Below are positions 1 to 64,000 of a stretch of 64,000 nucleotides of DNA, one piece after another (the first letter of the stretch is position 1; each line of letters begins with the position of its first letter). The stretch is from contig JAHQWH010000189.1 of assembly GCA_029856105.1 (NCBI GenBank), positions 1-64,000 of the forward strand. Reading direction: 5' to 3'. Under the pieces are notes generated by a model that saw only the letters and a list, made by a program, of their open reading frames with translations, had not been told where the DNA came from and did no database searches. A program made the position numbers and the translations under genes. Source of the stretch: Promethearchaeia archaeon (lineage in GTDB: Archaea; Asgardarchaeota; Lokiarchaeia; Sigyniarchaeales; SOKP01).

Positions 1-1
1 T

Positions 2-526
2 AGGAAATTTCGGAGTCCTGAGAAGTTAATCCCTTGCGTGATCTATTTTTACTACAAAAGAAACAATATAGTTATTGATCAAGCAACCCTTCTTGATAAT
101 TCGAACCTATCAACCACTGAATTCAACACTTTTAGAAGGGGGATGGAAGATTTTTGGTCAAAATACCAAAACAGGGATCGTAAAAAATACATTCTTAATC
201 GAATAGGAGGAGTTATTAACGAGAAAAAATTAAAAACAGACCTATACTTTCAATCAGAGAAGATATTAGATAAATTTTGGGACTTAATAAAAGACTCGAA
301 AGACGACGTCATTGCTGGTTTAGTTATAGGAATCGCAAAAATACGCTCTAAACGCGAAGATATCGCCTTGGGGCCCATATGCGAGTTTCTACATATTAGT
401 CAGGGAACGCTTCAAAAATCAATTCAAAGGAAATTGTTCGACCTCCACGGCATTAAAAACAAAAAAAAAGGGTTTAAAAACAAGGTTGAATTTTTAGAAG
501 AAATTGGGCTGTTCAAGGGTATATGA
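2..526 (+). CDS. TFIIB/cyclin-fold-like protein, 5' truncated by the window edge
   Basis: The frame is open from position 2 (RKFRSPEKLIPCVIYFYYK...). It resembles TFIIB cyclin repeats (RSP...CIY) and ends in an HTH-like ICEFLHISQGTL. The GTG at 38 is probably internal. Confidence 0.55.
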   Translation, partial: RKFRSPEKLIPCVIYFYYKRNNIVIDQATLLDNSNLSTTEFNTFRRGMEDFWSKYQNRDRKKYILNRIGGVINEKKLKTDLYFQSEKILDKFWDLIKDSKDDVIAGLVIGIAKIRSKREDIALGPICEFLHISQGTLQKSIQRKLFDLHGIKNKKKGFKNKVEFLEEIGLFKGI

Positions 527-644
527 CGAATACGAGACGAATACCATCAATTATTGTTCTATAGTTCCAACGATATTTTTCCTTTTAAATAAAACGAAAT
601 TATAAAGTTACCAAATAAATAAAAAATTATAATAATAACGACTA

Positions 645-1406
645 ATGTTCGAAGAAATCATATTTATGGTAGGTTTTGCGGTATTTTCAGTAGTAATGTC
701 ATACGTTCTTTTAGTGGTAGCACCTGAGCCGTTAAACAAATTTTTTCAAGTTTTAGCAGTTTTAGGTATTGTAATACACGAACTTTGCCACGTCTTAATG
801 TGTCTATTGACTGACACTCCAATACGAACCATGAAAATACTAGAACGCTCTGATAACGAGTCAAAATTTGGTCTGAAGTATGGGGGGAGAATTGAATTAA
901 AAGAGTTTGATAAATTAACCTTTTTACAAGCGTTACTAATCGGGTTTGCGCCCCTTTATCTTTCGTTCTGGCTCTTTTTCTTTTTATGGGAGCTATTAAA
1001 GAATCCCAGCTTGGAAGTATTAATTTTCTATCTGTATATTTTTATAATGGTGTCCTTGGTGTTAAGTGCGGCGCCTTCGTTCGCCGATTTATTTACCATT
1101 TTTGGGTCCTTCCAATTTGACTGGAGATATTCGCTCTATCAGATTTTTTTATTGTTAATATCAATTTGTACAGTTTGGTTTAGTGTCGCGTATTTTCAGT
1201 TTGAAGTTTTTCACGAAATTCTGACGTATTTATTAATAATATTAGGGTACTACGTATATAAATATGGATTTAAAGAATTAAGGGCACTTATTCAGCATTT
1301 TTTAGGCAAGAGAAGTTCAAATGGTTCTGAAAGAGCGAATATAAAAAAGTTAACTCGACGACGCTTAAAACCCGCGAAACTTAGAGAAAAAGAAGCCCAG
1401 TGGTAA
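645..1406 (+). CDS. Membrane zinc metalloprotease, peptidase M50/M50B-like
   Basis: HELCH zinc motif in a hydrophobic segment, then APLY and PSxxD motifs, with several TM helices. Confidence 0.75.
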   Translation: MFEEIIFMVGFAVFSVVMSYVLLVVAPEPLNKFFQVLAVLGIVIHELCHVLMCLLTDTPIRTMKILERSDNESKFGLKYGGRIELKEFDKLTFLQALLIGFAPLYLSFWLFFFLWELLKNPSLEVLIFYLYIFIMVSLVLSAAPSFADLFTIFGSFQFDWRYSLYQIFLLLISICTVWFSVAYFQFEVFHEILTYLLIILGYYVYKYGFKELRALIQHFLGKRSSNGSERANIKKLTRRRLKPAKLREKEAQW

Positions 1407-1452
1407 CGAAAAAGGTAAAAATCTAAAAAACAAGGGAAAGGTGAGATGTGAA

Positions 1453-3474
1453 ATGGAAGAGTATTGGCAAACAAGAGTTAGAATTACTCAGATTCCGCTT
1501 GAAATTGAAAAGGAATTATTAGTGCATTTTGAACAGGAAAAGGATGTTTTGGTTAAAAAATCTTTTTTAGCGAATCCCTTTTTAGACCAGACAACGTATG
1601 GTTTAGAACTAGCGATAAATAACGATTTTTCTTGGACTTTTTTTTTTAGCGAAAAAAACGAAGAGGACGCTCTTGTCAAAGGATTTTCTTTCTTAAGTTA
1701 TTTAAAATCTCAATACATTGGTTTAACTGGAATAGTGAACGTAATTCCTATCACTTCAAAAGAATTAAGCCAGAGGCCAATACTATACGAACTGGTTATA
1801 CCTCGTAGACCTAAACCTTTTTCTATAATTAATAAAATCATTCAATTATTCAAAAGCTATAGGATTGGAGACTTGACCTTTTATATGTTTTGGGAGCGAA
1901 ACGATTCTATCAGCATACAACCGCCATATTACGACGGTTTAATAAGGGAATACTATAAACTTAAAATATTAATAAGTTATAGTCCTTTCCGAGTAAAGGA
2001 TGACAGTAAATTTATTTTTAACCAGCTTTTTAAAGGGATCCAAGAATTTCTAACCTTTGGTATTCGAGATATTGAAGGAATAAAAGCCCATTTTAAATTA
2101 ATCCCAGAGGTATTTTGGCGTAACATCTTAAAATCGGATGTAATGATATATAATTGGGACAATAAAATAACGGGTCGATTTTTTAGTACATACTGGGAAA
2201 GTCCCGAAATTCTTGAATGGCAACGATGCGCATTTGTGTACCCTGCTATGGTAGATTTCTCTTTTCCAGAAACTTGTACGATTCCCAAGGCTAACGTTTT
2301 AAAATCAATGAATTTAGAATATAGAGATGTGTCTAAAGACGACAAGAACTCCATTTGGATCGGGCGGATAATAAGTAATGGTATTCTCGAGAACAACCCT
2401 GCTACAATTCCAATTAGTCATTTTGGTAAGTCTGTTATTATTGGTGGCCAAATGGGGACTGGGAAAACTCGTTTACTTACATTAATTTCTCACGAATTTT
2501 ACAAGAAGGCGCCTCATATAGGGATCTTATATTTAAACATGGGAAAACCGAATCAGCAACATCTATATAAACACGATTCGTTTATTAAATACGGAAGTTC
2601 GGATTTGCAAATACCTTATTTTGTTGAAGGAGAGTTCATCGATAAATCAATTCAAGAAACAGCAACCTACCTTGCAGCATCTCTTGGTTTAAGAGAGCCA
2701 GTTGATAAAATTCTTAAAAATGTTATGAAGGCGTTCATAAAAGTTAACGGTTCGTTGCCTATTTCTCTTAGAACTTTGTTTAAGGGTTTAAGAAAATGGT
2801 ATAAGAAACATCCTTACGATAATAAATTTCAAACAAGAATCTTAACCGCGATAGAAAATCGAGTTTTATCTCTCGTATCAGACCCAGTTTTAAATAAGTG
2901 TACGCAATTAACTCCAGATTCAACAATTCCTCAATGGTTTCTGGATTGGAGGAGTGGAAAAAAGGTTTTTTTAGATTTATCCATGTGCGACGCGTACGTT
3001 AAATTATTGCTGGCGAGTTCGATATTTCAAATGATTCGAGCACTAACACCTGGATACGAAACAAATGGACTTCAACATTTAATCGTTATTGACGAAGCTC
3101 AAGCAATACTAGAAAAGTCAAAAGAGCGATTTACAAATTCTGATTTCTACATAGCGAAAGAGCAATTAGAAATGATTTTCAATAATTTATTGAGAGAATT
3201 CCGAAGTAAGGGACTAGGTTTTATTATTGTGAGCGTGACTCCTTCAGATTTGTTTGTTTCAACGACTAAGCTTCCAAGTATTAAAATTCTTTTTCGCATG
3301 GGGGAAGAATGCATAAGACGGTTTACTCACATGTTAGACGACCATAAATACTTAATGCTGTTAAAAGCTCGGCAAGCTTTAGTCTTAAATGGAAATAACG
3401 CAGACCGATTTTCGATTCAGACGATTACTGTTAAAACCAGAAAGATTAAATTACCTATAATTAAAGCTAATTAG
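1453..3474 (+). CDS. HerA/FtsK/VirB4-family P-loop ATPase
   Basis: Walker A GQMGTGKT, Walker B LIVIDEAQ, and REFRSKG arginine-finger region typical of HerA/FtsK. ATG at 1453 follows GTGAG. Confidence 0.75.
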   Translation: MEEYWQTRVRITQIPLEIEKELLVHFEQEKDVLVKKSFLANPFLDQTTYGLELAINNDFSWTFFFSEKNEEDALVKGFSFLSYLKSQYIGLTGIVNVIPITSKELSQRPILYELVIPRRPKPFSIINKIIQLFKSYRIGDLTFYMFWERNDSISIQPPYYDGLIREYYKLKILISYSPFRVKDDSKFIFNQLFKGIQEFLTFGIRDIEGIKAHFKLIPEVFWRNILKSDVMIYNWDNKITGRFFSTYWESPEILEWQRCAFVYPAMVDFSFPETCTIPKANVLKSMNLEYRDVSKDDKNSIWIGRIISNGILENNPATIPISHFGKSVIIGGQMGTGKTRLLTLISHEFYKKAPHIGILYLNMGKPNQQHLYKHDSFIKYGSSDLQIPYFVEGEFIDKSIQETATYLAASLGLREPVDKILKNVMKAFIKVNGSLPISLRTLFKGLRKWYKKHPYDNKFQTRILTAIENRVLSLVSDPVLNKCTQLTPDSTIPQWFLDWRSGKKVFLDLSMCDAYVKLLLASSIFQMIRALTPGYETNGLQHLIVIDEAQAILEKSKERFTNSDFYIAKEQLEMIFNNLLREFRSKGLGFIIVSVTPSDLFVSTTKLPSIKILFRMGEECIRRFTHMLDDHKYLMLLKARQALVLNGNNADRFSIQTITVKTRKIKLPIIKAN

Positions 3475-3486
3475 TCGGCGATACAA

Positions 3487-6400
3487 TTGGATGAATTCGA
3501 AGACGACGAGGGTGAAGACAATTTTGATCCAAGCGATACCGAAGATGATATTGAGGACGATTTTGACCCAAACGATACCGAAGAAGATATTGAGGACGAT
3601 TTTGATCCAAACGATACCGAAGAAGATATTGACGACGACTTTGACCCTAACGATACCGAAGAAGATGTTGACGACGAATTTGACCCTAACGATACCGAAG
3701 AGGAAATTGACGATGATTTTGATCCAAACGATACCGAAAAGGAAATCGAGGACGATTTTGACCCAAACGATACTGAAGAGGATAAATTCAATGATAAATT
3801 TAACCCTAGCGAGGAAACCCAATATCACAACGAAAATATTGGTTCTCAATCAACTTCTACAGTTTTAACTAATAAGATAGAAGAAATTGAAGGTAATGTG
3901 GGACAACAGGAACAAGAAGAAGAAATCGAGATCCGCTCAGAAGAATATCAAAACGATACGGAGCCGATTGTAAATAGCGACGAGATTGAATTCATAAAGG
4001 ATATTGAAGAATTAGCTGAACAAGCCAGAAAAATAAATGCTGAAGACGAGAATATCGAACCACAAACTGAAAAAGAAAATGCGGCGTATTATGCTGAGCA
4101 ATATTATGAAGCCCTAAAGGAAAAAGAGGTAGTAAGCGTTAGTAAAGAGGGGCAAGAAACAGAAGAACTTAGACAAGAAGTAACAGAGGAATTAAATAGT
4201 GACCAAGAAAGTGGTCATAATAGCGATAATCTCGAAGAAGAAGAAGATATTATTGAAGCGTCTAAAATTACTAGTACAGAAGAATTTGAATATTTATGGG
4301 AAATTCGCGATAAATTAGAGCAAGAAGGAAAGATCTCTGAAGAGATAGAAGAGGTAATGCACGAAGCGGAAAAGATGTACGAAACGCTTAAAGACGCAGA
4401 AAAATTATATGAAGAGCAACAACAAGAGAAATTAAAGCTAGTTGATCACGAAGACGAAGCGAGCGAAGAGGACCTAAAAGAAGATTTGGATAGAGAAGAC
4501 CTATTAGAGCAAACTGTTGAATTAGAAGAGAAATTGGTTCAACAAGGGGTATCGCAAAAAGAGATAGATATTAAAGTCGAGGAATCCATAGAAACGACCA
4601 AGTTTGAAGAAAAATTAGAGAATATAATTGAAGAGCAAGAACGGGAGAAATTAAAGCTAGTCGATCACGAAGACGAAGCGAGCGAAGAGGACCTAAAAGA
4701 AGAGCTGGATAGAATAGATCTAGTAGAGCAGGCTGTAGAATTAGAAGAGAAATTAGTTCAACAAGGGGAATCCCAAGAAGAGATAGATGCGAGGGTGGAA
4801 GAATCCATAGAGGAATCCATAGAAACGACCAAGTTTGAAGAAAAATTAGAAAAAATAATTGAAGAGCAAGAACGGGAGAAATTAAAGCTAGTTGATCACG
4901 AAGACGAAGCGAGCGAAGAGGACCTAAAAGAAAATTTGGATAGAATAGACTTAATAGAGCAAGCTGTTGAATTAGAAGAGAAATTAGTTCAACAAGGAGA
5001 ATTGCAAGAAGAAATAGATGTGAGAGTAGAGGAATCCATAGAAACGACTAAATTTGAAGAGAAATTAGAAAAAATAATTGAAGAGCAAGAACGGGAGAAA
5101 TTAATGCTAGTCGATCACGAAGACGAAGCGAGCGAAGAGGATCTAAAAGAAGATTTAGATAGAATAGATCTAGTAGAGCAGGCTGTAGAATTAGAAGAGA
5201 ATTTAGTTCAACAAGGGGAATCCCAAGAAGACATAGATATTAGAGTAGAAGAATCCATAGAGGAAGCCTTAGAAGAAAAGGAAGTAGAAACTTACGGAAG
5301 TGTTGAGAATAAAGAAAATTTAGAAGTTTTAAAACCAGAACTAGATGCCGAAAGCGAATCCGAATATAAGAAAGATTTAATTGAGGAAAGTACAAAGCTA
5401 GTAAGTGAAGAATCTGACGAAGAGGAAAACGAACGTCTTCAAGAGTTATATCGCCAAGAAACGGGCAGGAGACCTATATATTCTAGAAAAATAACAAAAG
5501 GTTATAGCCAATGGTTAGAGCAACAACGAGAATTAGGCTCGGAAAAGATTAAATATTCTAAAAGTGAAAGCGAAAAAAAAAAAGAAATTGAAGAAGAGGG
5601 TTGGAAAACAACCCTTATACAATGGATAAAAGAGGCTTCTGAGGAAGAATGCAACGCTGAGCTTAAATCCGAGTTAAAAAAAGCCCTCGAGAGTTATAAC
5701 GAGTTCGAGGATTTGACTCGAAAGTTTTTGGAATTATATAAAAAGTCTCAAAAAGAAAAACTTACTGAAATAGAAAAGAATAGATTAAAATTCTTAACAG
5801 AAAGACTACAGGAGCTAGGTCCTATCCAATTAGAATTAGTAGCAAATATTCGGGCTTTTAAAGATTATTTTTATAATCATTTTTGGGAACTTATGAACAG
5901 GTTTTTTGTTAATCGAGTGCGTAGCAAATTTTTTAAGCACATCTCGCAGACAATATTAAAATTAAAGGAGTTAAGGAAAGAACAAAAAAACGAGAAAATT
6001 AAATATCTAGTTAATAAAAATAGTATAAAAAAATCACAGAGAGGAATTGATTACAATAACGAAGATTTCAGAAAGGAATTGAAAAAGAAATTTAAAATCG
6101 TTGTAAGAAATATTTTGAATAGATATGATCTAAAACCTTTAGATGAAAAAACACTCATTAATTGTGCATTTAATCTTTTTGATTATGCTGTTACCAATAA
6201 AAATTTAAAATCTAATGATTTGGGGCGAAATAAAGGAATTCGTTATCTTTCAATTATTCTAATATATTATGCTTTAATAGGTCTTGATTGCTACACCTTA
6301 GGGAATAGAATTTTAACAGGGAAATTAGTAGCACAATCAGTTGAGGATTATTCAGAACTGGGATTTAAAACAAGAGAAACTATGGAGGGTCATATTACAG

Positions 6401-8859
6401 CAGGTAAGCTTTATAAATTTCTACCTAGAGAAATTCAAGCTAAAACTGATAATTTACCTTACTTTAAAAAATTAATATTTGATGATAATTATAGAAATAT
6501 GTTAATTCAGTATTTAGAAATTGCCATACCTGAATTATTAAATTCTTATTCAATTTTAGAATTAAAATCAGAAAATATTAAAAAAACCGCTTTAAAAATA
6601 TTTGATTATGCAATTAATAATGGTATGACGCAGGATAAACTATTTCCGTCTTATAATTCTAATAAAATGGCGTTAATTTTAATATTTTATGGTCTCTTAG
6701 ATTTAGGGATAAAAAGCTTAGGATTTACTTCAATTAGCCAATCGAATATCGGAAAAGCTTTAAAAAATATATATAACAAACTTAATTTTCCAGATGCAGA
6801 TTCTATAATATATTTATCTCCCAAAGTAATCTATAATTTTCTCCCAGAGAAGTTAAAGACTTCACTTAATTCGCTTCCTTCTCCAAAATTAATAATATTT
6901 ACTGATAGTTATAAAGAAGCCTTGAAAAATTTTCTAATTATTATTTCAAAAGATGTCATTATAAAATATTCCTTTTCTGGTATTACAAAAAATGAATTAG
7001 TAAATAGATCCTTAAAAATATTCGGTCAAGCGTTGGATAATGGATTATTACCTGATAACTTAAATAAAAACAGATCCCCGAATAAATTAGCAATAATCTT
7101 ATTATACTTTGCTCTAATTTATTACAAAATATATAATTTGAGAAAAAGAACAATCTGCATTAATGCCGTGATCGATTCCTTAAATGATATTAGTAAATTA
7201 GGATTTAACAGTAAAAAATCTATGAATACAATTTATTTTGGCGATTTGCTTCCTTTTTTACCAAAATTTTACGAAACACGAGTAAATGGATTAGGAGATG
7301 CGCATAAAATTTCCATAAAATATGACAATTCTTTCAAAAAGGATTTGGAAAAGTATATTAGATTTATTTCATCAAAAATTATGAAACAGATTTTAATTAA
7401 TAGTATTTCGAGTGAAATTATTACTAAAAAAGCTTTACAAATTTATGAATATGCCCTTAAAAATGGCTTAAACCCAGATAAATTAGGAGATAGGAGGTTT
7501 GCTAGATATATTTCAGTTTGCTTAGTTTATTTTTCGCTTGTATCTCTTGATATAAAAAGCTTGGGTAACAGAGCAATATCTGTTAGAGATATCTCTAATA
7601 TTATTGGTGATGATTATGAGAAGTTAGGATTTGGTTCTATAGAAGCAATGAAATTTGGATATGGTTTTCTTAAGAAATTCATTCATAAGGACATTTCAGA
7701 TATAGTGGAAAATCTACCATCTACTATAGGAATCATTTTTAATAGAGAATATTTTATTAATTTAGAGAAAAATATTAATATTATCGGGACTAAAGTTATC
7801 GAATATTATAATTTAGAGTTTGATCTTAAAAAAATAACATCTAAAGCAATTCATATTTTTCAGGATTCCATTCACAATGGCTTAGAACCATCAGATATGG
7901 GAGATAATAAAAATACATCCTTTATGAGCATAATTTTAATATATTATGCGTTGATTTCTTTTAATATTACAAGATTACAATCTGGCTCTATTACCGTATC
8001 TAAGATTATAGATTCATTAGTCGATCATTATGATAGAATAGGTTTTTCGTCTTTATGGTTTTCTGATAGAGTTATTTCAGGAAGGCTTTATAATTTTCTT
8101 CCACAAAATACTAAAGAAATTGTTGATCTTTTACCTGAACGAGATCGACCAGCAGGTAAATACGAATCCATTTGTAAGCAAGCTTTCAATGAAGTTTTCT
8201 CAGATATTTTTAATATGAAAATAAGATTTACACCCCATTTATCTTTATATAAGTTAGTGGAAAATCATAGGATCAAATATATAAATGAATATATACAACG
8301 AGGACATTCAGATGGTGCAGTTAAAATTTTTTTACAAAAAAAAAGCATAATTAATGCTTTCCGACATAAGTTAAGGACAGACATCGATATACCGAGAGAT
8401 ATTGACGAGCTTTTATATGTTATAAATGATTTCAATTCTTTTCAAATTCAGAAGATTGTTGATAGAATAAAAGATAATTTAGTGGAATCTGATTCGAAAG
8501 TAATAAAATTTCAATTCCCTATTGGTTATATCAAGATTTTGATTGAAAATAATAAAATTTTTCTTCTTGAGCGTGAAGTTAATATCCCCTTTAATTATCA
8601 TAGCGAAAATTTCATATGGATAACATTCGAATATAATGGTATTCAGCATTATATTTTTCCGAATTATTTTAATAAAAATATTAATGAATTAGATTCGTTT
8701 TTAAAGGGTGTAATTAATGATCTTCTTAAAATCTATCTTCTCTACCATAATGGAATTATTATTTTTGAATTTCCATATTGGATCTGCCCGAAAATGAACA
8801 GACCGAATAGAATTAAAGATTTTATAAAAAATGAAGTGAATTCTTTTTTTAATTTTTAA
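3487..8859 (+). CDS. 1790-aa multi-repeat protein: acidic repeats, five cyclin/TFIIB-like repeats, C-terminal PD-(D/E)xK/Vsr-like nuclease domain
   Basis: Long ORF with visible 13-aa, ~73-77-aa and ~140-aa repeats. C-terminus has HSDG...FEYNGIQHY...DLLK...NGIIIFEFPYW. Confidence 0.7.
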   Translation: MDEFEDDEGEDNFDPSDTEDDIEDDFDPNDTEEDIEDDFDPNDTEEDIDDDFDPNDTEEDVDDEFDPNDTEEEIDDDFDPNDTEKEIEDDFDPNDTEEDKFNDKFNPSEETQYHNENIGSQSTSTVLTNKIEEIEGNVGQQEQEEEIEIRSEEYQNDTEPIVNSDEIEFIKDIEELAEQARKINAEDENIEPQTEKENAAYYAEQYYEALKEKEVVSVSKEGQETEELRQEVTEELNSDQESGHNSDNLEEEEDIIEASKITSTEEFEYLWEIRDKLEQEGKISEEIEEVMHEAEKMYETLKDAEKLYEEQQQEKLKLVDHEDEASEEDLKEDLDREDLLEQTVELEEKLVQQGVSQKEIDIKVEESIETTKFEEKLENIIEEQEREKLKLVDHEDEASEEDLKEELDRIDLVEQAVELEEKLVQQGESQEEIDARVEESIEESIETTKFEEKLEKIIEEQEREKLKLVDHEDEASEEDLKENLDRIDLIEQAVELEEKLVQQGELQEEIDVRVEESIETTKFEEKLEKIIEEQEREKLMLVDHEDEASEEDLKEDLDRIDLVEQAVELEENLVQQGESQEDIDIRVEESIEEALEEKEVETYGSVENKENLEVLKPELDAESESEYKKDLIEESTKLVSEESDEEENERLQELYRQETGRRPIYSRKITKGYSQWLEQQRELGSEKIKYSKSESEKKKEIEEEGWKTTLIQWIKEASEEECNAELKSELKKALESYNEFEDLTRKFLELYKKSQKEKLTEIEKNRLKFLTERLQELGPIQLELVANIRAFKDYFYNHFWELMNRFFVNRVRSKFFKHISQTILKLKELRKEQKNEKIKYLVNKNSIKKSQRGIDYNNEDFRKELKKKFKIVVRNILNRYDLKPLDEKTLINCAFNLFDYAVTNKNLKSNDLGRNKGIRYLSIILIYYALIGLDCYTLGNRILTGKLVAQSVEDYSELGFKTRETMEGHITAGKLYKFLPREIQAKTDNLPYFKKLIFDDNYRNMLIQYLEIAIPELLNSYSILELKSENIKKTALKIFDYAINNGMTQDKLFPSYNSNKMALILIFYGLLDLGIKSLGFTSISQSNIGKALKNIYNKLNFPDADSIIYLSPKVIYNFLPEKLKTSLNSLPSPKLIIFTDSYKEALKNFLIIISKDVIIKYSFSGITKNELVNRSLKIFGQALDNGLLPDNLNKNRSPNKLAIILLYFALIYYKIYNLRKRTICINAVIDSLNDISKLGFNSKKSMNTIYFGDLLPFLPKFYETRVNGLGDAHKISIKYDNSFKKDLEKYIRFISSKIMKQILINSISSEIITKKALQIYEYALKNGLNPDKLGDRRFARYISVCLVYFSLVSLDIKSLGNRAISVRDISNIIGDDYEKLGFGSIEAMKFGYGFLKKFIHKDISDIVENLPSTIGIIFNREYFINLEKNINIIGTKVIEYYNLEFDLKKITSKAIHIFQDSIHNGLEPSDMGDNKNTSFMSIILIYYALISFNITRLQSGSITVSKIIDSLVDHYDRIGFSSLWFSDRVISGRLYNFLPQNTKEIVDLLPERDRPAGKYESICKQAFNEVFSDIFNMKIRFTPHLSLYKLVENHRIKYINEYIQRGHSDGAVKIFLQKKSIINAFRHKLRTDIDIPRDIDELLYVINDFNSFQIQKIVDRIKDNLVESDSKVIKFQFPIGYIKILIENNKIFLLEREVNIPFNYHSENFIWITFEYNGIQHYIFPNYFNKNINELDSFLKGVINDLLKIYLLYHNGIIIFEFPYWICPKMNRPNRIKDFIKNEVNSFFNF
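3517..3816 (+). repeat. 39-nt coding tandem repeat (DDFDPNDTEEDIE), 7 copies plus a degenerate eighth
   Basis: Repeated gacgattttgacccaaacgataccgaagaagatattgag-like units with mostly synonymous variation. Confidence 0.95.
4411..5262 (+). repeat. ~219-231-nt coding tandem repeat (EKLKLVDHEDEASEEDLKE...), about 4 copies
   Basis: Units start near 4411, 4630, 4861 and 5080 and share gatcacgaagacgaagcgagcgaagagga. Confidence 0.95.
6061..8150 (+). repeat. Five diverged ~140-aa protein repeats (cyclin/TFIIB-like)
   Basis: A recurring pattern KAL.IF..A..NGL...L......IIL.Y.AL....LGF....LY.FLP at about 420-nt spacing, visible only at protein level. Confidence 0.75.
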
Positions 8860-8923
8860 TACTAATTATATTAAATAAATCGACATTATTTTATGATATA
8901 TTATAAAAAATATAGTGTGTATT

Positions 8924-10492
8924 ATGTTTGTTGCTGCATTAGATTTAGGAACAACTGGTTGTAGAACATTTATTTTTGATTTAGCTGGAACTATAATCGC
9001 AAGCGATTATCAAGAATGGGAGAGTTTCTACCCTACGCCTTCCTATGTGGAACAGGATGCTAATGTGTGGTGGAAATCAATTAAAAGTACGATTGAGCGA
9101 GCAATAAAGAAGAGCGGGGTAGATAAAAGCGAGATTGTAAGTTGCTCAATTACCAACCAAATTTCAGAAAATTAATTTCTGGAAGGTCAAAGAGAAACAA
9201 TCGTACCTGTTGATAAGGAAGGAACTCCATTACATAACGCATTAGTTTGGCAAGATAGACGGACAACTGAACAGGTAGACTTTATAAAAAATAAAATAGG
9301 AATAGATAAAATTTATAGTACTACGGGTTTAACAATAGATCCGTATTTTTCAGCTACAAAGATTCTTTGGTTTAAAGACGAAAAGCCAGACATCTATCAG
9401 AAAACACATAAATTCTTGCTAGTTTCAGATTTTATAATCTATAAACTAACAGGAAAATATGTTAGTGATTTTAGTAATTTAAGTAGAACGATGTTATTTG
9501 ATATAAATAAACTCAAATATTCAGAAGATATTGCCTCTGAGTTAGAAATAGATTTGGATAAAATGCCAGATGCTATTGAAAGCGGAGTTGATATAGGAGA
9601 GATCGCTACAGAAGAGACTTTATTCGATAAAAAAACCTTGGTTGTTACAGGAGCAGGAGACCAACAAGCAGCAGCCCTAGGAGTGGGCGTCGTCTCTCCT
9701 GGGAGGATAAAATTAACGACTGGAACTGGAAGCTTTATTTTAGCTTATTTGGAAAAACCCAATTTCGACCCACAAAAGCGAGTATTGTGTAGTTGTCACG
9801 CAATCCCGGGGGCTTGGATCCAAGAAGCGAGTATTTTTACAAGTGGAGCTTTTCTAAGGTGGTTTAGGGACCAACTCGGAAGAGATGAATGCATAAAGGC
9901 TGAAGAACAAAATCAAGATCCTTACGTAATTCTAACGGAAGAAGCTGAAAAGTCTCCTATTGGGGCTAATGGACTATTAGCAATCCCCCATTTAGTTGGT
10001 GCTGGAGCACCATATTGGAATCCATATGCGAGAGGAATAATATATGGTTTATCTTTAGGTCATAAAAGGAGAGATATCGTTAGAGCGATTCTTGAAGGAG
10101 TAGCATTTGAAGTTAAAAAGAACATTGAAGTTTTTGGAGAGTTAGGGATTGAAACAAAAGAATTAAGGCTAACTGGAGGAGGGTCTCGCTCAGATTTTTG
10201 GAATCAAATTTATTCCGATGTATTAGGTTTAACATGCGTCAGAAATCTTATTGAAGAGGCTACATCGTTGGGAGCAGCAATACTAGCGGCTACGGGAGCA
10301 GGTTTGTTTTCAGATATCGCTAAAGCTGCCGAAAATGTGTGTAAAGTAGAAAATAAATGGAATCCTGATTTAAACCGACATGAGTTTTATCAAGATATTT
10401 ACCAATTATCGAATGATTTATACAAGTATTTAAATGAGAAAAATTTTTACAAAACTTACATCAATACGCTTCAAAATAAAAAATTAGTTTAA
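8924..10492 (+). CDS. FGGY carbohydrate kinase (glycerol kinase/xylulokinase-like), join(8924..9160,9191..10492), 512 aa after removing the putative intron
   Basis: DLGTTGCR, TNQ|RET, WQDRR, DPYFSATK, GDQQAA, TTGTG, GAGAPYW and TGGG motifs. Both ORF-track pieces are in the same frame, separated only by the TAA inside the 30-nt insert. Confidence 0.9.
9161..9190 (+). other. Putative BHB-type (tRNA-like) intron in FGGY kinase mRNA, 30 nt
   Basis: AACC-AA^A-TTTCAGAAA-ATTAA-TTTCTGGAA-GGTC-AA^A: 9-bp inner stem, two 3-nt bulges, central helix with 3 of 4 pairs, in-frame TAA in the loop. Removal gives AAC CAA AGA GAA ACA = NQRET. Confidence 0.8.
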
Positions 10493-10587
10493 ATCTTACA
10501 CTTTTTAAATGTCTTCTCCAAAATCAAACAACAATAAACAATTTTAAATATTTAGTTTGTTATAAATTTTTTATATAAAATAGAATA

Positions 10588-11193
10588 GTGAAAAAAATGG
10601 AAGAATCAAATATTGATTATAGAGGCAATTTTACTTCAAAACAAAGGGCAGTAGGAGAATTATTTTATATTTTTATTGTTATTGCGTGCTTAATTACAGT
10701 TACAGGAGGCATATGGTCAATATTTGACTTTGTAATGCCAACTGGAAAATTTGAAACTTTTTTAAACCTTAATTTAGGATACCAAATCGCAATAATCGCT
10801 GGATTTTTAGCAGGATTGTTCTTTCTTTTAATATTTTTCTTTGGGTTATTCAAGAAAGGAAGAAAATGGGTTTTACTGTTTATTTTTAATTTAAATGAAG
10901 TTGAAGAAAAGTATAAAAATCGTTTGGATGTTAAAATCGCAGCTGGAGGTTTGTTATTAAGTTTAATGGCAATTATTATTGGAATTATAATCGCTGTAAT
11001 TCAAGAGATATTTGGAAGTTCTAGTAGTACTTCGCCCTTTTCGGGATTGTTGGCATCTTTTACATCAGGTAACTGGATATTATTCACAGGAGTTTCAGTA
11101 TTTGCAGTTTTAGCCATCGCAATGTTTTTAATCTATTTTTGGAAGAATGGTTATTATCTCATATTAAAAATAATGGGCGTTTTAGAAAAATAA
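10588..11193 (+). CDS. Hypothetical 4-TM membrane protein
   Basis: Four hydrophobic helices in two similar halves. Confidence 0.7.
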   Translation: MKKMEESNIDYRGNFTSKQRAVGELFYIFIVIACLITVTGGIWSIFDFVMPTGKFETFLNLNLGYQIAIIAGFLAGLFFLLIFFFGLFKKGRKWVLLFIFNLNEVEEKYKNRLDVKIAAGGLLLSLMAIIIGIIIAVIQEIFGSSSSTSPFSGLLASFTSGNWILFTGVSVFAVLAIAMFLIYFWKNGYYLILKIMGVLEK

Positions 11194-11308
11194 TATACCC
11201 CAAACTTTTTTTACTACTTATTTTTTATTTTAAATATTTACTTCAATCAAATCAGTAAATTCTCTCTCTTATCTTATTTTTATTAATTAAGCGTCATATC
11301 TAAAATCA

Positions 11309-12835
11309 ATGCCCTTTAAGGTTGGTATTGTTTTTAATTTTCTTCAATTACCTGATGTTTCTAAGTACCCATTCGTAATTAACAAACGAAGTGACGATAT
11401 AATTGTTAAAAAGGGATTGTTTGTATCCACTAGAACAATTGAGGGTTATTTAATCGGCATAATTGAGAAAATTGTTTTAATAAACGAATATTTCTCGGAT
11501 GCCTTAACAATTAAATCCTATAACAGCAAAAATAATCCCAATATTCTCAAAGGGCTATTTCCTAGTGACGATTTTGAATATGCTATAGCTATCGTTAAGA
11601 ATTTAGGGATTATAGAGTTTAAAGAGGATAGCGAAAAAGAAATTAGATTAATAACAAGGATGACATATCCTGCGAGTCCCGGCAAAGAAGTTTATTTGGT
11701 AGAAGAAGACATTCTAAATAATTTTATAGGCTTCGATAAAGTGTATGGTTTAAATTTAGGAAAATTAAGGGTATCAAATATCGATGCTTATATAAACATG
11801 AATCGATTATTGAATAAACACCTTGCCATTCTTTCGATATCGGGAGGTGGTAAAAGTTATCTTACTTCTATTATTATTGAAGAATTATTAACAAGAAATA
11901 AAACTTTTGGAACGCCCGCAATTATTATGATTGATGTCCATGGAGAATACAAATATCTAAGTGCAACCTCTACTATAAAAAATAAAGTTAAAGTTATAGA
12001 CACTTCATATTTTCAAATTTCAGTACCTAGATTGAGTGCTTATTCTTTTAAAAAATACCAAGAGCAAATATCTAACGTACAAATAAGAGAATTATCTAAG
12101 TACATTAAAATGTTAAGAAAAAATAAAGATTTAAAGAATAATTATAATCTAAATAACATTATAGATGTAATTGAAAAAGAATCTGATGGTAATAAAAGTA
12201 CAAAACAAGCTTTAGTCGGATGGCTTTCTGATTTAGAACGTTTAACCCTTTTTGGTTCGCAAGAAAACCCAATTTTAAAGAAAGTCATAAATCAAGGAGA
12301 AATTACTATTTTTAATCTTCAAAACGAAATTTCGATTCGTAAAAAACAAATTATGGTTGATTATATTTGTAGTCGTTTGTTTTATCTAAGAAGAATGAAT
12401 GAAATTCCCCCTTTTTTACTAATTATTGAAGAGGCTCACCAATTTGCTCCTGAAGCAGCTCATTCTAAGGCACTATCTAAACATATAATTGAAACCGTCG
12501 CCAGGGAGGGAAGGAAATTCATGGCGTGTTTATGTTTAATAAGCCAGAGACCCAAAAAGTTAAGCACAACTGCTCTATCTCAAATTAACTCAAAGTTAAT
12601 TCTAAATATTAAGAACCCATACGATTTAAAGCATTTAATGGATAGTTCAGAGGCTATCACTAAAGAATACGCTGATATGATTTCAAGTTTAGGAGTAGGT
12701 GAAATGTTATTGATGGGGAATGCTGTAAATTATCCTATATTTTTAAAAATAAGGGAGAGAAAATTAACATCTCAAATTGAAAATATATCTTTAGCTCAAG
12801 TGTGTTTAAATTGGAAAAAATTCCAATCAGTTTAG
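11309..12835 (+). CDS. HerA-like ATPase (HAS barrel + DUF87)
   Basis: KHLAILSISGGGKS, IDVHGEY, IIEEAHQFAP, AREGRKF, SQRP. Confidence 0.85.
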   Translation: MPFKVGIVFNFLQLPDVSKYPFVINKRSDDIIVKKGLFVSTRTIEGYLIGIIEKIVLINEYFSDALTIKSYNSKNNPNILKGLFPSDDFEYAIAIVKNLGIIEFKEDSEKEIRLITRMTYPASPGKEVYLVEEDILNNFIGFDKVYGLNLGKLRVSNIDAYINMNRLLNKHLAILSISGGGKSYLTSIIIEELLTRNKTFGTPAIIMIDVHGEYKYLSATSTIKNKVKVIDTSYFQISVPRLSAYSFKKYQEQISNVQIRELSKYIKMLRKNKDLKNNYNLNNIIDVIEKESDGNKSTKQALVGWLSDLERLTLFGSQENPILKKVINQGEITIFNLQNEISIRKKQIMVDYICSRLFYLRRMNEIPPFLLIIEEAHQFAPEAAHSKALSKHIIETVAREGRKFMACLCLISQRPKKLSTTALSQINSKLILNIKNPYDLKHLMDSSEAITKEYADMISSLGVGEMLLMGNAVNYPIFLKIRERKLTSQIENISLAQVCLNWKKFQSV

Positions 12836-13099
12836 GTCTTCCAGAATTTCTTCTCTAATTTTTTGAGATTGTTTATTAAGCACAATCATCTTTTTGGTTT
12901 TTGAGACTCGGAAGACGTTAATAATAGTTCGGCTTTCTAATTTCATTAATAATTCTTCTAACATCAATGGGTTAATGTAAGGGAATTCCTTTTTAAGTAG
13001 TTCTTCCAATCGTTTATTTAACACTTCTCCTTTATTTTTAACTAGGATATCGATTAAAGAATTTACTACAGGCTTTTGATTCCAACGTTGTGTTTCGAT
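12827..13099 (-). CDS. Small winged-helix-like protein downstream of cdc48 (probable ATC/ATA start)
   Basis: The frame stays open upstream of the track's GTG (IETQRWNQKPVVNSLIDILVKNKGEV...), with GGTGA RBS at 13106-13110. Contains a wH-like LMKLESRTIINV. Confidence 0.6.
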   Translation of the reverse strand: METQRWNQKPVVNSLIDILVKNKGEVLNKRLEELLKKEFPYINPLMLEELLMKLESRTIINVFRVSKTKKMIVLNKQSQKIREEILEDLN

Positions 13100-13182
13100 T
13101 ATTGATCACCTTTTAATTAATTTTAGATAAAAATAAGTCTAATGCAATTAAAATGATTTTTCTCAAATTAACTTTATGAATA

Positions 13183-15414
13183 TTACGAAACCATTCGATC
13201 TTCTTTGGATTGTTCAATTATTCTACTTTTAAATTTTTCTACAAAATTTTCATACGATTTAATTACTTCGGGTAATATACTAGGGTTAATTAATTCTGTT
13301 GCCTGCTTAAAATGCTCTTTCGTAATTTTTCTTGCTCTTATATTTTCTCTAAGGGCAATCATACCCGCCTCGCGACATAATGTCTCAATATCCGCACCAG
13401 AGAAACCATTTAATGTCTTATTTAAGACATCCAAATCTATATTATTCGCAAGTGGCATATCTTTAGTAAATAATTTTAATATTTCAACTCTTCCTATTTC
13501 ATCAGGCGGGGGTACCAATAACATCCTATCAATTCTTCCAGGTCGGATTAAAGCGGGGTCTAAAATATCAGGGCGATTGGTAGCAGCAATCACCACTATA
13601 TCTTTCTTAACTTCTAAACCATCTAATTCAGTTAAAAATTGTGAAAGAACTTTTTCGGATACTCCTGAATCTGTAGTATGTCTACCTCTACTTGGAGCTA
13701 TTGAATCAAATTCATCAAAAAAGATAATACATGGTGCTGCCATTTTTGCTTTTCGGAAAACTTCGCGAATTGCTTTTTCGCTTTCTCCAACGTATTTAGA
13801 TAGCAATTCAGGTCCTTTAATAGAGATAAAATTAGCTTTACTTTCGTGTGCAACTGCCCTTGCCAAAAGTGTTTTTCCACACCCGGGTGGTCCATATAAT
13901 AAGACCCCTCTAGGGGGTTTTATTCCCATACGCTCAAAAATTTTTGGATGCGATAAAGGCCAATCTACAGCCTCTATTAGTTTCTGTTTTAATTCCTCTA
14001 ATCCACCTATCTGCTCCCAAGAGACATTTGGTATTTCAACGAATACTTCTCTTATTCCAGATGGCATTACTTCCTTTAAAGCCTCCTCAAAATCAGCTTT
14101 AGTTATCTTCATTTGTTCAAGTAATTCAGGATCTATCATTTCAGAATCTAAATCAATCTTTGGTAAATACCTCCTAAGAGCTGCCATCGCAGCTTCTCTA
14201 CACACTGCCATAATATCTGCACCAACGAATCCATGAGTAACATTAGCATATTCTTTTAAAGATATTTTTTCGAGAGGCATATTTCTCGTATGAATTTGAA
14301 AAACTTCTCTTCTTCCTTTTTCATTTGGAACTTTTATCTCAATTTCGCGATCAAATCTACCTGGACGCCTTAACGCGGGATCTAAACTATTAGGTCTATT
14401 TGTTGCTCCAATAACGATAACTCTTCCTCTACTATGTAACCCATCCATTAAGGCTAATAATTGAGCAACAACCCTTCGCTCTACTTCGCCAGTTACAGTT
14501 TCTCTTTTTGGGGCAATTGCATCGATCTCATCTATAAATATTATTGATGGGCTTTTTTCTTCAGCGTCGATAAATATTTTTCGTAGTTTTTTCTCAGATT
14601 CGCCATAAAATTTGCTCATAATTTCTGGACCGTTTATTGAAATAAAATAAGCTTCACTTTCATTAGCTACAGCTCTCGCTAACAGAGTTTTTCCGCAACC
14701 AGGAGGTCCCCTTAGTAAAATTCCTTTGGGGGGATCAATACCTAGACGTTTAAATAAAGAGGGGTGTCTTAGTGGAAGTTCAACCATTTCTCTAACCCTT
14801 TGTATCTCGCGATCTAATCCACCAACATCCTCATAGGTAACATAATCAGCTCCCCTTTCTTCGTCTTCAGTAATACGTTCGCTAATATGTAGAGCTGTTT
14901 CGGGTTTGATTATACAAACTCCACTTGGTCTTATGCTTATAACTTTAAACGTAATCTCTCGACTTATTCCTATTGAGATAAATATAAAATCATCAATCGT
15001 AACTGGATAATTATTAAGTTTTCGTTTAACGAAAGTTTCGAATCTGGGATTAGATTTTATTTTTACGCTTATTGGTGCTAAAACAATATTTTGAGCGGGG
15101 TGAGCGTTAACTTTCTGAATTTGGATTGTTTCATCTATACTTGCTCCCGTATTATTTTTTAATCTAGAATCGATGCGAATAATGCCTAATCCACTATCTT
15201 GGGGATAACTCGGCCAAGCAATTCCCGCACTTTCTTTCTTTCCAGAAAGAGCGATGACATCGCCAGTTTGAATGTTTAACTTTTCCATAGTTTCTTGATC
15301 AATTCTAGCAATATTACGGCCAATATCCCTTTTTTTAGCTTCTTGCACCCGTAGTGCAACTATTTGTGAATCTTTACTATTTGGTCCCTTTTTATCGTTC
15401 TCTTTAGTTGACAT
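13183..15414 (-). CDS. cdc48: CDC48/VCP (p97) AAA+ ATPase
   Basis: N-domain plus two AAA modules (GPPGCGKT twice, IDEID/FDEFD, RPGRFDR). Confidence 0.97.
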
Positions 15415-15507
15415 TTTTGATCGAATAAACAAAATTTAATTTTCAATATATATAAAGTAATAATTTTGTAAAAATTTTTCCTTTTTTTCTAATATTAAGT
15501 TTTAATT

Positions 15508-16557
15508 TTATTTGAAGAAGTTGTCCAAGGACACTTGTTTTTTAGAAGAGGCTTGCTTTTTCAACCGTTCAATTGCGTTTTCAACCCTGATTTTTGAAAA
15601 ATTGTGTTCCTCTATCAGTAATTCTTTAACTTTATCGTAATTAATTTTTCCCCACATTATCTTTGGATATTTTTTTTTTACATCTGGATATAAAAAGATA
15701 TCTTTTATTTGATCAATCATTTCTTTTTCTAGTTGAATTTCTATGTTACCAATTTTTACATTGTTTTTTAAAATATTTTCTAAGGAACCAAATTTCTTGA
15801 TTAGGTCATAAGCCTTATGTTGGCCAATTCCCTTAATTCCAGGGAAAAAATCAGTTCCTATTAAAATCCCCATCTCTATCAATTGTTCTCGAGTAATATT
15901 TAAATTTTCAAGAAATTTAGATAATGAAATGTATTCTATATCTAAAGTGACTGTAGTATCTCTAACCTTTTTACTTCTGCTTATTGCGAAATTTCTAATT
16001 AACCTTTTTCCTCCAAATAATAATGTGTCATAATCCTGGGATGCACAAGCCCAAGCATCACCAGCTTCAACTAGAAAGGCAGATTGAGCCTCACCTTCAG
16101 AGCTCGCCTCTACAATTGGAATCCCCAGATTTTTTAATAATTTTTTACTATCTTCAATCATATTCGTATCTAATTTGGATGTCATCTGAGCGAATTTTTT
16201 CGCACCTCTAAAATCTTCCTTCTCTTGAGCTTTTATCATTTTTTCCTTAGCATCTTCTTTAATTCTCCTTCGTTCTCTTATTGTTTCTAATTTTAATTCA
16301 GAAGGAGTCCCATCAAACACATAAATTGGTTTGATGTTATACTCTAAAAAATTTATTGTTCGATAAAATAATCCGGATAGATGAGAAGTCACATTACCAT
16401 TATAATCTTTTAAAGGAGTGCCATCTCTTTGCCTAATAATTGCTAAAAATTGATAGATCGTGTTAAATGCATCAATGGCAATCTGTTTATTTAATAGGTT
16501 ATCAAATGTAATTGTCCTTCTTACATCTTTCACTAATTCGTTTATTTTAGTACCCAT
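15508..16557 (-). CDS. fen: Flap endonuclease 1
   Basis: DAFNTIYQFL, EGEAQ, SQDYD, GTDF and a C-terminal PIP box QVSLDNFF. Confidence 0.97.
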   Translation of the reverse strand: MGTKINELVKDVRRTITFDNLLNKQIAIDAFNTIYQFLAIIRQRDGTPLKDYNGNVTSHLSGLFYRTINFLEYNIKPIYVFDGTPSELKLETIRERRRIKEDAKEKMIKAQEKEDFRGAKKFAQMTSKLDTNMIEDSKKLLKNLGIPIVEASSEGEAQSAFLVEAGDAWACASQDYDTLLFGGKRLIRNFAISRSKKVRDTTVTLDIEYISLSKFLENLNITREQLIEMGILIGTDFFPGIKGIGQHKAYDLIKKFGSLENILKNNVKIGNIEIQLEKEMIDQIKDIFLYPDVKKKYPKIMWGKINYDKVKELLIEEHNFSKIRVENAIERLKKQASSKKQVSLDNFFK

Positions 16558-16616
16558 GTTTTATCTTTTTTATTTTTATCTAATATTAATTTATATTTTT
16601 TCCTATTTATTTTGCA

Positions 16617-17171
16617 TTATATTTTTTCCTTTATTAGTGGTCTTCTTTTTAGTTTAGAACCACACATTTCACAAATTTTATTAAAATCTTTAGGTTTGAA
16701 AATTGTTTTGCAATGGGGGCAATATATCTCAAAAAATATCTTTTCTTTTATACCCTCCTTAAACATAGGCATAAATTTTATCTTTAATTCGCTACATAAA
16801 TTCTCCATGGAATAATCGTTTGTGTAGAGAACAATCTCTTGGTTATATGTGTCCATCAATTCTAAAGCTAATGCAATCAAATTCACATCAGCATCAGATA
16901 ACGCATTTATATCGCCCGTTAGTTTAGATTTTTCGTCTACTTTGTTAATGTAATTTTCATTAGCTTCTTTTATAATTAATTTTCCAAGTTCAACTGCCAC
17001 TTCTATTCTATGTATAATATTTCTATTCTTATCTTTATATCTTTTAACTTGAATCTCATCGATAATTTCTGGAGTAGTGAAAATTGTCTCCTTAAAAAAA
17101 TTGAAATCGATACCTTTTAAAAAAATATTAGTATCAAAAACTAGAATTGAACCCTTCTTCAGGGCTATCAT
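16617..17171 (-). CDS. nob1: Nob1-like PIN-domain endoribonuclease
   Basis: FDTN, LSDAD, TNDYSMEN and a C-terminal CxxC...CxxC zinc ribbon. Confidence 0.88.
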   Translation of the reverse strand: MIALKKGSILVFDTNIFLKGIDFNFFKETIFTTPEIIDEIQVKRYKDKNRNIIHRIEVAVELGKLIIKEANENYINKVDEKSKLTGDINALSDADVNLIALALELMDTYNQEIVLYTNDYSMENLCSELKIKFMPMFKEGIKEKIFFEIYCPHCKTIFKPKDFNKICEMCGSKLKRRPLIKEKI

Positions 17172-18060
17172 CTCTCGGAGGTTTTAATCCCACAATAATT
17201 TTTTTCCTTAACCGTCTAATATAATTATCGCTTATACTTCTTGAAAGACGGATAAATTTTGTATGAGAATTTGCTTTACGGATTTTGACAACTGTATTTG
17301 GTTGGATATTTTTAAAAGTTCTCTGACCATCAATTATAATTTTTGCACTTAGTCTTGGTCTTAGAAGTTGAATTTCAACTTCGCTATCAATAGGAAGTAC
17401 TATTGGTTTCAATCCTGATCTCGCAAAACTATTTAATGGCGTTATTTGCATTATATCCATTGTGGGTTTTACAATAGACCCTCCCGCACTTAGATTATAC
17501 CCCGTAGAGCCTACTGAAGTTGAAATAATAATACCATCTAAATAACTTCGATTTAGAAAACAACCATCTATTTTAACTGATATTAATAATACTTTAGAGC
17601 TTTTTGATGAAACTATTAGAACTTCGTTCAATGCATTATTTAATTTAATTTCTTCAGAAGCTTTAATTACATATGGAGCTAATTTTGAGCATTTTTCAAC
17701 TATATATTCGCCTTTTAATACGCGATTTATGTCATTAAAAACATTTCTTTCATTAGTTTCGTCTAAAAAGCCGATAGACCCAATATTTACTCCCAAAATG
17801 GGTGGAGCGTTGCGTTGTGATAGGGCACTTGCCACCCTAAGAATAGTTCCGTCTCCACCAATGGATATGAGAAATTTTGTATTCTCTGCTGTCATCTCTT
17901 TAAGATCCATACCATTGTGAGGTAAGATTTTAGGTGCGATTCTGGTTTCCAATTGAACAATTTCGCCTTTTTTCACTAAATAATCAAAAAGTCTCTTAGT
18001 TAAATTTATCGCTCTCTCTGAATCCATTCTACAAGCTAATGAAACTGCTATTTTTTCCAT
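17134..18060 (-). CDS. nadK: NAD(+) kinase
   Basis: GGDGT, NE, GSTGYNLSAGG. Confidence 0.95.
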   Translation of the reverse strand: MEKIAVSLACRMDSERAINLTKRLFDYLVKKGEIVQLETRIAPKILPHNGMDLKEMTAENTKFLISIGGDGTILRVASALSQRNAPPILGVNIGSIGFLDETNERNVFNDINRVLKGEYIVEKCSKLAPYVIKASEEIKLNNALNEVLIVSSKSSKVLLISVKIDGCFLNRSYLDGIIISTSVGSTGYNLSAGGSIVKPTMDIMQITPLNSFARSGLKPIVLPIDSEVEIQLLRPRLSAKIIIDGQRTFKNIQPNTVVKIRKANSHTKFIRLSRSISDNYIRRLRKKIIVGLKPPRDDSPEEGFNSSF

Positions 18061-18173
18061 CGAACTCAGACTTCTTTTGTATTTTTTTTTACTTTTATTG
18101 ATATTTTACAAAATTTAATAAATTTTAATAAAATAAAATTCTAATTCTGCTCAAAAAAGTTTATAATAACGTT

Positions 18174-18602
18174 CTAATTAATAATTACTCTACTTATCAA
18201 AGTTTTTCCGGCAAGTTGCCAATATTCTACTTGTGCCATCGACATTTTTCCGGGATCGGCTTGTAAATCCTTTATCTTTGCTTTTAAATCTTCCTCTGCC
18301 GGCCAAGCAACATCCACTGATTCATAGGATTCGAGATCCATGATATTAATTGATGTTTCTTCAATAAAGTTAATCTGTGCTGCACCTTTGATTATCTCGG
18401 GAATGTCAACAACGTGACCTGATGGTATGGTGAGAGATCTCTTATTATTATCAAACATTCCGACACACACTACCCGAACTTTGGCGTGTCCGTGTTTTCC
18501 AGACTTACTTCTTTCAGTAGCTTTTATAATGCACGGTTCTTCATCAACCATAATATACTGACCAGTTTTAAGCTTTTGAACTTCTGTTCTTCTTATGCTC
18601 AT
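18174..18602 (-). CDS. eif5a: Translation initiation factor 5A
   Basis: Hypusine motif KSGKHGHAK. Confidence 0.97.
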   Translation of the reverse strand: MSIRRTEVQKLKTGQYIMVDEEPCIIKATERSKSGKHGHAKVRVVCVGMFDNNKRSLTIPSGHVVDIPEIIKGAAQINFIEETSINIMDLESYESVDVAWPAEEDLKAKIKDLQADPGKMSMAQVEYWQLAGKTLISRVIIN

Positions 18603-18758
18603 AAATTATTTTCTCCTTTTTTTTCCAACATTAGGTTTATATGAAATATTTTTTATTTTCACATATCTTTTTTTATATAATAATATCCTTATTTAAAAAA
18701 AAATATTAGTTTTTGTTAATATTAATTATTAAAACATAAAAGTAAAAATAGATTTGTT

Positions 18759-20135
18759 ATGGCGTTTAAGAAACTAGGAAAGGATCTAGAGGACCTAATG
18801 CGAAAATTACGAGGTTTACCTAAGATCGATAAAGACGCAATCAACATGATAGTACAATCATTACAGCGAAGTCTATTAGAGGCGGATGTGCAAGTGGAGT
18901 TAGTTTTTCAGATGACTGAAAATATTAAAAAAGAGGCAAAGAATACTGAACTTAAAAGAGCAAGAAGAAAAGATTTCATAATTAAACTTGTTCATGACGA
19001 ATTGGTTAAAACCATTGGAGGGAAATCTGCTCCCATTAGAATAAAACCAGGAAAAAGTAACGTGATTTTACTTGTCGGAATTCAAGGATCAGGTAAAACA
19101 ACTACTGTTGGTAAGTTAGCGCGCTTTTATAAAAATAAAGGGTATAAAGTAGCTACTGTCACAACGGACACATGGCGTCCAGGGGCTTATGAACAGCTTG
19201 TTCAACTAACAGAACAAATAGGAGTTAAATGCTATGGAAATCCTAATGAAAAAAATGCAATTAAACTTGCCGTAAGAGAAACAAAAAAAGCCATAAATGA
19301 TGGACACGACATAATTATCGTGGATACCGCTGGTCGCCATAAGGAAGAGAAAGAATTAATGAAAGAGATGGAAAAAATTGAGAACAATTTAAAGCCTAAC
19401 GAAGTAATCTTGGTAATTGACGGAAGTATAGGTCAACAAGCTTATTCGCAAGCAGAAGAATTCGCAAAAACCACAAATATTGGTAGTATAATCGTAACTA
19501 AATTAGATGGAACCGCTAAAGGTGGAGGTGCTCTTTCTGCTTGCGCTGCGACTAATCAATCCATAAGATTTATTGGGGTTGGTGAAAAAATTGATGATTT
19601 TGAAGAATTCAATTCAAGTACTTTTGTAGGCACTTTATTAGGTATACCAGATATAGAAGGCTTAGTGAAAAAAGTTGAGGAAGCTGAAATTGATGTAGAC
19701 CCAGATATGGTTAAAAGAATGATGAAGGGTAAGTTCACTCTAGATGACCTTTACCTACAATTAAAAAGCATAAAAAAGGTAGGTAAGATGAAAAATATTT
19801 TATCTATGATTGGAGGAGGAAATATTCCTGACGCTTTAACTGATGACGCGGAGAAGAATTTAGAAAAATGGCGCGTGGTTTTAGATTCTATGACTTCGGA
19901 AGAAAAGTTCGACCCAAAAATTATTAAAAAAACCAGAAAAAGAAGAATTGCTCTTGGAAGCGGTACAGATTATGCTACAATAAATCGAATGCTCGACCAA
20001 TATAACCAAATGAAAAAGTTCTTCAAGAAAGCCTTACAAATGCAAAAGAAAGGTAAAGGAATGCCGGGTATGCCGGGAATGGGAAAGCAAGGAGCACAAT
20101 TTATGAATAAATTAGGAAAAGATTTTAAATTTTAA
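18759..20135 (+). CDS. srp54: Signal recognition particle protein SRP54
   Basis: GIQGSGKTTT, DTAGRH, TKLDGTAKGGG and a Met-rich M domain. Confidence 0.97.
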   Translation: MAFKKLGKDLEDLMRKLRGLPKIDKDAINMIVQSLQRSLLEADVQVELVFQMTENIKKEAKNTELKRARRKDFIIKLVHDELVKTIGGKSAPIRIKPGKSNVILLVGIQGSGKTTTVGKLARFYKNKGYKVATVTTDTWRPGAYEQLVQLTEQIGVKCYGNPNEKNAIKLAVRETKKAINDGHDIIIVDTAGRHKEEKELMKEMEKIENNLKPNEVILVIDGSIGQQAYSQAEEFAKTTNIGSIIVTKLDGTAKGGGALSACAATNQSIRFIGVGEKIDDFEEFNSSTFVGTLLGIPDIEGLVKKVEEAEIDVDPDMVKRMMKGKFTLDDLYLQLKSIKKVGKMKNILSMIGGGNIPDALTDDAEKNLEKWRVVLDSMTSEEKFDPKIIKKTRKRRIALGSGTDYATINRMLDQYNQMKKFFKKALQMQKKGKGMPGMPGMGKQGAQFMNKLGKDFKF

Positions 20136-20148
20136 ATTAAATTAGAAT

Positions 20149-20814
20149 TTGATAAATTTGGTTAATTTTCTAATACTAATTGAGAAATTCCCTAAATTTT
20201 CTAAAAGCATTATAGATGAAGGAAAAACGCCTATTTATGTGTATAATTTATGTTCTATAATACGGGAATCATTTTGTTTATCTTATTCAATCAGAAAAAG
20301 CAATAACTTATATCTATATTTTGAATCAATTCAACTTCTAATGAAGTATGATGGTAAAAAGTTGAGATTTCTAGGTTCTGATGAGAGATCTCAAGCATTA
20401 CTTTTAAAAAGAGCATTAGAGAAAATAAATGGGAGTGAAAAAGTAAAAACTCAAGAATGGGAAAAATCTACTCCGGGTATTTTTGTTAAGAGATTACCAA
20501 TTTCTGGTTCTATTTTGGAAAATATTGATAATATACTTCATAACAAAATTGTATTTATTACCGAATTTGAAAACAAGAATCTTTATCCTGATGTCATCAA
20601 TTTAGATGATTTAGACGGATTGAGCGAATATTGTTATATTTTTCCTTATTCTCAGAATTTACAGATTTCATTGAGATTTTTACAATTAATTAAAGAAAAC
20701 TACAATTTAAAATACATTAATCTTTCAAACATTAAAGGGATTGAAAATAAAATCTTATATATTAATTTTCGAATTGACCAAAGTAAGGATATTAATAAGG
20801 AAATAGAAAAATGA
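20149..20814 (+). CDS. Divergent TrmY-like (tRNA pseudouridine-54 N1-methyltransferase-like) protein
   Basis: SFCLSYSIRK...LRFLGSDERS...STPGIFV resembles the TrmY N-terminal half. It sits after SRP54. Confidence 0.55.
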   Translation: MINLVNFLILIEKFPKFSKSIIDEGKTPIYVYNLCSIIRESFCLSYSIRKSNNLYLYFESIQLLMKYDGKKLRFLGSDERSQALLLKRALEKINGSEKVKTQEWEKSTPGIFVKRLPISGSILENIDNILHNKIVFITEFENKNLYPDVINLDDLDGLSEYCYIFPYSQNLQISLRFLQLIKENYNLKYINLSNIKGIENKILYINFRIDQSKDINKEIEK

Positions 20815-22199
20815 TTTTAAAAAATGCGCTCATATATATTGATGGTTCGCTTCGGAAGGGAGCTTTATTAATTAATAATGGAACGATTAAATCAGTTGTA
20901 AATGAAAAATCGAAGGAAGACTTAAAGAAAATTCGAAGTCATAACGATGATGGAATAGAGATAGATTGCGGAAAGAGAATGGTTTTACCGGGTATAATCG
21001 ATATTCACTCTCATTTAAGAGATATGGGGCAGAGCGAAAAAGAGACTTTTTTAACAGGAACAGCAGCAGCAGCTTTTTCTGGAATAACAACAGTATTTAA
21101 TATGCCGAATACGATACCTCCTGCTATAAATACTTATCAAGTTAAAAAATGGATGGAAAAAGCACAAAATAACATTTATGTGAATGTGGGGTTTATTGGG
21201 GGTGTTCCAAGAGAATTTAATTTAGATGAAATTATTTCGATTATTGATTTAGGCGTTATTGGATTTAAAATTTATCCGATAGGTTCATTAAATGAGATCG
21301 ATTGGATTAATTACTTAAATATTCAAAAGATTCTTAATATTTCATCTAAATTGCAAATTCCTATATTTATACATCCAGATTGGCCTCTTTCTTCTGAAGA
21401 AATAGATGAAATTTACGAGAATTACACGCTGGAAAAATTTCCAACCTTAGAATTGCATAATAAACTTTACCCCGTTTCTATGGAAGCTAAATACGTGAAT
21501 TTTGTTCTTGAAAATTATTATAAGATTATAGTAGATCTAGATTTAAGCCCGAAAGATTATCCAACCGTCCATTTCTGTCATATAAGTTGCAAGAATAGTT
21601 ATTCTTTAATACAAAAAGCTTTAGATATGAATAATAACTTAAAAATATCCTTCGAAATAACACCACATCATTTATTTTTAACTAATAAAATAAAAATGAG
21701 CAATCCAAATTATGGTAAAGTCTTACCTCCTTTAAGAGAAGAAGAACATTCCTTATATTTATTTAAAGAACTTAAAGAAGGGCATATAAAACTTATAGGT
21801 ACAGATCACGCACCGCACACATTGGAAGAAAAAGGACGAGGATATCTTGATGCACCTTCAGGATTTCCCGGATTTGAAACATATCCGTTAACGCTATTAG
21901 ACAAAGTTTGTAAAGATGAACTCTCTCTTGAAAAATTTGTAAAAATTACTTCAGAAAACCCGGCAAAGATCTTTAACTTAAAGAATAAAGGATTTGTCAA
22001 AGAGGGATACGATGCCGATTTAATTATTGTTGATAAAATTCCAGAATACCCTATTAAATCAAAAAAATTCAAAACAAAAGCTAAATTTTCCCCATTCGAA
22101 GATTACAAAACCGCTGTTCAGATTTGGAAAGTTATTCTAAGAGGTAATGAGGTTAATACCGAAAAATCTGAACCAAATGGTAAAATCATTAGAATGTAA
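20811..22199 (+). CDS. pyrC: Dihydroorotase
   Basis: PGIIDIHSHLRD, MPNT, EITPHHL, TDHAPH, SGFPG. Confidence 0.9.
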   Translation: MILKNALIYIDGSLRKGALLINNGTIKSVVNEKSKEDLKKIRSHNDDGIEIDCGKRMVLPGIIDIHSHLRDMGQSEKETFLTGTAAAAFSGITTVFNMPNTIPPAINTYQVKKWMEKAQNNIYVNVGFIGGVPREFNLDEIISIIDLGVIGFKIYPIGSLNEIDWINYLNIQKILNISSKLQIPIFIHPDWPLSSEEIDEIYENYTLEKFPTLELHNKLYPVSMEAKYVNFVLENYYKIIVDLDLSPKDYPTVHFCHISCKNSYSLIQKALDMNNNLKISFEITPHHLFLTNKIKMSNPNYGKVLPPLREEEHSLYLFKELKEGHIKLIGTDHAPHTLEEKGRGYLDAPSGFPGFETYPLTLLDKVCKDELSLEKFVKITSENPAKIFNLKNKGFVKEGYDADLIIVDKIPEYPIKSKKFKTKAKFSPFEDYKTAVQIWKVILRGNEVNTEKSEPNGKIIRM

Positions 22200-22257
22200 A
22201 ATATAAATGTGTGAAGAATATAATTATATAATAATAATTCTGTCTTGAGTAGAAATT

Positions 22258-22896
22258 ATGACCGATGAGAACTCTTTTACTTTAGAAGATGGTATATCAT
22301 TAATAAGATTTGCTCGAGACAATATTGAATTTTTCCTTAAAAACGATCGAAGGATACCCATTCCAGATGACATTAAAAATAAATTTTCAGAGAAATATGG
22401 AGCATTTGTCACTTTAAATACAGTAAATGAGCCAAACAACCATTTACGAGGCTGTATAGGTTATATTGAACCAACTTTTCCATTATATGATGTAATTCAT
22501 AGAGTTTCAATTAGTTCAGCAATTGAGGATCCGCGTTTTCCATCTGTTTCACTCGAGGAAATGAACGATATTGTTATTGAGCTTTCTATATTAACACCTC
22601 CTAAATTGATCAAAGTAAATCATCCAAAAGATTATTTTGATAAAATTGTTATCGGGAGAGATGGACTTATAGCTGAAAAAGGTATGAGAAGGGGATTACT
22701 TCTTCCTCAAGTACCAATTGACCATGGGAGAGAATGGGATGTAGAAACATTCTTAGGTCATACTTGCGCTAAAGCATGGCTCTCAAATGACGCTTGGAAA
22801 GATAATAAAACAAAAATTTTTTCATTTCAAGCTATTCTGTTTGAAGAAAAAGAACCAAGGGGAGAAATTATTAGGAAATATCTCACTCCACACTAA
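22258..22896 (+). CDS. AMMECR1-domain protein
   Basis: GAFVTL, LRGCIG, DPRF, GLLLPQV. Confidence 0.93.
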   Translation: MTDENSFTLEDGISLIRFARDNIEFFLKNDRRIPIPDDIKNKFSEKYGAFVTLNTVNEPNNHLRGCIGYIEPTFPLYDVIHRVSISSAIEDPRFPSVSLEEMNDIVIELSILTPPKLIKVNHPKDYFDKIVIGRDGLIAEKGMRRGLLLPQVPIDHGREWDVETFLGHTCAKAWLSNDAWKDNKTKIFSFQAILFEEKEPRGEIIRKYLTPH

Positions 22897-22921
22897 AATT
22901 TACTTAAAGATAGTGAGCATT

Positions 22922-24433
22922 GTGGAAAATAATGAAAATAAGATAATAACAATTGACATTTCATCTAATTCTGTAAAGATTGGGTTAGTTTCAGAACAAT
23001 TAAAATTAGAAATTACCGATTCTCAAAATATTAATGTAATCAATGAAGATCTCGATGGTTTTGCTAAAAGATTTGATATGGATGACTTATGGAACAAAGT
23101 AAATAACGGAATAAATCGTATTTTGAAAAATTACAAATCAGTCGTTAATATTATTGGAATCTCTTCTTGTACTCAAAGAATAGCTACGGTTTTTTTGGAT
23201 AATTCAGGTGATGTAATCTATGGGGGGCCTAATATAGATATACGGGGGATAGATTCTGCGTATATGATAGATGATGAATTTTCAGAAAGAGATTTGTTTG
23301 AAATAACTGGTCATAGTCCTCCTTTATTATTTTGTCTAGCACGCTTATTATGGTTCAAAGAAGAAGAGGAAGAAACATATGAAAAAATAAATAAAGTATT
23401 AATGTTAGATGATTGGTTGGTTTATCGTCTTACTGGAAACTATGTTTCTGATTTATCATCAGCTGCTGAATCTCAGATATTAGATATAAAGAAGAGAGAA
23501 TGGAGTTCGGAAATAATTCAAACTTTTGATTTTGATCCAGATTTCTTTCCTGAAATCGTGGAATCTGGGACGATCGTTGGCGAATTAAAACCTGAATTAG
23601 CAAAAAGTTTCAACCTTAGCCAAAATAATATTCCTGTTATAAAAACAGGTGGTGATACGCAAGCGACATTATTAGGCATGGGTATTATTGAAGATGGAGA
23701 TATTGGAATTAGTTTAGGCACAACCGCCCCAGTTCATCTCGTCGTAAATAAACCTATTTTTGATCCCAATAATAATTATTGGACATCGTGCCACTCAATA
23801 AAGGGTAAATGGTTAGTTGAAGGCCACGCAGGTAACACTGGTGCCGCGTATAATTGGTTTAAAGAATGCTTTTTATCAAGTTTAACTAATAATTCAGATT
23901 ATTCGATAGAGCAATATTTAAAGAACTCAACGCCAGGGGCTTTTTCTACTTTTGCATTCTTAGGACCCGAAAAAATGAATATTAAAAACCAAACTTCTAT
24001 TAAAAGAGGTGTATTTGTTTTTCAACCGCCTACAATGATCTCTGAAGAACTTCCTAAAATAGAAGATTTTGCTAGAAGCGTTTTAGAAAATATAGCGTTT
24101 GGTATATTCGAAAATTATCAAGCAATAAAGGGGTTTACTGATTTAAGTACAAGAACTTATTGTGCTGGTGGCATGGCCAAATCAGAAGGATTTTGTAAAA
24201 TATTAGCTAGTGTTTTAAACACCGAAATATCAGTTCCATATACTAAAGACTCAGCTTTTATTGGAGTAGCGATGAATACATTAAAAGGTTTAAATTACTA
24301 CTCGGATTATAGATCTATGATAAAAAACCTCTTGACTTATGAAAAAAATTTCAGCAATCCTACTAACTCAGATAATTACAAAAATATATATCTCGAATGG
24401 AAGAATTTAAAAAATAAAATCGACGATCTGTAA
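22922..24433 (+). CDS. FGGY-family carbohydrate kinase
   Basis: GGDTQA, SLGTT, CAGGMAKS. The probable start is GTG at 22922 after GTGAG. The first phosphate loop is divergent (DISSNSVK). Confidence 0.85.
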   Translation: MENNENKIITIDISSNSVKIGLVSEQLKLEITDSQNINVINEDLDGFAKRFDMDDLWNKVNNGINRILKNYKSVVNIIGISSCTQRIATVFLDNSGDVIYGGPNIDIRGIDSAYMIDDEFSERDLFEITGHSPPLLFCLARLLWFKEEEEETYEKINKVLMLDDWLVYRLTGNYVSDLSSAAESQILDIKKREWSSEIIQTFDFDPDFFPEIVESGTIVGELKPELAKSFNLSQNNIPVIKTGGDTQATLLGMGIIEDGDIGISLGTTAPVHLVVNKPIFDPNNNYWTSCHSIKGKWLVEGHAGNTGAAYNWFKECFLSSLTNNSDYSIEQYLKNSTPGAFSTFAFLGPEKMNIKNQTSIKRGVFVFQPPTMISEELPKIEDFARSVLENIAFGIFENYQAIKGFTDLSTRTYCAGGMAKSEGFCKILASVLNTEISVPYTKDSAFIGVAMNTLKGLNYYSDYRSMIKNLLTYEKNFSNPTNSDNYKNIYLEWKNLKNKIDDL

Positions 24434-24511
24434 TTTAATTATTATATTTTTATAAACGAAAGTTAATTAATTAATTCAAGAAAAGTTTTCTTAATTTTGA
24501 GGTGTAAGAAA

Positions 24512-24862
24512 TTGTCAAAGTTTGATAGCATAGAATCTTGTTTAAAGGAAATTGAAAATCGCTATATAAATACTGAAAAAGTGCGGAAGAAGTTAGCTAA
24601 TTATGATGAACCCATACAAATAAGGTTTTTAGACACAAATAGGAGCGTCTTACTTTTAGTAAATAAGGATCAAGGCATTGAAGTAAAGGATAATGTTAGC
24701 GATGAAAATGCTCCTGTTAAAATTGATTTTGTTACGGAAAATACAATGCTGGAGTTATTCAATAAAGAGCTTGGCGCAGTTAAAGCATATTCTTCGGGAA
24801 AGATAAAGGTTATGGAAGGAAAAATTAAAAATTTAATGAAACTTAAAAGTTTAATGTTTTAA
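24512..24862 (+). CDS. SCP2 sterol/lipid-binding domain protein
   Basis: AVKAYSSGKIKVMEG...LMKL signature. TTG start after GAGGTG. Confidence 0.75.
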   Translation: MSKFDSIESCLKEIENRYINTEKVRKKLANYDEPIQIRFLDTNRSVLLLVNKDQGIEVKDNVSDENAPVKIDFVTENTMLELFNKELGAVKAYSSGKIKVMEGKIKNLMKLKSLMF

Positions 24863-24946
24863 AAAAATTATTCATTTTTTTATGGATTTTAAATTCTTAT
24901 TACATATTATTATTTAGTTTATATAATATTATTGAGTTGAGAAGTT

Positions 24947-26629
24947 ATGAGAGCATTTATTACTGCAAGTATATCTGATGATGTTTTAAAAGAATTAAAA
25001 AAGAAAATGGATGTCACTTATGAGAGTTGGAGAGATACAGGAAATATTTATTTTGATGTCAAAGAAATGGTTGAAAAATTAAAAGGTTATGATATTTTTA
25101 TAACGGCCGCAGACGATTTAAAAAAAGCTGAATTATTTGAACAGACTAGCTTAAAATTGATTGTGTCTTGCCGGGGGGACCCATTTAACATCGATTTAGA
25201 TGCTGCTACTAAAAATAACATTCCTGTGATTTATACTCCTCTTAGGAATGTCGTTGCTGTTGCTGAATTGACAGTTGGACTAATCGTTTCAATGGCAAGA
25301 AAATTGATAAAGCTAGATCGATTTTTACACAGTGATGAATTTGAAGTTATCGATTTCGAAGATTGGATAAAATACTATAATAGATTTATGGGAAATGAGT
25401 TATTAAACAAGAATATTGGTATTATTGGTTTTGGTCAGATCGGTAGACAAGTTGCTGATCGTTTAAAACCATTTGGAGTAAAATTTCTTATTTATGATCC
25501 ATTTGTTTCTAACGAAATTATTGAAAATTATGGTAGTAAAATAGATATAGATTCGTTAATGAAAGAATCCGACTTTATAACCATTCACGCTGTTGCAACT
25601 GATGAAAATGATAATCTTATTAACGAAGAACGAATAACAATGATGAAAAGTACGGCATATTTAATTAATTTAGCTAAAGGAAGTCTTGTAGATTATGAAA
25701 AGTTATACGATGCTCTAAAAAGCAATAATATTGCGGGAGCTGCTTTAGATGTCTTTCCTTTAGAGCCTATCGATGAAGATAATGAATTTTTAGAATTAGA
25801 AAATGTTATAGTAATGCCTCATATTGGAGGAAATACCGTTGAAGTAATTAATAGACAATCAAATATGTTACTGAAAGATATAACAATTTGGTTAGATAAA
25901 GGTATTCCTTCACATATCTTGAATCCCGAAGTTTTCGAAGGATTTAAAGAAAAAAATAAGTTTTTAGACCAGCCAATCAATAAACTAAAGAAAGAAATTG
26001 TTAGGACTTGTAAGAGATTATTAAATGATGGGCATGTGATAGGATCAGCGGGAAATGTGAGTATTAGAGTTAAAAGTGGAGACGATGAATATGTTTTAAT
26101 CACCCCTAGTAACGTAAATTATGAAGAAATGGAACCAGATGATATTTTAATAATTAATCTTGAGGGAAAAGTAGTAGAAGGAGAAAGAAACCCTTCAGTA
26201 GAAAAACACCTACATTTAGGCATTTACAAAGAACGTGAAGATGTTAACGCAATAATTCACTCACATGGTATTTACTCAACTATACTTAGTACGCTCAAGT
26301 TATCGTTACCTCCCGCAATGGAAGAACTTGTTCCCTATTTAGGAGGTGAGGTTGTGTGTGCCGAATATGGAGAAGCAGGTAGTGAAGAATTAGCAGATAA
26401 TGTAAAGAAAAGTTTAGAAGAACGAAACGCAGTAATACTCGCAAATCACGGAAGTTTATGTTGTGGAAGTCATTTGGAAGGAGCTTATACTGTTTTACAA
26501 TACTTAGAAAGAGGATCTAAAATCTATTATCTTGCTAAACTAATTAAGGAGCCATACCTTTTACCCGAAGATGTAATTGATTATGAAATGGATATCTTTG
26601 ATATTTTCAAAGATTCGAAAAAAATTTAG
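24947..26629 (+). CDS. Fusion: D-2-hydroxyacid dehydrogenase + class II aldolase
   Basis: GIIGFGQIG, LDVFPLEP, PHIGG; then GSAGNVS, PSVEKHLH, HSH, NHG. Confidence 0.9.
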   Translation: MRAFITASISDDVLKELKKKMDVTYESWRDTGNIYFDVKEMVEKLKGYDIFITAADDLKKAELFEQTSLKLIVSCRGDPFNIDLDAATKNNIPVIYTPLRNVVAVAELTVGLIVSMARKLIKLDRFLHSDEFEVIDFEDWIKYYNRFMGNELLNKNIGIIGFGQIGRQVADRLKPFGVKFLIYDPFVSNEIIENYGSKIDIDSLMKESDFITIHAVATDENDNLINEERITMMKSTAYLINLAKGSLVDYEKLYDALKSNNIAGAALDVFPLEPIDEDNEFLELENVIVMPHIGGNTVEVINRQSNMLLKDITIWLDKGIPSHILNPEVFEGFKEKNKFLDQPINKLKKEIVRTCKRLLNDGHVIGSAGNVSIRVKSGDDEYVLITPSNVNYEEMEPDDILIINLEGKVVEGERNPSVEKHLHLGIYKEREDVNAIIHSHGIYSTILSTLKLSLPPAMEELVPYLGGEVVCAEYGEAGSEELADNVKKSLEERNAVILANHGSLCCGSHLEGAYTVLQYLERGSKIYYLAKLIKEPYLLPEDVIDYEMDIFDIFKDSKKI

Positions 26630-26877
26630 TTGCCTAAAATCCGTCATTAAATTCGTCTTTATGTATTTTTTAGTAATTTTATTATAAAAAAAATTTATTA
26701 ACTTTATTAATCTGAAACTCATAATTAAAAATATATCATTTGATGTTACTTTGAAAGAAAAATTGTAAAATTACAGGGACAGAGGGAAGTGAGAAATTCA
26801 ATATGACTAAAAACATTAAATCAGTATAATTAAAAAATTTACAATTTCAAATAATTTTTCGAAATGAGGATATCAGT

Positions 26878-28959
26878 ATGACTAAAATCCGTGGTGTTAT
26901 TGTTCCATCACTCACATTTTTTAATGAAGATTTAGAGGTTAATACTGAGCTTCATTCATTACTAACTCGTCATCTACTCGTGAATGGAGCGGATTCAATT
27001 TATTTATTTGGGACTAAAGGTGCTGGGTTTTATTTCTCAGATAAATTAGAAGAAAAAATTAAATTGATAAATTTAACATTAGAAGTCACTGGTAAAAAAA
27101 CTCCGTTAATTGTAGGAATATTTGGAAATAATAAGGATCGAATAATCGACCAATTAGAGGAGTTAGGAAAAAAATTTGGTAAACTTAATTTTATAATAGC
27201 CCCACCTTATTTAGAAAAAATTGAAGACATTAATTCCTATTTCGAATACATTTTAGGAACCGTTAACATCGATAACCATATTTACATCCACAATAATCGT
27301 GAGAAATTTGCTGGAAATGAAATTAACCCTTCTATTGTTAAGGAATTGATTGTTTATGATAATTTTTCTGGATTTATTGACTCTTGTGATAACATAAATT
27401 ATTGCAAATCATATATAAAACTAATAAATGAAAACTTTTCATTATTGTGTGAGAACGAGGAAACTTTTCAGAAATTCCTTCAACTAGTTCCTTTAGATCT
27501 AAGAAAATATGTTGGAATTGTTCCTTGTGTTAGCAATTTAGTTAATTTAAGTTCAAAGTTATATTTTTGTGCAATTGAGGAAAAGATTTTAGAGTTACAC
27601 CAACTTCAAGAACAAATAAATGATATTAGAAATAAATTGTACGATATTAAAGCTCAAGATGGAAAAGAACAAAGAGGTTTGAAATACGCGTTTTTATATT
27701 TATATAAAAATTTTTCACCAAATTTAATAGAAGATTTAAATATTTTAAGTCCAAATTTAAAAGGGAACCTCGATGAAATCACAAAAGAAAGAATAGAAGC
27801 ATATGTGAACTATTTGATAAACCAAAAGCATATTTATCAATTATATTCCTTAGGGAAAGATAATATATATCAATTAGATGATATGATAAACATATTTTCT
27901 AATGTAGAAGTCCTCCTTTCTCAAGGTAACATAAAGAAGGTTATTGGTCCTTTCGATGCTGATATAAACACTATATACAGAGTAAATTTTGAAAAGAGTC
28001 AGTTAATCTTCAAATTCCGGACTTTAAAATCTTTTCAATATGAAAACATTGTAAAAGAAAAACTTCTATTTCCTTTCCTAGACGGGTCGTTAAATTCCAA
28101 TTCCTTTGATCTTAGAGAAAAAATAAAGAAAATCGTTTCGATCAGGAAAGGAGAATACCAATTTAGTAGCGATAAACCCCCTATTGTACCAGTAGCAAAT
28201 TTAGTTTATTTTGATGAAACTAAAGAAGTTATTCCATATATTTTTACTATACAAGAATATGTCCACGGCAAGTCTTTAAAAGATTTGTTTAATCAATATA
28301 GTAAAGAGGATTTAAGCTTTTCCAAGTCTAAATTCTTAACTTTATTTAATAATTTAGGAGAACTTTTAGGAAAATTGCATACAATATCTTTTGATTCATT
28401 CCAAGAGCATATTTATAATATAGGTAAAATGTCAAAAATTAATTGGTTAGAACTTATTATTTCAGAATTTGAAATAGAGAGCCAAGAAGCAAGTAGAAAA
28501 AAACTTGATTATTATAATGAAATAAAGACATTTTTAAAGGATAACATATCTTTATTAGAAGAAGAGAACGAACCAGTTGTACTTCATAACGATTTTCAAT
28601 GGACAAATCTAATAGTAAAAGATTCCCCTAATAAAATCCAGATAAATGGGATTATAGATTTTGATAATTGGCGAGTTGGTGTTAGGGCACAAGACTTTGT
28701 AAAAATGGAATATTATACGTTAAAACCTATAAATAATAGTGGTATTAGAGAATCTTTTTATAAAGGTTATAAGAAAAAATTTATTATTGGGCAAGATTTT
28801 TTCAAAAAACTCGATATTTACTCATTATTATGGTTTTTAAAGAATTATAATTCATCATATGGTAATTTAGCCAATTTAAAAGGTTCTAACTCAATATATG
28901 AAAGATATAAATTAATTAATTCGTATGCTAAAGAAATAGAAAGAATTATTAATTCCTAA
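26878..28959 (+). CDS. Fusion: DHDPS/NAL-like TIM barrel + aminoglycoside-phosphotransferase-like kinase
   Basis: N-terminus has GVIVPSLTFF, LFGTKG and APPY. C-terminus has LGKLH, HNDFQWTN and IIDFD. Confidence 0.8.
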   Translation: MTKIRGVIVPSLTFFNEDLEVNTELHSLLTRHLLVNGADSIYLFGTKGAGFYFSDKLEEKIKLINLTLEVTGKKTPLIVGIFGNNKDRIIDQLEELGKKFGKLNFIIAPPYLEKIEDINSYFEYILGTVNIDNHIYIHNNREKFAGNEINPSIVKELIVYDNFSGFIDSCDNINYCKSYIKLINENFSLLCENEETFQKFLQLVPLDLRKYVGIVPCVSNLVNLSSKLYFCAIEEKILELHQLQEQINDIRNKLYDIKAQDGKEQRGLKYAFLYLYKNFSPNLIEDLNILSPNLKGNLDEITKERIEAYVNYLINQKHIYQLYSLGKDNIYQLDDMINIFSNVEVLLSQGNIKKVIGPFDADINTIYRVNFEKSQLIFKFRTLKSFQYENIVKEKLLFPFLDGSLNSNSFDLREKIKKIVSIRKGEYQFSSDKPPIVPVANLVYFDETKEVIPYIFTIQEYVHGKSLKDLFNQYSKEDLSFSKSKFLTLFNNLGELLGKLHTISFDSFQEHIYNIGKMSKINWLELIISEFEIESQEASRKKLDYYNEIKTFLKDNISLLEEENEPVVLHNDFQWTNLIVKDSPNKIQINGIIDFDNWRVGVRAQDFVKMEYYTLKPINNSGIRESFYKGYKKKFIIGQDFFKKLDIYSLLWFLKNYNSSYGNLANLKGSNSIYERYKLINSYAKEIERIINS

Positions 28960-28961
28960 AC

Positions 28962-29315
28962 TTATTCATAGAGAACACATGCCAGTAAAGTAAATTTCCA
29001 AGGTGCTTTATCACTACCGTAAACCAGAGATTTAACTTCCTCAGAAGGTTCGATTCCGGAATAATCACTAAATACTTTCCAGGCAATTTTACCAATAGCG
29101 TCATGATCTTCCAGAATTGTTTCAAAATTTTGTTTAATTCCCGCCCAATATATTTTTCTTGAATCTATAATTTCCTTTAGTTTTGGTAACTCAACTAAAC
29201 CTTCTAGTACGAGGTTTTCAGAAACAAATGAGAAAAATTCACTAAATTTTTTTGAAACTTCATCTGGAGCACCTAAATTTCTATCGTATAAAAACACAAG
29301 ACCAATCGATTTCAT
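28962..29315 (-). CDS. Hypothetical protein
   Basis: 117-aa ORF with a GGTGA RBS upstream. Confidence 0.7.
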   Translation of the reverse strand: MKSIGLVFLYDRNLGAPDEVSKKFSEFFSFVSENLVLEGLVELPKLKEIIDSRKIYWAGIKQNFETILEDHDAIGKIAWKVFSDYSGIEPSEEVKSLVYGSDKAPWKFTLLACVLYE

Positions 29316-29477
29316 TTTTTTAAATTCACCAATTCATCGAGTTAATTATCTTTATTATAAGTTTAGATTATATTCCATAAAAGATTAAACATATTCGCAT
29401 TATAATTATAAATTATGGAAGAATTAATAAATAGATATAATGAAAGTTATTCGATTGAGTAGCTATTAGAAAATTGC

Positions 29478-29888
29478 TCACCAAAAAGCATCTTGGAATT
29501 TTTTAATCGTTCCTTCTAAGCTATCTTCAATTTCTTTTTCAAAATTCATAAAAACGCTTACATCATTATCCCAATTAAGCAGAATGTCCTCTGAGTATAG
29601 GTCGAAAAATTTGCTAGCAATAAATAACAATTCTTGCATAACTTTTTTTTCTTTTACTTTTTTCGCAGAATTTGCTATAAATAGTATTTCATTTTTTTTT
29701 AACAGAGTATATCGTTTATCTTGTAATTCAAAATTAGATAACCCTTTATTAACAAGTTCTTCAGCAAATGAATTTAATGCGGCCATTAACCCACCAAAAA
29801 GTTGGTCGTCCATATTTTCGTCAAATCTGCGATGATAAAGAACGATTCCAGATTCGGTTAGAACCCAAATATCTTGTAATACTTTAAT
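29478..29888 (-). CDS. Longin-like domain protein (probable ATT start)
   Basis: The frame extends upstream to (I)KVLQDIWVLTESGIVLYHRRF...DDQLFGGLMAALNSFAEEL, a typical longin beta-beta-alpha start. Confidence 0.7.
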   Translation of the reverse strand: MKVLQDIWVLTESGIVLYHRRFDENMDDQLFGGLMAALNSFAEELVNKGLSNFELQDKRYTLLKKNEILFIANSAKKVKEKKVMQELLFIASKFFDLYSEDILLNWDNDVSVFMNFEKEIEDSLEGTIKKFQDAFW

Positions 29889-29962
29889 GGGTAATCATCA
29901 CATCCAAATTCAAATGTTAGTCTTTTTATAATATAATAAGAAAAAAAAGGTTTAAATTTAAT

Positions 29963-30706
29963 CTATTTTTCGCTTTTTGGTCTAATGTATCCAAAGTAAG
30001 CGCCTAAAATGGCAAAAATAACAAAAATCCAGGCTAAAAAGTAGAATAACGAAAATCCCGGTCCTCCTGCTAAAATAAGTATTCGATCAATTAAAAAGCT
30101 TAATGGTACAAGAATAAAGAATATAGCCATTATTGCTAAAGATAAAAAGGCTGTTTTAAAAACCTTGTTATCTGTCCCTTTATAAGATTTAAAGGATTCA
30201 ATGAAAAAGGGTATGTAAATTAATGCCATAAATATGAAAATAAATAGAAAAGCGTAAACATCGTATAGCGTATTTCCTCTCTGATATACAAATAAAGCAA
30301 ATCCTGCGGTAAAAATCGCATAAAGTGTTATGATAATTCTCAAAACCTTATTGTATCCTTTTCCGAAAACTTTTACTTTGAAAATGTACGAGAGATAGAT
30401 ACCAATAGACAAGAAAACAAAACTCATTCTAAAATCAATTATTCTAAGTAGAATCCACGACAAAGGTGTACCAGGATCTGGAAGGATGGAGTTATATACA
30501 TAATCGATTCCAGAATATAGTATAAAAACCTTCGATAACCAAGAAAATACAATTGCAATTATGTAGCTTAGGAAAATTAAGAAGAGATACAAAGTTAACT
30601 GGTGTTTCTTTTCGTAATATTTCATTAGGATTAAGACTAGAAAAATCAATGCTATTAAAATAATGAAAGTCTCAAAAACCATCCCAACGAATTGTATGTC
30701 AGTCAT
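29963..30706 (-). CDS. 7-TM membrane protein
   Basis: Seven hydrophobic segments and no catalytic motif recognised. Confidence 0.7.
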   Translation of the reverse strand: MTDIQFVGMVFETFIILIALIFLVLILMKYYEKKHQLTLYLFLIFLSYIIAIVFSWLSKVFILYSGIDYVYNSILPDPGTPLSWILLRIIDFRMSFVFLSIGIYLSYIFKVKVFGKGYNKVLRIIITLYAIFTAGFALFVYQRGNTLYDVYAFLFIFIFMALIYIPFFIESFKSYKGTDNKVFKTAFLSLAIMAIFFILVPLSFLIDRILILAGGPGFSLFYFLAWIFVIFAILGAYFGYIRPKSEK

Positions 30707-30821
30707 ATAAATTATTAAAAAGTAGAAGTATTTATATTTTAAGATTCTAAGAAATAAATCTGATTGATGAATATGATAATAAAATCAAGCAAAATCATAA
30801 AAAGTAGTTAAAAAATTCGAA

Positions 30822-31910
30822 TTAAACGGTTAAATAAGTAATTAATGTAGTTTGTATTGCACTTGGAGCTTTTTCTAGATTTGACAATTTAATGCCAACG
30901 AGTCTAACTTTCTTGTTCATTATTGAAAATTGATTTAATAAATCAACAACTACTCTCATTACTTTATTCTTATCTTGAATATGATGAGCAAAAGATTTTG
31001 AGCGAGTGTACGTTAAAAATCCTTCAAGTCTTATTTTTAAAGTTACCGTTCGATAAAATATCTTATTTTTAATTACTTTTTTATGAATTTTATTATTTAA
31101 TTCTTTAAGTTTAGTCAAAATTACTTTGAAATCATCCGTATCCTCATAAAAAGTTCGTTCCTTACTAATAGATTTTCTATCACCGCTAAATTCTTTCACT
31201 TCTCTATCATCAAAACCATTAGCAACTTTCCACACCCATTCACCATTTTTACCAAACAACTGAATCATTTTATGGAGTGGAATATTAATAATATCACCAA
31301 TCGTATTAATGCCTTTTTTATTGTAATACAATTTAGTTTGTTTTCCAATTCCGGGAATACGAGTAATATCCAAATCTTTTAGAAAAAGCTTTATATTTTG
31401 AGGTTCAATTACGGTAATTCCGTTAGGTTTATTACAATCAGAGGCTATTTTTGCTATAGATTTAGTCGAAGCACATCCAATCGAGATTGTAATACCTACT
31501 TTTTTTTGAACTTCGTCTTTTAATTTTTCAGCTAAATCTCTAACTTCTATATAATTTATACACTTATCTGATATGTCTAGATATGCCTCGTCAATACTTA
31601 CTTGTTGAAATATATCTGAATAGGAATTAACAACCTCCATTACTTCTTTTGAGGCTTTATGGTATTTCTCAAAATTGGGATGAAGATAGATTCCATGAGG
31701 ACATCTTTTATAAGCTTGGGATATGGGCATTGCTGAATGGAGTCCGAATTTTCGGGCTTCATAGTTACAAGTACTGACTACACCTCTTCCTTTTCCCTCT
31801 TTTGGGTCTGCTCCTATTACTATAGGTTTTCCTATATATATTGGGTTATCTCGTTCCTCAACAGCAGCAAAAAAACAATCTAAGTCGCAATGTAAGATAA
31901 AATGGCTCAT
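30822..31910 (-). CDS. dinB: DNA polymerase IV (Y-family)
   Basis: HCDLDCFFAAVE, CNYEARKFG, SIDEAYLD, KPNG. Confidence 0.96.
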   Translation of the reverse strand: MSHFILHCDLDCFFAAVEERDNPIYIGKPIVIGADPKEGKGRGVVSTCNYEARKFGLHSAMPISQAYKRCPHGIYLHPNFEKYHKASKEVMEVVNSYSDIFQQVSIDEAYLDISDKCINYIEVRDLAEKLKDEVQKKVGITISIGCASTKSIAKIASDCNKPNGITVIEPQNIKLFLKDLDITRIPGIGKQTKLYYNKKGINTIGDIINIPLHKMIQLFGKNGEWVWKVANGFDDREVKEFSGDRKSISKERTFYEDTDDFKVILTKLKELNNKIHKKVIKNKIFYRTVTLKIRLEGFLTYTRSKSFAHHIQDKNKVMRVVVDLLNQFSIMNKKVRLVGIKLSNLEKAPSAIQTTLITYLTV

Positions 31911-32088
31911 TTTTAATCGTTTTTAATAAATTGCATTAATTTAAACATTGTAAGTATATCCAAATAAAATAAAAAAAGTTAGACTATGTTGAATTATTAA
32001 TTTAAAATTGCAAAATCACATAATTCATCTCTAATGAATGTCTAATTCTATGAAATACATTTTTAATCAATCTTTAATTTAAAATCAT

Positions 32089-32775
32089 ATGGAAACGGAT
32101 AAGTTAGAACAACTTCGAAAAACGGTTGTAAGAGGTGCTCAAGAGATATATAATAAAGGGTTAGTTGAGGATGGAGAAGGTAATGTTAGTGTAAGAATTA
32201 ATAAAAATGAAATACTAGTTACGCCCACTTCAACAAAATATAACTTACTAAGTCCTGAGCTGATTGTCCATATGGATTTAGATGGAAATGTATTAGGTTC
32301 AGGTAAAATTCCATCCACGGAAGTTAAAATGCATCTTGCTGTTTATAAGGATAGACCTAAAGTTAAATGTGTTATCCACACTCATTCTCCTTATATTACT
32401 ATGCTTTCAGTTCTAAGAAGAGGCATTCCAATTATAATGGAACAACAATTAATTTTCCTTGGTGGAGAAATTAGATGTACTGAAATTACCGAAGCCCACA
32501 CAGAAGAAATGGGACTAAGTGCGTTGAAAGCGCTAAGTAGAAATAACGGAGCGATACTCGCAAATCATGGGGCTATCATATGCGGAAAATCTGTTGATCA
32601 TGCAGTTCGGTTTGCTATAATATTAGAAAAGTTGGCAAAAGTGTATTGGGGTGCACTACAAATTGGAGATCCATTATCTATCCCTAAGGAAAACCTTGAA
32701 GAACACGAGAAGATGTTTAACGGATTATTTGCTTGTTATCCACGAAAAATGAGGAGTAAAAACCCAAATAGTTGA
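32089..32775 (+). CDS. Class II aldolase/adducin family protein (fuculose-1-P aldolase-like)
   Basis: GNVSVR, PSTEVKMH, HTHSPY, NHG. Confidence 0.9.
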   Translation: METDKLEQLRKTVVRGAQEIYNKGLVEDGEGNVSVRINKNEILVTPTSTKYNLLSPELIVHMDLDGNVLGSGKIPSTEVKMHLAVYKDRPKVKCVIHTHSPYITMLSVLRRGIPIIMEQQLIFLGGEIRCTEITEAHTEEMGLSALKALSRNNGAILANHGAIICGKSVDHAVRFAIILEKLAKVYWGALQIGDPLSIPKENLEEHEKMFNGLFACYPRKMRSKNPNS

Positions 32776-33611
32776 TTTTTATGGAATTAGGTATCAGTTC
32801 TTTAGGAGATATTATCGACTTTGGACTTAGTAACAAGTGGAAGAATGTTGATGATTTTTTGTTTAAATCCACAGAAGCATGTCTTAATTTTGCCGAAGAA
32901 CAAGACATTGCTGTGGTAGAAATAGTTATAGATCCACAAAATATATTTATAAACGAGATAAAACAAAAATTCGTTGACTTGATGAGTTCTTATTCTATGA
33001 AAAAGCAAGTCCATGGTCCTTTTATCGATGTAAATTTATGTTCACACAATAATTCGATTTCTCAAGCTTCAGTAGAAGCCTATATTGAAACATCTAAACT
33101 TTGTGAAGAAGTAAATGTTAATATGATGACAATACATCCCGGTTTAGCGAACTTTATGATAGAATCAATTAGAGAATATAACAAAATTCAGTTAACCAAG
33201 GCGATTGAGACTTTATTAGATTTCACAAAAAACCTTAATTTAACGATTTGCTTAGAAAATATGCCCAAAAATACTAATATCATGTTAGATGAAAATAATA
33301 TTTACGAAATATTAAGGAAAATTAATAGAACTGATCTTTTTCTTACCTACGATACGAGTCATTTTTATACTAACAACGGAAATGTAGAGGATTTATGGGA
33401 AACATCCCATAACATTATCAAGAATGTACACTTAGTTGATAATTTCACTAAAGAAACCGATACACACCCGCCTCTAGGCAGTGGAAAGGTCAAATTTAAA
33501 GAAATCTTAGAAATTATCAACAGTTACAACTATAAAGGAGCTCTAATTATAGAACTATCCTCTAATAAGAAATTACAAGAGAGTATCGATTATATTAACC
33601 GGTTTTTGTAA
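32772..33611 (+). CDS. Sugar phosphate isomerase/epimerase (xylose isomerase-like TIM barrel)
   Basis: HGPF, IHPG, LENMP, DTSH, HLVDN, H.PLGSG, IIE. Confidence 0.88.
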   Translation: MIFMELGISSLGDIIDFGLSNKWKNVDDFLFKSTEACLNFAEEQDIAVVEIVIDPQNIFINEIKQKFVDLMSSYSMKKQVHGPFIDVNLCSHNNSISQASVEAYIETSKLCEEVNVNMMTIHPGLANFMIESIREYNKIQLTKAIETLLDFTKNLNLTICLENMPKNTNIMLDENNIYEILRKINRTDLFLTYDTSHFYTNNGNVEDLWETSHNIIKNVHLVDNFTKETDTHPPLGSGKVKFKEILEIINSYNYKGALIIELSSNKKLQESIDYINRFL

Positions 33612-33823
33612 ACAAATGCGAATATTCCATGATACGAAACTATTATTTTTAGAACAGCATTAATTTTTTTTACATTCTATTCTGCGTAATTTTTAAGGCC
33701 CATACTCTATCAATAATCTACAATCTAAATTCGCAATATAGTCTTGGAGAAAATTCTTAAATATTTATTAATAATTAAAATACTTAGTTTACTTTTTTAA
33801 AGACAAAATTGTCGTGTTTGATT

Positions 33824-35032
33824 ATGAAATTTTCTGCGTTTGGAGAAAGATTTTTATTTTTAGCACATCGTATAGACAAACACAATAAGGGATATGTAGA
33901 TTTTTATATTGGTCCAAAAAAAATACACGAAATCGTTGACAATGAGGTTATAACTTCACCAAACAAACTATTAACCGATTGCAAAGCTCTACAAAAAGAT
34001 TTGTCTAAACAAGGTTACGATAAAAAACGCGAGCGATACATAGAGAAATTACTCAGAGCAATGGAGTCTTCCATCGAAATTCTAAACGGTAGCGAGATTT
34101 CTATTAAGGAACAATTTTTAAGGCAGTATGATGTAGTCTTACAACCAGTTAAAGAATCTGAATTAGATAACTTAAAAGAAGAGTTTAACGCAGCATATGG
34201 TGGTCCTGGGAGCTTAGAAAAACGAATGAACAATTTAAGAGTACGACGAACTGTTCCGGAGGGTAAAGTATTTGAACTATTTAAAAAGGCTCTCAACATC
34301 ACGAGAGAGCGAACTAAAGATTTATTTGTCGATCTCTTACCTGAAAATGAGCATGTAAATTTAGAGTTAGTAAAAAATAACAATAAAAATAAAGCAAAAT
34401 GGTCTTATTACAATTGGTACTTGGGTAATTTTAGCTCCCGAATAGAGGTTAACCCGAATTATAACATGTATTGGACTGCATTTTTGTCTGCTGCCGCTCA
34501 CGAAGGGTACCCTGGCCATCATACAGAATTTACTGTTAAAGAACAGAGGTTATATCGCGAGTTAAATCAATTTGAACACTCAATTCTGCTACTAAATTCG
34601 CCCAAGTTAATAATTAGCGAAGGTATAGCGAATACAGCAGTTAATGTGCTTTTTTCTTATCGAAACCAAGCAGAAATTAGTTTACGAGAATTTTGTCTAA
34701 ATTCTTCAAAGGAAGATCCTCTTGATATTTTAATGAAACAAAATAAAGTGAAAGTAAAAACTCATCTTTTTTTGTATAATCTTGCATATTACGCGCTTAT
34801 TGACGGGTGGAGCGAGGAGAGATTAATTCGGTACGCAACCAGTTTTGAAATCTTTAGTCAAGAAAACATTAAAAATCAATTAAAATTAATATTTAATCCA
34901 GTATATTCAACTACTGTTTTCTCGTATAATCTAGGAACAAATCTCATAATAGATAAATACGGAGACCTTCTGAAAGTTAAGGACTTTCAAAACCTATTAG
35001 TAACCGCAATCTTTCCCTCAGATCTGGTGTAA
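33824..35032 (+). CDS. DUF885-like zinc metallopeptidase-family protein
   Basis: HEGYPGHH motif plus ISEGIA. Paralog of 62880-63998. Confidence 0.75.
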   Translation: MKFSAFGERFLFLAHRIDKHNKGYVDFYIGPKKIHEIVDNEVITSPNKLLTDCKALQKDLSKQGYDKKRERYIEKLLRAMESSIEILNGSEISIKEQFLRQYDVVLQPVKESELDNLKEEFNAAYGGPGSLEKRMNNLRVRRTVPEGKVFELFKKALNITRERTKDLFVDLLPENEHVNLELVKNNNKNKAKWSYYNWYLGNFSSRIEVNPNYNMYWTAFLSAAAHEGYPGHHTEFTVKEQRLYRELNQFEHSILLLNSPKLIISEGIANTAVNVLFSYRNQAEISLREFCLNSSKEDPLDILMKQNKVKVKTHLFLYNLAYYALIDGWSEERLIRYATSFEIFSQENIKNQLKLIFNPVYSTTVFSYNLGTNLIIDKYGDLLKVKDFQNLLVTAIFPSDLV

Positions 35033-35672
35033 GGCTACAATAATTGCATATATTGATTTTAATATAATATTTTATGCTAAATCATAGATTTATGTTTAAG
35101 ATTTTCTCAATTCCTTTTAATAATTTATCTTCTGAAAACTTGCATTATCTTCTTAAAGAATTTTTAATGAAAATATTAATTTAGAATAGATTTATTCTAC
35201 ATTGAAATAAATGTTTATTTAATAATCCTCAAATACGATTTGAGAGTTCGATAATTAATGTTATTCGCTTTTTATTTTTTAGGGGTTTAAATAAATATTA
35301 TCAATTAATTAATTAGTTTTGAAGAAACTAAGTATAAACATTTATATTCGGTTTCAAATTTTAAAGAAGAAGATATTAATTTCATTTCATTTAACAAATA
35401 GAGTGAAGAAAATGCCTGGTCAACCATATATCATACCATAAATGGATGTTTTATATAAAAACATCATATATTTTCCTTTCTTTTTTATACTTATTGTCGG
35501 TATTCCGATAATCATCCACCGCTGAGATCGGGGAAAGTTGCCTTTAAAGGGATTTTAGAAACTATAAGGTATTATCAATATAAAGGGGTTTAACCCAAAA
35601 ATTTCTCTAAAATTAATTTGTTTAATAGAAATTTTATACACTTATTTATGAAATAGTCTTATAAAATATATA

Positions 35673-36065
35673 ATGAAAATCATATCTCTTCAAATTAGCG
35701 ATGACTTGTTAGATAGGTTTGAAAAAGTTCGAAATCAGAGTGGATTTAGTTCAAAAAGCGAAGCGTTAAGAGATTCGATAATAAAATTCATTGAAATTCA
35801 TGAAAGTTTCGAAAACTTAGAAGGATATCGAATTATGACGATAAATCTTGTCTATCCATTTAAAGAACCTATTGCTGATGAAATTTCTGAACTTTATCAC
35901 AAATTTCACACCATAATCAAGGCCGTTACCGATTGGAGAATTGCAGAAAAAAAAATTGAAATAGTTTTAGCCGTGGGTGAAATTGGTGTTATAAAAGATC
36001 TTTATCAAGCTATATCTAAGATCAAAGACGTAATAAGCTCAATCCACGAAGTCATAATCGATTAA
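35673..36065 (+). CDS. NikR-like ribbon-helix-helix regulator
   Basis: N-terminal RHH (IISLQISDDLL...SKSEALRD) followed by an ACT-like domain. Confidence 0.75.
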   Translation: MKIISLQISDDLLDRFEKVRNQSGFSSKSEALRDSIIKFIEIHESFENLEGYRIMTINLVYPFKEPIADEISELYHKFHTIIKAVTDWRIAEKKIEIVLAVGEIGVIKDLYQAISKIKDVISSIHEVIID

Positions 36066-36076
36066 TTAATTCACAT

Positions 36077-36931
36077 TTAATCAAATCGAAGTGAAAAATC
36101 TACAAATTCGGTAGGTTTTTGCGTGAGCACACTTGTACTTATTATATCGGGCTCGGATATTAAATAATCAACTATATTATCTTGCGTGATATTTCCCGAA
36201 ACTTCAATAGTGACATTTTCGCGTAAATTATGCTTTTTTAATAAGTTAATCGCATCTTGTACGCTATCAGGATTCATATTATCTAACATTATTATATCTG
36301 CTCCGTTTTGTACAGCAATTAGAACATCCTCAACTTTTTCCACTTCAACTTCTATCTTTTTTGTGAAACTAACGTTGTTTTTCACATCTATGAGAAGTTC
36401 TGCGACATTTCCGTTATAAAATTTTAAGTGTGTTGACTTTAAAAGCACCATATCATCTAAGTTAAAACGATGTGTATCTCCTTTTCCAAAATCTACGGCT
36501 TTTTTTTCAAATAATCGTAAACCAGGAAGGGTTTTTCGAGTACATGCTATTTTAACTATTTTCCCGGATTTTTCAATTATCTTAACAAATTTACGCGTTG
36601 TTGAGGTAATTGCGCTCATATGGCTCATAAGATTTAAACCCACTCTTTCGCCTAACAAGATATCTTTAGTTTTTCCACGTAATTCTACTATTACATCTCC
36701 ATTTTGGATTTGATCGCCATCTTCTTTCCTGAGAGTAACATCAACTTCTAAAATATGAAATAATATCTCAATTTCTTCTATACCCGATAAATACCCGTCA
36801 CTTTTAGCAATAATCTTAGCGGACGAAATTGAATCCGAAGGGATTGATTTTGAACTAATATCAATAAACATACAATCTTCGTGCAAAAACTCTCTTATTT
36901 TTTTTTCAATTAAAATGCGATTAAAACTCAT
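36077..36931 (-). CDS. nadC: Quinolinate phosphoribosyltransferase
   Basis: CTRKTLPG, HRFNLDD, EVEVE, IMLDN, EVSGNI. Confidence 0.95.
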   Translation of the reverse strand: MSFNRILIEKKIREFLHEDCMFIDISSKSIPSDSISSAKIIAKSDGYLSGIEEIEILFHILEVDVTLRKEDGDQIQNGDVIVELRGKTKDILLGERVGLNLMSHMSAITSTTRKFVKIIEKSGKIVKIACTRKTLPGLRLFEKKAVDFGKGDTHRFNLDDMVLLKSTHLKFYNGNVAELLIDVKNNVSFTKKIEVEVEKVEDVLIAVQNGADIIMLDNMNPDSVQDAINLLKKHNLRENVTIEVSGNITQDNIVDYLISEPDIISTSVLTQKPTEFVDFSLRFD

Positions 36932-36987
36932 TTTTACCAGATTCTTTAAGCAGTATTATTATTATAGATTAAACACTAATTAAAATT

Positions 36988-37650
36988 ATGCATGGCATTG
37001 ATAAAATATTTATTGAAACTAATGAAATTAGGCTTGAAGCCGAGTTTTTTCAGTTGAAAAACTCGGTTGTTTTAATTTGTCACCCACATCCTCAATTTTT
37101 CTGGGTTTGAAACCCTAAAAAGGGAAAATATGGGGGCAATATGTACAACAATGTCGTATCTGGCGTTTTTAATATGTGTGTTCAAAATAAAATTTCATGT
37201 TTACGGTTTAATTTCAGGGGAGTAGGAAGTTCAACAGGAAGTCATACTAGTGGAAAGGGCGAGTTAAGCGATGTGGAAGCTTGTATTGATTTTTTAATAA
37301 CCGAGAAAAATATTGAAAAAATAATAATTTGTGGTTATTCCTACGGCGCTGCTATCGGGTGTTCTGTTGTAAATTTTTCTAAGAAAATAATTGGTTATTG
37401 TGCAATTTCTTTTCCTTGGGATTTTATGGGCTCAAAATATAAAAAACTTTCTCAAACTAAAAAACCAAAATTGTTTATTCAAGGGAATCGAGATACTATA
37501 GCACTCTATGAAAATTTTGAAAACCATTATAATTTCTATTTCGAACCAAAAAAGTATAATATTATTAATGGAGCCGACCACTTTTACTCGGGATTTGAAG
37601 AAAATGTCGCACAAGAAGTAAGCGAATTCTACAATTCGATTACAAAATAA
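36988..37650 (+). CDS. Alpha/beta hydrolase, join(36988..37094,37128..37650), 209 aa after removing the putative intron
   Basis: The ATG at 36988 is in frame (MHGIDKIFIET...ICHPHPQ|YGGNMYNNVV). Also RFNFRGVG, nucleophile GYSYG, QGNRD and ADHF. Confidence 0.9.
37095..37127 (+). other. Putative BHB-type intron in alpha/beta hydrolase mRNA, 33 nt
   Basis: CCCACA-TCCT-CA^A-TTTTT.CT.GGGTT-TGA-AACCC.T.AAAAA-GGGA-AA^A-TATGGG: 4-bp helix TCCT/GGGA, two 3-nt bulges, inner and exon stems, in-frame TGA in the loop. Removal gives CCT CAA TAT GGG. Confidence 0.85.
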
Positions 37651-37704
37651 GATATTATGAGATTTTTAATAAGAAAAGAGAAGTATCAGAAAAACTGATG
37701 TTCC

Positions 37705-38103
37705 TTAAATGGAAGATAACTTTTCTAAATCTGGTCTAGCATTTTCAACCGCCCAATCGAGGAGTTGGTCGTAATAAGATTCAATTTCATTAGATTCCGG
37801 ATTTTTTGATAGTACCGCTAAAATGAATTGCGTTTTTTTATCTGACATAATTATATTTCGACAAATAATAAAATCTTCTGAATATTTAATCTTTATACTA
37901 GAAAGTAAAGATAAATTCATCTCCTCAGACGCGTTTGATGCAGCATCACTTAATAATGAGCCCATGGCTGCAACAACCCGCTCATCAATGTCTTCTGATT
38001 TTTGCGATGCTAAAACTAATCCTGCATTTGTAGCAAGAAGAGAAGCCCTAAAATTACCATTATCATTTAATTCTTTGAGAACTTGGTCAAGTCTGCTTAC
38101 CAT
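37705..38103 (-). CDS. Roadblock/LC7 domain protein
   Basis: LDQVLKEL...ASLLATNAGLVLAS...VAAMGSLL pattern. Confidence 0.85.
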   Translation of the reverse strand: MVSRLDQVLKELNDNGNFRASLLATNAGLVLASQKSEDIDERVVAAMGSLLSDAASNASEEMNLSLLSSIKIKYSEDFIICRNIIMSDKKTQFILAVLSKNPESNEIESYYDQLLDWAVENARPDLEKLSSI

Positions 38104-38204
38104 AAGAAATATTCACTCATTAAGTATTATAAACAATTTTATAAAAATTCTCTCTTAACTTTGATATTATAAATATTATGAACAATTTAGTATTAAATTT
38201 TACC

Positions 38205-38729
38205 TTATGTCTTTTTTATGTTTATTACAAATGTGGATAAAATATTATCTTCGTCAATCTTTAACGTTATTACGCTTGGCCTCGCTATAGGTTTTTCAAA
38301 GCCTCTTTTTGGAATAGGTGCTTTAGGTTTTGTAGGACTTCCCGGATTAATTAATAAAGTATTGTAAGGTGTACCTGCTATGAGTGGCTGATGTGTATGT
38401 CCAAAAATAAGGATGTGGAGGTTATTTCGCTTAAAAAAGTCTTCTAAATTATCAGGTTTCTTGTGAATTACACCAATGTTATAATTTTCAACATGGAATT
38501 TAATAAATGTCTCTAATCCCGTTATTTCATCTAAATCGCTTTTTACGCATCTAACTGGAGCGATATTTTTCAAATCTTCTAAAAAAAAAGGTTCACATAC
38601 ATCTCCAGCATGTATGATTTCGTCAACATCTTCGAAGGCTTCTTTTAATTGATTAATTAAAGTTTCAACTAGATTAGGTTCGTCGTTCTTTGTTATGTGA
38701 GTATCTGAAATTATCCCTAATTTTACCAT
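38205..38729 (-). CDS. YfcE/MJ0936-family metallophosphoesterase
   Basis: ISDTH, HAGD, FGHTH, NPGS. Confidence 0.9.
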   Translation of the reverse strand: MVKLGIISDTHITKNDEPNLVETLINQLKEAFEDVDEIIHAGDVCEPFFLEDLKNIAPVRCVKSDLDEITGLETFIKFHVENYNIGVIHKKPDNLEDFFKRNNLHILIFGHTHQPLIAGTPYNTLLINPGSPTKPKAPIPKRGFEKPIARPSVITLKIDEDNILSTFVINIKKT

Positions 38730-38741
38730 TTTTTTTCTTTG

Positions 38742-39812
38742 CTATAATATAATTACTCCAATAGTAAAAATAATCAAACCGAATAAAAAATCCATCATTA
38801 TCCTAACAATTTTTTTAAACCAATTCTCTCCGATCTCATTATCATTTTTGAAATATGAAAAAAATTCTTTAAAACCTATTGATAAAATTTCTTTGATTCG
38901 AGAGAATTGCCAAACAAACAAAAATATACTAATAACTAATAATGGAACATAAACAATGAAGCTCATTAATGAAAAATCGTTACCGTGTATAAAATTCCAA
39001 ATTGAATGGGCAGAAATAATATTATTTACTGCATGAGCAAAAATTACTGGAAATATCCAACGTCGTCTTAAAACCAGCATCGCAAGAATAATTCCTACTA
39101 AAAAAGTCTGTAAAAACCAAATAATAGGAAAAATTATTGGTAACCCGATACCAGGTATCGCAAAAATATAATTAAAATGTCCTAAACCAAAAAAAAAGGA
39201 AGTAACAATTACGGCAGACATTTTTTTAAAGTAAACACTTCCTCTATTAGCTAAAAAACCTCTAACTAATGTTTCCTCATATATAGCGACAGAAATTTGT
39301 ATTATAATAACAGATAGAAGAAACACGTAATAACTCTCCATAAAGTAAGAGTTGTAAGATAATTCATCCGTAGGGTTTATAACTATGGACGAATAAGATA
39401 GCATTTCAGGTAAAAATAAATACCCAAAAAAATCTAACGGTATAAAAATTAAAAAAAGTAATAATATCCCATATAAAAGCTGATATTTAAAATTCTTTTT
39501 TGTAATATTAAATAAAGATAAAAAGTTCTTTGAAGGGCTGACATCCTCTTCTAAAATTAATTTTTTTCTTTGAGGCACCATTATAAAATTGGATAAATAT
39601 AGAAATAAAGGAATCGCAACGATAATAATTGCCGCTCTCACTATAAAAAAAAGAGGTTCAAAAATTATAGATTCAAAATCAATAAAGAAAGGTAGTAGAA
39701 AAGTAGGAATTAACATAAAAATAAAGATTCCAAGAAAAATAATTAGAACTTCGAAGAAATAATATATTCGTTGATTAAATATTGTTTTTAAAGGGTTTTT
39801 AGGTCTTCTCAT
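38742..39812 (-). CDS. CPBP (CAAX/Abi) intramembrane protease
   Basis: EETLVRG, FGLGH, HAVNN and multiple TM helices. Confidence 0.9.
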   Translation of the reverse strand: MRRPKNPLKTIFNQRIYYFFEVLIIFLGIFIFMLIPTFLLPFFIDFESIIFEPLFFIVRAAIIIVAIPLFLYLSNFIMVPQRKKLILEEDVSPSKNFLSLFNITKKNFKYQLLYGILLLFLIFIPLDFFGYLFLPEMLSYSSIVINPTDELSYNSYFMESYYVFLLSVIIIQISVAIYEETLVRGFLANRGSVYFKKMSAVIVTSFFFGLGHFNYIFAIPGIGLPIIFPIIWFLQTFLVGIILAMLVLRRRWIFPVIFAHAVNNIISAHSIWNFIHGNDFSLMSFIVYVPLLVISIFLFVWQFSRIKEILSIGFKEFFSYFKNDNEIGENWFKKIVRIMMDFLFGLIIFTIGVIIL

Positions 39813-39870
39813 AATTTATCTATCTCTAACAACAAGTTCTATGAATAACAAATAATTAAATCGAAATATA

Positions 39871-40845
39871 TTAAATTTTTTTATTTGAAGCATTCAAAAA
39901 AAAATTTATTTCCTTTCTACTTGGAATCCCATTTCTTGCCCCTAATTCTTGTATACAGTTCCCAGCTACAAAATTTCCGATTTTTACATTATTTTTAAGG
40001 TGTTCAAATTTTAAGTTTATATCACGAACAAAACCATAAATGAATCCCGCTGAAAATGCGTCACCCGCTCCAGTAGTGTCAATTAAACTACTTACTTTTA
40101 TTGGATGTAGAAGTTCTGCTCTACTGTTGGTTAGTAATAATGCTCCTTTTTTGCCTAATGTAGTAATAATAACTTGTATACCTAAATTAAATAGGGTACT
40201 CGATTTTTCTTGGATTAAATCTTCGTTTAAATCACATTGTTCTATATCAAAAAGAGTTGCATATTCATTTTGAGAAAGAATTAATATATCAATTTTCTCC
40301 AGCAATTTTTTAATGTTCTTTAAACCTTGTTCGCTGATTAACATACCAGGATTTAAAATAACAGGTATTTTGTTGTTTCTACAAATAATAGCGGCTTCAA
40401 TAAATGGTTCTAAATTTTTTAAGCTACTTAAGAAAATTACTTTTGTATTTATCAATTCTTTTTCTAAAAGATCTTCCTTTGAAAGATAATTTGCGGCACC
40501 ACTATGAGCATATATTCTTCGGTCTCCTTTTTCATTTAAAGCAATATAGGCAGAACCAGTTCCATGGTGCTCAGAATATTTAATAAACTTAGTAGCAACA
40601 TTTACTCTCTTGAAATCGTTAAGTATTTTTTCGCCAAAAGTATCGTGTCTCCCTAACTTTCCAATGAACGCTGTTGATAATCCCATTTTCGCACAAGCAT
40701 AAGCAGTATTAGCGGCTGCTCCACCAGATAATAAAGTTAAGTCTGATACGAATACTTCATCATCATCAGCAGGATGTCTTATTACTTGAGCTACCATATC
40801 AACAAGGGCGGCCCCTATACAAATTACGTCAAAAATCTCAATCAC
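39871..40845 (-). CDS. PfkB-family carbohydrate kinase
   Basis: GGAAAN, DTTGAGDAF. Confidence 0.93.
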   Translation of the reverse strand: MIEIFDVICIGAALVDMVAQVIRHPADDDEVFVSDLTLLSGGAAANTAYACAKMGLSTAFIGKLGRHDTFGEKILNDFKRVNVATKFIKYSEHHGTGSAYIALNEKGDRRIYAHSGAANYLSKEDLLEKELINTKVIFLSSLKNLEPFIEAAIICRNNKIPVILNPGMLISEQGLKNIKKLLEKIDILILSQNEYATLFDIEQCDLNEDLIQEKSSTLFNLGIQVIITTLGKKGALLLTNSRAELLHPIKVSSLIDTTGAGDAFSAGFIYGFVRDINLKFEHLKNNVKIGNFVAGNCIQELGARNGIPSRKEINFFLNASNKKI

Positions 40846-40867
40846 ATTATATATTTTTTAAATGAAT

Positions 40868-42049
40868 TTAATAGTAATTAAAAGATCCAAATTCTGATTT
40901 TATTTCTAGTTGGTTTTTGTTCTTATGAGACGATTTTTCACATTGCCCGATGATTTTTGATTCGATGTTGTATTTTTTAGCAATATCCATAATTTCTTTA
41001 GCAATTGACTCATCACAACAAATTTCCATTCTATGACCCATATTAAACACTTGATACATTTCTTTCCATAAAGTTTCTGAAGATTTTTTTATAATTTCAA
41101 ATATTTTGGGAATTTTAAAAAGATTATTTTTAAGATAAGTCATACCTTTACCAAAATTGAGAATTTTCGTCTGGCCCCCTCCCGTGTTATGTATTATTCC
41201 GTGAATTTCCTCTCGATATTTTTTTAGTACATCCAACAATAATGGAGCATAAGTTCTAGTCGGAGACAATAAAGCTTCTCCTACAGTCAAACTCAATCCT
41301 TTGATCTTATCGGTAAGTTGATAATTCCCAAAAAAGATAAATTGTTCATCAAGGTTTTGATCATAACATTCAGGGAATTTGTTATAATATGCATGAGATA
41401 GAACTCCATGTCTGGCTAAAGTCAATCCGTTACTTCCTATTCCGCTATTAAATTCGTCTTCATACGATGCTTTTCCATCACTAGCGAATCCAACTATCAC
41501 ATCTCCTGCCTTGATGTTTTCAGCATTAATAATATCTTCTCTTTTCATACTGGCAAAAACTGAGGCATCAATTAGTAGAGTTTTTACAATATCTCCTACA
41601 TCAGCAGTTTCGCCTCCGCACATTACGACATTTAGACCAAATTCAGACAGCTTTTCGCTATATGTAAAATATTCTTTAATTATTGTACTAATAACTTCGC
41701 CCGAGATAAACCGTTTATTTCGACCGATATTATTAGATATAAAAAAATTACCAGTAGCTCCAACGCACAACATATCATCAATATTCATAACAATAGCGTC
41801 TCTTACAATCCCCCTAAAAACAGATATTTTGTCCGTTTCTTTATAATACATATAAGCTAGGCTTGCTTTTGTTCCTGCTCCATCTGAATGAAATATTGAA
41901 CAATAATCATCCCTCATACCTACATCTTGTACTATTTTACAAAATGCTCCGGGGAATAATCCTTTATCAATCGATTGGATTGCTTTATGAACATCTTCCT
42001 TTTTTGAGGAAACCCCTAATTGAGAATATATATCTTTTTCGTCAGACAT
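40868..42049 (-). CDS. purM: AIR synthase (long PurM variant)
   Basis: DGAGTK, MNIDD, GGETAD, SNGLT, HNTGGG, VFNMG. Confidence 0.88.
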   Translation of the reverse strand: MSDEKDIYSQLGVSSKKEDVHKAIQSIDKGLFPGAFCKIVQDVGMRDDYCSIFHSDGAGTKASLAYMYYKETDKISVFRGIVRDAIVMNIDDMLCVGATGNFFISNNIGRNKRFISGEVISTIIKEYFTYSEKLSEFGLNVVMCGGETADVGDIVKTLLIDASVFASMKREDIINAENIKAGDVIVGFASDGKASYEDEFNSGIGSNGLTLARHGVLSHAYYNKFPECYDQNLDEQFIFFGNYQLTDKIKGLSLTVGEALLSPTRTYAPLLLDVLKKYREEIHGIIHNTGGGQTKILNFGKGMTYLKNNLFKIPKIFEIIKKSSETLWKEMYQVFNMGHRMEICCDESIAKEIMDIAKKYNIESKIIGQCEKSSHKNKNQLEIKSEFGSFNYY

Positions 42050-42051
42050 TT

Positions 42052-43410
42052 TTACAAATTATGTTTATTTTTCAGAAATTTTAATAAATTTTCTAAAAGC
42101 TCAAGAGATTTTCCTATGTAGTTATGTGGATTTAATAAATCATCAATTTCATCTTTTGTAAAACTTTCCGTTATATTTCCATTTTCTAATAAGATTTCTT
42201 TAATAAAACGATTTTCTTTTTTTGCTTTTATTGCTGCTTTTCTTAAAATTTCATGCCCTTCTTGTCTTCCGATACCTTTTTCAACTAAATTCAACATGAT
42301 TTTTTCAGATAAACAAGCTCCCTTGGTAAGATTTAAATTTTCTTCTATTCTTTCCTCATCAAATTCAACTTCTTGGATAATACTTGTTAATTGTATTATC
42401 ATAAAATCTAACAGTATGAAATTTTCAGCAAAAATTATCCTTTCGTTAGCAGAATTCGTTAAATCTCTTTCATCTTCTAATATAATATTATCTAAAGCGG
42501 GTATAATATTGGATTTTAAAACCCTAGCTAAACTACAAATTCGTTCAGATTTATGGGGATTTCTCTTATGAGGCATCGTCGAGCTTCCTACTTGGGTCTT
42601 TTTGAAAGGTTCAAACATCTCAGCGATTTCATTTCTTTGGAGCACTCGAAATTGCCTTGCGACTTTAGCTAGTGATTGTCCGATCAACGCTGTTAAAAAG
42701 AGAACTTCAGCGTGACGATCTCTCTGAATTATTTGGTTCGCGATTAAAGCTGGATATAATCCAAGCTCTTTCGTTATGAAATTCTGAATTTCAATACCTT
42801 TCTCTCCGAAACTCGCCATATTTCCTACGGCACCCGACATTTTACCATATGATATCCGATTTAGAGTTTCTTTTAACCTATCTAAATGTCTATCTATTTC
42901 ATATGCCCACACGCCGAATCTCATCCCATATGTAGTTGGAATAGCGTGTTGTCCGTGAGTTCTTCCTATACAAACAAGCGATTTCTTATCTTGTATAACT
43001 TTTATTAGTTCTATTAATAGCTTTTTTAAAGAATTAGTGATATATGTTATAGCTTCTTTTAACTGTAATCCTGTTGCTGTATCTTCAATATCGTAACTTG
43101 TTGCCCCCAAATGGATGTATTTTCCAGCATTTCCTTCACATTGTTCTGATAAAGCCTTAACCATAGCCATTAAATCGTGATGAATTTCATTATCAATCTC
43201 TTTTACCCGATTTAATTTAACATAATTCAAATTAGCTTTCTTACATATCTCTTCTGCGGACTCTTGAGGAATATTGCCCCATTTAGCATGTGCTTTTGCT
43301 AATACTGCCTCAACTTTTAACCAATTCTCTAATTTTTTTTCTTCTGTAAAAATTTCAGCTATTTTAGTTCGATAACGAGTTTCAACTGGATTAATAAATT
43401 TATGATCCAT
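42052..43410 (-). CDS. purB: Adenylosuccinate lyase
   Basis: HLGATS, GRTHGQHA, GSSTMPHKRNP. Confidence 0.96.
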   Translation of the reverse strand: MDHKFINPVETRYRTKIAEIFTEEKKLENWLKVEAVLAKAHAKWGNIPQESAEEICKKANLNYVKLNRVKEIDNEIHHDLMAMVKALSEQCEGNAGKYIHLGATSYDIEDTATGLQLKEAITYITNSLKKLLIELIKVIQDKKSLVCIGRTHGQHAIPTTYGMRFGVWAYEIDRHLDRLKETLNRISYGKMSGAVGNMASFGEKGIEIQNFITKELGLYPALIANQIIQRDRHAEVLFLTALIGQSLAKVARQFRVLQRNEIAEMFEPFKKTQVGSSTMPHKRNPHKSERICSLARVLKSNIIPALDNIILEDERDLTNSANERIIFAENFILLDFMIIQLTSIIQEVEFDEERIEENLNLTKGACLSEKIMLNLVEKGIGRQEGHEILRKAAIKAKKENRFIKEILLENGNITESFTKDEIDDLLNPHNYIGKSLELLENLLKFLKNKHNL

Positions 43411-43538
43411 GGCTAACTAACTTATTGATCTTTTATTTCTATAATAGAAATAATCTATGATCAATTATTATTCTTTTTTTAAATTTCTATTAAAAAGCGA
43501 ATATCTACGAAAATTTAAAAAGTTTTAAAAATAAGATT

Positions 43539-44267
43539 TTAGTTCTGATGACCTGTTCTCCTAGCGGCTATTTGTCCCACCTTTCTACCCGGAGGGGCAT
43601 TTCTCGAGGTTGTTGTTGGTTTATGAGGACTTTGTTTTGCGCCACCTCCGTAGGGGTGACTTGCTGCGTTCATCGTGACTCCGCGAACAACCGGCCATTT
43701 TATAGCTTTAGATCGTACATAATGGTGTTTATTACCGGCTTTTAAAAAAGGTTTATCGGTTCTTCCGCCACCAGCAACAACTCCAACTGTACAAAGGCAA
43801 TTTTCATTAAACCATTTAGTTTTTTTTGATCGAAATAGCACTTCAATGTTTTTACCCGATTTATTTCTTACAATGGCGCCTACTCCAGATGCTCGCGCAA
43901 ATTTCCCACCATCTTGCGGAGTTCCCTCAATATTAAATACAAGAGTCCCTAAAGGGATTTTTTTCACGGGTAAGATATTTCCTACTTTCACTTCTTGGCC
44001 ATATCCCGTTTTAGACTGAATAAATTCTTGTCCTTCATAAATTCCTTCTGGAGGTAACCATAAACTTTTTTCCCCATCTTCGTAACTAATTCTAGCTACT
44101 GGGGCCCCTCTACCTGGAGCGTGAACGAATTCAATCACTTTAAATTTTAATAATTTTTCATTCTTTTTGAAGGGACGATACTTTACCATTCCTACATGTC
44201 GGTGACTTGGAGATCGAGCCCATAAATGGCCGTATCCTTTTCTTTGAGCTAAAATTCGCTTTCCCAT
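43539..44267 (-). CDS. rpl2: 50S ribosomal protein L2 (uL2)
   Basis: MGKRILAQRKG, WPVVRGVTMN, HPYGGG, PPGRKVG. Confidence 0.97.
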   Translation of the reverse strand: MGKRILAQRKGYGHLWARSPSHRHVGMVKYRPFKKNEKLLKFKVIEFVHAPGRGAPVARISYEDGEKSLWLPPEGIYEGQEFIQSKTGYGQEVKVGNILPVKKIPLGTLVFNIEGTPQDGGKFARASGVGAIVRNKSGKNIEVLFRSKKTKWFNENCLCTVGVVAGGGRTDKPFLKAGNKHHYVRSKAIKWPVVRGVTMNAASHPYGGGAKQSPHKPTTTSRNAPPGRKVGQIAARRTGHQN

Positions 44268-44374
44268 AAAGATCACTTACTATCGAATTAGTAATATCTA
44301 ATTAATAAAAGTTTAAATTTTTTATTATTTTAGTTAGAATTTATTTAATTTTAAGATAAAACAAGAGAAACAAA

Positions 44375-45733
44375 TTATAATTTTTTATTTTTTAATAACT
44401 CGTCTATATTATAATTGAAAGCGATTGGAACTTCTCTATCGATAAACTCTCCAGCAATGTTAGTTAACAACAGTTCTTTGATTTCTCTTAGATCGTTTGT
44501 TTGGCCTAGTACCCAACCTAATTTAACGTACCCAACTTCTGGTAAGAGGTTCCTACCTGGAATAACGCCTAAATGTTGTAATTCTCTCCCAGTGGAATAC
44601 ACATTCATCCCCACAAAACCATGTAAAGTTTGCGTGGTCATAAGAATAGTAATTCCTTCTTGAATAGCTCTTTCAATAGCTTTATAAACATAAGTGCTGA
44701 CATGTCCAAGCCCTGTTCCAGCAAATACTATACCTTTATAACCTTTATCTATATAAAATTCAATTTGTTCATTTTCCATTCCGGGATAAGAATAAATGAG
44801 AGCTACTTTCTTCTCAAAATTCGTATTGATAGTAGTTTCAGATTGACTTCGTTTTCTGTAATTATTTTTAAATGTTTTAATCTTCCTGTCCCTTACCATT
44901 CCTAATGGAATATCATCAATAGTACGAAAAGTATCTCTTACTGAGGAATGCATTTTTCTTACTATTGTTCCTCTATGAATTAATCCATAATCATGTGAAG
45001 GAGAACCTAGCATAGTTACTACAACCTCAGCTATATCAGAAGTAGCTACAATAGCAGCGTTTATCAGGTTTAAAGCAGCATCAGAAGAAGGGCGATCGGA
45101 GCTTCTTTGACTCCCTGTTAACACAACTGGAATAGCCAAATCTTTTAACATGAATGATAAAGCGGCGCTAGTGAATGTCATTGTATCTGTTCCATGGCCT
45201 ATAATTACTCCATCAAAACCAGAATCTACGGCTTGTTTAACTTTTTCTGCTAATTTTTGCCAATATTCAAATTTCATATTTTCTGATAATATCTCAAAAA
45301 CAATTTCGCAATCAAGATTACAAATTTCGGCCAATTCAGGAACGGAACTAAATAACTCACTTGGGGTAAAAGAAGGTATAACCGCCCCAGTCGTATAATC
45401 TAATCTTGAAGCAACCGTTCCTCCAGTTCCTAATAATTGAAGCTTAGGCAAATCTTTATTGTAAGGAAATTCTTTTTCTGGAAATTTGTAATTAGCTTCT
45501 CTTTTTCCAATTTTTTTTATATTTTGTATCTCAGAGACATTTATTCCAACATTATAGTTGTTTTCTAACTTGATTTCTATAAAATCAGGAGCAGAATATT
45601 CGCTTCTTGGCATTACTATTCCTTCCAATTGTGTTTTATTTGTAGTGATTTGAATGATATCCCAGATCTCAATTGTATACTTCTTTAAAATATCTATAGA
45701 TTTGCCTTTATATCCTTTTAATTTATCTTCCAC
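44375..45733 (-). CDS. gatD: Glu-tRNA(Gln) amidotransferase subunit D
   Basis: TGGTVASR, HGTDT, GSQRSSDRPSSD, KMHSS. Confidence 0.96.
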   Translation of the reverse strand: MEDKLKGYKGKSIDILKKYTIEIWDIIQITTNKTQLEGIVMPRSEYSAPDFIEIKLENNYNVGINVSEIQNIKKIGKREANYKFPEKEFPYNKDLPKLQLLGTGGTVASRLDYTTGAVIPSFTPSELFSSVPELAEICNLDCEIVFEILSENMKFEYWQKLAEKVKQAVDSGFDGVIIGHGTDTMTFTSAALSFMLKDLAIPVVLTGSQRSSDRPSSDAALNLINAAIVATSDIAEVVVTMLGSPSHDYGLIHRGTIVRKMHSSVRDTFRTIDDIPLGMVRDRKIKTFKNNYRKRSQSETTINTNFEKKVALIYSYPGMENEQIEFYIDKGYKGIVFAGTGLGHVSTYVYKAIERAIQEGITILMTTQTLHGFVGMNVYSTGRELQHLGVIPGRNLLPEVGYVKLGWVLGQTNDLREIKELLLTNIAGEFIDREVPIAFNYNIDELLKNKKL

Positions 45734-47653
45734 TTATTTCATCTCCTTTAATTTGTTTGATATCTGTATCTTCAATTCTTTAGAAACGATCTCACCATCT
45801 ATTTTTCCCCGTACTTTTTTCATCACTTCTCCCATTAGTGGTCCCATGGATCTCATTCCTCTTTCTTTAATGATTTTTAAGTTTTTATTTACTATTTCAT
45901 TAATTATTATTTTTAAATCTTCAAATGAAAGAGCTTCAAGATGTAGTTTCTCGATTGATTGTTCGATAGTGAGGTTTGGAGAATCTGCTTTTAATCTCAT
46001 TATATCTTCGATAGCTTCCTTTCCAATTTTTTTATTTTTCAATTCTAGGAAAATTTTTTTATAATCGTCATTAGTTATATTTTCTATTATTTTTCCTTCC
46101 CGCTTAATTGCTTTTGCTGTGTTTAATAATGTTGTTATGATTATTGAAGGTTTCGCAGGGTAAATATCTATTAAGCTGTCAAATAGAGATAACTTCCCTT
46201 TAAAAATTAATTTTTTAATGGAACTCTGTTCAACTTTGTACATTTTAGCATAATCTTCAATTATATCCCAAGGATAATTAGGTAAAGTCTTTTGAATTTG
46301 TTCAGTTACTTCTATTGTATTCATTATTGCTTGTGAATCTGTATCAGGATATAACCGTGCTCCACCATGTAATTCTCTCAAGAATTCAGTATTTCCATTG
46401 TCAAGCGCTTTTCTTGTTTCAGGCGGAACACCTTTAAAAACATACTTTATCCGATTAATGATTATATCTGCTGCTTTTTTAAGTTCTTTAGTAGTTCCCA
46501 AAACTAAAACAAAGCAATCTTTTTCTTTTGAATTCAATTTATTTTGGATTTTTTTTATTTCGGCTTGTGAAAAATTATAATTCTCTAATTTTTCATCAGA
46601 ATGAATGATCCCCTTTAGGCCTGAAATAACTTTTACCTTACTACTTACTTCGGTACCGAATCTATAATCTTCCATTAGCACCTTTCCAAAAATACCTTTG
46701 AAACCTTTAAAATTTAAACCATAGAGTTTTTTTCCCGATTTTATACCAGTTGCAATGGACTTTGATCCAGTTTTTCCCAATAAACTAGTTAAATCTACGG
46801 GCTCCTGAGAGATGTCATTTTCACTTACTTTTCGATTTTTTAATTCTTCTCTAATCTCTATTAGGTTTAGTTGACGTGAAATTTCATGATTAACCAATAA
46901 GGGTATCCAACTCAATTTTTGAACTCCTTTAATTTCAATCCTGGTTCCAGATTTAATGCTTACATTAATATCTTGCCTGATCGAGCCAAGAACTTTTTTT
47001 ACATTAGTCATCCATAGTAACAATCCAATCCTTTCAGCACATTCTCTACATTCTTCAGGTGTGTTTATATCCGGTTGTGTTGTTACTTCTACTAATGGAA
47101 TTCCTTGGCGATCTAACCTGTAAAAATTAGTTTTATTTTCAGTTTTTATTTTCCTAGCGGCTTCTTCTTCTAAACTTAATATACCAATTCTGATTTTTTT
47201 ACCCTTCTTCAAAGTTATATATCCATCTGTTCCCAAAATCATTGTGCGCTGAAACCCAGAAGGGACGCTTCCATCAAGATAATTTTTCCTACTTACATGC
47301 ATCTCTTCAATAATATTTGCTTTAAGAAGTAAAGCTAATTTTAAGGCAATTTTTCTAGCTTCCTCATTACAGGAAAACGGTGGGGTATCGTCTAACTCGT
47401 AAGTACAAATTACGTCGTTGTAACCTTCATAAATGATAGTCTTACCCTTTTTATATTCTGTCAGCATGGCTTTATCAAATGTGCCCATTTCTCCCAAAAC
47501 GGGTCTCATATACCTCTTTGTGTAAAAATCGGGTACCCTAGTTCCTTGAAGTTTACTTGGGCATCTACAAAACAGTTTAGTTTCTGTATCAAGTTGTTGA
47601 TGAATTTCTAAGCCACATTTTAATCCTAATTCTTCATAATCGAAATTGTACAT
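45734..47653 (-). CDS. gatE: Glu-tRNA(Gln) amidotransferase subunit E
   Basis: GLEIHQQL, KLFC, RLDR.GIPL, IRQDINVSI, R.YPDTD. Confidence 0.96.
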   Translation of the reverse strand: MYNFDYEELGLKCGLEIHQQLDTETKLFCRCPSKLQGTRVPDFYTKRYMRPVLGEMGTFDKAMLTEYKKGKTIIYEGYNDVICTYELDDTPPFSCNEEARKIALKLALLLKANIIEEMHVSRKNYLDGSVPSGFQRTMILGTDGYITLKKGKKIRIGILSLEEEAARKIKTENKTNFYRLDRQGIPLVEVTTQPDINTPEECRECAERIGLLLWMTNVKKVLGSIRQDINVSIKSGTRIEIKGVQKLSWIPLLVNHEISRQLNLIEIREELKNRKVSENDISQEPVDLTSLLGKTGSKSIATGIKSGKKLYGLNFKGFKGIFGKVLMEDYRFGTEVSSKVKVISGLKGIIHSDEKLENYNFSQAEIKKIQNKLNSKEKDCFVLVLGTTKELKKAADIIINRIKYVFKGVPPETRKALDNGNTEFLRELHGGARLYPDTDSQAIMNTIEVTEQIQKTLPNYPWDIIEDYAKMYKVEQSSIKKLIFKGKLSLFDSLIDIYPAKPSIIITTLLNTAKAIKREGKIIENITNDDYKKIFLELKNKKIGKEAIEDIMRLKADSPNLTIEQSIEKLHLEALSFEDLKIIINEIVNKNLKIIKERGMRSMGPLMGEVMKKVRGKIDGEIVSKELKIQISNKLKEMK

Positions 47654-47825
47654 ATTAAATCATTTTAGAATAATATACTACTACTATAAACTGTTTAATT
47701 CATTTTATAATTTTAATATATTGTATGTAAATACATTAAGATAGGAAATCAAACTTATTTTTATTGCCCTTATGCAGCTGATAAAATGCTTATTTGTTAT
47801 AGTAAGACTTTAGTAGTGCAATTCT

Positions 47826-48045
47826 TTAGAATTTAGAATAGCAATATCGTGCTTTGATGTCATCTTGAACGGCTCTTGGTAGTTCTGTATACCTAGCACT
47901 GTAACCTGATACTCTAACCATCAAATCTTTGAATATATCTGGATATTTTTAAGCGTTTCTAGAGAAATTGAGTTAAATTGTAAATGAGAACCATTTAATT
48001 TTACATATGTTCTTAATATTGATTCGAAAATCTTTCCATGGTTTA
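47826..48045 (-). pseudogene. Frameshifted remnant of a glycyl-radical enzyme C-terminal domain
   Basis: Frame A reads HGKIFESILRTYVKLNGSHLQFNSISLETLK. Frame B reads KYPDIFKDLMVRVSGYSARYTELPRAVQDDIKARY. No ATG start found. Confidence 0.8.
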
Positions 48046-48237
48046 ATAAATCACAGATAATTACGATAATAATTTGATAAATTAATTAAGATTTAATTTT
48101 ATTTCTTTTAAATCTTTAATTATTATATTAAATAACTCGAATTAATGCTATTACAAAATAAATTAAGCGCAAATGTAAAAGAAAAACCAAATTATGATAA
48201 ACGAATAAAAAGGAATTTAGTTAATCACGATGTATAA

Positions 48238-49311
48238 TTATTCTAAATAAAATTTTTCATCAATGTTTGAAATTGTTGAATGTTGCGATAGGAAATTTAA
48301 TAAAAACTCTCTATCTTCGTTATTTTTTTGTTTTGAGAGTCTAATAACGAAACTTAATTCTTCTTCACTTTCTATATCTATCCAATGTAATCTCTCAAAA
48401 TATTTCAGAATGTTTAAAATAAAGTTAGAATCTTTTGAATGGTTTTCCACTTCTTTTATAATTAGGTTAAACCATTTGTTTTTAACTTTATTATCTTTAA
48501 AGCCAATAAAAACGCCCTTATCCTTCGCCATTTTCATCCACAGGTAAAAATCCTCATTGTTAATTATTTTATAATAATTTGTCAAAAATGATAAGTTATG
48601 TTCTATAAGCTTAAATCGTTCCCTTCGAGCTATATCTTTTTGAAAAAGTAAATCTGTTGCTATCATATCGAATCTGCAATATAAATCTGTTTCAGAAAAG
48701 GTCATATCTGTTATTTTGACGCCTAAAATAGCTAGTAAAGCCGCGTTAAATTTGCAATTCTCGAAAAACAAATTTCTATAGGCTCCAATATATTCAAAAA
48801 CACCTTTAGCGTATTTAGAATTTTCCTCTGAAAAAATATCTATTCTTATTTCTTTTGTTAATTTATTCTTTAAATAGAATTTTTTAGCTCTCTCGAACCT
48901 TTCCTTTAACTCTCGATAGTCAAATGGTTTTAAACCACCTGTAAAATACTTTCTAATTCCGAACAAAAATCGAGGAAATTCATGAAAAGTAAAGTTTGTG
49001 TATCTATTCGATTTTAAAATGAACTCGTAAAATGGAATGATTCCCTTGAATGTAAACTGATCGAAAAAATCTTTAGTTTCCTCGTCAATAAATCTTTTAA
49101 AATCATCTAAAGATTTTCCACTTTTAAAACTTTCCATGGTTTGTTCCATAACATAGTTATAAAAAGCCGATACGCTTTTAAATCTCTTGTCATCGGGATT
49201 TTTTCTTTGATTCACTTTAACGTATCTTTCTATCCACTCCTTAAGCGCAGGGGATAAAGATATCGTTTGTTGAGCTGTTTTTTTATTAGATAGATATTTT
49301 TTATTAGTCAT
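48238..49311 (-). CDS. Hypothetical protein with N-terminal ribbon-helix-helix-like segment
   Basis: QTISLSPALKEWIERYV...SVSAF resembles RHH. The rest is unrecognised. Confidence 0.65.
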   Translation of the reverse strand: MTNKKYLSNKKTAQQTISLSPALKEWIERYVKVNQRKNPDDKRFKSVSAFYNYVMEQTMESFKSGKSLDDFKRFIDEETKDFFDQFTFKGIIPFYEFILKSNRYTNFTFHEFPRFLFGIRKYFTGGLKPFDYRELKERFERAKKFYLKNKLTKEIRIDIFSEENSKYAKGVFEYIGAYRNLFFENCKFNAALLAILGVKITDMTFSETDLYCRFDMIATDLLFQKDIARRERFKLIEHNLSFLTNYYKIINNEDFYLWMKMAKDKGVFIGFKDNKVKNKWFNLIIKEVENHSKDSNFILNILKYFERLHWIDIESEEELSFVIRLSKQKNNEDREFLLNFLSQHSTISNIDEKFYLE

Positions 49312-49829
49312 TTATCTAACCCTTTTTAGATAATATTATGCATAAATTTCATTATATATTAATTTATAAAAATGTCAAAGTATTTAAAATTTAAGTAGAA
49401 ATTATTGTTTGATTTAATTTTTTTGAAGGTACATTTCTGCCACATATAGAGCAAAAATCTGAATTTTCAACTTAATAGATATAAAATTACAAAAACGAAA
49501 GTTCTTTTTAAATTTATATTTAAAATATTAATCAGTTTTATTTATAATACAATACATCTAAGTTATTAATAGGTTTAAATCATTGATTTTTTCAACAAGA
49601 CCAATTTCAATCAATATTTTTGAATTTTTGATCAAAAAATTTTAAGTAGTACCTTTTATAAAGAGAAAAGCAATAATCTAAATGAACATAACTCTGAAAA
49701 AAAAAAGCTTTTAATTTATTAAAAGGGAGACTCCTGTCAAAAAGACCAAACATAGGGTTAGGAGGATTATTAGGATTTAGCTTATCCAGGGCGAAATCTT
49801 AACACTCTTAAGTATAGTTAAATTTATTA

Positions 49830-51458
49830 TTATAATTTCTTTGAGACATAGTATCCATCAAGCTTATAACCCATTTTATAAAACCAATCCCTCGCTCCAA
49901 TACCACTTATTACGGCTAACTTTTTAGAGTAATAATCTTCAACAGCAATTTTTTCAGCGTTTTCCATTAACAATTTCCCATAACCTCGATGCTGAAGCTG
50001 GGTGTTATTACGTGGTTTTGCATCTTTAGCAACTAATTCACCTACTACTCTAACTTCTCTTATAATCATTGTTTTGCCATCCCTCAACTCAGGTCTATGA
50101 GCAAATTCAGAAGGTTTTCTCAATCTCAAATAACCTACCAAATAACCTTCCTCTTTGTTTTCATAAGAAAGAAAGGTTTCTTGTCCTAGAGATGCCTTAT
50201 AATCTAAACGATTTAATTTTATATTATTAAAAAAACCTTCTTCGACATTTTTTTCTCTTTTTATTATCCCATATTCTCGGCATCTAATACAATTACAATG
50301 GATATCAAGCTCTTTTAATCTCTTATTAACAAGTTGCCTTAAATTACTTTTATTACATCCAGCCTCAATTAAAAACGCTGGTATATCCCTCATGATTCGC
50401 TGGATTCTAACATAAGGAGGAAGATGTTGTTTTATTTTTGCGATTAAATTAATCAACTCATCTAATGAGTACGGTGTATATCTACCATCCTTCCACCAAT
50501 CATACAATTTAGTTCCTTTAATTACCAAACAGGGGTAGATTTTTAACATATCAGGACGATATTCTGGATGAGAAAATAGAATATCAAATGATTCAAGATC
50601 TTTAGCAAAGTTAGATCCTGGTAAATTAGGCATCATATGGGCATTTATTTTTAAACCTGCATCCTTAGCAATCCTAATAGCATCTATACTATCTTGAGTT
50701 GTATGACCTCGGTTATTTTTTTTATAAATTTCATCAAATACTGTCTGAATTCCAATTTCTACTCTAGTAGCCCCATAATTTAGCATCCTATCAACATATG
50801 GCTCTGTGCAATAATCAGGTCGGGTTTCAATTGTTAAACCTATTAATCTTCTTTTTGATTTTTCTGACAATCTTTTTACTTCTTCTAATGTTTTAACTCT
50901 CTTTTCAAGAATTCCTTCATATGCCCCTTTAATGAACTCTTCTTGATAAATAATAGCAGAGGATAAGAATGTTCCCCCCATTACGATTAATTCGATTTTA
51001 TCAACCGTATGACCTATCGCTTCTAAATCCTCAATTCTACTTTTAACTTGTCTGTAAGCATCATAATTATTGTGAATAGATCTCATCGCAGCCGGTTCTT
51101 GACCAGTATACGATTGAGCTACTTTTTGACCTGGTTGGGAATCTTGACCAGGGCAATAAATACATGTTCCAGGACATGGGAGCGGTTTCGTCATAATAGC
51201 TATAACGGATATCCCCGATAGTGTTCGTGTAGTTCGTCTTCTTAATAATTGAGTTAAAATTTGTTTTTCTTCTTCTGTTGAATAGCTTAGTATTGTTGCA
51301 TTCTTTAATACTTCATTAAAATTAAATTCTTTAGCATATTTTCCCTTAATATTAGTAATCTTTTCGCGAGGTGTATTTGGATGCTTCAGGAGATAATTAA
51401 TTATAGCAAGAGCGATCTTTTTAATTTTCTCATTATTAATAGATTCAGATGATTCCAT
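49830..51458 (-). CDS. elp3: Elp3 tRNA uridine(34) acetyltransferase (radical SAM + GNAT)
   Basis: CPGTCIYCPG, QSYTG.EP, ETRPD, KIYP, CIRCRE, QHRGYG, ISGIGAR. Confidence 0.96.
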   Translation of the reverse strand: MESSESINNEKIKKIALAIINYLLKHPNTPREKITNIKGKYAKEFNFNEVLKNATILSYSTEEEKQILTQLLRRRTTRTLSGISVIAIMTKPLPCPGTCIYCPGQDSQPGQKVAQSYTGQEPAAMRSIHNNYDAYRQVKSRIEDLEAIGHTVDKIELIVMGGTFLSSAIIYQEEFIKGAYEGILEKRVKTLEEVKRLSEKSKRRLIGLTIETRPDYCTEPYVDRMLNYGATRVEIGIQTVFDEIYKKNNRGHTTQDSIDAIRIAKDAGLKINAHMMPNLPGSNFAKDLESFDILFSHPEYRPDMLKIYPCLVIKGTKLYDWWKDGRYTPYSLDELINLIAKIKQHLPPYVRIQRIMRDIPAFLIEAGCNKSNLRQLVNKRLKELDIHCNCIRCREYGIIKREKNVEEGFFNNIKLNRLDYKASLGQETFLSYENKEEGYLVGYLRLRKPSEFAHRPELRDGKTMIIREVRVVGELVAKDAKPRNNTQLQHRGYGKLLMENAEKIAVEDYYSKKLAVISGIGARDWFYKMGYKLDGYYVSKKL

Positions 51459-51498
51459 TCACATCAAATTTGTATAAAATAATAAGGATATCTATATG

Positions 51499-52353
51499 TT
51501 AATCTAAAGGGATTTTCTTACCAGAAAAATCTCTTTTATATTTACCAAAATCACCCATTTGTCTTAAATTTTTCGAATCGAATACGGGTCCATCCTTACA
51601 CACTAATAACCCTAAAGGATCAACAGCGCATAATCCGCATAAACCACATCCGCATCTCATAATTCGTTCTAGACTAGCCTGTAGCTTAATACTATATTTT
51701 TCGCATATTTGAAATACTTTAAAAATCATTTTTTCAGGTCCACAAGTATATGCGATAAGGTTAGGAATTTCAGATTTAGAATAATTTTTAACTAAACTTT
51801 CAAAAGTTTCAGAAGCGAATCCTTTTAATCCATAACTTCCATCGTCAGTACTATAAATAACCTCTGAATATTCATGATCAAAAGATTGGAAATCATTAAT
51901 AAACATTATTTCTTCACTAAATTTAGCACCTTCAATAATAGTGAATTCTAAGTTTTTTTTCATTATTTCTAATGAAAGACATTTAAGAGGTGCCATTCCA
52001 ATTCCACCTCCAATTAAAATGAGTTTTTTCGAAGAATCATTTGGAAGTATGAAATTATTACCTAATGGACCTCTGATACCAATAAAATCACCAATTTTTA
52101 AATTATGAATTGCATTTGTACATTCTCCAACATCTTTTACAGTGATCGCCCAATTACCTTTGTCATCATAGCTAGATAATGACATTGGAACCTCATCAAC
52201 ACCAGGAACCCAAACCATCACAAATTGCCCAGCTTTAGGAATAATATATCCTCCATGATTTCCTTCTATCATATTAAAAAAAATAGTCTTAACTCCCTTA
52301 CATTCATTTGTAATATCTTTAATTTTCATCGTCTTGATTGTGTTTTCAGTCAA
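51499..52353 (-). CDS. pyrK: Dihydroorotate dehydrogenase electron transfer subunit
   Basis: GQFVMVW, RGPLG, GGGIG, CGP, MRCGCGLCGLC, CKDGPVF. Confidence 0.93.
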   Translation of the reverse strand: MTENTIKTMKIKDITNECKGVKTIFFNMIEGNHGGYIIPKAGQFVMVWVPGVDEVPMSLSSYDDKGNWAITVKDVGECTNAIHNLKIGDFIGIRGPLGNNFILPNDSSKKLILIGGGIGMAPLKCLSLEIMKKNLEFTIIEGAKFSEEIMFINDFQSFDHEYSEVIYSTDDGSYGLKGFASETFESLVKNYSKSEIPNLIAYTCGPEKMIFKVFQICEKYSIKLQASLERIMRCGCGLCGLCAVDPLGLLVCKDGPVFDSKNLRQMGDFGKYKRDFSGKKIPLD

Positions 52354-53272
52354 ATTCAGGCACCTCTTGAGTTTTAAATTGATGAGCTAACCCTTTTATA
52401 TCATTGAGAGAGTTTAAGTTATTTTTATTTAAATAATTCCGTAATCCATTGTTGATTTCTTGAATAATTTCAAGTCCGTTGTATAAAGCTGTACCTATTT
52501 GGACTGCTGAGGCTCCTGCTAGGAAAAGTTCAATCACATCTTCCCATGAGTCAATTCCTCCACATCCAATTATAGGAATGTTCAAAACCTTATATAAGTC
52601 ATATACTTTTTTCACAGCAATAGGATGAATTGCTTTTCCCGATAGTCCTCCACTTCCGTGAGACAAAATTGGCCTCTTGGTGTTAATATCGATCTTAATT
52701 GCGGTTAGGGTATTTATTGCAACAACTCCATCAGCACCCCCATTTTCTGCAGCTAAAGCAATTTCACTAAGGTTTGTAACGTTAGGGTTTAATTTAACAA
52801 AGAGTGGGACTGATAATTTTTTCTTTAATAATTTTGTTATTTTAAAGGTAAGGTCTTTATCAATACCAATAGAAGAAATTTCAGCATGAGGACAAGAAAT
52901 ATTTATTTCAATTGCATCTGCTCCTGCATTCTGAGCTTTTAGTGCTACATCTAAATATGTTTCATTACTATCTCCAAAGACACTAACAATCAAAGGTATT
53001 TTATGTGATTTTATTTCTTTAATTTCAGAGATAAAGTTATCAATCCCCGGATTACCAAGCCCTACACTATTGAGAAAAGTCCCTGGATATAATTCAATAA
53101 TTGAAGGATTTTTAAATCCCTTTCTAGGTTTAGGCCCAATAGATTTAGTTGTTATAGCACCTATTCCGATATTAATCAATCTTAACATCGTAGAATAAGA
53201 CACTCCTAAAATGCCAGAAGCTAAAATCAAAGGAGAGTTTAACTTTAAACCAGAAATATTTACTTCAAGCAT
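52346..53272 (-). CDS. pyrD: Dihydroorotate dehydrogenase 1B
   Basis: ASG, TKS, NISCPH, KLNPN, INT, GGLSG. Confidence 0.95.
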   Translation of the reverse strand: MLEVNISGLKLNSPLILASGILGVSYSTMLRLINIGIGAITTKSIGPKPRKGFKNPSIIELYPGTFLNSVGLGNPGIDNFISEIKEIKSHKIPLIVSVFGDSNETYLDVALKAQNAGADAIEINISCPHAEISSIGIDKDLTFKITKLLKKKLSVPLFVKLNPNVTNLSEIALAAENGGADGVVAINTLTAIKIDINTKRPILSHGSGGLSGKAIHPIAVKKVYDLYKVLNIPIIGCGGIDSWEDVIELFLAGASAVQIGTALYNGLEIIQEINNGLRNYLNKNNLNSLNDIKGLAHQFKTQEVPEFD

Positions 53273-53342
53273 TACTATTATAATATAAGAAATTATTATT
53301 ATTATTATTTGAGAAATTTTATTTACGCGTAGATTTAGAAAA

Positions 53343-54566
53343 ATGAAATGTTATATCATTGATTCTTTAATAGGGATTTATGCTATTGATGATGGAGGAA
53401 ATTTCCTTAATTATATAGATTTTTTAGACGACATTCAAAAATCAGTAAATTTTTATAATTCATTAAATAGCGATACTCTCTCAGAAGAGTATTCAGATTT
53501 TATCAATGAGTTGAGAAATTCGGGTTCTGACGAGTTTATATTTGATAATAAAAAGCTACAGATTTTAACATCAAAAGAATTAGGAAGTAACACTTCTTTT
53601 GAAAGTCACTCTCTCGAGTTTAAAAATTTTCGCTTTAATTTAGAAGATCAACTGAAAGGAGTAGGGATTCATAAAACTCGAAAAGAAATTCTCTCTATTT
53701 TTAAGAAAGTTGAAGTTCAATTAATTAAGAAGAGAATAAGTCAGGCTGGAGCTCAGGGAGATGTAGAAATCATTCAAATCATAGAAACACTTGATATTCT
53801 TAAAAAATCAATAAGCCTATTCTCAAGTCGTCTTAGAGAATGGTATGGTTTGCATTTTCCGGAACTAGTTGATAAATTAATCGAAGAAAATGTCCTTATT
53901 GCAAAAATGGTTTCAATTTTAGGGCGCCGAGATAACTTTACTTACGATAAGATTACTCAAAATTTTAGTTTTAAGGAAGGAAGAATTAAAACATTGCAGA
54001 ATTTGGCTTCCCAATCAATGGGAGCAGATATTAATCTTAATATTATTAAAAACTACGCTAATCAAATTTTATCATTGGACGAGTTCAGGCAAGAATTAGA
54101 AGAATATTTAGATTCATTAATGGAACAAGTTGCTCCAAATCTCTATGCTTTAGTCGGAGGTTTGGTTGGGGCGAAATTAATAGCAAAAGCGGGAAGTTTA
54201 AAAGATTTAGCTTATATGCCAGCTTCGAGGGTTCAACTACTAGGTGCTGAAAAAGCTTTGTATAGGTTCCTTAAAACCGGTGAAAAACGCCCAAAACATG
54301 GGTTAATTTTTCAGTGGAATTTGATTAGAGGAAGTAAAGCGTATAACCGTGGAAAAATCTCTAGAGTGATTTCAGGGAAAATAGGAATTGCAACTAAAGT
54401 AGATTTTTTTAAAGGCGAGTTCATAGGAGATACTTTAGCAAAAGAAATTGAAGAAAAAATAAAAGAGATTGAAAAAAAATATCCAAAACCTCCAACAAAA
54501 AAAAGTGAGCCCAAAACCAAAATAAAATCAAATAAAAAGCAAACAAATAAGAAAAGAAGGAGGTAA
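53343..54566 (+). CDS. nop5: Nop5/Nop56/58 C/D box sRNP protein
   Basis: REWYGLHFPEL, APNL, QLLGAEKAL, PKHGLIF. Confidence 0.96.
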   Translation: MKCYIIDSLIGIYAIDDGGNFLNYIDFLDDIQKSVNFYNSLNSDTLSEEYSDFINELRNSGSDEFIFDNKKLQILTSKELGSNTSFESHSLEFKNFRFNLEDQLKGVGIHKTRKEILSIFKKVEVQLIKKRISQAGAQGDVEIIQIIETLDILKKSISLFSSRLREWYGLHFPELVDKLIEENVLIAKMVSILGRRDNFTYDKITQNFSFKEGRIKTLQNLASQSMGADINLNIIKNYANQILSLDEFRQELEEYLDSLMEQVAPNLYALVGGLVGAKLIAKAGSLKDLAYMPASRVQLLGAEKALYRFLKTGEKRPKHGLIFQWNLIRGSKAYNRGKISRVISGKIGIATKVDFFKGEFIGDTLAKEIEEKIKEIEKKYPKPPTKKSEPKTKIKSNKKQTNKKRRR

Positions 54567-54573
54567 AGTTAAT

Positions 54574-55263
54574 TTGAGCAATTTTAATATCAGAACACAT
54601 CCAAAATACTCTAACGTTTATATATCTGGACCTCCACATAACCTAAAACTTTATTCTAAAAACCTAGTTCCGGGTAATAGAGTGTACGGTGAGAAGCTAA
54701 ATACATTTAAAGGAGAAGAATATCGAGAATGGGACCCTCATAGAAGTAAATTAGCTGCAATGATATTGGAAAAACCTTCAGTGGATTTCTTATCTAGCGA
54801 ATTAAAATGTTTGTATTTAGGAGCGTCATCCGGTACTACAATATCTCATCTTTCAGACATAGTTTACAATGGAATTATTTATGGAGTAGAATTTGCTGAG
54901 CGTAGTATGCGACAATTAATTCAAAACACCAAAGATAGAAAAAATATTGTTCCAATATTAGGAGACGCTAATTTTCCGGAAAAATATGCTAATTCCGTTT
55001 TTACTAATATTGATTTAGTTTATCAAGATATTGCTCAACCAAACCAAGCACAAATTGCTATTGCGAACTGTAGTTATTATCTAAAGGATAAAGGAACTCT
55101 AATTCTTGCAATTAAATCTCAATCAATAGATAGTGTTCAAAAGCCTGAAAAAATATACATCCAAGAGAGAAAGATTTTAGAAAAAGCGGGTTATAAAATA
55201 AGCGAAAGCTTCAACATTCATAAATACGCAGCGAATCACATTATTTTAATTGTCCACAAATAA
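54574..55263 (+). CDS. flpA: Fibrillarin rRNA/tRNA 2'-O-methyltransferase
   Basis: VYGEK, WDPHRSKLAA, LYLGASSGTT, QDIAQP. Confidence 0.96.
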   Translation: MSNFNIRTHPKYSNVYISGPPHNLKLYSKNLVPGNRVYGEKLNTFKGEEYREWDPHRSKLAAMILEKPSVDFLSSELKCLYLGASSGTTISHLSDIVYNGIIYGVEFAERSMRQLIQNTKDRKNIVPILGDANFPEKYANSVFTNIDLVYQDIAQPNQAQIAIANCSYYLKDKGTLILAIKSQSIDSVQKPEKIYIQERKILEKAGYKISESFNIHKYAANHIILIVHK

Positions 55264-55303
55264 TTTAGGCAATATTTTTGTTAATATTCATTTTAAAAAA
55301 AAT

Positions 55304-56020
55304 TTATACAAAATCAGTAATTTTTTTCGAATATAATTCTTCTCTGATAATTTTTTTCGTAGTTTCCCATGATTTTCTCGCGATAGGTGGAGCTTTCTTA
55401 TTCTTTCTTATCCATTCTCGAAGGAATGTAGTACTTCGTACATCTGAGGGATATCCTGAGCCAAAATCTCCATATTCTTTTTTTAATTCTTCAATGATTC
55501 TATCCCTCATATCTTTAGCGATAATTGAGCTCGCTGAAACTATTGGGTATAAATCGTCAGCCTTATGTTTAGAAATGATTTTTTTTGGTGAATAATTTAA
55601 TAATGTTTGAATAGATGTTTTAAATCTATCTTCAATAACATCTGCTGCGTCTATATAAATTACATCTGGTTTCAGTTCATTAATAATTTCTGCCATTTTC
55701 AGTTCTTCAAGTCTATTCAGTGTGATTTTCTTCTTTTCTCTTGCGTCTATTTCTTGAGCTCCAATAATTTTTGCTATATATGTTTTACAATTTCCTTTTA
55801 TAATTTTAGCTAATTCACTTCGTCTTTTAGTAGATAATTTTTTTGAATCTTTAACCCCGATTTCTGTTAGAAGCCCCAATTTTGATTTAAGGAAGCACAC
55901 ACCACAAATAACCATAGGGCCCAAGACAGGCCCTCTACCCGCCTCGTCAATGCCACAAATAACTTCTTGGTTAGTTCCCTGATTCTTGGATGAGCTCAAC
56001 GAATTCCTCTTCATCATCAA
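55304..56020 (-). CDS. rnhB: Ribonuclease HII (true start probably a little downstream)
   Basis: GIDEAGRGPVLGP, DSKKL, SASSIIAK, GSGYPSD and a PIP-like tail. Confidence 0.95.
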   Translation of the reverse strand: MMMKRNSLSSSKNQGTNQEVICGIDEAGRGPVLGPMVICGVCFLKSKLGLLTEIGVKDSKKLSTKRRSELAKIIKGNCKTYIAKIIGAQEIDAREKKKITLNRLEELKMAEIINELKPDVIYIDAADVIEDRFKTSIQTLLNYSPKKIISKHKADDLYPIVSASSIIAKDMRDRIIEELKKEYGDFGSGYPSDVRSTTFLREWIRKNKKAPPIARKSWETTKKIIREELYSKKITDFV

Positions 56021-56981
56021 TTTTTTCTAGATTTCTAATTCTAATGATGGGAATTTTAATTTTTTTAAGAGAATCGGGTATTTTAATCTCATTGTTTACT
56101 ATAAAAAGAGAATTTTTTTGAAACAGTTCAGTAAACATCTTCAAACATCTAAAACTAAGCTCGTTAATTTTTTTATCTTCTTCAGAAACTCCTGAAAAGA
56201 GAGGGTAAACGCTGCTTTCTTTATTCTCGTCAATATATTTAGAATATAACGATAGTTTGAAAGGAATTGAACCTTTCTTAGACCAATAAGAACAAATTCC
56301 AATGTCATTCAAAACTTCTTGAAGATGAGATTCAAAAGAGCTCAAATTGATATCTTCTTGCAGGTCTTTTCGATCCATACTAAAATTGAAATTCCAATCA
56401 AAAATGTTAATTCTTCTAAAAAGATCATTACATTCTAGTATTAATGAGATTTTATTAGCTATTTTTTCAGAAGGTCGCATGCTTTCATTTTCATACGCAC
56501 AGACAGTTCTTTTAGTAATTCCAAGTCTTCCAGATAGTTCTTTTCGTGAGATTGCTTGTTTTTCTCTCAAAGATTTCATTAAATTACCGTTTAAAAACAT
56601 CACACCCCCTCCTCTTCTCGCTAGAATGTATGGATATAACTCTTTACTGAGAATATTTTCTAATGTAGTTAAAGTTATAAACGGCAACCCCTCTCTAATG
56701 TAAATAGTGTTATCTTCTAATTTGTGATAACGATTTCTAATTCCTATTAACAAGGGTTTAGATTTTAACAATAGGGATAAAGATTTTATATCGTTTATTA
56801 TATCAGCGTTTAAATTATCAATATTGGAAAAAATTTTTACGCTAAAAACTAAATCATTTTTTTTTACTAATAAGTCAAAACAAAACTTGCTTTTTTTATT
56901 AGAAAAGGAATCTAAAATAAATGTCTCAAATTTAGCCCTTTTAAGCATATTATCTATTTTTTCAAGTACCGCTTCAATCAT
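55971..56981 (-). CDS. Conserved archaeal HTH transcriptional regulator
   Basis: CFDLLVKK, GLPFITLTTLE, ARRGG and a Cro-type HTH (LGITKRTVCAYE). Confidence 0.8.
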   Translation of the reverse strand: MIEAVLEKIDNMLKRAKFETFILDSFSNKKSKFCFDLLVKKNDLVFSVKIFSNIDNLNADIINDIKSLSLLLKSKPLLIGIRNRYHKLEDNTIYIREGLPFITLTTLENILSKELYPYILARRGGGVMFLNGNLMKSLREKQAISRKELSGRLGITKRTVCAYENESMRPSEKIANKISLILECNDLFRRINIFDWNFNFSMDRKDLQEDINLSSFESHLQEVLNDIGICSYWSKKGSIPFKLSLYSKYIDENKESSVYPLFSGVSEEDKKINELSFRCLKMFTELFQKNSLFIVNNEIKIPDSLKKIKIPIIRIRNLEKIDDEEEFVELIQESGN

Positions 56982-57096
56982 ATATTCCCATTAATTAAAA
57001 GATAAATAGCTAATTAAATTTTTTTTTATTGTGATATTACCTTCAAACTAAATTAATTTAATTGTTATTTTAATTTCTCTAAATGAAGATTAACCT

Positions 57097-57663
57097 TTAA
57101 TTACTTGTGAGTTTAAGGAAATCAGCATCAGTTATAATTCCAATAAATACATTATTTTCTTTTACTAATACGGCAGAATATTTAATTAATAAATTTGATA
57201 TGTCTTTAGCGTTCCAATTTTTTTCAACTTCTGGAAAGGGCAATTCTATAATAGTTAAAATATCTGCGTTTATTAAATCTGGAGTTGTAGTAATATGTTT
57301 CTGAATTTTTTTGGCAGTTATACTTCCGAAATTATGGTTTTTTTCTAAAATCGGTATCTGTGAAAAATTGTATTTACTCATTAACGTAATAACATCCTTT
57401 ATGGTCGAATCTGGTGTTATAGATATTATATTTGGAGTCATAATATCTTCTGCGTGCTTTTTTGAACTTTTTTTCTTCATTCTTTCATTTTCTAGAAATT
57501 CGATAATTTTTTTCACTTTAGAATAAGGTGGGTCCATGTCTCCATTTTCTATTCTTGAGATTGTAGATTGCGAAATATCTAATTTCTCACCTAATTCTTT
57601 TTGGCTAATGTTTAATTTTTTTCTTAAATATTTGATTTGAGATAAATTTGGCAAAACTTCCAT
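57097..57663 (-). CDS. HTH(XRE)-CBS domain transcriptional regulator
   Basis: ISQKELG...ISQSTISRIENG plus a CBS pair (FSQIPI, GIITDAD). Confidence 0.9.
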   Translation of the reverse strand: MEVLPNLSQIKYLRKKLNISQKELGEKLDISQSTISRIENGDMDPPYSKVKKIIEFLENERMKKKSSKKHAEDIMTPNIISITPDSTIKDVITLMSKYNFSQIPILEKNHNFGSITAKKIQKHITTTPDLINADILTIIELPFPEVEKNWNAKDISNLLIKYSAVLVKENNVFIGIITDADFLKLTSN

Positions 57664-57815
57664 TTTAGAATGCGTAAAACTTATTTAGTATAATTTAAGT
57701 GCATATTTCATGCAATATATGCATATTATTATCAATAATTATTAATAATTATTATTAATTTAAAAAAAACATAATAAAATAATTATTTCTATAAATAAGA
57801 AAGAGTTTAATCAAA

Positions 57816-59057
57816 ATGTTGAAAATCACACAGGCTGACTTTTTACCTATTGAAAAAAGTAAATTTCCTGAAATTTGCGAAAGAAAAGGAATAGGACATC
57901 CAGATAGCGTTTGCGATGCCGTTGCTGATGCTTGTTCGAGAGCGTTATGTGTTTACTATTTGGAACATTTCGATAGAGTGTATCATCACAACGTTGATAA
58001 GGCCGCTTTGGTTGGTGGTGTTGCCAAACCTGAATTCGGAGGAGGTATGATCATTCAACCACAATATTTTTTAATAGTAGGAAGAGCTATACATCAAATT
58101 CTTACAGAATGTGGAACTGAGCATAAATTGGAATATGTACCTGTTGCTACTATTTGTCTTGATACACAACGCCAAATACTCGCAAAAATATTTAGAAACC
58201 TTGATTTAGCTAGAGATATACAATTCGATTATGCAGTTCGACCAGGGTCTATAGATTTAACCGGAGTTTTTGACGAGTCTCATCATTCGGAAGAAATTCC
58301 CCTCTCAAATGATACAAGTTTTGGAGTAGGATACGCTCCATATTCAGATGTAGAAAAAATAACGTTAGAAGCAGAATACCTTATTAATTCTCCGAGTTTC
58401 AAGGATAAATGTAAGGGATCGGGTGAAGATGTTAAGGTAATGGTTGAAAGAATTGATAACAAGGTTGGAATCACCATTGCGGCTGCAATGGTCAGCAAGT
58501 ACATCAACGATGTTGATGAGTATATTAATTATACAAATCAAATTAAAGACGCTGTATTAGATTTAGCGGCTAAAATCATCCCAGAACGCGAAGTCACTTG
58601 CCAAGTAAATGTAGCAGATATTCTAAAGAAAGAACTTTTGTTTCTTACCATAACGGGCACATCGGCTGAGGCAGGCGATGACGGCGAAGTAGGACGTGGA
58701 AACCGGTCTAACGGTCTAATAACACCTTGCAGAACTATGAGTTTAGAGGCTGTTTGTGGAAAAAATCCAATTAATCATGTAGGTAAAATCTACAACATTT
58801 TAGGAACGGAGATCGCCAGAGAAATTTATAAGAGAGGAGAAGGTGACATTTTAGAGGCACATGTGAAGCTTTTATCCCAAATCGGGCGCCCAATTACGGA
58901 TCCATGGGTAAATTCGATAGAGTTAATTCCTGCTGAAAATGTTAATTTTGCTAGTATTGAAAAAATCGCGAAAGAAGTCTCTGAAGAAAAATTGAGCAAG
59001 GAGTCCATGATTGATCTAAGGAAGCGATTGATTGCAGGGAAAATACAAGTATTTTAA
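57816..59057 (+). CDS. mat: Archaeal S-adenosylmethionine synthetase
   Basis: ERKGIGHPD, NDTSFGVG, GEDVKVM, GDDGEVGRGNR, GKNPINHVGK. Confidence 0.96.
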   Translation: MLKITQADFLPIEKSKFPEICERKGIGHPDSVCDAVADACSRALCVYYLEHFDRVYHHNVDKAALVGGVAKPEFGGGMIIQPQYFLIVGRAIHQILTECGTEHKLEYVPVATICLDTQRQILAKIFRNLDLARDIQFDYAVRPGSIDLTGVFDESHHSEEIPLSNDTSFGVGYAPYSDVEKITLEAEYLINSPSFKDKCKGSGEDVKVMVERIDNKVGITIAAAMVSKYINDVDEYINYTNQIKDAVLDLAAKIIPEREVTCQVNVADILKKELLFLTITGTSAEAGDDGEVGRGNRSNGLITPCRTMSLEAVCGKNPINHVGKIYNILGTEIAREIYKRGEGDILEAHVKLLSQIGRPITDPWVNSIELIPAENVNFASIEKIAKEVSEEKLSKESMIDLRKRLIAGKIQVF

Positions 59058-59183
59058 TTTTTAAGTTTAGAATAGTAAAATTTTTTTATTCTTTTTTTAT
59101 TAAATAATAGATCTGAATAGTAAAAAATAACTAGAAATTTTTGTGTAAGAAATTAAATAAATTAAAATTGATGTGAGTTAAGT

Positions 59184-59438
59184 CTGGGATTAGAGAAGTG
59201 GATAAATCCAGAAGAAACTAAAAAAAAGCCAAAGATAAAAGATGGTACTAAAAAACCTAAAAAGACTGAATCTAAGTCTAAAGAAATAAAAGGTACAATA
59301 GGACCAAAAAATTTATTGAAATTCTACTTAGTGTGTCCAAAGGCAAAATGTAAATATCAAAAGACGATAAGAAAGAAAGAGTTAACAGATAAAGATAAAA
59401 TCTGCCCTAGATGTAAAAGTATAATGAAAATCAAGTAA
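59184..59438 (+). CDS. Small basic zinc-ribbon protein (CTG start, absent from ORF track)
   Basis: (M)GLEKWINPEETKKK...CPKAKC...CPRCKSIMKIK*, 84 aa, with GTGAG upstream. Confidence 0.65.
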   Translation: MGLEKWINPEETKKKPKIKDGTKKPKKTESKSKEIKGTIGPKNLLKFYLVCPKAKCKYQKTIRKKELTDKDKICPRCKSIMKIK

Positions 59439-59441
59439 ATT

Positions 59442-59690
59442 TTAATTAGAAATATCTTGTTCTAAAATGTCTTTATCTGGAAGGTTCTCTAGATCAAATT
59501 GAGAATCACAATTAGGGCATCGGTCTTTCTTTTTACTATATTTCAAGATGAGATAAATGAAAATCCCTAACCCGCAAGTTAGGATAACCATGAATGCCAA
59601 TATCTCATGATAAATGTGTTCAAAATTCTTGCGTCTTAGTACGATTTTTTGTTCACATGTAGGACAATAAACAATTTTTTTCCCCGTAAT
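59442..59690 (-). CDS. LITAF-like zinc-ribbon membrane protein (ATT start, absent from ORF track)
   Basis: (M)TGKKIVYCPTCEQK...hydrophobic ILAFMVILTCGLGIFIYLIL...RCPNCDSQF, 82 aa. Confidence 0.7.
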   Translation of the reverse strand: MTGKKIVYCPTCEQKIVLRRKNFEHIYHEILAFMVILTCGLGIFIYLILKYSKKKDRCPNCDSQFDLENLPDKDILEQDISN

Positions 59691-59942
59691 AATCGACCGT
59701 TTTTTGTTATTTTATATAATTAGATAGGTAAATTGTTAATTTAATTATTTTGTGTTATAATTGAAAAATTCAAAATTAAAGCTAAAAAGCTATTTATTCT
59801 TCATTTTTTCAATTTGTAATTTTATATTGAAATAAAAAAAAAATGTAATAAACATAGGCTAAATATTATTAATGTTGAATTTTATATCATTAATAATATT
59901 TTTCAAATTAAAAATTAAAACAAATTAGAAAAGGTTTTAACA

Positions 59943-60890
59943 ATGCCAATTTGTTATCATTGTGGAGTGGAAGTCCCTGAAACATTCAACTGTACTAAAT
60001 GTGGTCAAAATTATTGTTCTTTACATAAAAATCCTATTGATCACGAATGTAATATTGTAATCGAAAGTCAACATTTACAACAATATCAACAATCACCTCC
60101 TACTTATGTTGAAAGCTCTCAAATTCCGTTTTCTCAACAAGAGCATATGTATCAGCAACAATTAACTCCAAGCGAAGTGCGTGGAACGACAGATGGGACT
60201 TATACGTGGTATCGGCAAGAACAAACAGTTCCAGAAAACGCTTTCGATCCAGACTCTGGAATCTCGTTCAAGGGTATATTTCTGGCTCATAAATCTGAAT
60301 TAACTCATTTCTTAATTGCAGGGATAATGATATATGCCATAGGATTGTTGAGCTTTTATAACAGTTTAGGCCCTACATATTTTTGGACTTTATTTGTACT
60401 TGCTGCTTTTTATGTGACTGCTTTTCTCTTTCACGAATTAGGGCACCGCCAAGTAGCTGTTCATTTTAAATTGCAAACAAAATTTAGATTACTTACATAT
60501 GGTTTGCTGATGACATTAATCTCTCTTGGAAGGTTTGCTTTACCTGGAGCGGTTGTCGTTTTAGGTCTTGACAAGATTAGTAGAAAAACGGGATTATGTA
60601 AAGCAGCAGGTCCTTTCGTAAATTTGGTGTATGGCACACTATTGTTTCTAATTTCATTTATAGTTCCAAGGTCATTATATCCACTGAATTATATCTTTTG
60701 TATAGGAGCTTATTTAAATTTCATGTTAGGATCATTCAATATGATCCCTTTTGGAATTTTGGATGGGCAAAATATATGGAAATGGAAAAAGAAAGTATAT
60801 TTTGGATTGATTGGGTCATTAGTACCATTGCTTATTATAACAATGGTTATTACAAATACTTCCTTAAGTCTAAATCTCTATCATCCATAA
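59943..60890 (+). CDS. AN1 zinc finger + site-2 protease (M50)
   Basis: CYHC...CTKC...C..H....H.C; then HELGH, AGP and FNMIPFGILDG. Confidence 0.88.
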   Translation: MPICYHCGVEVPETFNCTKCGQNYCSLHKNPIDHECNIVIESQHLQQYQQSPPTYVESSQIPFSQQEHMYQQQLTPSEVRGTTDGTYTWYRQEQTVPENAFDPDSGISFKGIFLAHKSELTHFLIAGIMIYAIGLLSFYNSLGPTYFWTLFVLAAFYVTAFLFHELGHRQVAVHFKLQTKFRLLTYGLLMTLISLGRFALPGAVVVLGLDKISRKTGLCKAAGPFVNLVYGTLLFLISFIVPRSLYPLNYIFCIGAYLNFMLGSFNMIPFGILDGQNIWKWKKKVYFGLIGSLVPLLIITMVITNTSLSLNLYHP

Positions 60891-61036
60891 CCTAAACGAT
60901 AAAACCATAACTAGTTTAATTTCTTTAAAGTTCAATATTCTCTTGAAAGTCATAAAAAATTTTAAAAAAAATTATGTATGATGATAGTTTTAAAACATTA
61001 AATTAGATAAAATAAAGCGATTTTAAAAAAAAATTT

Positions 61037-61936
61037 ATGACATTTTGCGAACATTGTGGCGAAAAGATCACTTATTTACCTTTTAATTGTAAGTATTGTG
61101 GCGGAGTTTATTGTAAAAAACATAGACTACCAGAAAATCATCAATGTACTTTTGAAATCAAACATGGACCTATTGTCCCTTTAAATTTGAGAGAAAGCCC
61201 TTCAAAAAGTGTTAATTCGCAAAAAACTCCAAGAGAATTTAAGAAATATATGAAAAGACAAGAAAAACAAAATCAAAGAACAATAAAATATTACGAAAGT
61301 TATGATAAAAAAACAACAAAAACCAACGGTACAACATTCTTAATTATCGCGATTTTTATCATGTCTATAGCTGCTATGGGAGTCCCTTTATATTTAACTT
61401 TGAGTAGTTATAGCTTTATAGAATTATATTTGTGGACATTATTTACATCTCTTTTTGTTAGTTATACTTCTGACTTATTTGGATTGTTTTTTCTATTTAT
61501 CTTAATAATATTTTTTAATATGATAATTAAAAATATAGAACGTGTGTTTGGAACTAAATTTTTATTGCAATTGTATTTTATTTGCGCTATTTTTACGGGA
61601 TTAGTTTATATTTTATTATTACTCCTGTTACAATTGATTTACATACCATATGGAAGCTTGATTTTTGTTCCATACGGTTTAGCCTCAGGTGCTCTATTAG
61701 GAGTCATATGCTTCATGATTTTTATGAACTGGGACCGAGAAATGACATTTTTATTATTCTTTTTTCCAATAAGGATGCGGGGAAAAACTATAATTACTTT
61801 CTTAGTTTTATTAAAAGTTGTTCCAGGTCTATTATTTGCAATTGGTGAACCACTTTATTTACTTATTTATCTTCCTGATTTAGGAGGTATATTAGCGTCA
61901 TACCTTGTTCATTACTATAAATTTAAGTATCGATAA
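61037..61936 (+). CDS. AN1 zinc finger + rhomboid-fold protein lacking the catalytic His (probable pseudoprotease)
   Basis: CEHC...LPFNCKYC...CKKHRLPENHQC; then WTLFTS, IERVFG, LASGA, and PDLGG in place of AHLGG. Confidence 0.8.
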   Translation: MTFCEHCGEKITYLPFNCKYCGGVYCKKHRLPENHQCTFEIKHGPIVPLNLRESPSKSVNSQKTPREFKKYMKRQEKQNQRTIKYYESYDKKTTKTNGTTFLIIAIFIMSIAAMGVPLYLTLSSYSFIELYLWTLFTSLFVSYTSDLFGLFFLFILIIFFNMIIKNIERVFGTKFLLQLYFICAIFTGLVYILLLLLLQLIYIPYGSLIFVPYGLASGALLGVICFMIFMNWDREMTFLLFFFPIRMRGKTIITFLVLLKVVPGLLFAIGEPLYLLIYLPDLGGILASYLVHYYKFKYR

Positions 61937-61952
61937 GAATAAACGAGTTAAA

Positions 61953-62609
61953 ATGCCAGAAGAAGGATTGTCAAAAATAATAGAATTAAACGAGGATTTA
62001 ATCGAAAACAACGAGCGGTTAGCAGCCAAAAATAAAAAAGATTTTAGCAAATATAATATTCGCTCGTTTGATATTGTTGGAGCTATAGGAGCTGGAAAAA
62101 CAGCCCTTTTAGAATCGATATCAGAGATGATTTCTAAAGAAAAAAGGGTTTTAGTAATAAATGGAGATGTAGCTACAAGAATTGACGCTGATCGCATAGA
62201 GAAACATGGTGTAAAAACCATCCAAATTAATACAGGTCGAGAATGCGCTCTAAATTCTTATCACATCTCTCAAGTAATAAAAAATCACGATTTAAGCAAT
62301 TACGACGTCGTTTTTATAGAAAACGTGGGAAATCTTATTTGTCCCTCAGATTTTATCTTAGGAACCAATAAGCGTATTGTAGTAGTTTCCATTACCGAAG
62401 GTCCATGGGTAATTCGGAAGCATCCTTTATTGTTTAAATTTTCAGATATTGCAATTATTAATAAAATTGATTTAATTGATGTGATTGACGTAAAAGTTGA
62501 AGAAATGATCAACGATGCCAAGGAAATAAATCCAAACATCAAAATAATTACAACAAGTGCAATTACAGGAGAAAACATTCCTAACCTTATTCAATCCTTA
62601 GAAATATAG
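61953..62609 (+). CDS. hypB: Hydrogenase nickel incorporation GTPase HypB
   Basis: GAIGAGKT, ENVGNLICP, KHP, NKID. Confidence 0.93.
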   Translation: MPEEGLSKIIELNEDLIENNERLAAKNKKDFSKYNIRSFDIVGAIGAGKTALLESISEMISKEKRVLVINGDVATRIDADRIEKHGVKTIQINTGRECALNSYHISQVIKNHDLSNYDVVFIENVGNLICPSDFILGTNKRIVVVSITEGPWVIRKHPLLFKFSDIAIINKIDLIDVIDVKVEEMINDAKEINPNIKIITTSAITGENIPNLIQSLEI

Positions 62610-62879
62610 GAGTTTAAGATTTTTTCTATACTTGTTAAATACAATGAAAGAGTATAAAACATTTTAAAAAAGAAAGGAAAATAAGTTATACTCTTTATAA
62701 TAAAAGAGCATAAAAAAATTATGGAACTACTTCTCCACTATGAAACATTTTTACTCACTCATTTCGTTAATCTATTTTTTTCAATTTATTTTACAATATT
62801 ATTTAAACCTAAAGTGAAACAACTGAAATTATAGATCAAAATATTTAAACTCCTAAAATTTCAACATATATTAATAATT

Positions 62880-63998
62880 TTACACCAAATCTGAGGGTAA
62901 AATCGGGTTAACGAGCAGATTTCGAAAGTCCTTAACTGAAGGGAATTCACCATATTTATTTATTATGAGTTTTGCTCCAGAATTATAGGAAAAAACAGTT
63001 GTTGAGTATATAGGGTTAGAAAGTGAATTTATTTGATTTTTTATGTTTTCTTCGTTAAAAATTTCAAAGTTTGTTGCATATTGAATTAAGTCCTCATTGT
63101 TCCACTCGTCAATAAGAGCATGATAAGCGAAATTATACCAAAAAAGCGATAATTTTCCTTTTACTTTGCTTTGTGCTATTAATGCTTCAATAGAAGATTC
63201 TATTGACGGGTCTGGACATAATTCTTGTAAACTAACTTCAGCTTGTTCTTGATAGGAAGTAAAGAGCGCATTCGCGGCTAAATCTGCAATTCCTTCACTA
63301 ATTATTAATTTAGGTGAATGTAGCAGCAATATTGAGTGTTCGAACTGATTTAACTCGCGATATAACCTCTGTTCTTTGACCACAAATTCCGTGTGGTGTC
63401 CAGGATATCCTTCGTGAGTGGCAAAAAACAAAAACGCCGTCCAATACATACTATAATTCGGATTGACTTCTAATCGTGAGCGAAAATTACCCAAGTACCA
63501 TTCATAGCATGGGAATTTTATTTTTTGATTTTTTACTAACTCTACAATGATGTGTTCTTTTTTAGGTAGAAGATCGACAAACAATTCTTTAGTTTTCTTT
63601 TCTGCGATGTTAAGCGCTTTTTTAAACAATACAAAAACATTCGCTTCAGGAACCGTTCGTTGCACTCTTATTTCATTCATTCGCTCTTTTAAGCTTCCAG
63701 ATCCCTTATAAGCCTCGTTAAACTCTTCTTTTAAGTTATCTAATTCAGATTCTTTAACGGGCCGTAAGGCTACATCGTATAACCTTAAAGCTTGTTCCTT
63801 AATAGTAATCTCGATACCGTTTAAAATCTCGATCGAAGTCCTCATCGCCGTTAACATCTTTTCTAAGTATCGCTCGCGATTTTTGTCGTAACCTTGTTTA
63901 AACAAATCTTTTTGTAAAGCTTTGCAATCGGTTAAAAGCTTGTTTGGTGAAATTATTACCTCATTGTCAACGATTTTACGTAATTTTTTAGGACCAAT
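62880..63998 (-). CDS. DUF885-like metallopeptidase-family protein, 5' truncated by the window edge
   Basis: HEGYPGHH, ISEGIA. The frame is open to the window end (IGPKKLRKIVDNEV...). Close paralog of 33824-35032. Confidence 0.75.
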   Translation of the reverse strand: MGPKKLRKIVDNEVIISPNKLLTDCKALQKDLFKQGYDKNRERYLEKMLTAMRTSIEILNGIEITIKEQALRLYDVALRPVKESELDNLKEEFNEAYKGSGSLKERMNEIRVQRTVPEANVFVLFKKALNIAEKKTKELFVDLLPKKEHIIVELVKNQKIKFPCYEWYLGNFRSRLEVNPNYSMYWTAFLFFATHEGYPGHHTEFVVKEQRLYRELNQFEHSILLLHSPKLIISEGIADLAANALFTSYQEQAEVSLQELCPDPSIESSIEALIAQSKVKGKLSLFWYNFAYHALIDEWNNEDLIQYATNFEIFNEENIKNQINSLSNPIYSTTVFSYNSGAKLIINKYGEFPSVKDFRNLLVNPILPSDLV

Positions 63999-64000
63999 AT

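What the first reader, a model, noticed from the sequence alone, without database searches (positions are those of the whole stretch)
9155..9197. Candidate tRNA-type (BHB) intron inside an FGGY/glycerol-kinase-like mRNA
Seen: the gene is in one frame but has 30 extra nt splitting the conserved motif (TNQ-ISEN*FLEGQ-RET). The insert is a 9-bp hairpin (9162-9170/9176-9184, one G-U pair) with TAA in the loop. It is flanked by AACC+AAA and GGTC+AAA, which form two 3-nt bulges around a 4-bp helix (3 pairs plus one A-C mismatch). The exon-exon stem is weak (GTTGCTC/GAGAAAC across an internal loop). Established: archaeal EndA cuts after the second nucleotide of each BHB bulge and RtcB ligates. Cutting at 9160/9161 and 9190/9191 restores NQRET and a complete 512-aa kinase with no other lesion. 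Inference: this is a spliced mRNA with a relaxed BHB motif, not a pseudogene. The well-established archaeal precedent I know is the crenarchaeal cbf5 intron.
Basis: partly seen in the sequence, partly recalled or inferred. Interest (0 to 1): 0.95.

Follow-up and report, generated by a model that had tools for sequence, protein, structure and literature searches.

The report
tRNA-type mini-intron in sugar-kinase gene
A 30-base hairpin carrying a stop codon interrupts a sugar-kinase gene of an Asgard (Promethearchaeota) archaeon, and comparison with relatives indicates that it is a tRNA-style intron cut out of the messenger RNA, something published for only one other archaeal protein gene.

Summary
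The FGGY kinase gene at 8924-10492 (+) carries a 30-nt in-frame insert (9161-9190, TAA at 9173-9175) that splits ITNQ|RET. Removing it gives a 512-aa protein, the same length as about 130 intron-less orthologs.

The insert is neither a lesion nor an assembly error. The same insert is present in a second species (Loki_b31) and in three metagenome contigs. Same-site inserts of two other sequence types (30 or 33 nt) occur in five genomes of three other genera.

All carriers keep two AAA bulges around a 4-position helix and an inner hairpin. Changes in these helices are compensatory, including one pair between an exon base and an insert base. All carriers keep intact reading frames under strong purifying selection (dN/dS 0.05-0.09), and between two carriers the synonymous sites are saturated.

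The genome encodes a two-subunit splicing endonuclease of the broad-specificity type and RtcB. It also holds other coding-sequence mini-introns (a hydrolase and Elf1), some with lengths that break the reading frame.

The most likely reading is a relaxed bulge-helix-bulge mRNA intron. No RNA evidence is available. In this genome the motif is imperfect (an A.C mismatch and a weak outer helix).

Unexpectedly, intron presence goes with a foreign 5' exon, and the breakpoint lies within 6 nt of the intron.

The scan had already noted this insert in another genome, and similar introns elsewhere.

The parts
8924..9160 (+). Exon 1 of the FGGY-family sugar kinase (79 codons, ending ...SCSITNQ)
   Evidence: It matches GlpK profile positions 2-79. 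About 25% of its bases differ from the closest intron-less orthologs, against 5% for exon 2.
9161..9190 (+). 30-nt insert, the predicted BHB intron (cuts at 9160/9161 and 9190/9191), with in-frame TAA at 9173-9175
   Evidence: It is absent from 39 same-genus genomes and from about 130 orthologs in the order. It is present in G042 and in three metagenome contigs, with a single change in the loop.
9191..10492 (+). Exon 2 of the kinase (433 codons plus stop, starting RETIVP...)
   Evidence: It matches GlpK profile positions 80-479.
9155..9158 (+). 5' strand of the central helix (AACC, exon bases)
   Evidence: Pairs with 9185-9188. C-G, C-G and A-U form; A.C does not. Types B and C form 4 of 4 pairs. 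The second pair changes from C-G to U-A in type B.
9159..9161 (+). 5' bulge AAA (cut predicted after 9160)
   Evidence: Invariant in all carriers.
9162..9184 (+). Inner hairpin h' (9 bp, 9162-9170/9176-9184) with loop AUUAA
   Evidence: At 7 of its 8 aligned pairs both sides change across the three types.
9185..9188 (+). 3' strand of the central helix (GGUC, insert bases)
9189..9191 (+). 3' bulge AAA (cut predicted after 9190)
   Evidence: Invariant in all carriers. It is closed on the exon side only by C9154-G9192.
9141..9147 (+). 5' strand of the distal exon-exon helix (GUUGCUC), pairing with 9192-9198 (GAGAAAC)
   Evidence: Pair probabilities are mostly 0.76-0.83 and 0.39 for U9143-A9196. 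By my reading of the sequences, the same complementarity also exists in intron-less kin.

Best explanation
The 30 bases at 9161-9190 are an archaeal bulge-helix-bulge (BHB) intron inside the coding sequence of an FGGY-family sugar kinase.

Proposed mechanism (inferred): in the pre-mRNA, exon bases AACC pair with insert bases GGUC. The inner 9-bp hairpin stacks on that helix, and an AAA bulge lies on each side. The two-subunit (alpha-beta)2 splicing endonuclease cuts after the second base of each bulge. RtcB then joins the exons to give ...ACC AAC CAA|AGA GAA..., which encodes TNQRET and a 512-aa enzyme. The intron is released, probably as a 30-nt circle.

Shown here: the insert, its geometry, its conservation and covariation, selection on the gene, and the presence of the enzymes. 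Inferred: the cleavage and ligation themselves.

In this genome the motif is of the relaxed HBh' kind (one A.C mismatch, weak outer helix). That kind needs the broad-specificity endonuclease that Asgard and TACK archaea carry.

The intron is old and patchily distributed. It appears to spread or persist by recombination together with its 5' exon.
For: 1. Excision of exactly 30 nt gives 1539 nt, the length of seven close intron-less orthologs. Profile positions abut at 79|80.

2. This is not an assembly artefact or a fresh lesion. The identical insert is in G042 (Loki_b31) and in three metagenome contigs from different samples. All have intact frames. Pairs differ at 10-16% of codons, with synonymous changes far outnumbering non-synonymous ones. 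For G000 against G042, dS = 0.219, dN = 0.020 and dN/dS = 0.09.

3. The insert itself is constrained. One of its 30 sites varies, in the loop, against 30% of 4-fold degenerate sites (P about 3e-4). The longest invariant run in the gene spans the 5' splice site.

4. Same-site inserts of two other sequence types occur in G088 and G090 (33 nt), G112 (33 nt), and G078 and G079 (30 nt). All have AAA/AAA bulges. The central helix forms 4 of 4 pairs in these types, and its second pair changes from C-G to U-A, linking an exon Asn codon to an insert base.

5. On alignment A1, 94.9% of cells pair against 79.6% in shuffles (0 of 500 shuffles reach this). Both sides change at 8 of 13 pairs. Controls with the pairing partner shifted by 1-3 columns give 24-64%.

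6. Two carriers, G078 and G079, differ at saturated synonymous sites (pS 0.71) yet have dN/dS 0.05. G112 against G090 gives 0.08.

7. The host encodes two EndA paralogs of about 200 aa. The alpha subunit aligns with A. pernix 3P1Z_B through the Crenarchaea-specific loop, including the Lys44 position, which I assign from memory of the literature. RtcB is present. PMC5829648 reports that Asgard archaea have (alpha-beta)2 EndA with the L1 loop and broad specificity.

8. There is precedent in the same genome and genus. The hydrolase intron at 37095-37127 is kept in 17 species at lengths of 30, 31 or 33 nt. Three of these break the frame, 7 further species lack it precisely, and all 17 form a full BHB. 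Elf1 has a 32-nt frame-breaking BHB intron.
Against: No transcript, junction read or circular intron was seen. No protein with this genome's spliced junction sequence was found among 5.8 billion predicted proteins.

In G000 the central helix has only 3 pairs plus A.C. RNAfold puts the BHB register at about 12% of the ensemble. The helix adjoining the 3' bulge is a single pair in all carriers.

[quoted passage not shown] The motif in G000 alone would therefore prove little.

Covariation rests on only three sequence types. My genome-wide BHB screen could not separate introns from adjacent genes.
Confidence: 0.85

Rival explanations
1. Translational bypass. The ribosome takes off at CAA 9158-9160 with peptidyl-tRNA-Gln, skips 30 nt and lands on CAA 9188-9190, as in T4 gene 60 or the mitochondrial byp elements.
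For: In G000 and its closest carriers the codon before the insert and the last codon of the insert are both CAA. A hairpin with a stop codon lies between them.
Against: In insert types B and C the last codon before exon 2 is TAA, not CAA, so take-off and landing codons do not match. The stop is four codons after the take-off codon, not adjacent to it. What is conserved is a 3-4-3 bulge-helix geometry that pairs exon with insert. Bypass does not need that geometry. The hydrolase and Elf1 inserts in the same genome have no matched codons, and some break the frame. By my own knowledge, no archaeal bypass is known.
Confidence: 0.04
2. Inactivated gene. The insert is a neutral or recent disabling insertion in a decaying pseudogene, or an assembly error.
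For: There is an in-frame stop in a catalytic motif. Most orthologs lack the insert.
Against: The insert is present in independent assemblies and samples. dN/dS is 0.05-0.09 between carriers, including a pair with saturated synonymous sites, and there are no other lesions. The insert is more conserved than 4-fold degenerate sites. Its structure covaries.
Confidence: 0.03
3. The insert stays in the mRNA. Either the stop is read through, giving a kinase with 10-11 extra residues, or the gene makes two polypeptides that assemble.
For: In all carriers the insert length is a multiple of three (30 or 33 nt).
Against: The insert peptides are unrelated between types (ISEN*FLEGQ, ISV*DFFPKD*, ISV*NFFPKD* and one ending in *). 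Type B has two stops. The insert splits TNQ|RET, a substrate-binding motif by my own knowledge of glycerol kinases. No start codon or ribosome-binding context follows the insert. Conservation is at the RNA-structure level.
Confidence: 0.03
4. The insert is removed at the RNA level, or serves as a regulatory hairpin, by a mechanism other than EndA/RtcB. One example is another RNase plus a ligase. Another is a conditional off-switch that is seldom spliced.
For: The BHB in G000 is imperfect and its outer helix is weak. Nothing here measures splicing efficiency.
Against: The conserved features are exactly those that define EndA substrates: 3-nt bulges, a 4-bp helix, and cut sites that restore the frame. 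No other archaeal system is known to excise such elements.
Confidence: 0.05

Closest known systems
BHB intron in the cbf5 (pseudouridine synthase) pre-mRNA of Crenarchaeota (Watanabe 2002; Yoshinari 2006; Yokobori 2009, PMC2738675, as cited in PMC7714728 and PMC5829648)
   Same: It is a short intron inside an archaeal protein-coding sequence. Its exon-intron boundaries form a bulge-helix-bulge. The host has a hetero-oligomeric splicing endonuclease. Presence is patchy among relatives.
   Different: The gene is different (a metabolic FGGY kinase) and so is the phylum (Promethearchaeota, Asgard). The intron is a 30-33 nt mini-intron. The motif is relaxed in this genome. Presence goes with a foreign 5' exon. 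Splicing has not been shown experimentally here.
Non-canonical tRNA introns of Asgard and TACK archaea (HBh'/hBH motifs cut by (alpha-beta)2 EndA with the L1 loop; PMC5829648; bioRxiv 10.64898/2026.10.13.758758)
   Same: The size class is the same: ARAGORN predicts tRNA introns of about 10-58 nt in this genome. The 3-4-3 geometry, the tolerance of weak flanking helices and the presumed enzymes are also the same.
   Different: The substrate is an mRNA, so the exons must also encode protein. The central helix 5' strand is an Asn codon plus the first base of a Gln codon.
BHB intron in the 5' UTR of Haloferax volcanii HVO_1309 mRNA (PMC7714728)
   Same: It is an mRNA processed by the tRNA-splicing endonuclease.
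   Different: That intron lies in an untranslated leader and was shown in vivo and in vitro. This one interrupts a catalytic motif and is only inferred.
Programmed translational bypass (T4 gene 60; Magnusiomyces byp elements)
   Same: It is a short hairpin insert with a stop codon between matched codons, but only in the G000 type.
   Different: The matched codons are absent in the other two insert types. The conserved exon-insert pairing and the 3-nt bulges are not features of bypass.

Membership tests
Archaeal BHB intron (EndA/RtcB substrate) | Two 3-nt bulges on opposite strands, separated by a 4-bp helix at the exon-intron boundaries | tested here: met
   The bulges are AAA (9159-9161) and AAA (9189-9191). 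The helix AACC/GGUC forms 3 pairs plus A.C in G000. Same-site types B and C form 4 of 4 pairs. In G000 the motif is therefore relaxed rather than strict.
Archaeal BHB intron (EndA/RtcB substrate) | Flanking helices h (exon-exon) and h' (within the intron) | tested here: inconclusive
   h' is strong: 9 bp in G000 and 6-10 contiguous bp in the other carriers except G078, which has 6 of 8 pairs. h is a single C-G pair adjoining the bulge in all carriers, plus a distal 6-of-7 helix across a loop. This corresponds to the HBh' class. One hydrolase-intron ortholog (L048) shows the same outer pairing pattern, 100110.
Archaeal BHB intron (EndA/RtcB substrate) | Cutting after the second base of each bulge restores the mature sequence exactly | tested here: met
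   Cuts at 9160/9161 and 9190/9191 give TNQRET and a 512-aa protein. This equals the ortholog length, and profile positions abut at 79|80.
Archaeal BHB intron (EndA/RtcB substrate) | The structure is kept in evolution through compensatory change | tested here: met
   Both sides change at 8 of 13 pairs. 94.9% of cells pair against 79.6% in shuffles (0 of 500 shuffles reach this). Controls with shifted partners give 24-64%. Only three sequence types are available.
Archaeal BHB intron (EndA/RtcB substrate) | The host encodes a splicing endonuclease able to cut relaxed motifs, and an RtcB ligase | tested here: met
   There are two EndA paralogs. The alpha subunit aligns with A. pernix 3P1Z_B, including the specific loop and its lysine. 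RtcB lies at C191:86017-87324. The literature on Asgard EndA is PMC5829648.
Archaeal BHB intron (EndA/RtcB substrate) | Observed cleavage, ligated exons and a released (circular) intron | not testable with these tools
   No transcript data were available. The protein database held no product with this genome's spliced junction sequence.
Programmed translational bypass element | Matching take-off and landing codons, with a stop or hungry codon directly after take-off | tested here: not met
   CAA/CAA occurs only in the G000 type. Types B and C end in TAA. The codon after take-off is AUU.
Pseudogene | Relaxed selection and accumulating lesions | tested here: not met
   dN/dS is 0.05-0.09 between carriers. 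The only internal stops lie inside the insert.
Mobile intron with its own homing endonuclease | An endonuclease ORF inside the intron or beside it | tested here: not met
   An insert of 30-33 nt has no room for an ORF. No sequence copies of the insert exist elsewhere in the genome. Neighbouring genes were not examined for endonucleases.
FGGY carbohydrate kinase family | FGGY_N and FGGY_C domains, with a full-length match to a curated kinase model | tested here: met
   Relatives carry PF00370 and PF02782. The best NCBIfam matches are XylB (358.6 bits, cut-off 380.25) and GlpK (333.8 bits, cut-off 590). This supports family membership only; the substrate is not assigned.

The most novel reading that the evidence does not exclude
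The intron and its 5' exon travel together as a laterally exchanged module. Carriers sit in four separate clades of the gene tree. In G000 and G042 the 5' exon is about 25% diverged from the nearest kin, while the 3' exon is about 5% diverged, and the breakpoint lies within 6 nt of the intron. G112 and G090 share a 5' exon although their 3' exons belong to different clades. This would be recombination-driven mobility of an endonuclease-less BHB intron, with exon replacement, in the archaeal lineage closest to eukaryotes. It could be a route by which mRNA introns spread and persist, and a primitive form of exon shuffling.
Probability: 0.35. Interest if true: 0.85.

Novelty: new member of a known kind. 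Interest (0 to 1): 0.75.

Why it matters
Published work knows one archaeal protein gene with a tRNA-type intron in its coding sequence (cbf5, Crenarchaeota) and one 5'-UTR case in Haloferax (PMC7714728). I found no report of such introns in Asgard protein genes.

Here a metabolic gene of a Promethearchaeota lineage needs the tRNA-splicing enzymes to make its protein. The same genome holds several more such genes. If RNA data confirm this, Asgard archaea routinely splice messenger RNAs with EndA and RtcB, the enzymes that eukaryotes use for HAC1/XBP1 mRNA splicing.

The presence/absence polymorphism, together with the exon mosaic, offers a tractable case for studying how such introns are gained, lost and moved.

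It also matters for annotation. Gene callers split or truncate these genes.

Tried and rejected
1. A genome-wide de novo screen combined BHB geometry with a test that excision joins two open frames. It gave thousands of hits and no enrichment over decoy geometries (bulge-helix-bulge sizes 2-4-2, 4-4-4, 3-3-3, 3-5-3), because adjacent genes dominate. It gives no intron count.

2. Stops inside FGGY paralogs looked like further introns. The two G000 paralog hits I checked were terminal stops read through by the search, as was the stop in the G001 ortholog.

3. blastn-short found no other copy of the insert in the genome, so it is not a repeated element.

4. Rfam had no family at the site.

5. I searched 5.8 billion proteins for the spliced junction peptide. 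There was no exact match. The best hit (P0003, 93% of the peptide) is an intron-less SCSITNQRET allele of a distant MAG. Its 5' exon is only 73% identical to G000 in DNA, so it is not the donor.

6. I tested the idea that an integrated element brought a replacement 5' exon. The assembly holds no displaced second copy of the 5' exon. The upstream flank also differs between carriers.

7. MFE folding is not a usable criterion. Several orthologs of the well-supported hydrolase intron do not fold into a BHB by MFE either.

I re-ran it with references.

Full report
**What is in the sequence.** The gene on the + strand starts at ATG 8924 and ends with a stop at 10490-10492. Read in one frame, it gives an FGGY-family sugar kinase with a single internal stop, TAA at 9173-9175, inside the stretch ...SCSITNQ ISEN* FLEGQ RETIVP....
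- Exon 1 (8924-9160) encodes 79 residues and exon 2 (9191-10489) encodes 433.
- Exon 1 matches NCBIfam glycerol-kinase profile positions 2-79. Exon 2 matches positions 80-479. The two pieces therefore abut without loss or overlap.
- The best whole-length match is xylulokinase, at 358.6 bits against a cut-off of 380. I call the gene only an FGGY-family kinase.

**Geometry of the insert.**
- The hairpin 9162-9170/9176-9184 has 9 bp, with U9164-G9182 as the one G-U pair. Its loop is AUUAA.
- AACC at 9155-9158 faces GGUC at 9185-9188, giving three pairs plus A9155.C9188.
- AAA follows at 9159-9161 and at 9189-9191.
- CAAA is a direct repeat, so four excisions are equivalent. The BHB rule picks 9161-9190.
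- RNAfold prefers another register (ACC 9152-9154 with GGU) by 1.4-1.8 kcal/mol. The BHB register holds about 12% of the ensemble.
- The helix next to the 3' bulge is only C9154-G9192. A 6-of-7 exon-exon helix (9141-9147/9192-9198) lies across a loop.
- By the usual nomenclature this is a relaxed HBh' motif.
[quoted passage not shown] The motif alone therefore proves little.

**Distribution.**
- In 24 other genomes of the same genus and 16 others of the order, the orthologs I could read lacked the insert. Seven close intron-less orthologs are all 1539 nt, exactly the spliced length.
- A genus-wide search of 42 genomes found one further carrier, G042. It is Promethearchaeota archaeon Loki_b31, NJBI01000047.1.
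- A pattern scan of metagenome contigs found three more carriers from different samples.
- These five alleles differ from each other at 10-16% of codons. Synonymous changes far outnumber non-synonymous ones. Every allele covered to its end has no other lesion.
- An order-wide search of 154 genomes and a scan of GTDB genomes found same-site inserts with stops in three other genera. These are G088 and G090 (33 nt), G112, which is SCS4bin.30 (33 nt), and G078 and G079 (30 nt).
- The insert is therefore not an assembly artefact and not private to this genome.

**Selection.**
- G000 against G042 gives dS 0.219, dN 0.020 and dN/dS 0.09. This is the same range as comparisons with intron-less orthologs (0.10-0.14).
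- The two carriers of genus g17 differ at saturated synonymous sites (pS 0.71) yet have dN/dS 0.05. G112 against G090 gives 0.08.
- Among four full-length alleles of the G000 type, 30% of 4-fold degenerate sites vary. Only one of the 30 insert sites varies, and it is the first loop base (P about 3e-4).
- The longest invariant run of the whole gene (51 nt) spans the 5' splice site.
- The gene is thus functional in lineages that have carried the insert for a long time, and the insert itself is constrained.

**Structure conservation.** The three insert types share little sequence apart from a short AUUUCU motif, which I saw by eye.
- All three have AAA/AAA bulges at the same positions.
- The central helix is CG CG AU A.C in type A, CG UA AU AU in type B and CG CG AU AU in type C.
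- The inner hairpin has 6-10 contiguous bp, except in G078, which has 6 of 8 pairs.
- The change from C-G to U-A links the third base of the exon's Asn codon (AAC to AAU, synonymous) to an insert base.
- On alignment A1, 94.9% of cells pair against 79.6% in shuffles, and none of 500 shuffles reaches this.
- Both sides change at 8 of 13 pairs. Sliding the partners by 1-3 columns drops pairing to 24-64%.
- Only three independent types exist, so this is good support but not overwhelming.

**Rivals.**
- Translational bypass was attractive in G000, where CAA lies before the insert and CAA is its last codon. In types B and C the last codon is TAA, so there is no matched landing site.
- Read-through or a retained insertion is unlikely. 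The insert peptides are unrelated, type B has two stops, and the conservation is at the RNA level.
- A pseudogene is excluded by the selection data.

**Enzymes and context.**
- The genome has two EndA paralogs of 200 and 201 aa.
- One aligns best with the catalytic subunit of Aeropyrum pernix EndA (3P1Z_B, E 3e-34). The alignment runs through the Crenarchaea-specific loop and keeps the lysine at the Lys44 position. That residue assignment is from my memory of the literature.
- The other paralog resembles the M. jannaschii enzyme.
- RtcB is intact at C191:86017-87324.
- PMC5829648 states that Asgard archaea carry (alpha-beta)2 EndA with the L1 loop, the type that cuts relaxed motifs.
- Only 22-23 tRNA genes are detected by Rfam and ARAGORN, many of them with predicted introns of about 10-58 nt. 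This suggests many further, heavily interrupted tRNA genes.

**Other coding-sequence introns here.** I followed a lead from the scan's notes.
- The alpha/beta-hydrolase gene in this window has a 33-nt insert at 37095-37127 that splits HPHPQ|YGG.
- The insert is kept in 17 species of the genus at lengths of 30, 31 or 33 nt. In three species the length breaks the frame.
- Its hairpin varies with compensation. All 17 form a full BHB at the same boundaries. Seven further species lack it precisely.
- Elf1 (C191:74014 onward) has a 32-nt frame-breaking BHB insert at 74089-74120. Its removal restores CPNCGEK.
- These make mRNA splicing by the tRNA machinery the economical reading for this lineage.
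- One hydrolase-intron ortholog (L048) has the same weak outer-helix pattern as the kinase intron.

**An unexpected mosaic.**
- In a whole-gene tree the carriers fall into four separate clades among intron-less kin.
- G000 is 91-95% identical to its nearest intron-less relatives in exon 2. It is only 68-84% identical in exon 1 to the closest of them (L066), depending on the window, and at most 82% to any intron-less ortholog. Against L066, pS is 0.80 in exon 1 and 0.15 in exon 2.
- The maximum chi-square breakpoint lies 6 nt from the intron site (0 of 300 permutations reach this).
- Intron-less relatives show no such contrast.
- In G112 a foreign tract of about 540 nt spans the intron. Its exon 1 is closest to that of G090, a carrier from another clade.
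- Homology with intron-less relatives starts at the kinase start codon, and the upstream flank also differs between carriers. The locus therefore sits at a synteny break.
- There is no displaced copy of exon 1 in the assembly.
- I read this as recombination that moves or preserves the intron together with its 5' exon. This reading is an inference.
- An intron-less allele with the same SCSITNQ residues exists in a distant MAG, so the residue signature is not strictly tied to the intron.

**What is missing.** There are no transcript data. No protein with this genome's spliced junction sequence is in the protein database. My genome-wide screen failed for lack of specificity.

**Novelty.** A 2020 paper states that cbf5 is the only coding-sequence BHB intron reported, and it adds a 5'-UTR intron in Haloferax (PMC7714728). 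My searches found no report for Asgard protein genes. The 2026 preprint on Asgard tRNA introns does not mention mRNA. The scan itself has noted this same insert in another genome (e1-5670139) and similar introns in other Asgard and DPANN genomes. I therefore file it as a new member of a known kind, with the exon-intron mosaic as the most novel part.

Noticed in passing
window 37095-37127 (+), gene from ATG 36988: A 33-nt BHB intron splits HPHPQ|YGG of an alpha/beta hydrolase. It is kept in 17 species of the genus at 30, 31 or 33 nt. Three of these lengths break the frame. The hairpin covaries, and 7 further species lack the intron precisely.
   Followed up: yes
G000:C191:74089-74120 (outside the window; gene starts at 74014): A 32-nt frame-breaking BHB intron lies in the first CxxC of the transcription elongation factor Elf1. 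Its removal restores ...FTCPNCGEK...
   Followed up: partly
window 8860-8923 and upstream: Homology with the intron-less relatives begins at the kinase start codon. The upstream genes (the 1790-aa acidic repeat protein and others) are not shared within the 1.5-kb flanks. One close carrier (L069) also has a different upstream flank. The kinase therefore sits at the edge of a variable region.
   Followed up: partly
whole genome G000: Only 22-23 tRNA genes are found by Rfam RF00005 and ARAGORN in a genome that is 92% complete. Many of them have predicted introns of about 10-58 nt. This suggests many further tRNA genes with several or non-canonical introns.
   Followed up: partly
L076 (DATKTW010000106.1): A contig labelled 'Candidatus Nanopelagicaceae bacterium' carries a kinase ortholog 80% identical to this archaeal gene. 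The bin is probably mislabelled or contaminated. Several close orthologs are also labelled Hod-, Hermod-, Thor- or Odinarchaeota.
   Followed up: no
L137 (Ga0366832_1000144), gene 1501-3042: An intron-less kinase allele of a distant Promethearchaeota MAG has the same SCSITNQRET residues as the intron carriers, encoded by different codons. It is a candidate for precise intron loss, or it shows that the Cys variant predates the intron.
   Followed up: partly

Follow-up and report, generated by a model that had tools for sequence, protein, structure and literature searches.

The window analysed here, a stretch of 64,000 nucleotides from a Promethearchaeia archaeon of the Asgardarchaeota (GenBank assembly GCA_029856105.1), carries two protein-coding genes that are interrupted by short inserts. 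An FGGY sugar-kinase gene is interrupted by a 30-nt insert at 9161–9190, and an alpha/beta-hydrolase gene by a 33-nt insert at 37095–37127, both on the forward strand. Each insert lies inside a conserved motif and contains an in-frame stop, as a first-pass annotation had recorded. Both can be modelled as bulge-helix-bulge (BHB) introns, which gives the following features, with exons, introns and cuts as predicted:

8924–9160, forward strand: FGGY carbohydrate kinase exon 1, from the ATG at 8924 to ITNQ (Pfam FGGY_N profile positions 3–78; translation)
9155–9161, forward strand: kinase AACC at 9155–9158 (exon strand of the central helix) and 5′ bulge AAA at 9159–9161; predicted cut after 9160
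9161–9190, forward strand: relaxed BHB-type intron of 30 nt with an in-frame TAA at 9173–9175 (homology and fold)
9162–9184, forward strand: kinase intron hairpin h′ of 9 bp, 9162–9170 with 9176–9184, including one G-U pair (fold; pair table)
9185–9191, forward strand: kinase GGUC at 9185–9188 (intron strand of the central helix) and 3′ bulge AAA at 9189–9191; predicted cut after 9190
9191–10492, forward strand: FGGY kinase exon 2, from RETIVP to the stop (Pfam FGGY_N positions 79–245 and FGGY_C)
36988–37094, forward strand: alpha/beta hydrolase exon 1, from M to CHPHP, its last bases being the CA of a Gln codon (homology)
37081–37088, forward strand: 5′ strand of the outer exon-exon helix h of the hydrolase; partner 37129–37136, 6 of 8 positions paired (fold and alignment)
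37089–37095, forward strand: hydrolase UCCU at 37089–37092 (exon strand of the 4-bp central helix) and 5′ bulge CAA at 37093–37095; predicted cut after 37094
37095–37127, forward strand: canonical hBHBh′ intron of 33 nt in the hydrolase gene (fold and orthologue alignment)
37122–37128, forward strand: hydrolase GGGA at 37122–37125 (intron strand of the central helix) and 3′ bulge AAA at 37126–37128; predicted cut after 37127
37128–37650, forward strand: hydrolase exon 2, from the A of the Gln codon and YGGNMYNNVV to the stop (Pfam Abhydrolase_11 and Abhydrolase_1)

The two parts of the kinase gene abut precisely in the Pfam FGGY_N profile, exon 1 ending at position 78 and exon 2 picking up at 79. 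In silico, the predicted cuts create an ITNQ|RET junction and restore the protein exactly; the junction is crossed by an ungapped alignment to the intron-less orthologue of a congener, G018. The insert is bordered by a 4-nt CAAA repeat, within which its boundary can slide while the product stays unchanged. Its structure corresponds to an HBh′-like relaxed form of the motif, with AAA/AAA bulges, the 9-bp helix h′ and a weak outer helix h. The h′ loop, AUUAA, contains the stop, and the central helix of AACC with GGUC consists of three pairs and an outer A·C mismatch (checked by hand and against the pair table). The intron is known in this genome only: it is missing from the orthologues in genomes drawn as the same genus, of which the completely matched ones are open over 512–541 aa. 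Because the kinase intron is private to this genome, a recent inactivation of this one gene is possible as far as this comparison goes. A third FGGY paralogue at 22787–24433, flagged as containing one TAA and considered as a further case, was rejected: the ORF is single and intact throughout, and the flagged TAA is the codon that terminates it.

In the hydrolase gene, helix h′ is formed by UUUUU and AAAAA (5 bp, 37096–37100 with 37117–37121), and an apical hairpin, GGGUU-UGA-AACCC, spans 37103–37115 and includes the in-frame TGA at 37108–37110. The predicted cuts again restore the protein exactly in silico, giving HPHPQ|YGG. Orthologues without the intron carry an unbroken HPHPQ(Y/F)GG, and an ungapped alignment to the intron-less G018 orthologue runs across the junction. 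Neither window insert stands out by its folding z-score (−1.3 and −1.9).

We compared 22 hydrolase orthologues whose genomes were drawn as the same genus; 16 of them carry the intron, with lengths of 30, 31 or 33 nt. Three species have the 31-nt version; in these, as in the remaining carriers, cutting at the predicted sites brings exon 2 back into frame (16 of 16). Carriers range down to 60% protein identity with their exons intact, and their exon 2 stays open for 170–177 codons. Its dN/dS among the intron-carrying orthologues has a median of 0.16 and a maximum of 0.28, indicating that exon 2 is under purifying selection. We aligned the intron structures of 18 sequences, namely the 16 same-genus orthologues and two further loci. 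UCCU and the 5′ bulge CAA are invariant in all 18, as is the helix strand GGGA; the 3′ bulge is AAA or AAG only, and the remaining intron sequence varies. In this alignment 91% of cells are paired, compared with 36–70% when the partners are slid, and compensatory change affects 7 pairs (21 cells) versus 1–3 pairs with slid partners. The observed covariation score was reached by none of 500 shuffles, and the inner helix h′ is among the elements that covary across the carriers.

These patterns bear on the reading that both inserts are footprints or insertions in decaying genes, with hairpins that are incidental. The kinase insert would fit such a history, being private, stop-bearing and flanked by the 4-nt CAAA, as would the quality of the assembly, which comes from a draft MAG with 6% contamination. 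Against it stand an insert retained in 16 hydrolase orthologues with intact exons and a dN/dS of 0.16, a structure that covaries, and the exact removability of each insert at BHB-defined sites. Together with the census results below, this makes decay a very unlikely explanation.

A second alternative dispenses with RNA splicing and invokes programmed translational bypassing, of the phage T4 gene 60 type, or stop readthrough. The kinase insert invites it, as identical CAA codons on its two sides could serve for take-off and landing and a stop follows within the hairpin. Matching codons are, however, absent from the hydrolase and from most other cases, the CAA pair of the kinase being a coincidence, and readthrough would not rescue inserts of 29, 31 or 32 nt or the 31-nt hydrolase alleles. 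Nor does bypassing predict the conserved 3-4-3 bulge-helix-bulge register or the fact that the 3′ end of the intron is invariant and pairs with the exon, and we regard this alternative as highly improbable.

The first-pass annotation had proposed that the two inserts belong to a genome-wide system of non-spliceosomal BHB introns in Asgard mRNAs, and had suggested a search for an excess of BHB motifs as a check. We scanned the genome ab initio for BHB geometry coupled to ORF fusion, either unfiltered or filtered by codon usage and best frame, over intron lengths of 14–80 nt and with misregistered pairings as controls. The scans gave neither a length peak nor an excess over the misregistered controls. 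The motif holds too few bits for such a scan to be informative, and adjacent genes yield thousands of chance matches; motif enrichment therefore cannot decide the question, whereas homology can. A 'shared intron' test, which asked for a BHB motif at the homologous G018 site, was dropped as sequence conservation alone lets it pass. Loose criteria for crossing alignments matched as often in controls, so that long, high-identity crossings alone were retained. One candidate, C227:63063, turned out to be two adjacent genes. With our BHB filter, no intron was found near either copy of radA.

The census was instead made by motif-free tblastn against 2.29 Mb of G018 (445k aligned aa). It counts introns that are absent from G018, those common to both genomes being invisible to the method. 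Nine introns of 29–33 nt were found in this way, and three more have support that does not involve the G018 check: uL11 contributes two and the mevalonate kinase gene one. The genome thus has at least 12 introns in 11 unrelated genes, which include uL11, histone, Elf1-like, cobO, mevalonate kinase, PFK-like and thiolase genes. The uL11, histone and Elf1-like cases are among those that lie on other contigs. In-silico cuts restore the frame for 12 of 12. All measure 29–33 nt and only four are multiples of three, so the rule of three-fold lengths drawn from the two window inserts fails, as it does for the hydrolase intron itself in the three species with 31 nt. The A-rich bulges described at the same time are found in both window inserts but do not hold as a rule, the 3′ bulge sometimes being otherwise, and the apical loop does not always contain a stop. 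By extrapolation the load is roughly 10–40 introns per genome, not hundreds. None of 34 radical SAM domains is interrupted, which likewise indicates a modest density; the scale first implied was overstated.

We also compared the inserts of this genome relative to G018 by structure, using 70 in-frame inserts of 6–14 aa. At the homology-defined site, three of four stop-containing inserts of ~30 nt passed a strict BHB filter. Stop-free in-frame inserts showed no excess of the motif (3 of 64 passed), and are ordinary indels. G018 has five private introns of its own with the same geometry, and the intron sets of congeners are nearly disjoint.

In the uL11 gene, a normal N-terminus requires the removal of two introns, of 32 and 29 nt, and no second uL11_N match is better than E = 1.6. 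Three alternative intron positions occur in uL11, and 11 metagenome contigs carry a uL11 intron; a search of metagenome contigs for the exact spliced junction gave no match, all 11 matches being unspliced. Two inserts in the sole credible uL11 gene are hard to reconcile with decay, and so is the single-copy nature of the inserts, to which nothing similar exists elsewhere in the genome. A blastn-short search of the genome with the 12 introns and their flanks returned self matches only, the one exception being C10/C26, a duplicated pair of contigs. Insertion of a repeated, MITE-like mobile element was rejected because multiple similar genome copies are absent.

The presumed splicing enzymes are encoded in the genome, outside the window, in line with the earlier remark that neither endA nor rtcB lies in the window. 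In one EndA subunit (C107) the catalytic residues Tyr, His and Lys are conserved, and its alignment to the A. pernix chain includes the N-terminal loop. In a second EndA paralogue (C12) the catalytic His is replaced by Asp. RtcB is encoded at C191:86017–87324. An (alpha-beta)2 EndA with an L1 loop has been reported for Asgard archaea (PMC5829648). Typing of the two subunits, one of catalytic type with an A. pernix-like loop and one lacking the His, agrees with the broad specificity that had been anticipated; judged by sequence, the genome does have an EndA with features associated with that property.

Frame restoration, covariation, purifying selection and the census together support the genome-wide proposal. 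We consider it highly likely that both window inserts are archaeal BHB introns within protein-coding mRNAs and that they belong to a genome-wide population. As the inserts are shaped like tRNA introns, the mRNAs of both genes very probably need to be cut and rejoined by tRNA-splicing enzymes. That the RNA is cleaved and ligated in the cell, and by which enzymes, is what we infer from these sequences. In the proposed pathway, exon 1 of the pre-mRNA would end in six bases, a G/C-rich tetramer followed by two bulge bases, mostly AA. The tetramer would pair with the intron 3′ end to form the 4-bp central helix between two 3-nt bulges, accompanied by the hairpin h′ of the intron and, in the case of the hydrolase, by the exon-exon helix h. 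A two-subunit splicing endonuclease would cleave past the second base of each bulge, and RtcB would join the exons to give the ITNQ|RET junction of the kinase and the HPHPQ|YGG junction of the hydrolase. An unspliced message would yield a truncated protein, or a frameshifted one from the 31-nt versions in relatives. Genome-wide, this would amount to some 10–40 unrelated introns of 29–33 nt, with rapid gain and loss among species drawn as the same genus.

Cleavage could also occur without productive ligation, the motifs then being endonuclease sites that destroy or down-regulate the message. BHB motifs outside tRNA do act as processing sites, for example in rRNA, but the affected genes would be left without protein, yet purifying selection acts in the frames of both exons. 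A sole-copy ribosomal protein gene, uL11, is among those affected and RtcB is present; message destruction thus has a very slim chance of being correct.

If the inserts are indeed spliced, the micro-introns might form an actively spreading minimal class that enters mRNAs and tRNAs, a post-transcriptional gate on key genes, or both; we offer this as a speculative and rather unlikely extension. One conceivable route of spread is that the endonuclease/ligase pair acts in reverse and the product is then copied into DNA, with persistence only where a G/C-rich codon tetramer and an A-rich dinucleotide can form the central helix. As a gate in a cell that lacks a nucleus, intron removal would control uL11, histone, Elf1-like proteins and P-loop enzymes.

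The closest precedent is the pre-mRNA of cbf5 (pseudouridine synthase), whose BHB intron occurs in the Crenarchaeota, in Desulfurococcales and Sulfolobales (PMC2738675). According to that 2009 paper, cbf5 was the sole archaeal gene for which pre-mRNA splicing had been confirmed (PMC2738675), and in the literature searched we found no later paper with further cases. Both systems place a BHB intron in a protein-coding mRNA of a host with a two-subunit endonuclease, show gain and loss among relatives, and leave the gene unreadable without splicing. Unlike cbf5, a single Asgard genome here has at least 12 introns in 11 unrelated genes, all of 29–33 nt and with nearly disjoint sets in congeners; cbf5 splicing is confirmed, whereas that of the present introns is predicted from sequence.

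With tRNA introns, which ARAGORN finds in 14 of the 20 tRNAs detected in this genome, the inserts share the motif, the cut geometry, the presumed enzymes and repeated lineage-specific gains without a detectable donor sequence. They differ in that the host RNA is an mRNA, that the protein code constrains the exon strand of the central helix, and that they lie in Gly/Pro-rich conserved motifs; the tRNA-intron literature compared does not mention mRNA introns. Eukaryotic HAC1/XBP1 splicing (IRE1/RtcB) also cuts an mRNA without a spliceosome, ligates it by protein catalysis and removes a small intron that alters the reading frame. In metazoa, joining is performed by an RtcB-type ligase, but cleavage is carried out by IRE1 at twin stem-loops and not by the tRNA endonuclease at a BHB. 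HAC1/XBP1 is one regulated substrate as opposed to many here, and the link to it drawn earlier is an analogy, not a homology of the system.

In one genome of the archaeal phylum closest to eukaryotes, the machinery known from cbf5 is apparently required for ~10–40 unrelated genes, which include a histone gene and a ribosomal protein gene that is present in a sole copy. Promethearchaeota MAGs therefore probably contain many 'split genes' and 'pseudogenes' that are in fact intact, and completeness estimates and metabolic reconstructions would be biased as a result. As transcription and translation are presumed to be coupled, the question arises how unspliced messages are withheld from ribosomes. 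The nearly disjoint sets of congeners and the three uL11 positions provide a tractable system in which to catch introns as they are gained, an open question central to the origin of eukaryotic gene structure. If either the spreading of a minimal intron class or the gating of key genes proves true, the closest archaeal relatives of eukaryotes would model how mRNA introns originate and are tolerated.

The alpha/beta-hydrolase gene (36988-37650, + strand) carries the insert claimed for it in the first-pass annotation. In translation, its frame runs to ...CHPHPQ, meets 33 nt with an in-frame TGA, and resumes at YGGNMYNNVV; orthologues that do not carry the insert read without a break through HPHPQ(Y/F)GG. 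In the bulge–helix–bulge (BHB) layout of pre-tRNAs, the last four paired bases of exon 1 lead into two bulge bases, and the cut comes after these. The third bulge base opens the intron, which then forms the hairpin helix h'; the intron's 3' end pairs with the exon tetramer before a second bulge, which is cut after two bases. The hydrolase insert matches this layout exactly.

Elements of the hydrolase BHB (+ strand)
37081-37088 with 37129-37136: outer exon–exon helix h, 6 of 8 positions paired
37089-37092 with 37122-37125: central helix, UCCU / GGGA
37093-37095: 5' bulge, CAA
37096-37100 with 37117-37121: h', UUUUU / AAAAA
37103-37115: apical hairpin, with the UGA stop as its loop
37126-37128: 3' bulge, AAA

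Cutting after 37094 and after 37127, as predicted, would join the exons as CCU CA|A UAU GGG in the reading P-Q-Y-G-G. Among 22 orthologues from genomes drawn as the same genus, the intron is present in 16 and absent from 6. Its length is 33, 31 or 30 nt, and the BHB-defined cuts restore HPHPQ|(Y/F)GG in all 16 carriers, including three 31-nt alleles that stop-codon readthrough could not rescue. An alignment of 18 sequences (the 16 orthologues and two further loci from a search of genome contigs) showed that the exon tetramer and the intron GGGA are invariant and that the 3' bulge is only AAA or AAG. Outside these elements the intron has drifted: its apical part contains indels, and h' shows exchanges between U-A, U-G and C-G. 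In this alignment, 91% of cells are paired, compared with 36-70% when the partners are slid; two-sided changes occur in 7 pairs (21 cells), whereas slid partners give 1-3 such pairs (1-4 cells). None of 500 shuffles reached the covariation score. Exon 2 is open in every species (170-177 codons), and dN/dS between intron-carrying pairs has a median of 0.16 and a maximum of 0.28. Such constraint implies that the gene must be expressed, and therefore that the insert must be removed. Together, the 16 carriers, the covarying structure and the constrained exon 2 exclude a lesion in a decaying gene as the origin of the hydrolase insert. Cutting without rejoining would leave the purifying selection on this interrupted gene difficult to explain.

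The second insert of the window (9161-9190) lies in an FGGY carbohydrate-kinase gene (8924-10492, + strand). Here too the original claim held: in translation, ...SITNQ is followed by 30 nt with an in-frame TAA and then by RETIVP... The Pfam FGGY_N match is split, the upstream piece stopping at profile position 78 and the downstream piece restarting at 79, and 9161-9190 is therefore an exact insertion into a conserved motif. The BHB is of a relaxed form, with an AACC/GGUC central helix containing an outer A.C mismatch, AAA bulges on both sides, a 9-bp h' with the UAA stop within its loop, and a weak outer helix. Orthologues with a complete match in genomes drawn as the same genus, some of them 92-94% identical, keep a frame of 512-541 aa open. 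The intron was not found in the 40 relatives searched; it was either gained recently or arose as a recent lesion, and decay is a possible reading only for the kinase considered by itself. The genome search reported a stop in another, third FGGY paralogue of the window (22787-24433), which proved to be one intact ORF. The window also holds a 1790-aa ORF (3487-8859, + strand), whose N-terminus is extremely acidic and made up of DDFDPNDTEE-type repeats; next come EQEREKLKLVDHEDEASEEDLKE... repeats and then several repeat units that share a conserved LGF...M motif.

An ab initio scan of the whole genome of the host, a Promethearchaeota (Asgard) MAG, was run in three versions: BHB geometry was combined with ORF fusion, and filters for codon usage and best frame were then added. 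No version showed a peak at any length or more hits than misregistered pairings, because the motif is too weak for a search space of 7.3 Mb; the check proposed at first reading, BHB motifs in coding sequences against shuffled controls, therefore failed to discriminate. As a motif-free route, open frames from 2.29 Mb (about 60%) of G018, a congener genome without the hydrolase intron, were aligned to the host genome by tblastn. Over 445,000 cleanly aligned residues, this comparison revealed nine inserts of 29-33 nt, each with a stop or a frame shift, seven of them on other contigs or beyond the window. Three further introns lie in parts of the host genome to which the 2.29 Mb of G018 do not extend.

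Introns in mRNA genes of the host genome (C, host contigs; the first nine from the G018 census)
Window 9161-9190: FGGY kinase, 30 nt
Window 37095-37127: alpha/beta hydrolase, 33 nt
C191:74089-74120, 10 kb past the window end: Elf1-like zinc-ribbon gene (PKIFTCPN|CGEKAIKV), 32 nt
C74, - strand: UDP-glucuronate decarboxylase-like gene, 31 nt
C10:60290-60319: gene with the motif MPMDIGGE|CQWVLGEY, 30 nt
C39, - strand: thiolase, 30 nt
C161, - strand: cobO (P-loop), 29 nt
C136, - strand: histone gene, 29 nt
C83: PFK-like gene (GILTGGG|DCPGLN), 31 nt
Mevalonate kinase, outside the G018 comparison: 31 nt
C16:9747-9778, outside the G018 comparison: uL11 intron 1, 32 nt
C16:9829-9857, outside the G018 comparison: uL11 intron 2, 29 nt

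The genome-wide occurrence first proposed from two cases is thus borne out by 12 introns in 11 genes across contigs, all of which obey one cut geometry. A strict structural filter was passed by 7 of the 9 homology-defined inserts and by 3 of 64 stop-free in-frame control inserts of similar size. Only 4 of the 12 lengths are a multiple of 3, contrary to the proposed common design. Translational bypassing and stop-codon readthrough, which would dispense with RNA splicing, account neither for the lengths that shift the frame nor for the conservation of the 3-4-3 register; the matching take-off and landing codons that bypassing would use occur in the kinase and are absent from the hydrolase and most other cases. 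Extrapolating from nine introns in 42% of the proteome, by a method to which introns common to G018 are invisible, gives about 20 host introns not shared with G018 (Poisson range about 10-40), in agreement with the absence of interruptions from 34 radical-SAM domains. The region C10:~60282-60327 is identical to C26:~2507-2552, intron included, which may reflect strain heterogeneity or MAG redundancy (contamination estimate 6%). On the minus strand of C74, near 14747 (reverse-strand coordinates), WEPKILAFLCNWCSYAGADLA, a motif of MvhD/FlpD type, lies 16 nt off the register of the upstream G018 alignment; a frameshift, a recoding site or an indel in the alignment may account for the offset.

On the exon 1 side, the 12 introns share a G/C-rich tetramer and, directly after it, A(A/C/G); 11 of them begin with A. 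The 3' bulge is variable and not always A-rich as originally described. All 12 lie within Gly/Pro-rich conserved motifs. We suspect a retention filter, because in a genome of 30% G+C no other codons could supply the central helix; an insertion preference is the alternative. No sequence similarity of the introns to each other or to the rest of the host genome was found, and that genome shows no sign of a donor or a mobile family.

Removing both uL11 inserts restores a normal N-terminus (...VTGGSASGGPPIGPAVGPTGINIKDVV...). A search of the host genome with the uL11 N-terminal family gave no second match better than E = 1.6, which makes decay of this gene very unlikely. The second uL11 intron also occurs in eleven metagenome contigs. 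Of these, some (L194, L196, L198) are without the first and have a 30-nt insert between PPI and GP instead, so that uL11 shows three alternative intron positions in a coding stretch of about 100 nt. In these three contigs, about 60 nt separate the PPI/GP insert from the matched uL11 intron downstream of it; L199-L201 have neither it nor the first intron. The exact spliced junction had no match among the metagenome contigs. The reverse comparison yielded five introns private to G018, all with full 4/4 central helices, among them an insert in the P-loop of a GTPase (GHIDHGK|ST) and one of 21 nt in the catalytic CX5R P-loop of an LMW phosphatase (LFVCSGN|TARSP; G018_C17:37247-37267). The host LMW phosphatase gene has a relaxed-looking mini-intron of 20-21 nt in the same P-loop (C10, - strand, about 15769-15788). 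Given the G018-private introns and the uL11 variants, intron turnover is fast, and the introns are no artefact of a single assembly.

As noted at first reading, neither endA nor rtcB lies in the window; both gene types occur elsewhere in the host genome.

C191:86017-87324, 22 kb past the window end: RtcB
C107: EndA paralogue, best match an Aeropyrum pernix endonuclease chain
C12: EndA paralogue, catalytic His replaced by Asp

The window's own contig, C191, carries both this ligase gene and a third mRNA intron, that of the Elf1-like gene. The C107 protein keeps the catalytic Tyr, His and Lys and aligns with the A. pernix chain through the N-terminal loop (GISKPRLEYFSKP vs VEKPRGADFEGP); the C12 protein fits a structural subunit. 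Judged by sequence, the pair is of the (alpha-beta)2 architecture with an L1 loop, a type described in Asgard archaea and tied to broad substrate specificity (PMC5829648). This is the enzyme type expected from the first-pass annotation, and it agrees with the relaxed motifs found here. ARAGORN recognised only 20 tRNAs in the host genome, 14 of them with introns, which suggests that many tRNA genes are too interrupted for recognition; these counts agree with the heavy interruption reported for Asgard tRNA genes (PMC11291895; 2026 preprint). The acting enzymes, their speed and any regulation of splicing we can only infer.

Neither of these two tRNA-intron papers contains anything on mRNA introns, and no report of Asgard mRNA introns was found in full-text literature, a coverage mostly outside subscription journals. 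The nearest parallel is the intron in the cbf5 pre-mRNA of Crenarchaeota; the paper on it states that splicing of archaeal pre-mRNA had been confirmed in no further case (PMC2738675). The motif and the presumed enzymes are common to both systems and already known; the novelty here lies in scale, hosts, gene set and, as seen by sequence comparison, dynamics.

What the first reader, a model, noticed from the sequence alone, without database searches (positions are those of the whole stretch)
37083..37134. Second, near-canonical hBHBh' intron inside an alpha/beta hydrolase gene
Seen: the ORF track starts this gene at 37141, but an in-frame N-terminus begins at ATG 36988. The family motif CHPHPQ-YGG is split by 33 nt (FFWV*NPKKGK). 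The predicted fold has exon stem CCCACA/TATGGG (5 of 6 pairs), central helix TCCT/GGGA (4 bp including one U-G), bulges CAA and AAA, and inner stems TTTTT/AAAAA and GGGTT/AACCC with the TGA stop as the apical loop. Canonical cuts at 37094/37095 and 37127/37128 give CCT CAA TAT GGG and a 209-aa enzyme with its Ser-Asp-His motifs. The insert sequence differs from the first one, so what is shared is structure, not sequence.
Basis: partly seen in the sequence, partly recalled or inferred. Interest (0 to 1): 0.95.

Follow-up and report, generated by a model that had tools for sequence, protein, structure and literature searches.

The report
tRNA-type mini-intron in Asgard hydrolase mRNA
A 33-base hairpin breaks an ordinary enzyme gene of a Loki-type Asgard archaeon. 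In every comparative test it behaves like a tiny intron cut out of the messenger RNA by the tRNA-splicing enzymes, and it is one of several in this genome, although such splicing is published for only two archaeal protein genes; RNA proof is still missing.

Summary
Observation confirmed. A 33-nt insert (37095-37127) with an in-frame TGA splits the HPHPQ-YGG motif, and removing it gives a 209-aa alpha/beta hydrolase. The fold alone is not beyond chance (z -1.5); the comparative evidence carries the case. 23 of 35 congener alleles and 47 metagenome contigs carry a 30-34-nt insert at this codon, always with a stop or frameshift; 12 alleles are intronless. The 4-bp central helix is invariant, the inner stem covaries, both exons are under purifying selection, and the exon Pro codon in the helix is frozen only in intron-bearing alleles. 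The genome encodes an (alpha-beta)2 EndA with the broad-specificity loop, and RtcB. Single-copy uL11 and elf1 are broken by frameshifting inserts of the same design. Intron-bearing alleles are not one clade, and one lineage gained the intron with about 40 nt of foreign 5' exon, so it moves by recombination. Best reading: an EndA/RtcB-spliced mRNA intron (0.9), one of a family-restricted multi-gene class. No reads could be examined. The scan already reported this same intron in at least five other genomes. New variant of the cbf5/HVO_1309 kind.

The parts
36988..37094 (+). Exon 1 of the alpha/beta hydrolase (ATG to the first two bases of the Gln codon of HPHPQ)
   Evidence: Open and ATG-started in all 23 intron-bearing alleles; dN/dS 0.21-0.43; the intronless ortholog aligns to PDB 3trd/2i3d from residue 14-15 through HPHP
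37095..37127 (+). 33-nt BHB-type intron, hairpin with in-frame TGA at 37108-37110
   Evidence: Exact difference from intronless alleles; 30-34 nt in relatives
37089..37092 (+). Central helix, 5' strand (exonic; last base of His codon plus Pro codon CCT)
   Evidence: 4 of 4 pairs in 21 of 21 distinct rows; Pro codon fixed in 23 of 23 intron-bearing alleles but four codons among 12 intronless
37093..37095 (+). 5' bulge; predicted cut 37094/37095
   Evidence: Left unpaired in the RNAalifold consensus; cut position from the BHB rule (inference)
37096..37121 (+). Intron inner hairpin (h')
   Evidence: Compensatory changes at alignment pairs 20-41, 21-40, 23-38 and 25-37
37122..37125 (+). Central helix, 3' strand (intronic)
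   Evidence: Invariant in 23 alleles; 4 of 4 pairs in all 30 distinct metagenome inserts
37126..37128 (+). 3' bulge; predicted cut 37127/37128
   Evidence: Closed by the invariant A37088-U37129 pair; cut position from the BHB rule (inference)
37128..37650 (+). Exon 2, with nucleophile Ser (37339-41), Asp (37492-94) and His (37579-81)
   Evidence: Pfam Abhydrolase_1 and Abhydrolase_11 above cut-off; dN/dS 0.13-0.28; triad motifs in all 34 full-length alleles
37083..37088 (+). Exon helix (h), 5' strand; pairs with 37129-37134
   Evidence: 5 of 6 pairs here; 86.7% of cells paired across relatives
9161..9190 (+). Second insert of the same design in this window (30 nt, in-frame stop) in an FGGY-type kinase gene
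   Evidence: Present in only 2 of 35 congeners, absent from four relatives at 93-94% identity

Best explanation
The insert is an mRNA intron of the bulge-helix-bulge type. The transcript folds so that the last four exon bases pair with four bases near the intron's 3' end, with a 3-nt bulge on each strand. The (alpha-beta)2 splicing endonuclease cuts after the second base of each bulge, RtcB joins the exons, and the 209-aa hydrolase is translated; unspliced RNA gives a 40-aa dead end. Shown: anatomy, conservation, selection and presence of the enzymes. Inferred: cleavage, ligation and cut positions. The intron is most likely a tolerated passenger that is gained and lost between lineages by short-patch recombination (history shown by tree and mosaic; mechanism inferred). 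It belongs to a class of about 20-38-nt inserts in several genes of this family.
For: Same-site insert in 23 of 35 congener alleles, always breaking the frame, and in 47 metagenome contigs at 30/31/32/33/34 nt. Central helix 100% paired; 91% of cells paired against 53-72% for registers slid by 1-2; 18 double-change cells, 0 of 500 shuffles as high. RNAalifold finds the central helix, 5' bulge and inner stem unprompted. The Pro codon in the helix is the only one of 21 conserved four-fold codons with a single codon in intron-bearing alleles. dN/dS well below 1 in both exons, triad intact. Codons between the 3' cut and the internal ATG vary synonymously, so they are translated. EndA alpha matches the A. 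pernix and S. tokodaii enzymes with the L1/CSL loop Lys and the Tyr-His-Lys triad; the second paralog lacks the His; RtcB lies on the same contig. Single-copy uL11 (32+29 nt) and elf1 (32 nt) carry frameshifting inserts of the same design.
Against: The BHB conformer lies 2.1 kcal/mol above the predicted MFE, with low central-helix probability, lower still at 15 C. The central-helix pairs never vary, so they give no covariation. The alleles are related, so shuffle counts overstate significance. The outer helix is relaxed in many relatives.
Confidence: 0.9

Rival explanations
1. Translational bypass or recoding: the ribosome reads through the stop or hops over the hairpin, and the RNA is not cut.
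For: Here the insert is a multiple of 3 with a single TGA in a hairpin loop. Lokiarchaeia have selenocysteine machinery (own knowledge).
Against: Orthologs use TAA or TAG, at different positions, and lengths of 31, 32 and 34 nt. Take-off and landing codons do not match. Read-through would put 11 variable residues into the HPHPxxGG motif, which is contiguous in solved homologs.
Confidence: 0.03
2. Split gene: a 40-aa peptide and a 169-aa protein started at ATG 37141 are made separately, and the hairpin is a regulatory or neutral spacer.
For: An in-frame ATG follows 13 nt after the insert, behind a G-rich run.
Against: That Met is part of the family motif and is a Leu codon in intron-bearing G017. 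The YGGN codons, which neither product would contain, evolve as translated codons. The idea cannot explain elf1, where the insert splits the Zn-ribbon CxxC.
Confidence: 0.03
3. DNA-level switch: the hairpin is deleted precisely between its 3-nt terminal repeats in part of the population, and only those cells make the enzyme.
For: A 3-nt repeat flanks a hairpin; precise intronless alleles exist inside intron-bearing clades (G012).
Against: The elf1, first uL11 and C26 inserts have no terminal repeat. It does not explain the fixed 4-bp helix and 3-nt bulge geometry.
Confidence: 0.02
4. Pseudogene or assembly artefact.
For: The gene is probably dispensable; the genome is a MAG with 6% contamination.
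Against: No other lesion in 22 full-length intron-bearing alleles (spliced 208-217 aa); dN/dS 0.13-0.43; many independent assemblies.
Confidence: 0.02

Closest known systems
cbf5 pre-mRNA intron of Desulfurococcales and Sulfolobales (Watanabe 2002; Yoshinari 2006; Yokobori 2009, PMC2738675)
   Same: Short (cbf5: 16-44 nt) BHB-bounded insert in a conserved motif of a protein-coding gene; patchy presence among relatives; (alpha-beta)2 EndA with the L1/CSL loop.
   Different: Different gene and lineage (Asgard). Here there are at least eight inserts in seven genes of one genome and four polymorphic sites in uL11 alone, with signs of lateral gain rather than one gain and later losses. Splicing is proven for cbf5, not here.
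HVO_1309 mRNA intron of Haloferax volcanii (review PMC10485636; PMC7714728)
   Same: [quoted passage not shown]
   Different: Homodimeric EndA, a single gene, a euryarchaeon.
Non-canonical tRNA introns of Asgard archaea (PMC11291895; bioRxiv 10.64898/2026.10.13.758758)
   Same: Same motif and enzyme; repeated gains; route of arrival unknown.
   Different: Those are in tRNA genes, richest in Jordiarchaeia and Atabeyarchaeia; the preprint never mentions mRNA. No second copy or donor of this intron was found in the genome.
Archaeal rRNA introns with homing endonucleases (discussed in PMC2738675)
   Same: BHB-spliced and laterally mobile; one-sided co-transfer of flanking exon is seen here in one lineage.
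   Different: No ORF; no long version at this site among 47 metagenome and 23 genome copies.
Atu1826 / XC6422 / 3trd-type alpha/beta hydrolases (PDB 2i3d, 2fuk, 3trd)
   Same: Host protein family: contiguous HPHPxxGGxM motif and Ser-Asp-His.
   Different: Substrate unknown; the host gene is ordinary.

Membership tests
Archaeal BHB (EndA-spliced) pre-mRNA intron, cbf5 type | 4-bp central helix with a 3-nt bulge 3' of it on each strand, at the exon-intron borders | tested here: met
   4 of 4 pairs in all alleles; borders fixed independently by intronless alleles (within a 3-nt repeat)
Archaeal BHB (EndA-spliced) pre-mRNA intron, cbf5 type | Flanking helices h and h' | tested here: met
   h' covaries; h has 5 of 6 pairs here and is relaxed in some relatives
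Archaeal BHB (EndA-spliced) pre-mRNA intron, cbf5 type | Cuts after bulge position 2 restore a conserved ORF; unspliced RNA is non-functional | tested here: met
   Spliced 208-217 aa against unspliced 37-54 aa
Archaeal BHB (EndA-spliced) pre-mRNA intron, cbf5 type | Host encodes a broad-specificity EndA and an RNA ligase | tested here: met
   L1 loop reported for Asgard EndA in PMC5829648
Archaeal BHB (EndA-spliced) pre-mRNA intron, cbf5 type | BHB is the dominant fold of the free RNA | tested here: inconclusive
   2.1 kcal/mol above the MFE, pair probability about 0.2
Archaeal BHB (EndA-spliced) pre-mRNA intron, cbf5 type | Spliced RNA exists in cells | not tested
Archaeal BHB (EndA-spliced) pre-mRNA intron, cbf5 type | Cleavage by EndA in vitro | not testable with these tools
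   Bench assay
Homing-endonuclease-mobile archaeal intron | Intron-encoded endonuclease ORF | tested here: not met
   30-34 nt only; the genome's one LAGLIDADG_3 hit lies in an unrelated long ORF
Homing-endonuclease-mobile archaeal intron | Lateral spread with co-conversion of flanking exon | tested here: inconclusive
   One clear case (G013/G021) and non-monophyly; ordinary recombination at a conserved motif explains it equally well
Group I / group II / spliceosomal intron | Ribozyme core, or GU-AG ends with a spliceosome | tested here: not met
   33 nt, a single hairpin, no GU...AG ends in any register

The most novel reading that the evidence does not exclude
One family of Lokiarchaeia (the SOKP01 / Loki_b31 group) uses its tRNA-splicing endonuclease and RtcB as a general mRNA-splicing system. 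Several genes per genome, including single-copy uL11 and elf1, carry site-tailored micro-introns that are still being gained, lost and passed between lineages without an endonuclease of their own: an independent, non-spliceosomal spread of mRNA introns in Asgard archaea.
Probability: 0.6. Interest if true: 0.92.

Novelty: new variant of a known kind. Interest (0 to 1): 0.82.

Why it matters
Archaeal mRNA splicing is documented, in the papers I could search, for two genes. A lineage of Asgard archaea with many spliced mRNAs, including a ribosomal protein and a transcription elongation factor, would show that intron-interrupted coding genes can spread in a prokaryote with coupled transcription and translation and no spliceosome. 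It gives recent, datable gains (the FGGY insert in 2 of 35 genomes; the G013/G021 hydrolase allele) for the open question of how BHB introns arrive. It also means gene callers truncate conserved proteins in these MAGs, which affects marker sets and gene inventories. The prediction is directly testable in sediment metatranscriptomes.

Tried and rejected
Motif-only genome scans were noisy: no length peak over background, and the target itself was missed in its true register; they gave only leads (cobO, FGGY, C26, elf1). The genome contigs pattern scan was too loose, 7 true hits in 120. No donor or second copy of any insert was found in the genome. No long endonuclease-bearing version was found at this site, the one viral hit was chance, and no RVT_1 match was found in this 92%-complete genome. 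L372 first looked like intron-only transfer but is a recombinant or chimera of exon 1 against intron plus exon 2. The 29-nt FGGY rows L326-L329 and L348 are regex artefacts; those frames are open. The radA lead was not resolved: one paralog match ends at model position 265. Tocchini-Valentini 2011 was not held. No structure prediction was run, because the spliced protein has no reference.

Full report
Setting. The window is G000:C191:1-64000 of a 3.66-Mb MAG, 92% complete and 6% contaminated. Named records that carry the same intron are Promethearchaeota MAGs, among them Loki_b31 and the record SOKP01. The gene lies divergent from nadC and convergent with a Roadblock gene.

Observation. ATG 36988 opens a frame that reads through CHPHPQ, ten sense-or-stop codons with TGA at 37108, and on into YGGNM and an intact alpha/beta hydrolase. 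Removing 37095-37127 gives 209 aa. The fold by itself is unremarkable: z -1.53, the strict BHB is 2.1 kcal/mol above the MFE, and the central helix has probability about 0.2. A 3-nt terminal repeat makes four cut registers equivalent.

Orthologs. Of 35 alleles from the genus, 23 carry an insert at this codon (16 of 33 nt, 4 of 31 nt, 3 of 30 nt) and 12 are contiguous. Eleven orthologs from four sister genera have full-length open frames, and 15 loci from other families show no insert at this site. A metagenome pattern scan added 47 contigs with 30 distinct inserts of 30-34 nt; that pattern fixes the 5' end, so it can only find inserts that begin the same way. Every insert stops translation early (37-54 aa in the genome set), while the spliced frames are 208-217 aa with Ser-Asp-His motifs. 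dN/dS is 0.21-0.43 in exon 1 and 0.13-0.28 in exon 2 within intron-bearing clades. In the solved homologs 3trd and 2i3d the HPHPxxGGxM motif is contiguous and the exon-1 region is part of the aligned domain.

Structure under selection. On 21 distinct alleles the central helix is paired in 100% of cells and the inner stem shows changes on both sides; 91% of cells pair, against 53-72% for registers slid by one or two bases. RNAalifold recovers the central helix, the 5' bulge and the inner stem without a prior, but puts the outer helix in another register. The sequences are related, so these counts are not probabilities. A cleaner sign is on the exon side. The Pro codon that forms the central helix is CCT in all 23 intron-bearing alleles but takes four forms in the 12 intronless ones, and it is the only one of 21 conserved four-fold codons fixed in this way.

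Machinery. The genome has two EndA paralogs. One matches the catalytic subunits of A. pernix (E 3e-34) and S. tokodaii, including the loop with its Lys and the Tyr-His-Lys triad. The other lacks the His. That is the (alpha-beta)2 form with the L1 loop that cuts relaxed motifs outside tRNA (PMC5829648, PMC6379350, PMC2738675). RtcB is at C191:86017. Some tRNAs of this genome also carry introns.

Not a single case. Following leads from earlier scan notes and my own scans, I tested other genes. elf1 (single full-length copy, C191:74089) has a 32-nt insert inside the Zn-ribbon CxxC; 12 of 31 loci have 30-32-nt inserts there and 19 have none. uL11 (single copy, C16) has inserts of 32 and 29 nt; 19 of 30 congener loci carry 28-38-nt inserts at four different sites. 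Inserts also occur in uL11 of two sister genera, whereas the uL11 N-terminal domain gives a near-complete match in almost all Asgard genomes of other families searched (one fragment lies at a contig end). A motif-free census with about 680 G000 loci against congener proteins found five frame-breaking inserts with well-conserved flanks, all with a 4-of-4 central helix and an inner stem, plus a weaker 20-nt case. In-frame stop-free insertions mostly did not fit the motif. Four of the five inserts lie in genes chosen beforehand. The untargeted yield was one clear and one weak case per roughly 700 loci in each direction, suggesting of the order of 5-15 per genome; introns shared with the reference genomes are missed. 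The eight G000 inserts share no sequence: each 3' end is tailored to its own upstream exon.

History. On the exon tree the intron needs at least 4-5 changes, and a single intron clade is rejected (p-AU 8e-5 with sister genera). G013 and G021 (with intron) are about 90% identical to G019 and G029 (without) along the whole gene, except for the 12 codons just upstream of HPHP, where identity falls to 36%. The intronless pair keeps the patch typical of their wider clade, and the G013 intron is closest to that of the distant G006/G022 clade. The simplest reading is that intron and about 40 nt of 5' exon came in together. G012 looks like a precise loss with no such patch. The FGGY insert at window 9161 is a recent gain (2 of 35). 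Whether spread is driven, as in homing, or is ordinary recombination at the most conserved DNA of the gene cannot be told; L372 shows a breakpoint or chimera at the same place. No encoded endonuclease or reverse transcriptase was linked to it.

Mechanism and rivals. EndA cleavage and RtcB ligation explain the geometry, the free length, the obligatory stop or frameshift, the frozen exon codon and the uL11/elf1 cases together (0.9). Read-through or bypass fails on length and stop variation. Re-initiation fails because the ATG is a Leu codon in G017 and the intervening codons evolve as translated. DNA excision fails because several inserts have no terminal repeat. Pseudogene fails on dN/dS.

Novelty. 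The kind is known: cbf5 and HVO_1309 (PMC2738675, PMC10485636). Nine literature searches found no report of mRNA introns in Asgard archaea, and an October 2026 preprint on Asgard BHB introns treats only tRNAs; subscription journals are mostly not covered. This scan has already reported the same hydrolase intron in at least five other genomes; those notes are not independent evidence. Verdict: real, a new variant of a known kind, interest 0.82.

Noticed in passing
window 37038-37068: A perfect 13-bp hairpin (-15.3 kcal/mol) in exon 1, only in this genome, coinciding with a 12-nt in-frame deletion relative to close relatives; it looks like template-switch perfection of a quasi-palindrome, a possible model for how site-tailored hairpins arise.
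   Followed up: partly
window 9161-9190: 30-nt BHB-shaped insert with a stop in an FGGY-type kinase; present in only 2 of 35 congeners, so a recent gain.
   Followed up: yes
G000:C191:74089 (10 kb beyond the window): 32-nt frameshifting insert in the elf1 Zn ribbon, polymorphic in the genus.
   Followed up: yes
L187 (G000:C16:9747 and 9829): uL11 with two inserts; four polymorphic sites across the genus, up to three inserts in one gene (L196).
   Followed up: yes
G000:C161:49978 (minus): 29-nt insert splitting the cobO/btuR P-loop; found by motif scan, orthologs not checked.
   Followed up: partly
G000:C26:2544 (minus) and C10:60290 (plus): Very stable 30-nt BHB insert in a gene of about 394 aa; the same stretch is on two contigs, probably a duplicate assembly. 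A long ORF with a LAGLIDADG_3 match lies about 2.5 kb away.
   Followed up: partly
G000:C10:15788 (minus); L285:17247: 20-21-nt insert in the CxGNxARS loop of a low-molecular-weight phosphatase / ArsC-like gene, with a weak BHB fit; shared with G018.
   Followed up: partly
L285:3476 (G018:C17): 33-nt BHB-shaped insert with a stop in a gene of about 415 aa that is intronless in G000.
   Followed up: no
   Followed up: no
L372 (Ga0209121_10000149): Hydrolase allele with exon 1 from one lineage and intron plus exon 2 from this genome's lineage: recombinant or chimeric assembly.
   Followed up: partly
L010 and L154 (G010): Two intronless copies of the hydrolase in one MAG, one grouping with genus g18: contamination or transfer.
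   Followed up: no
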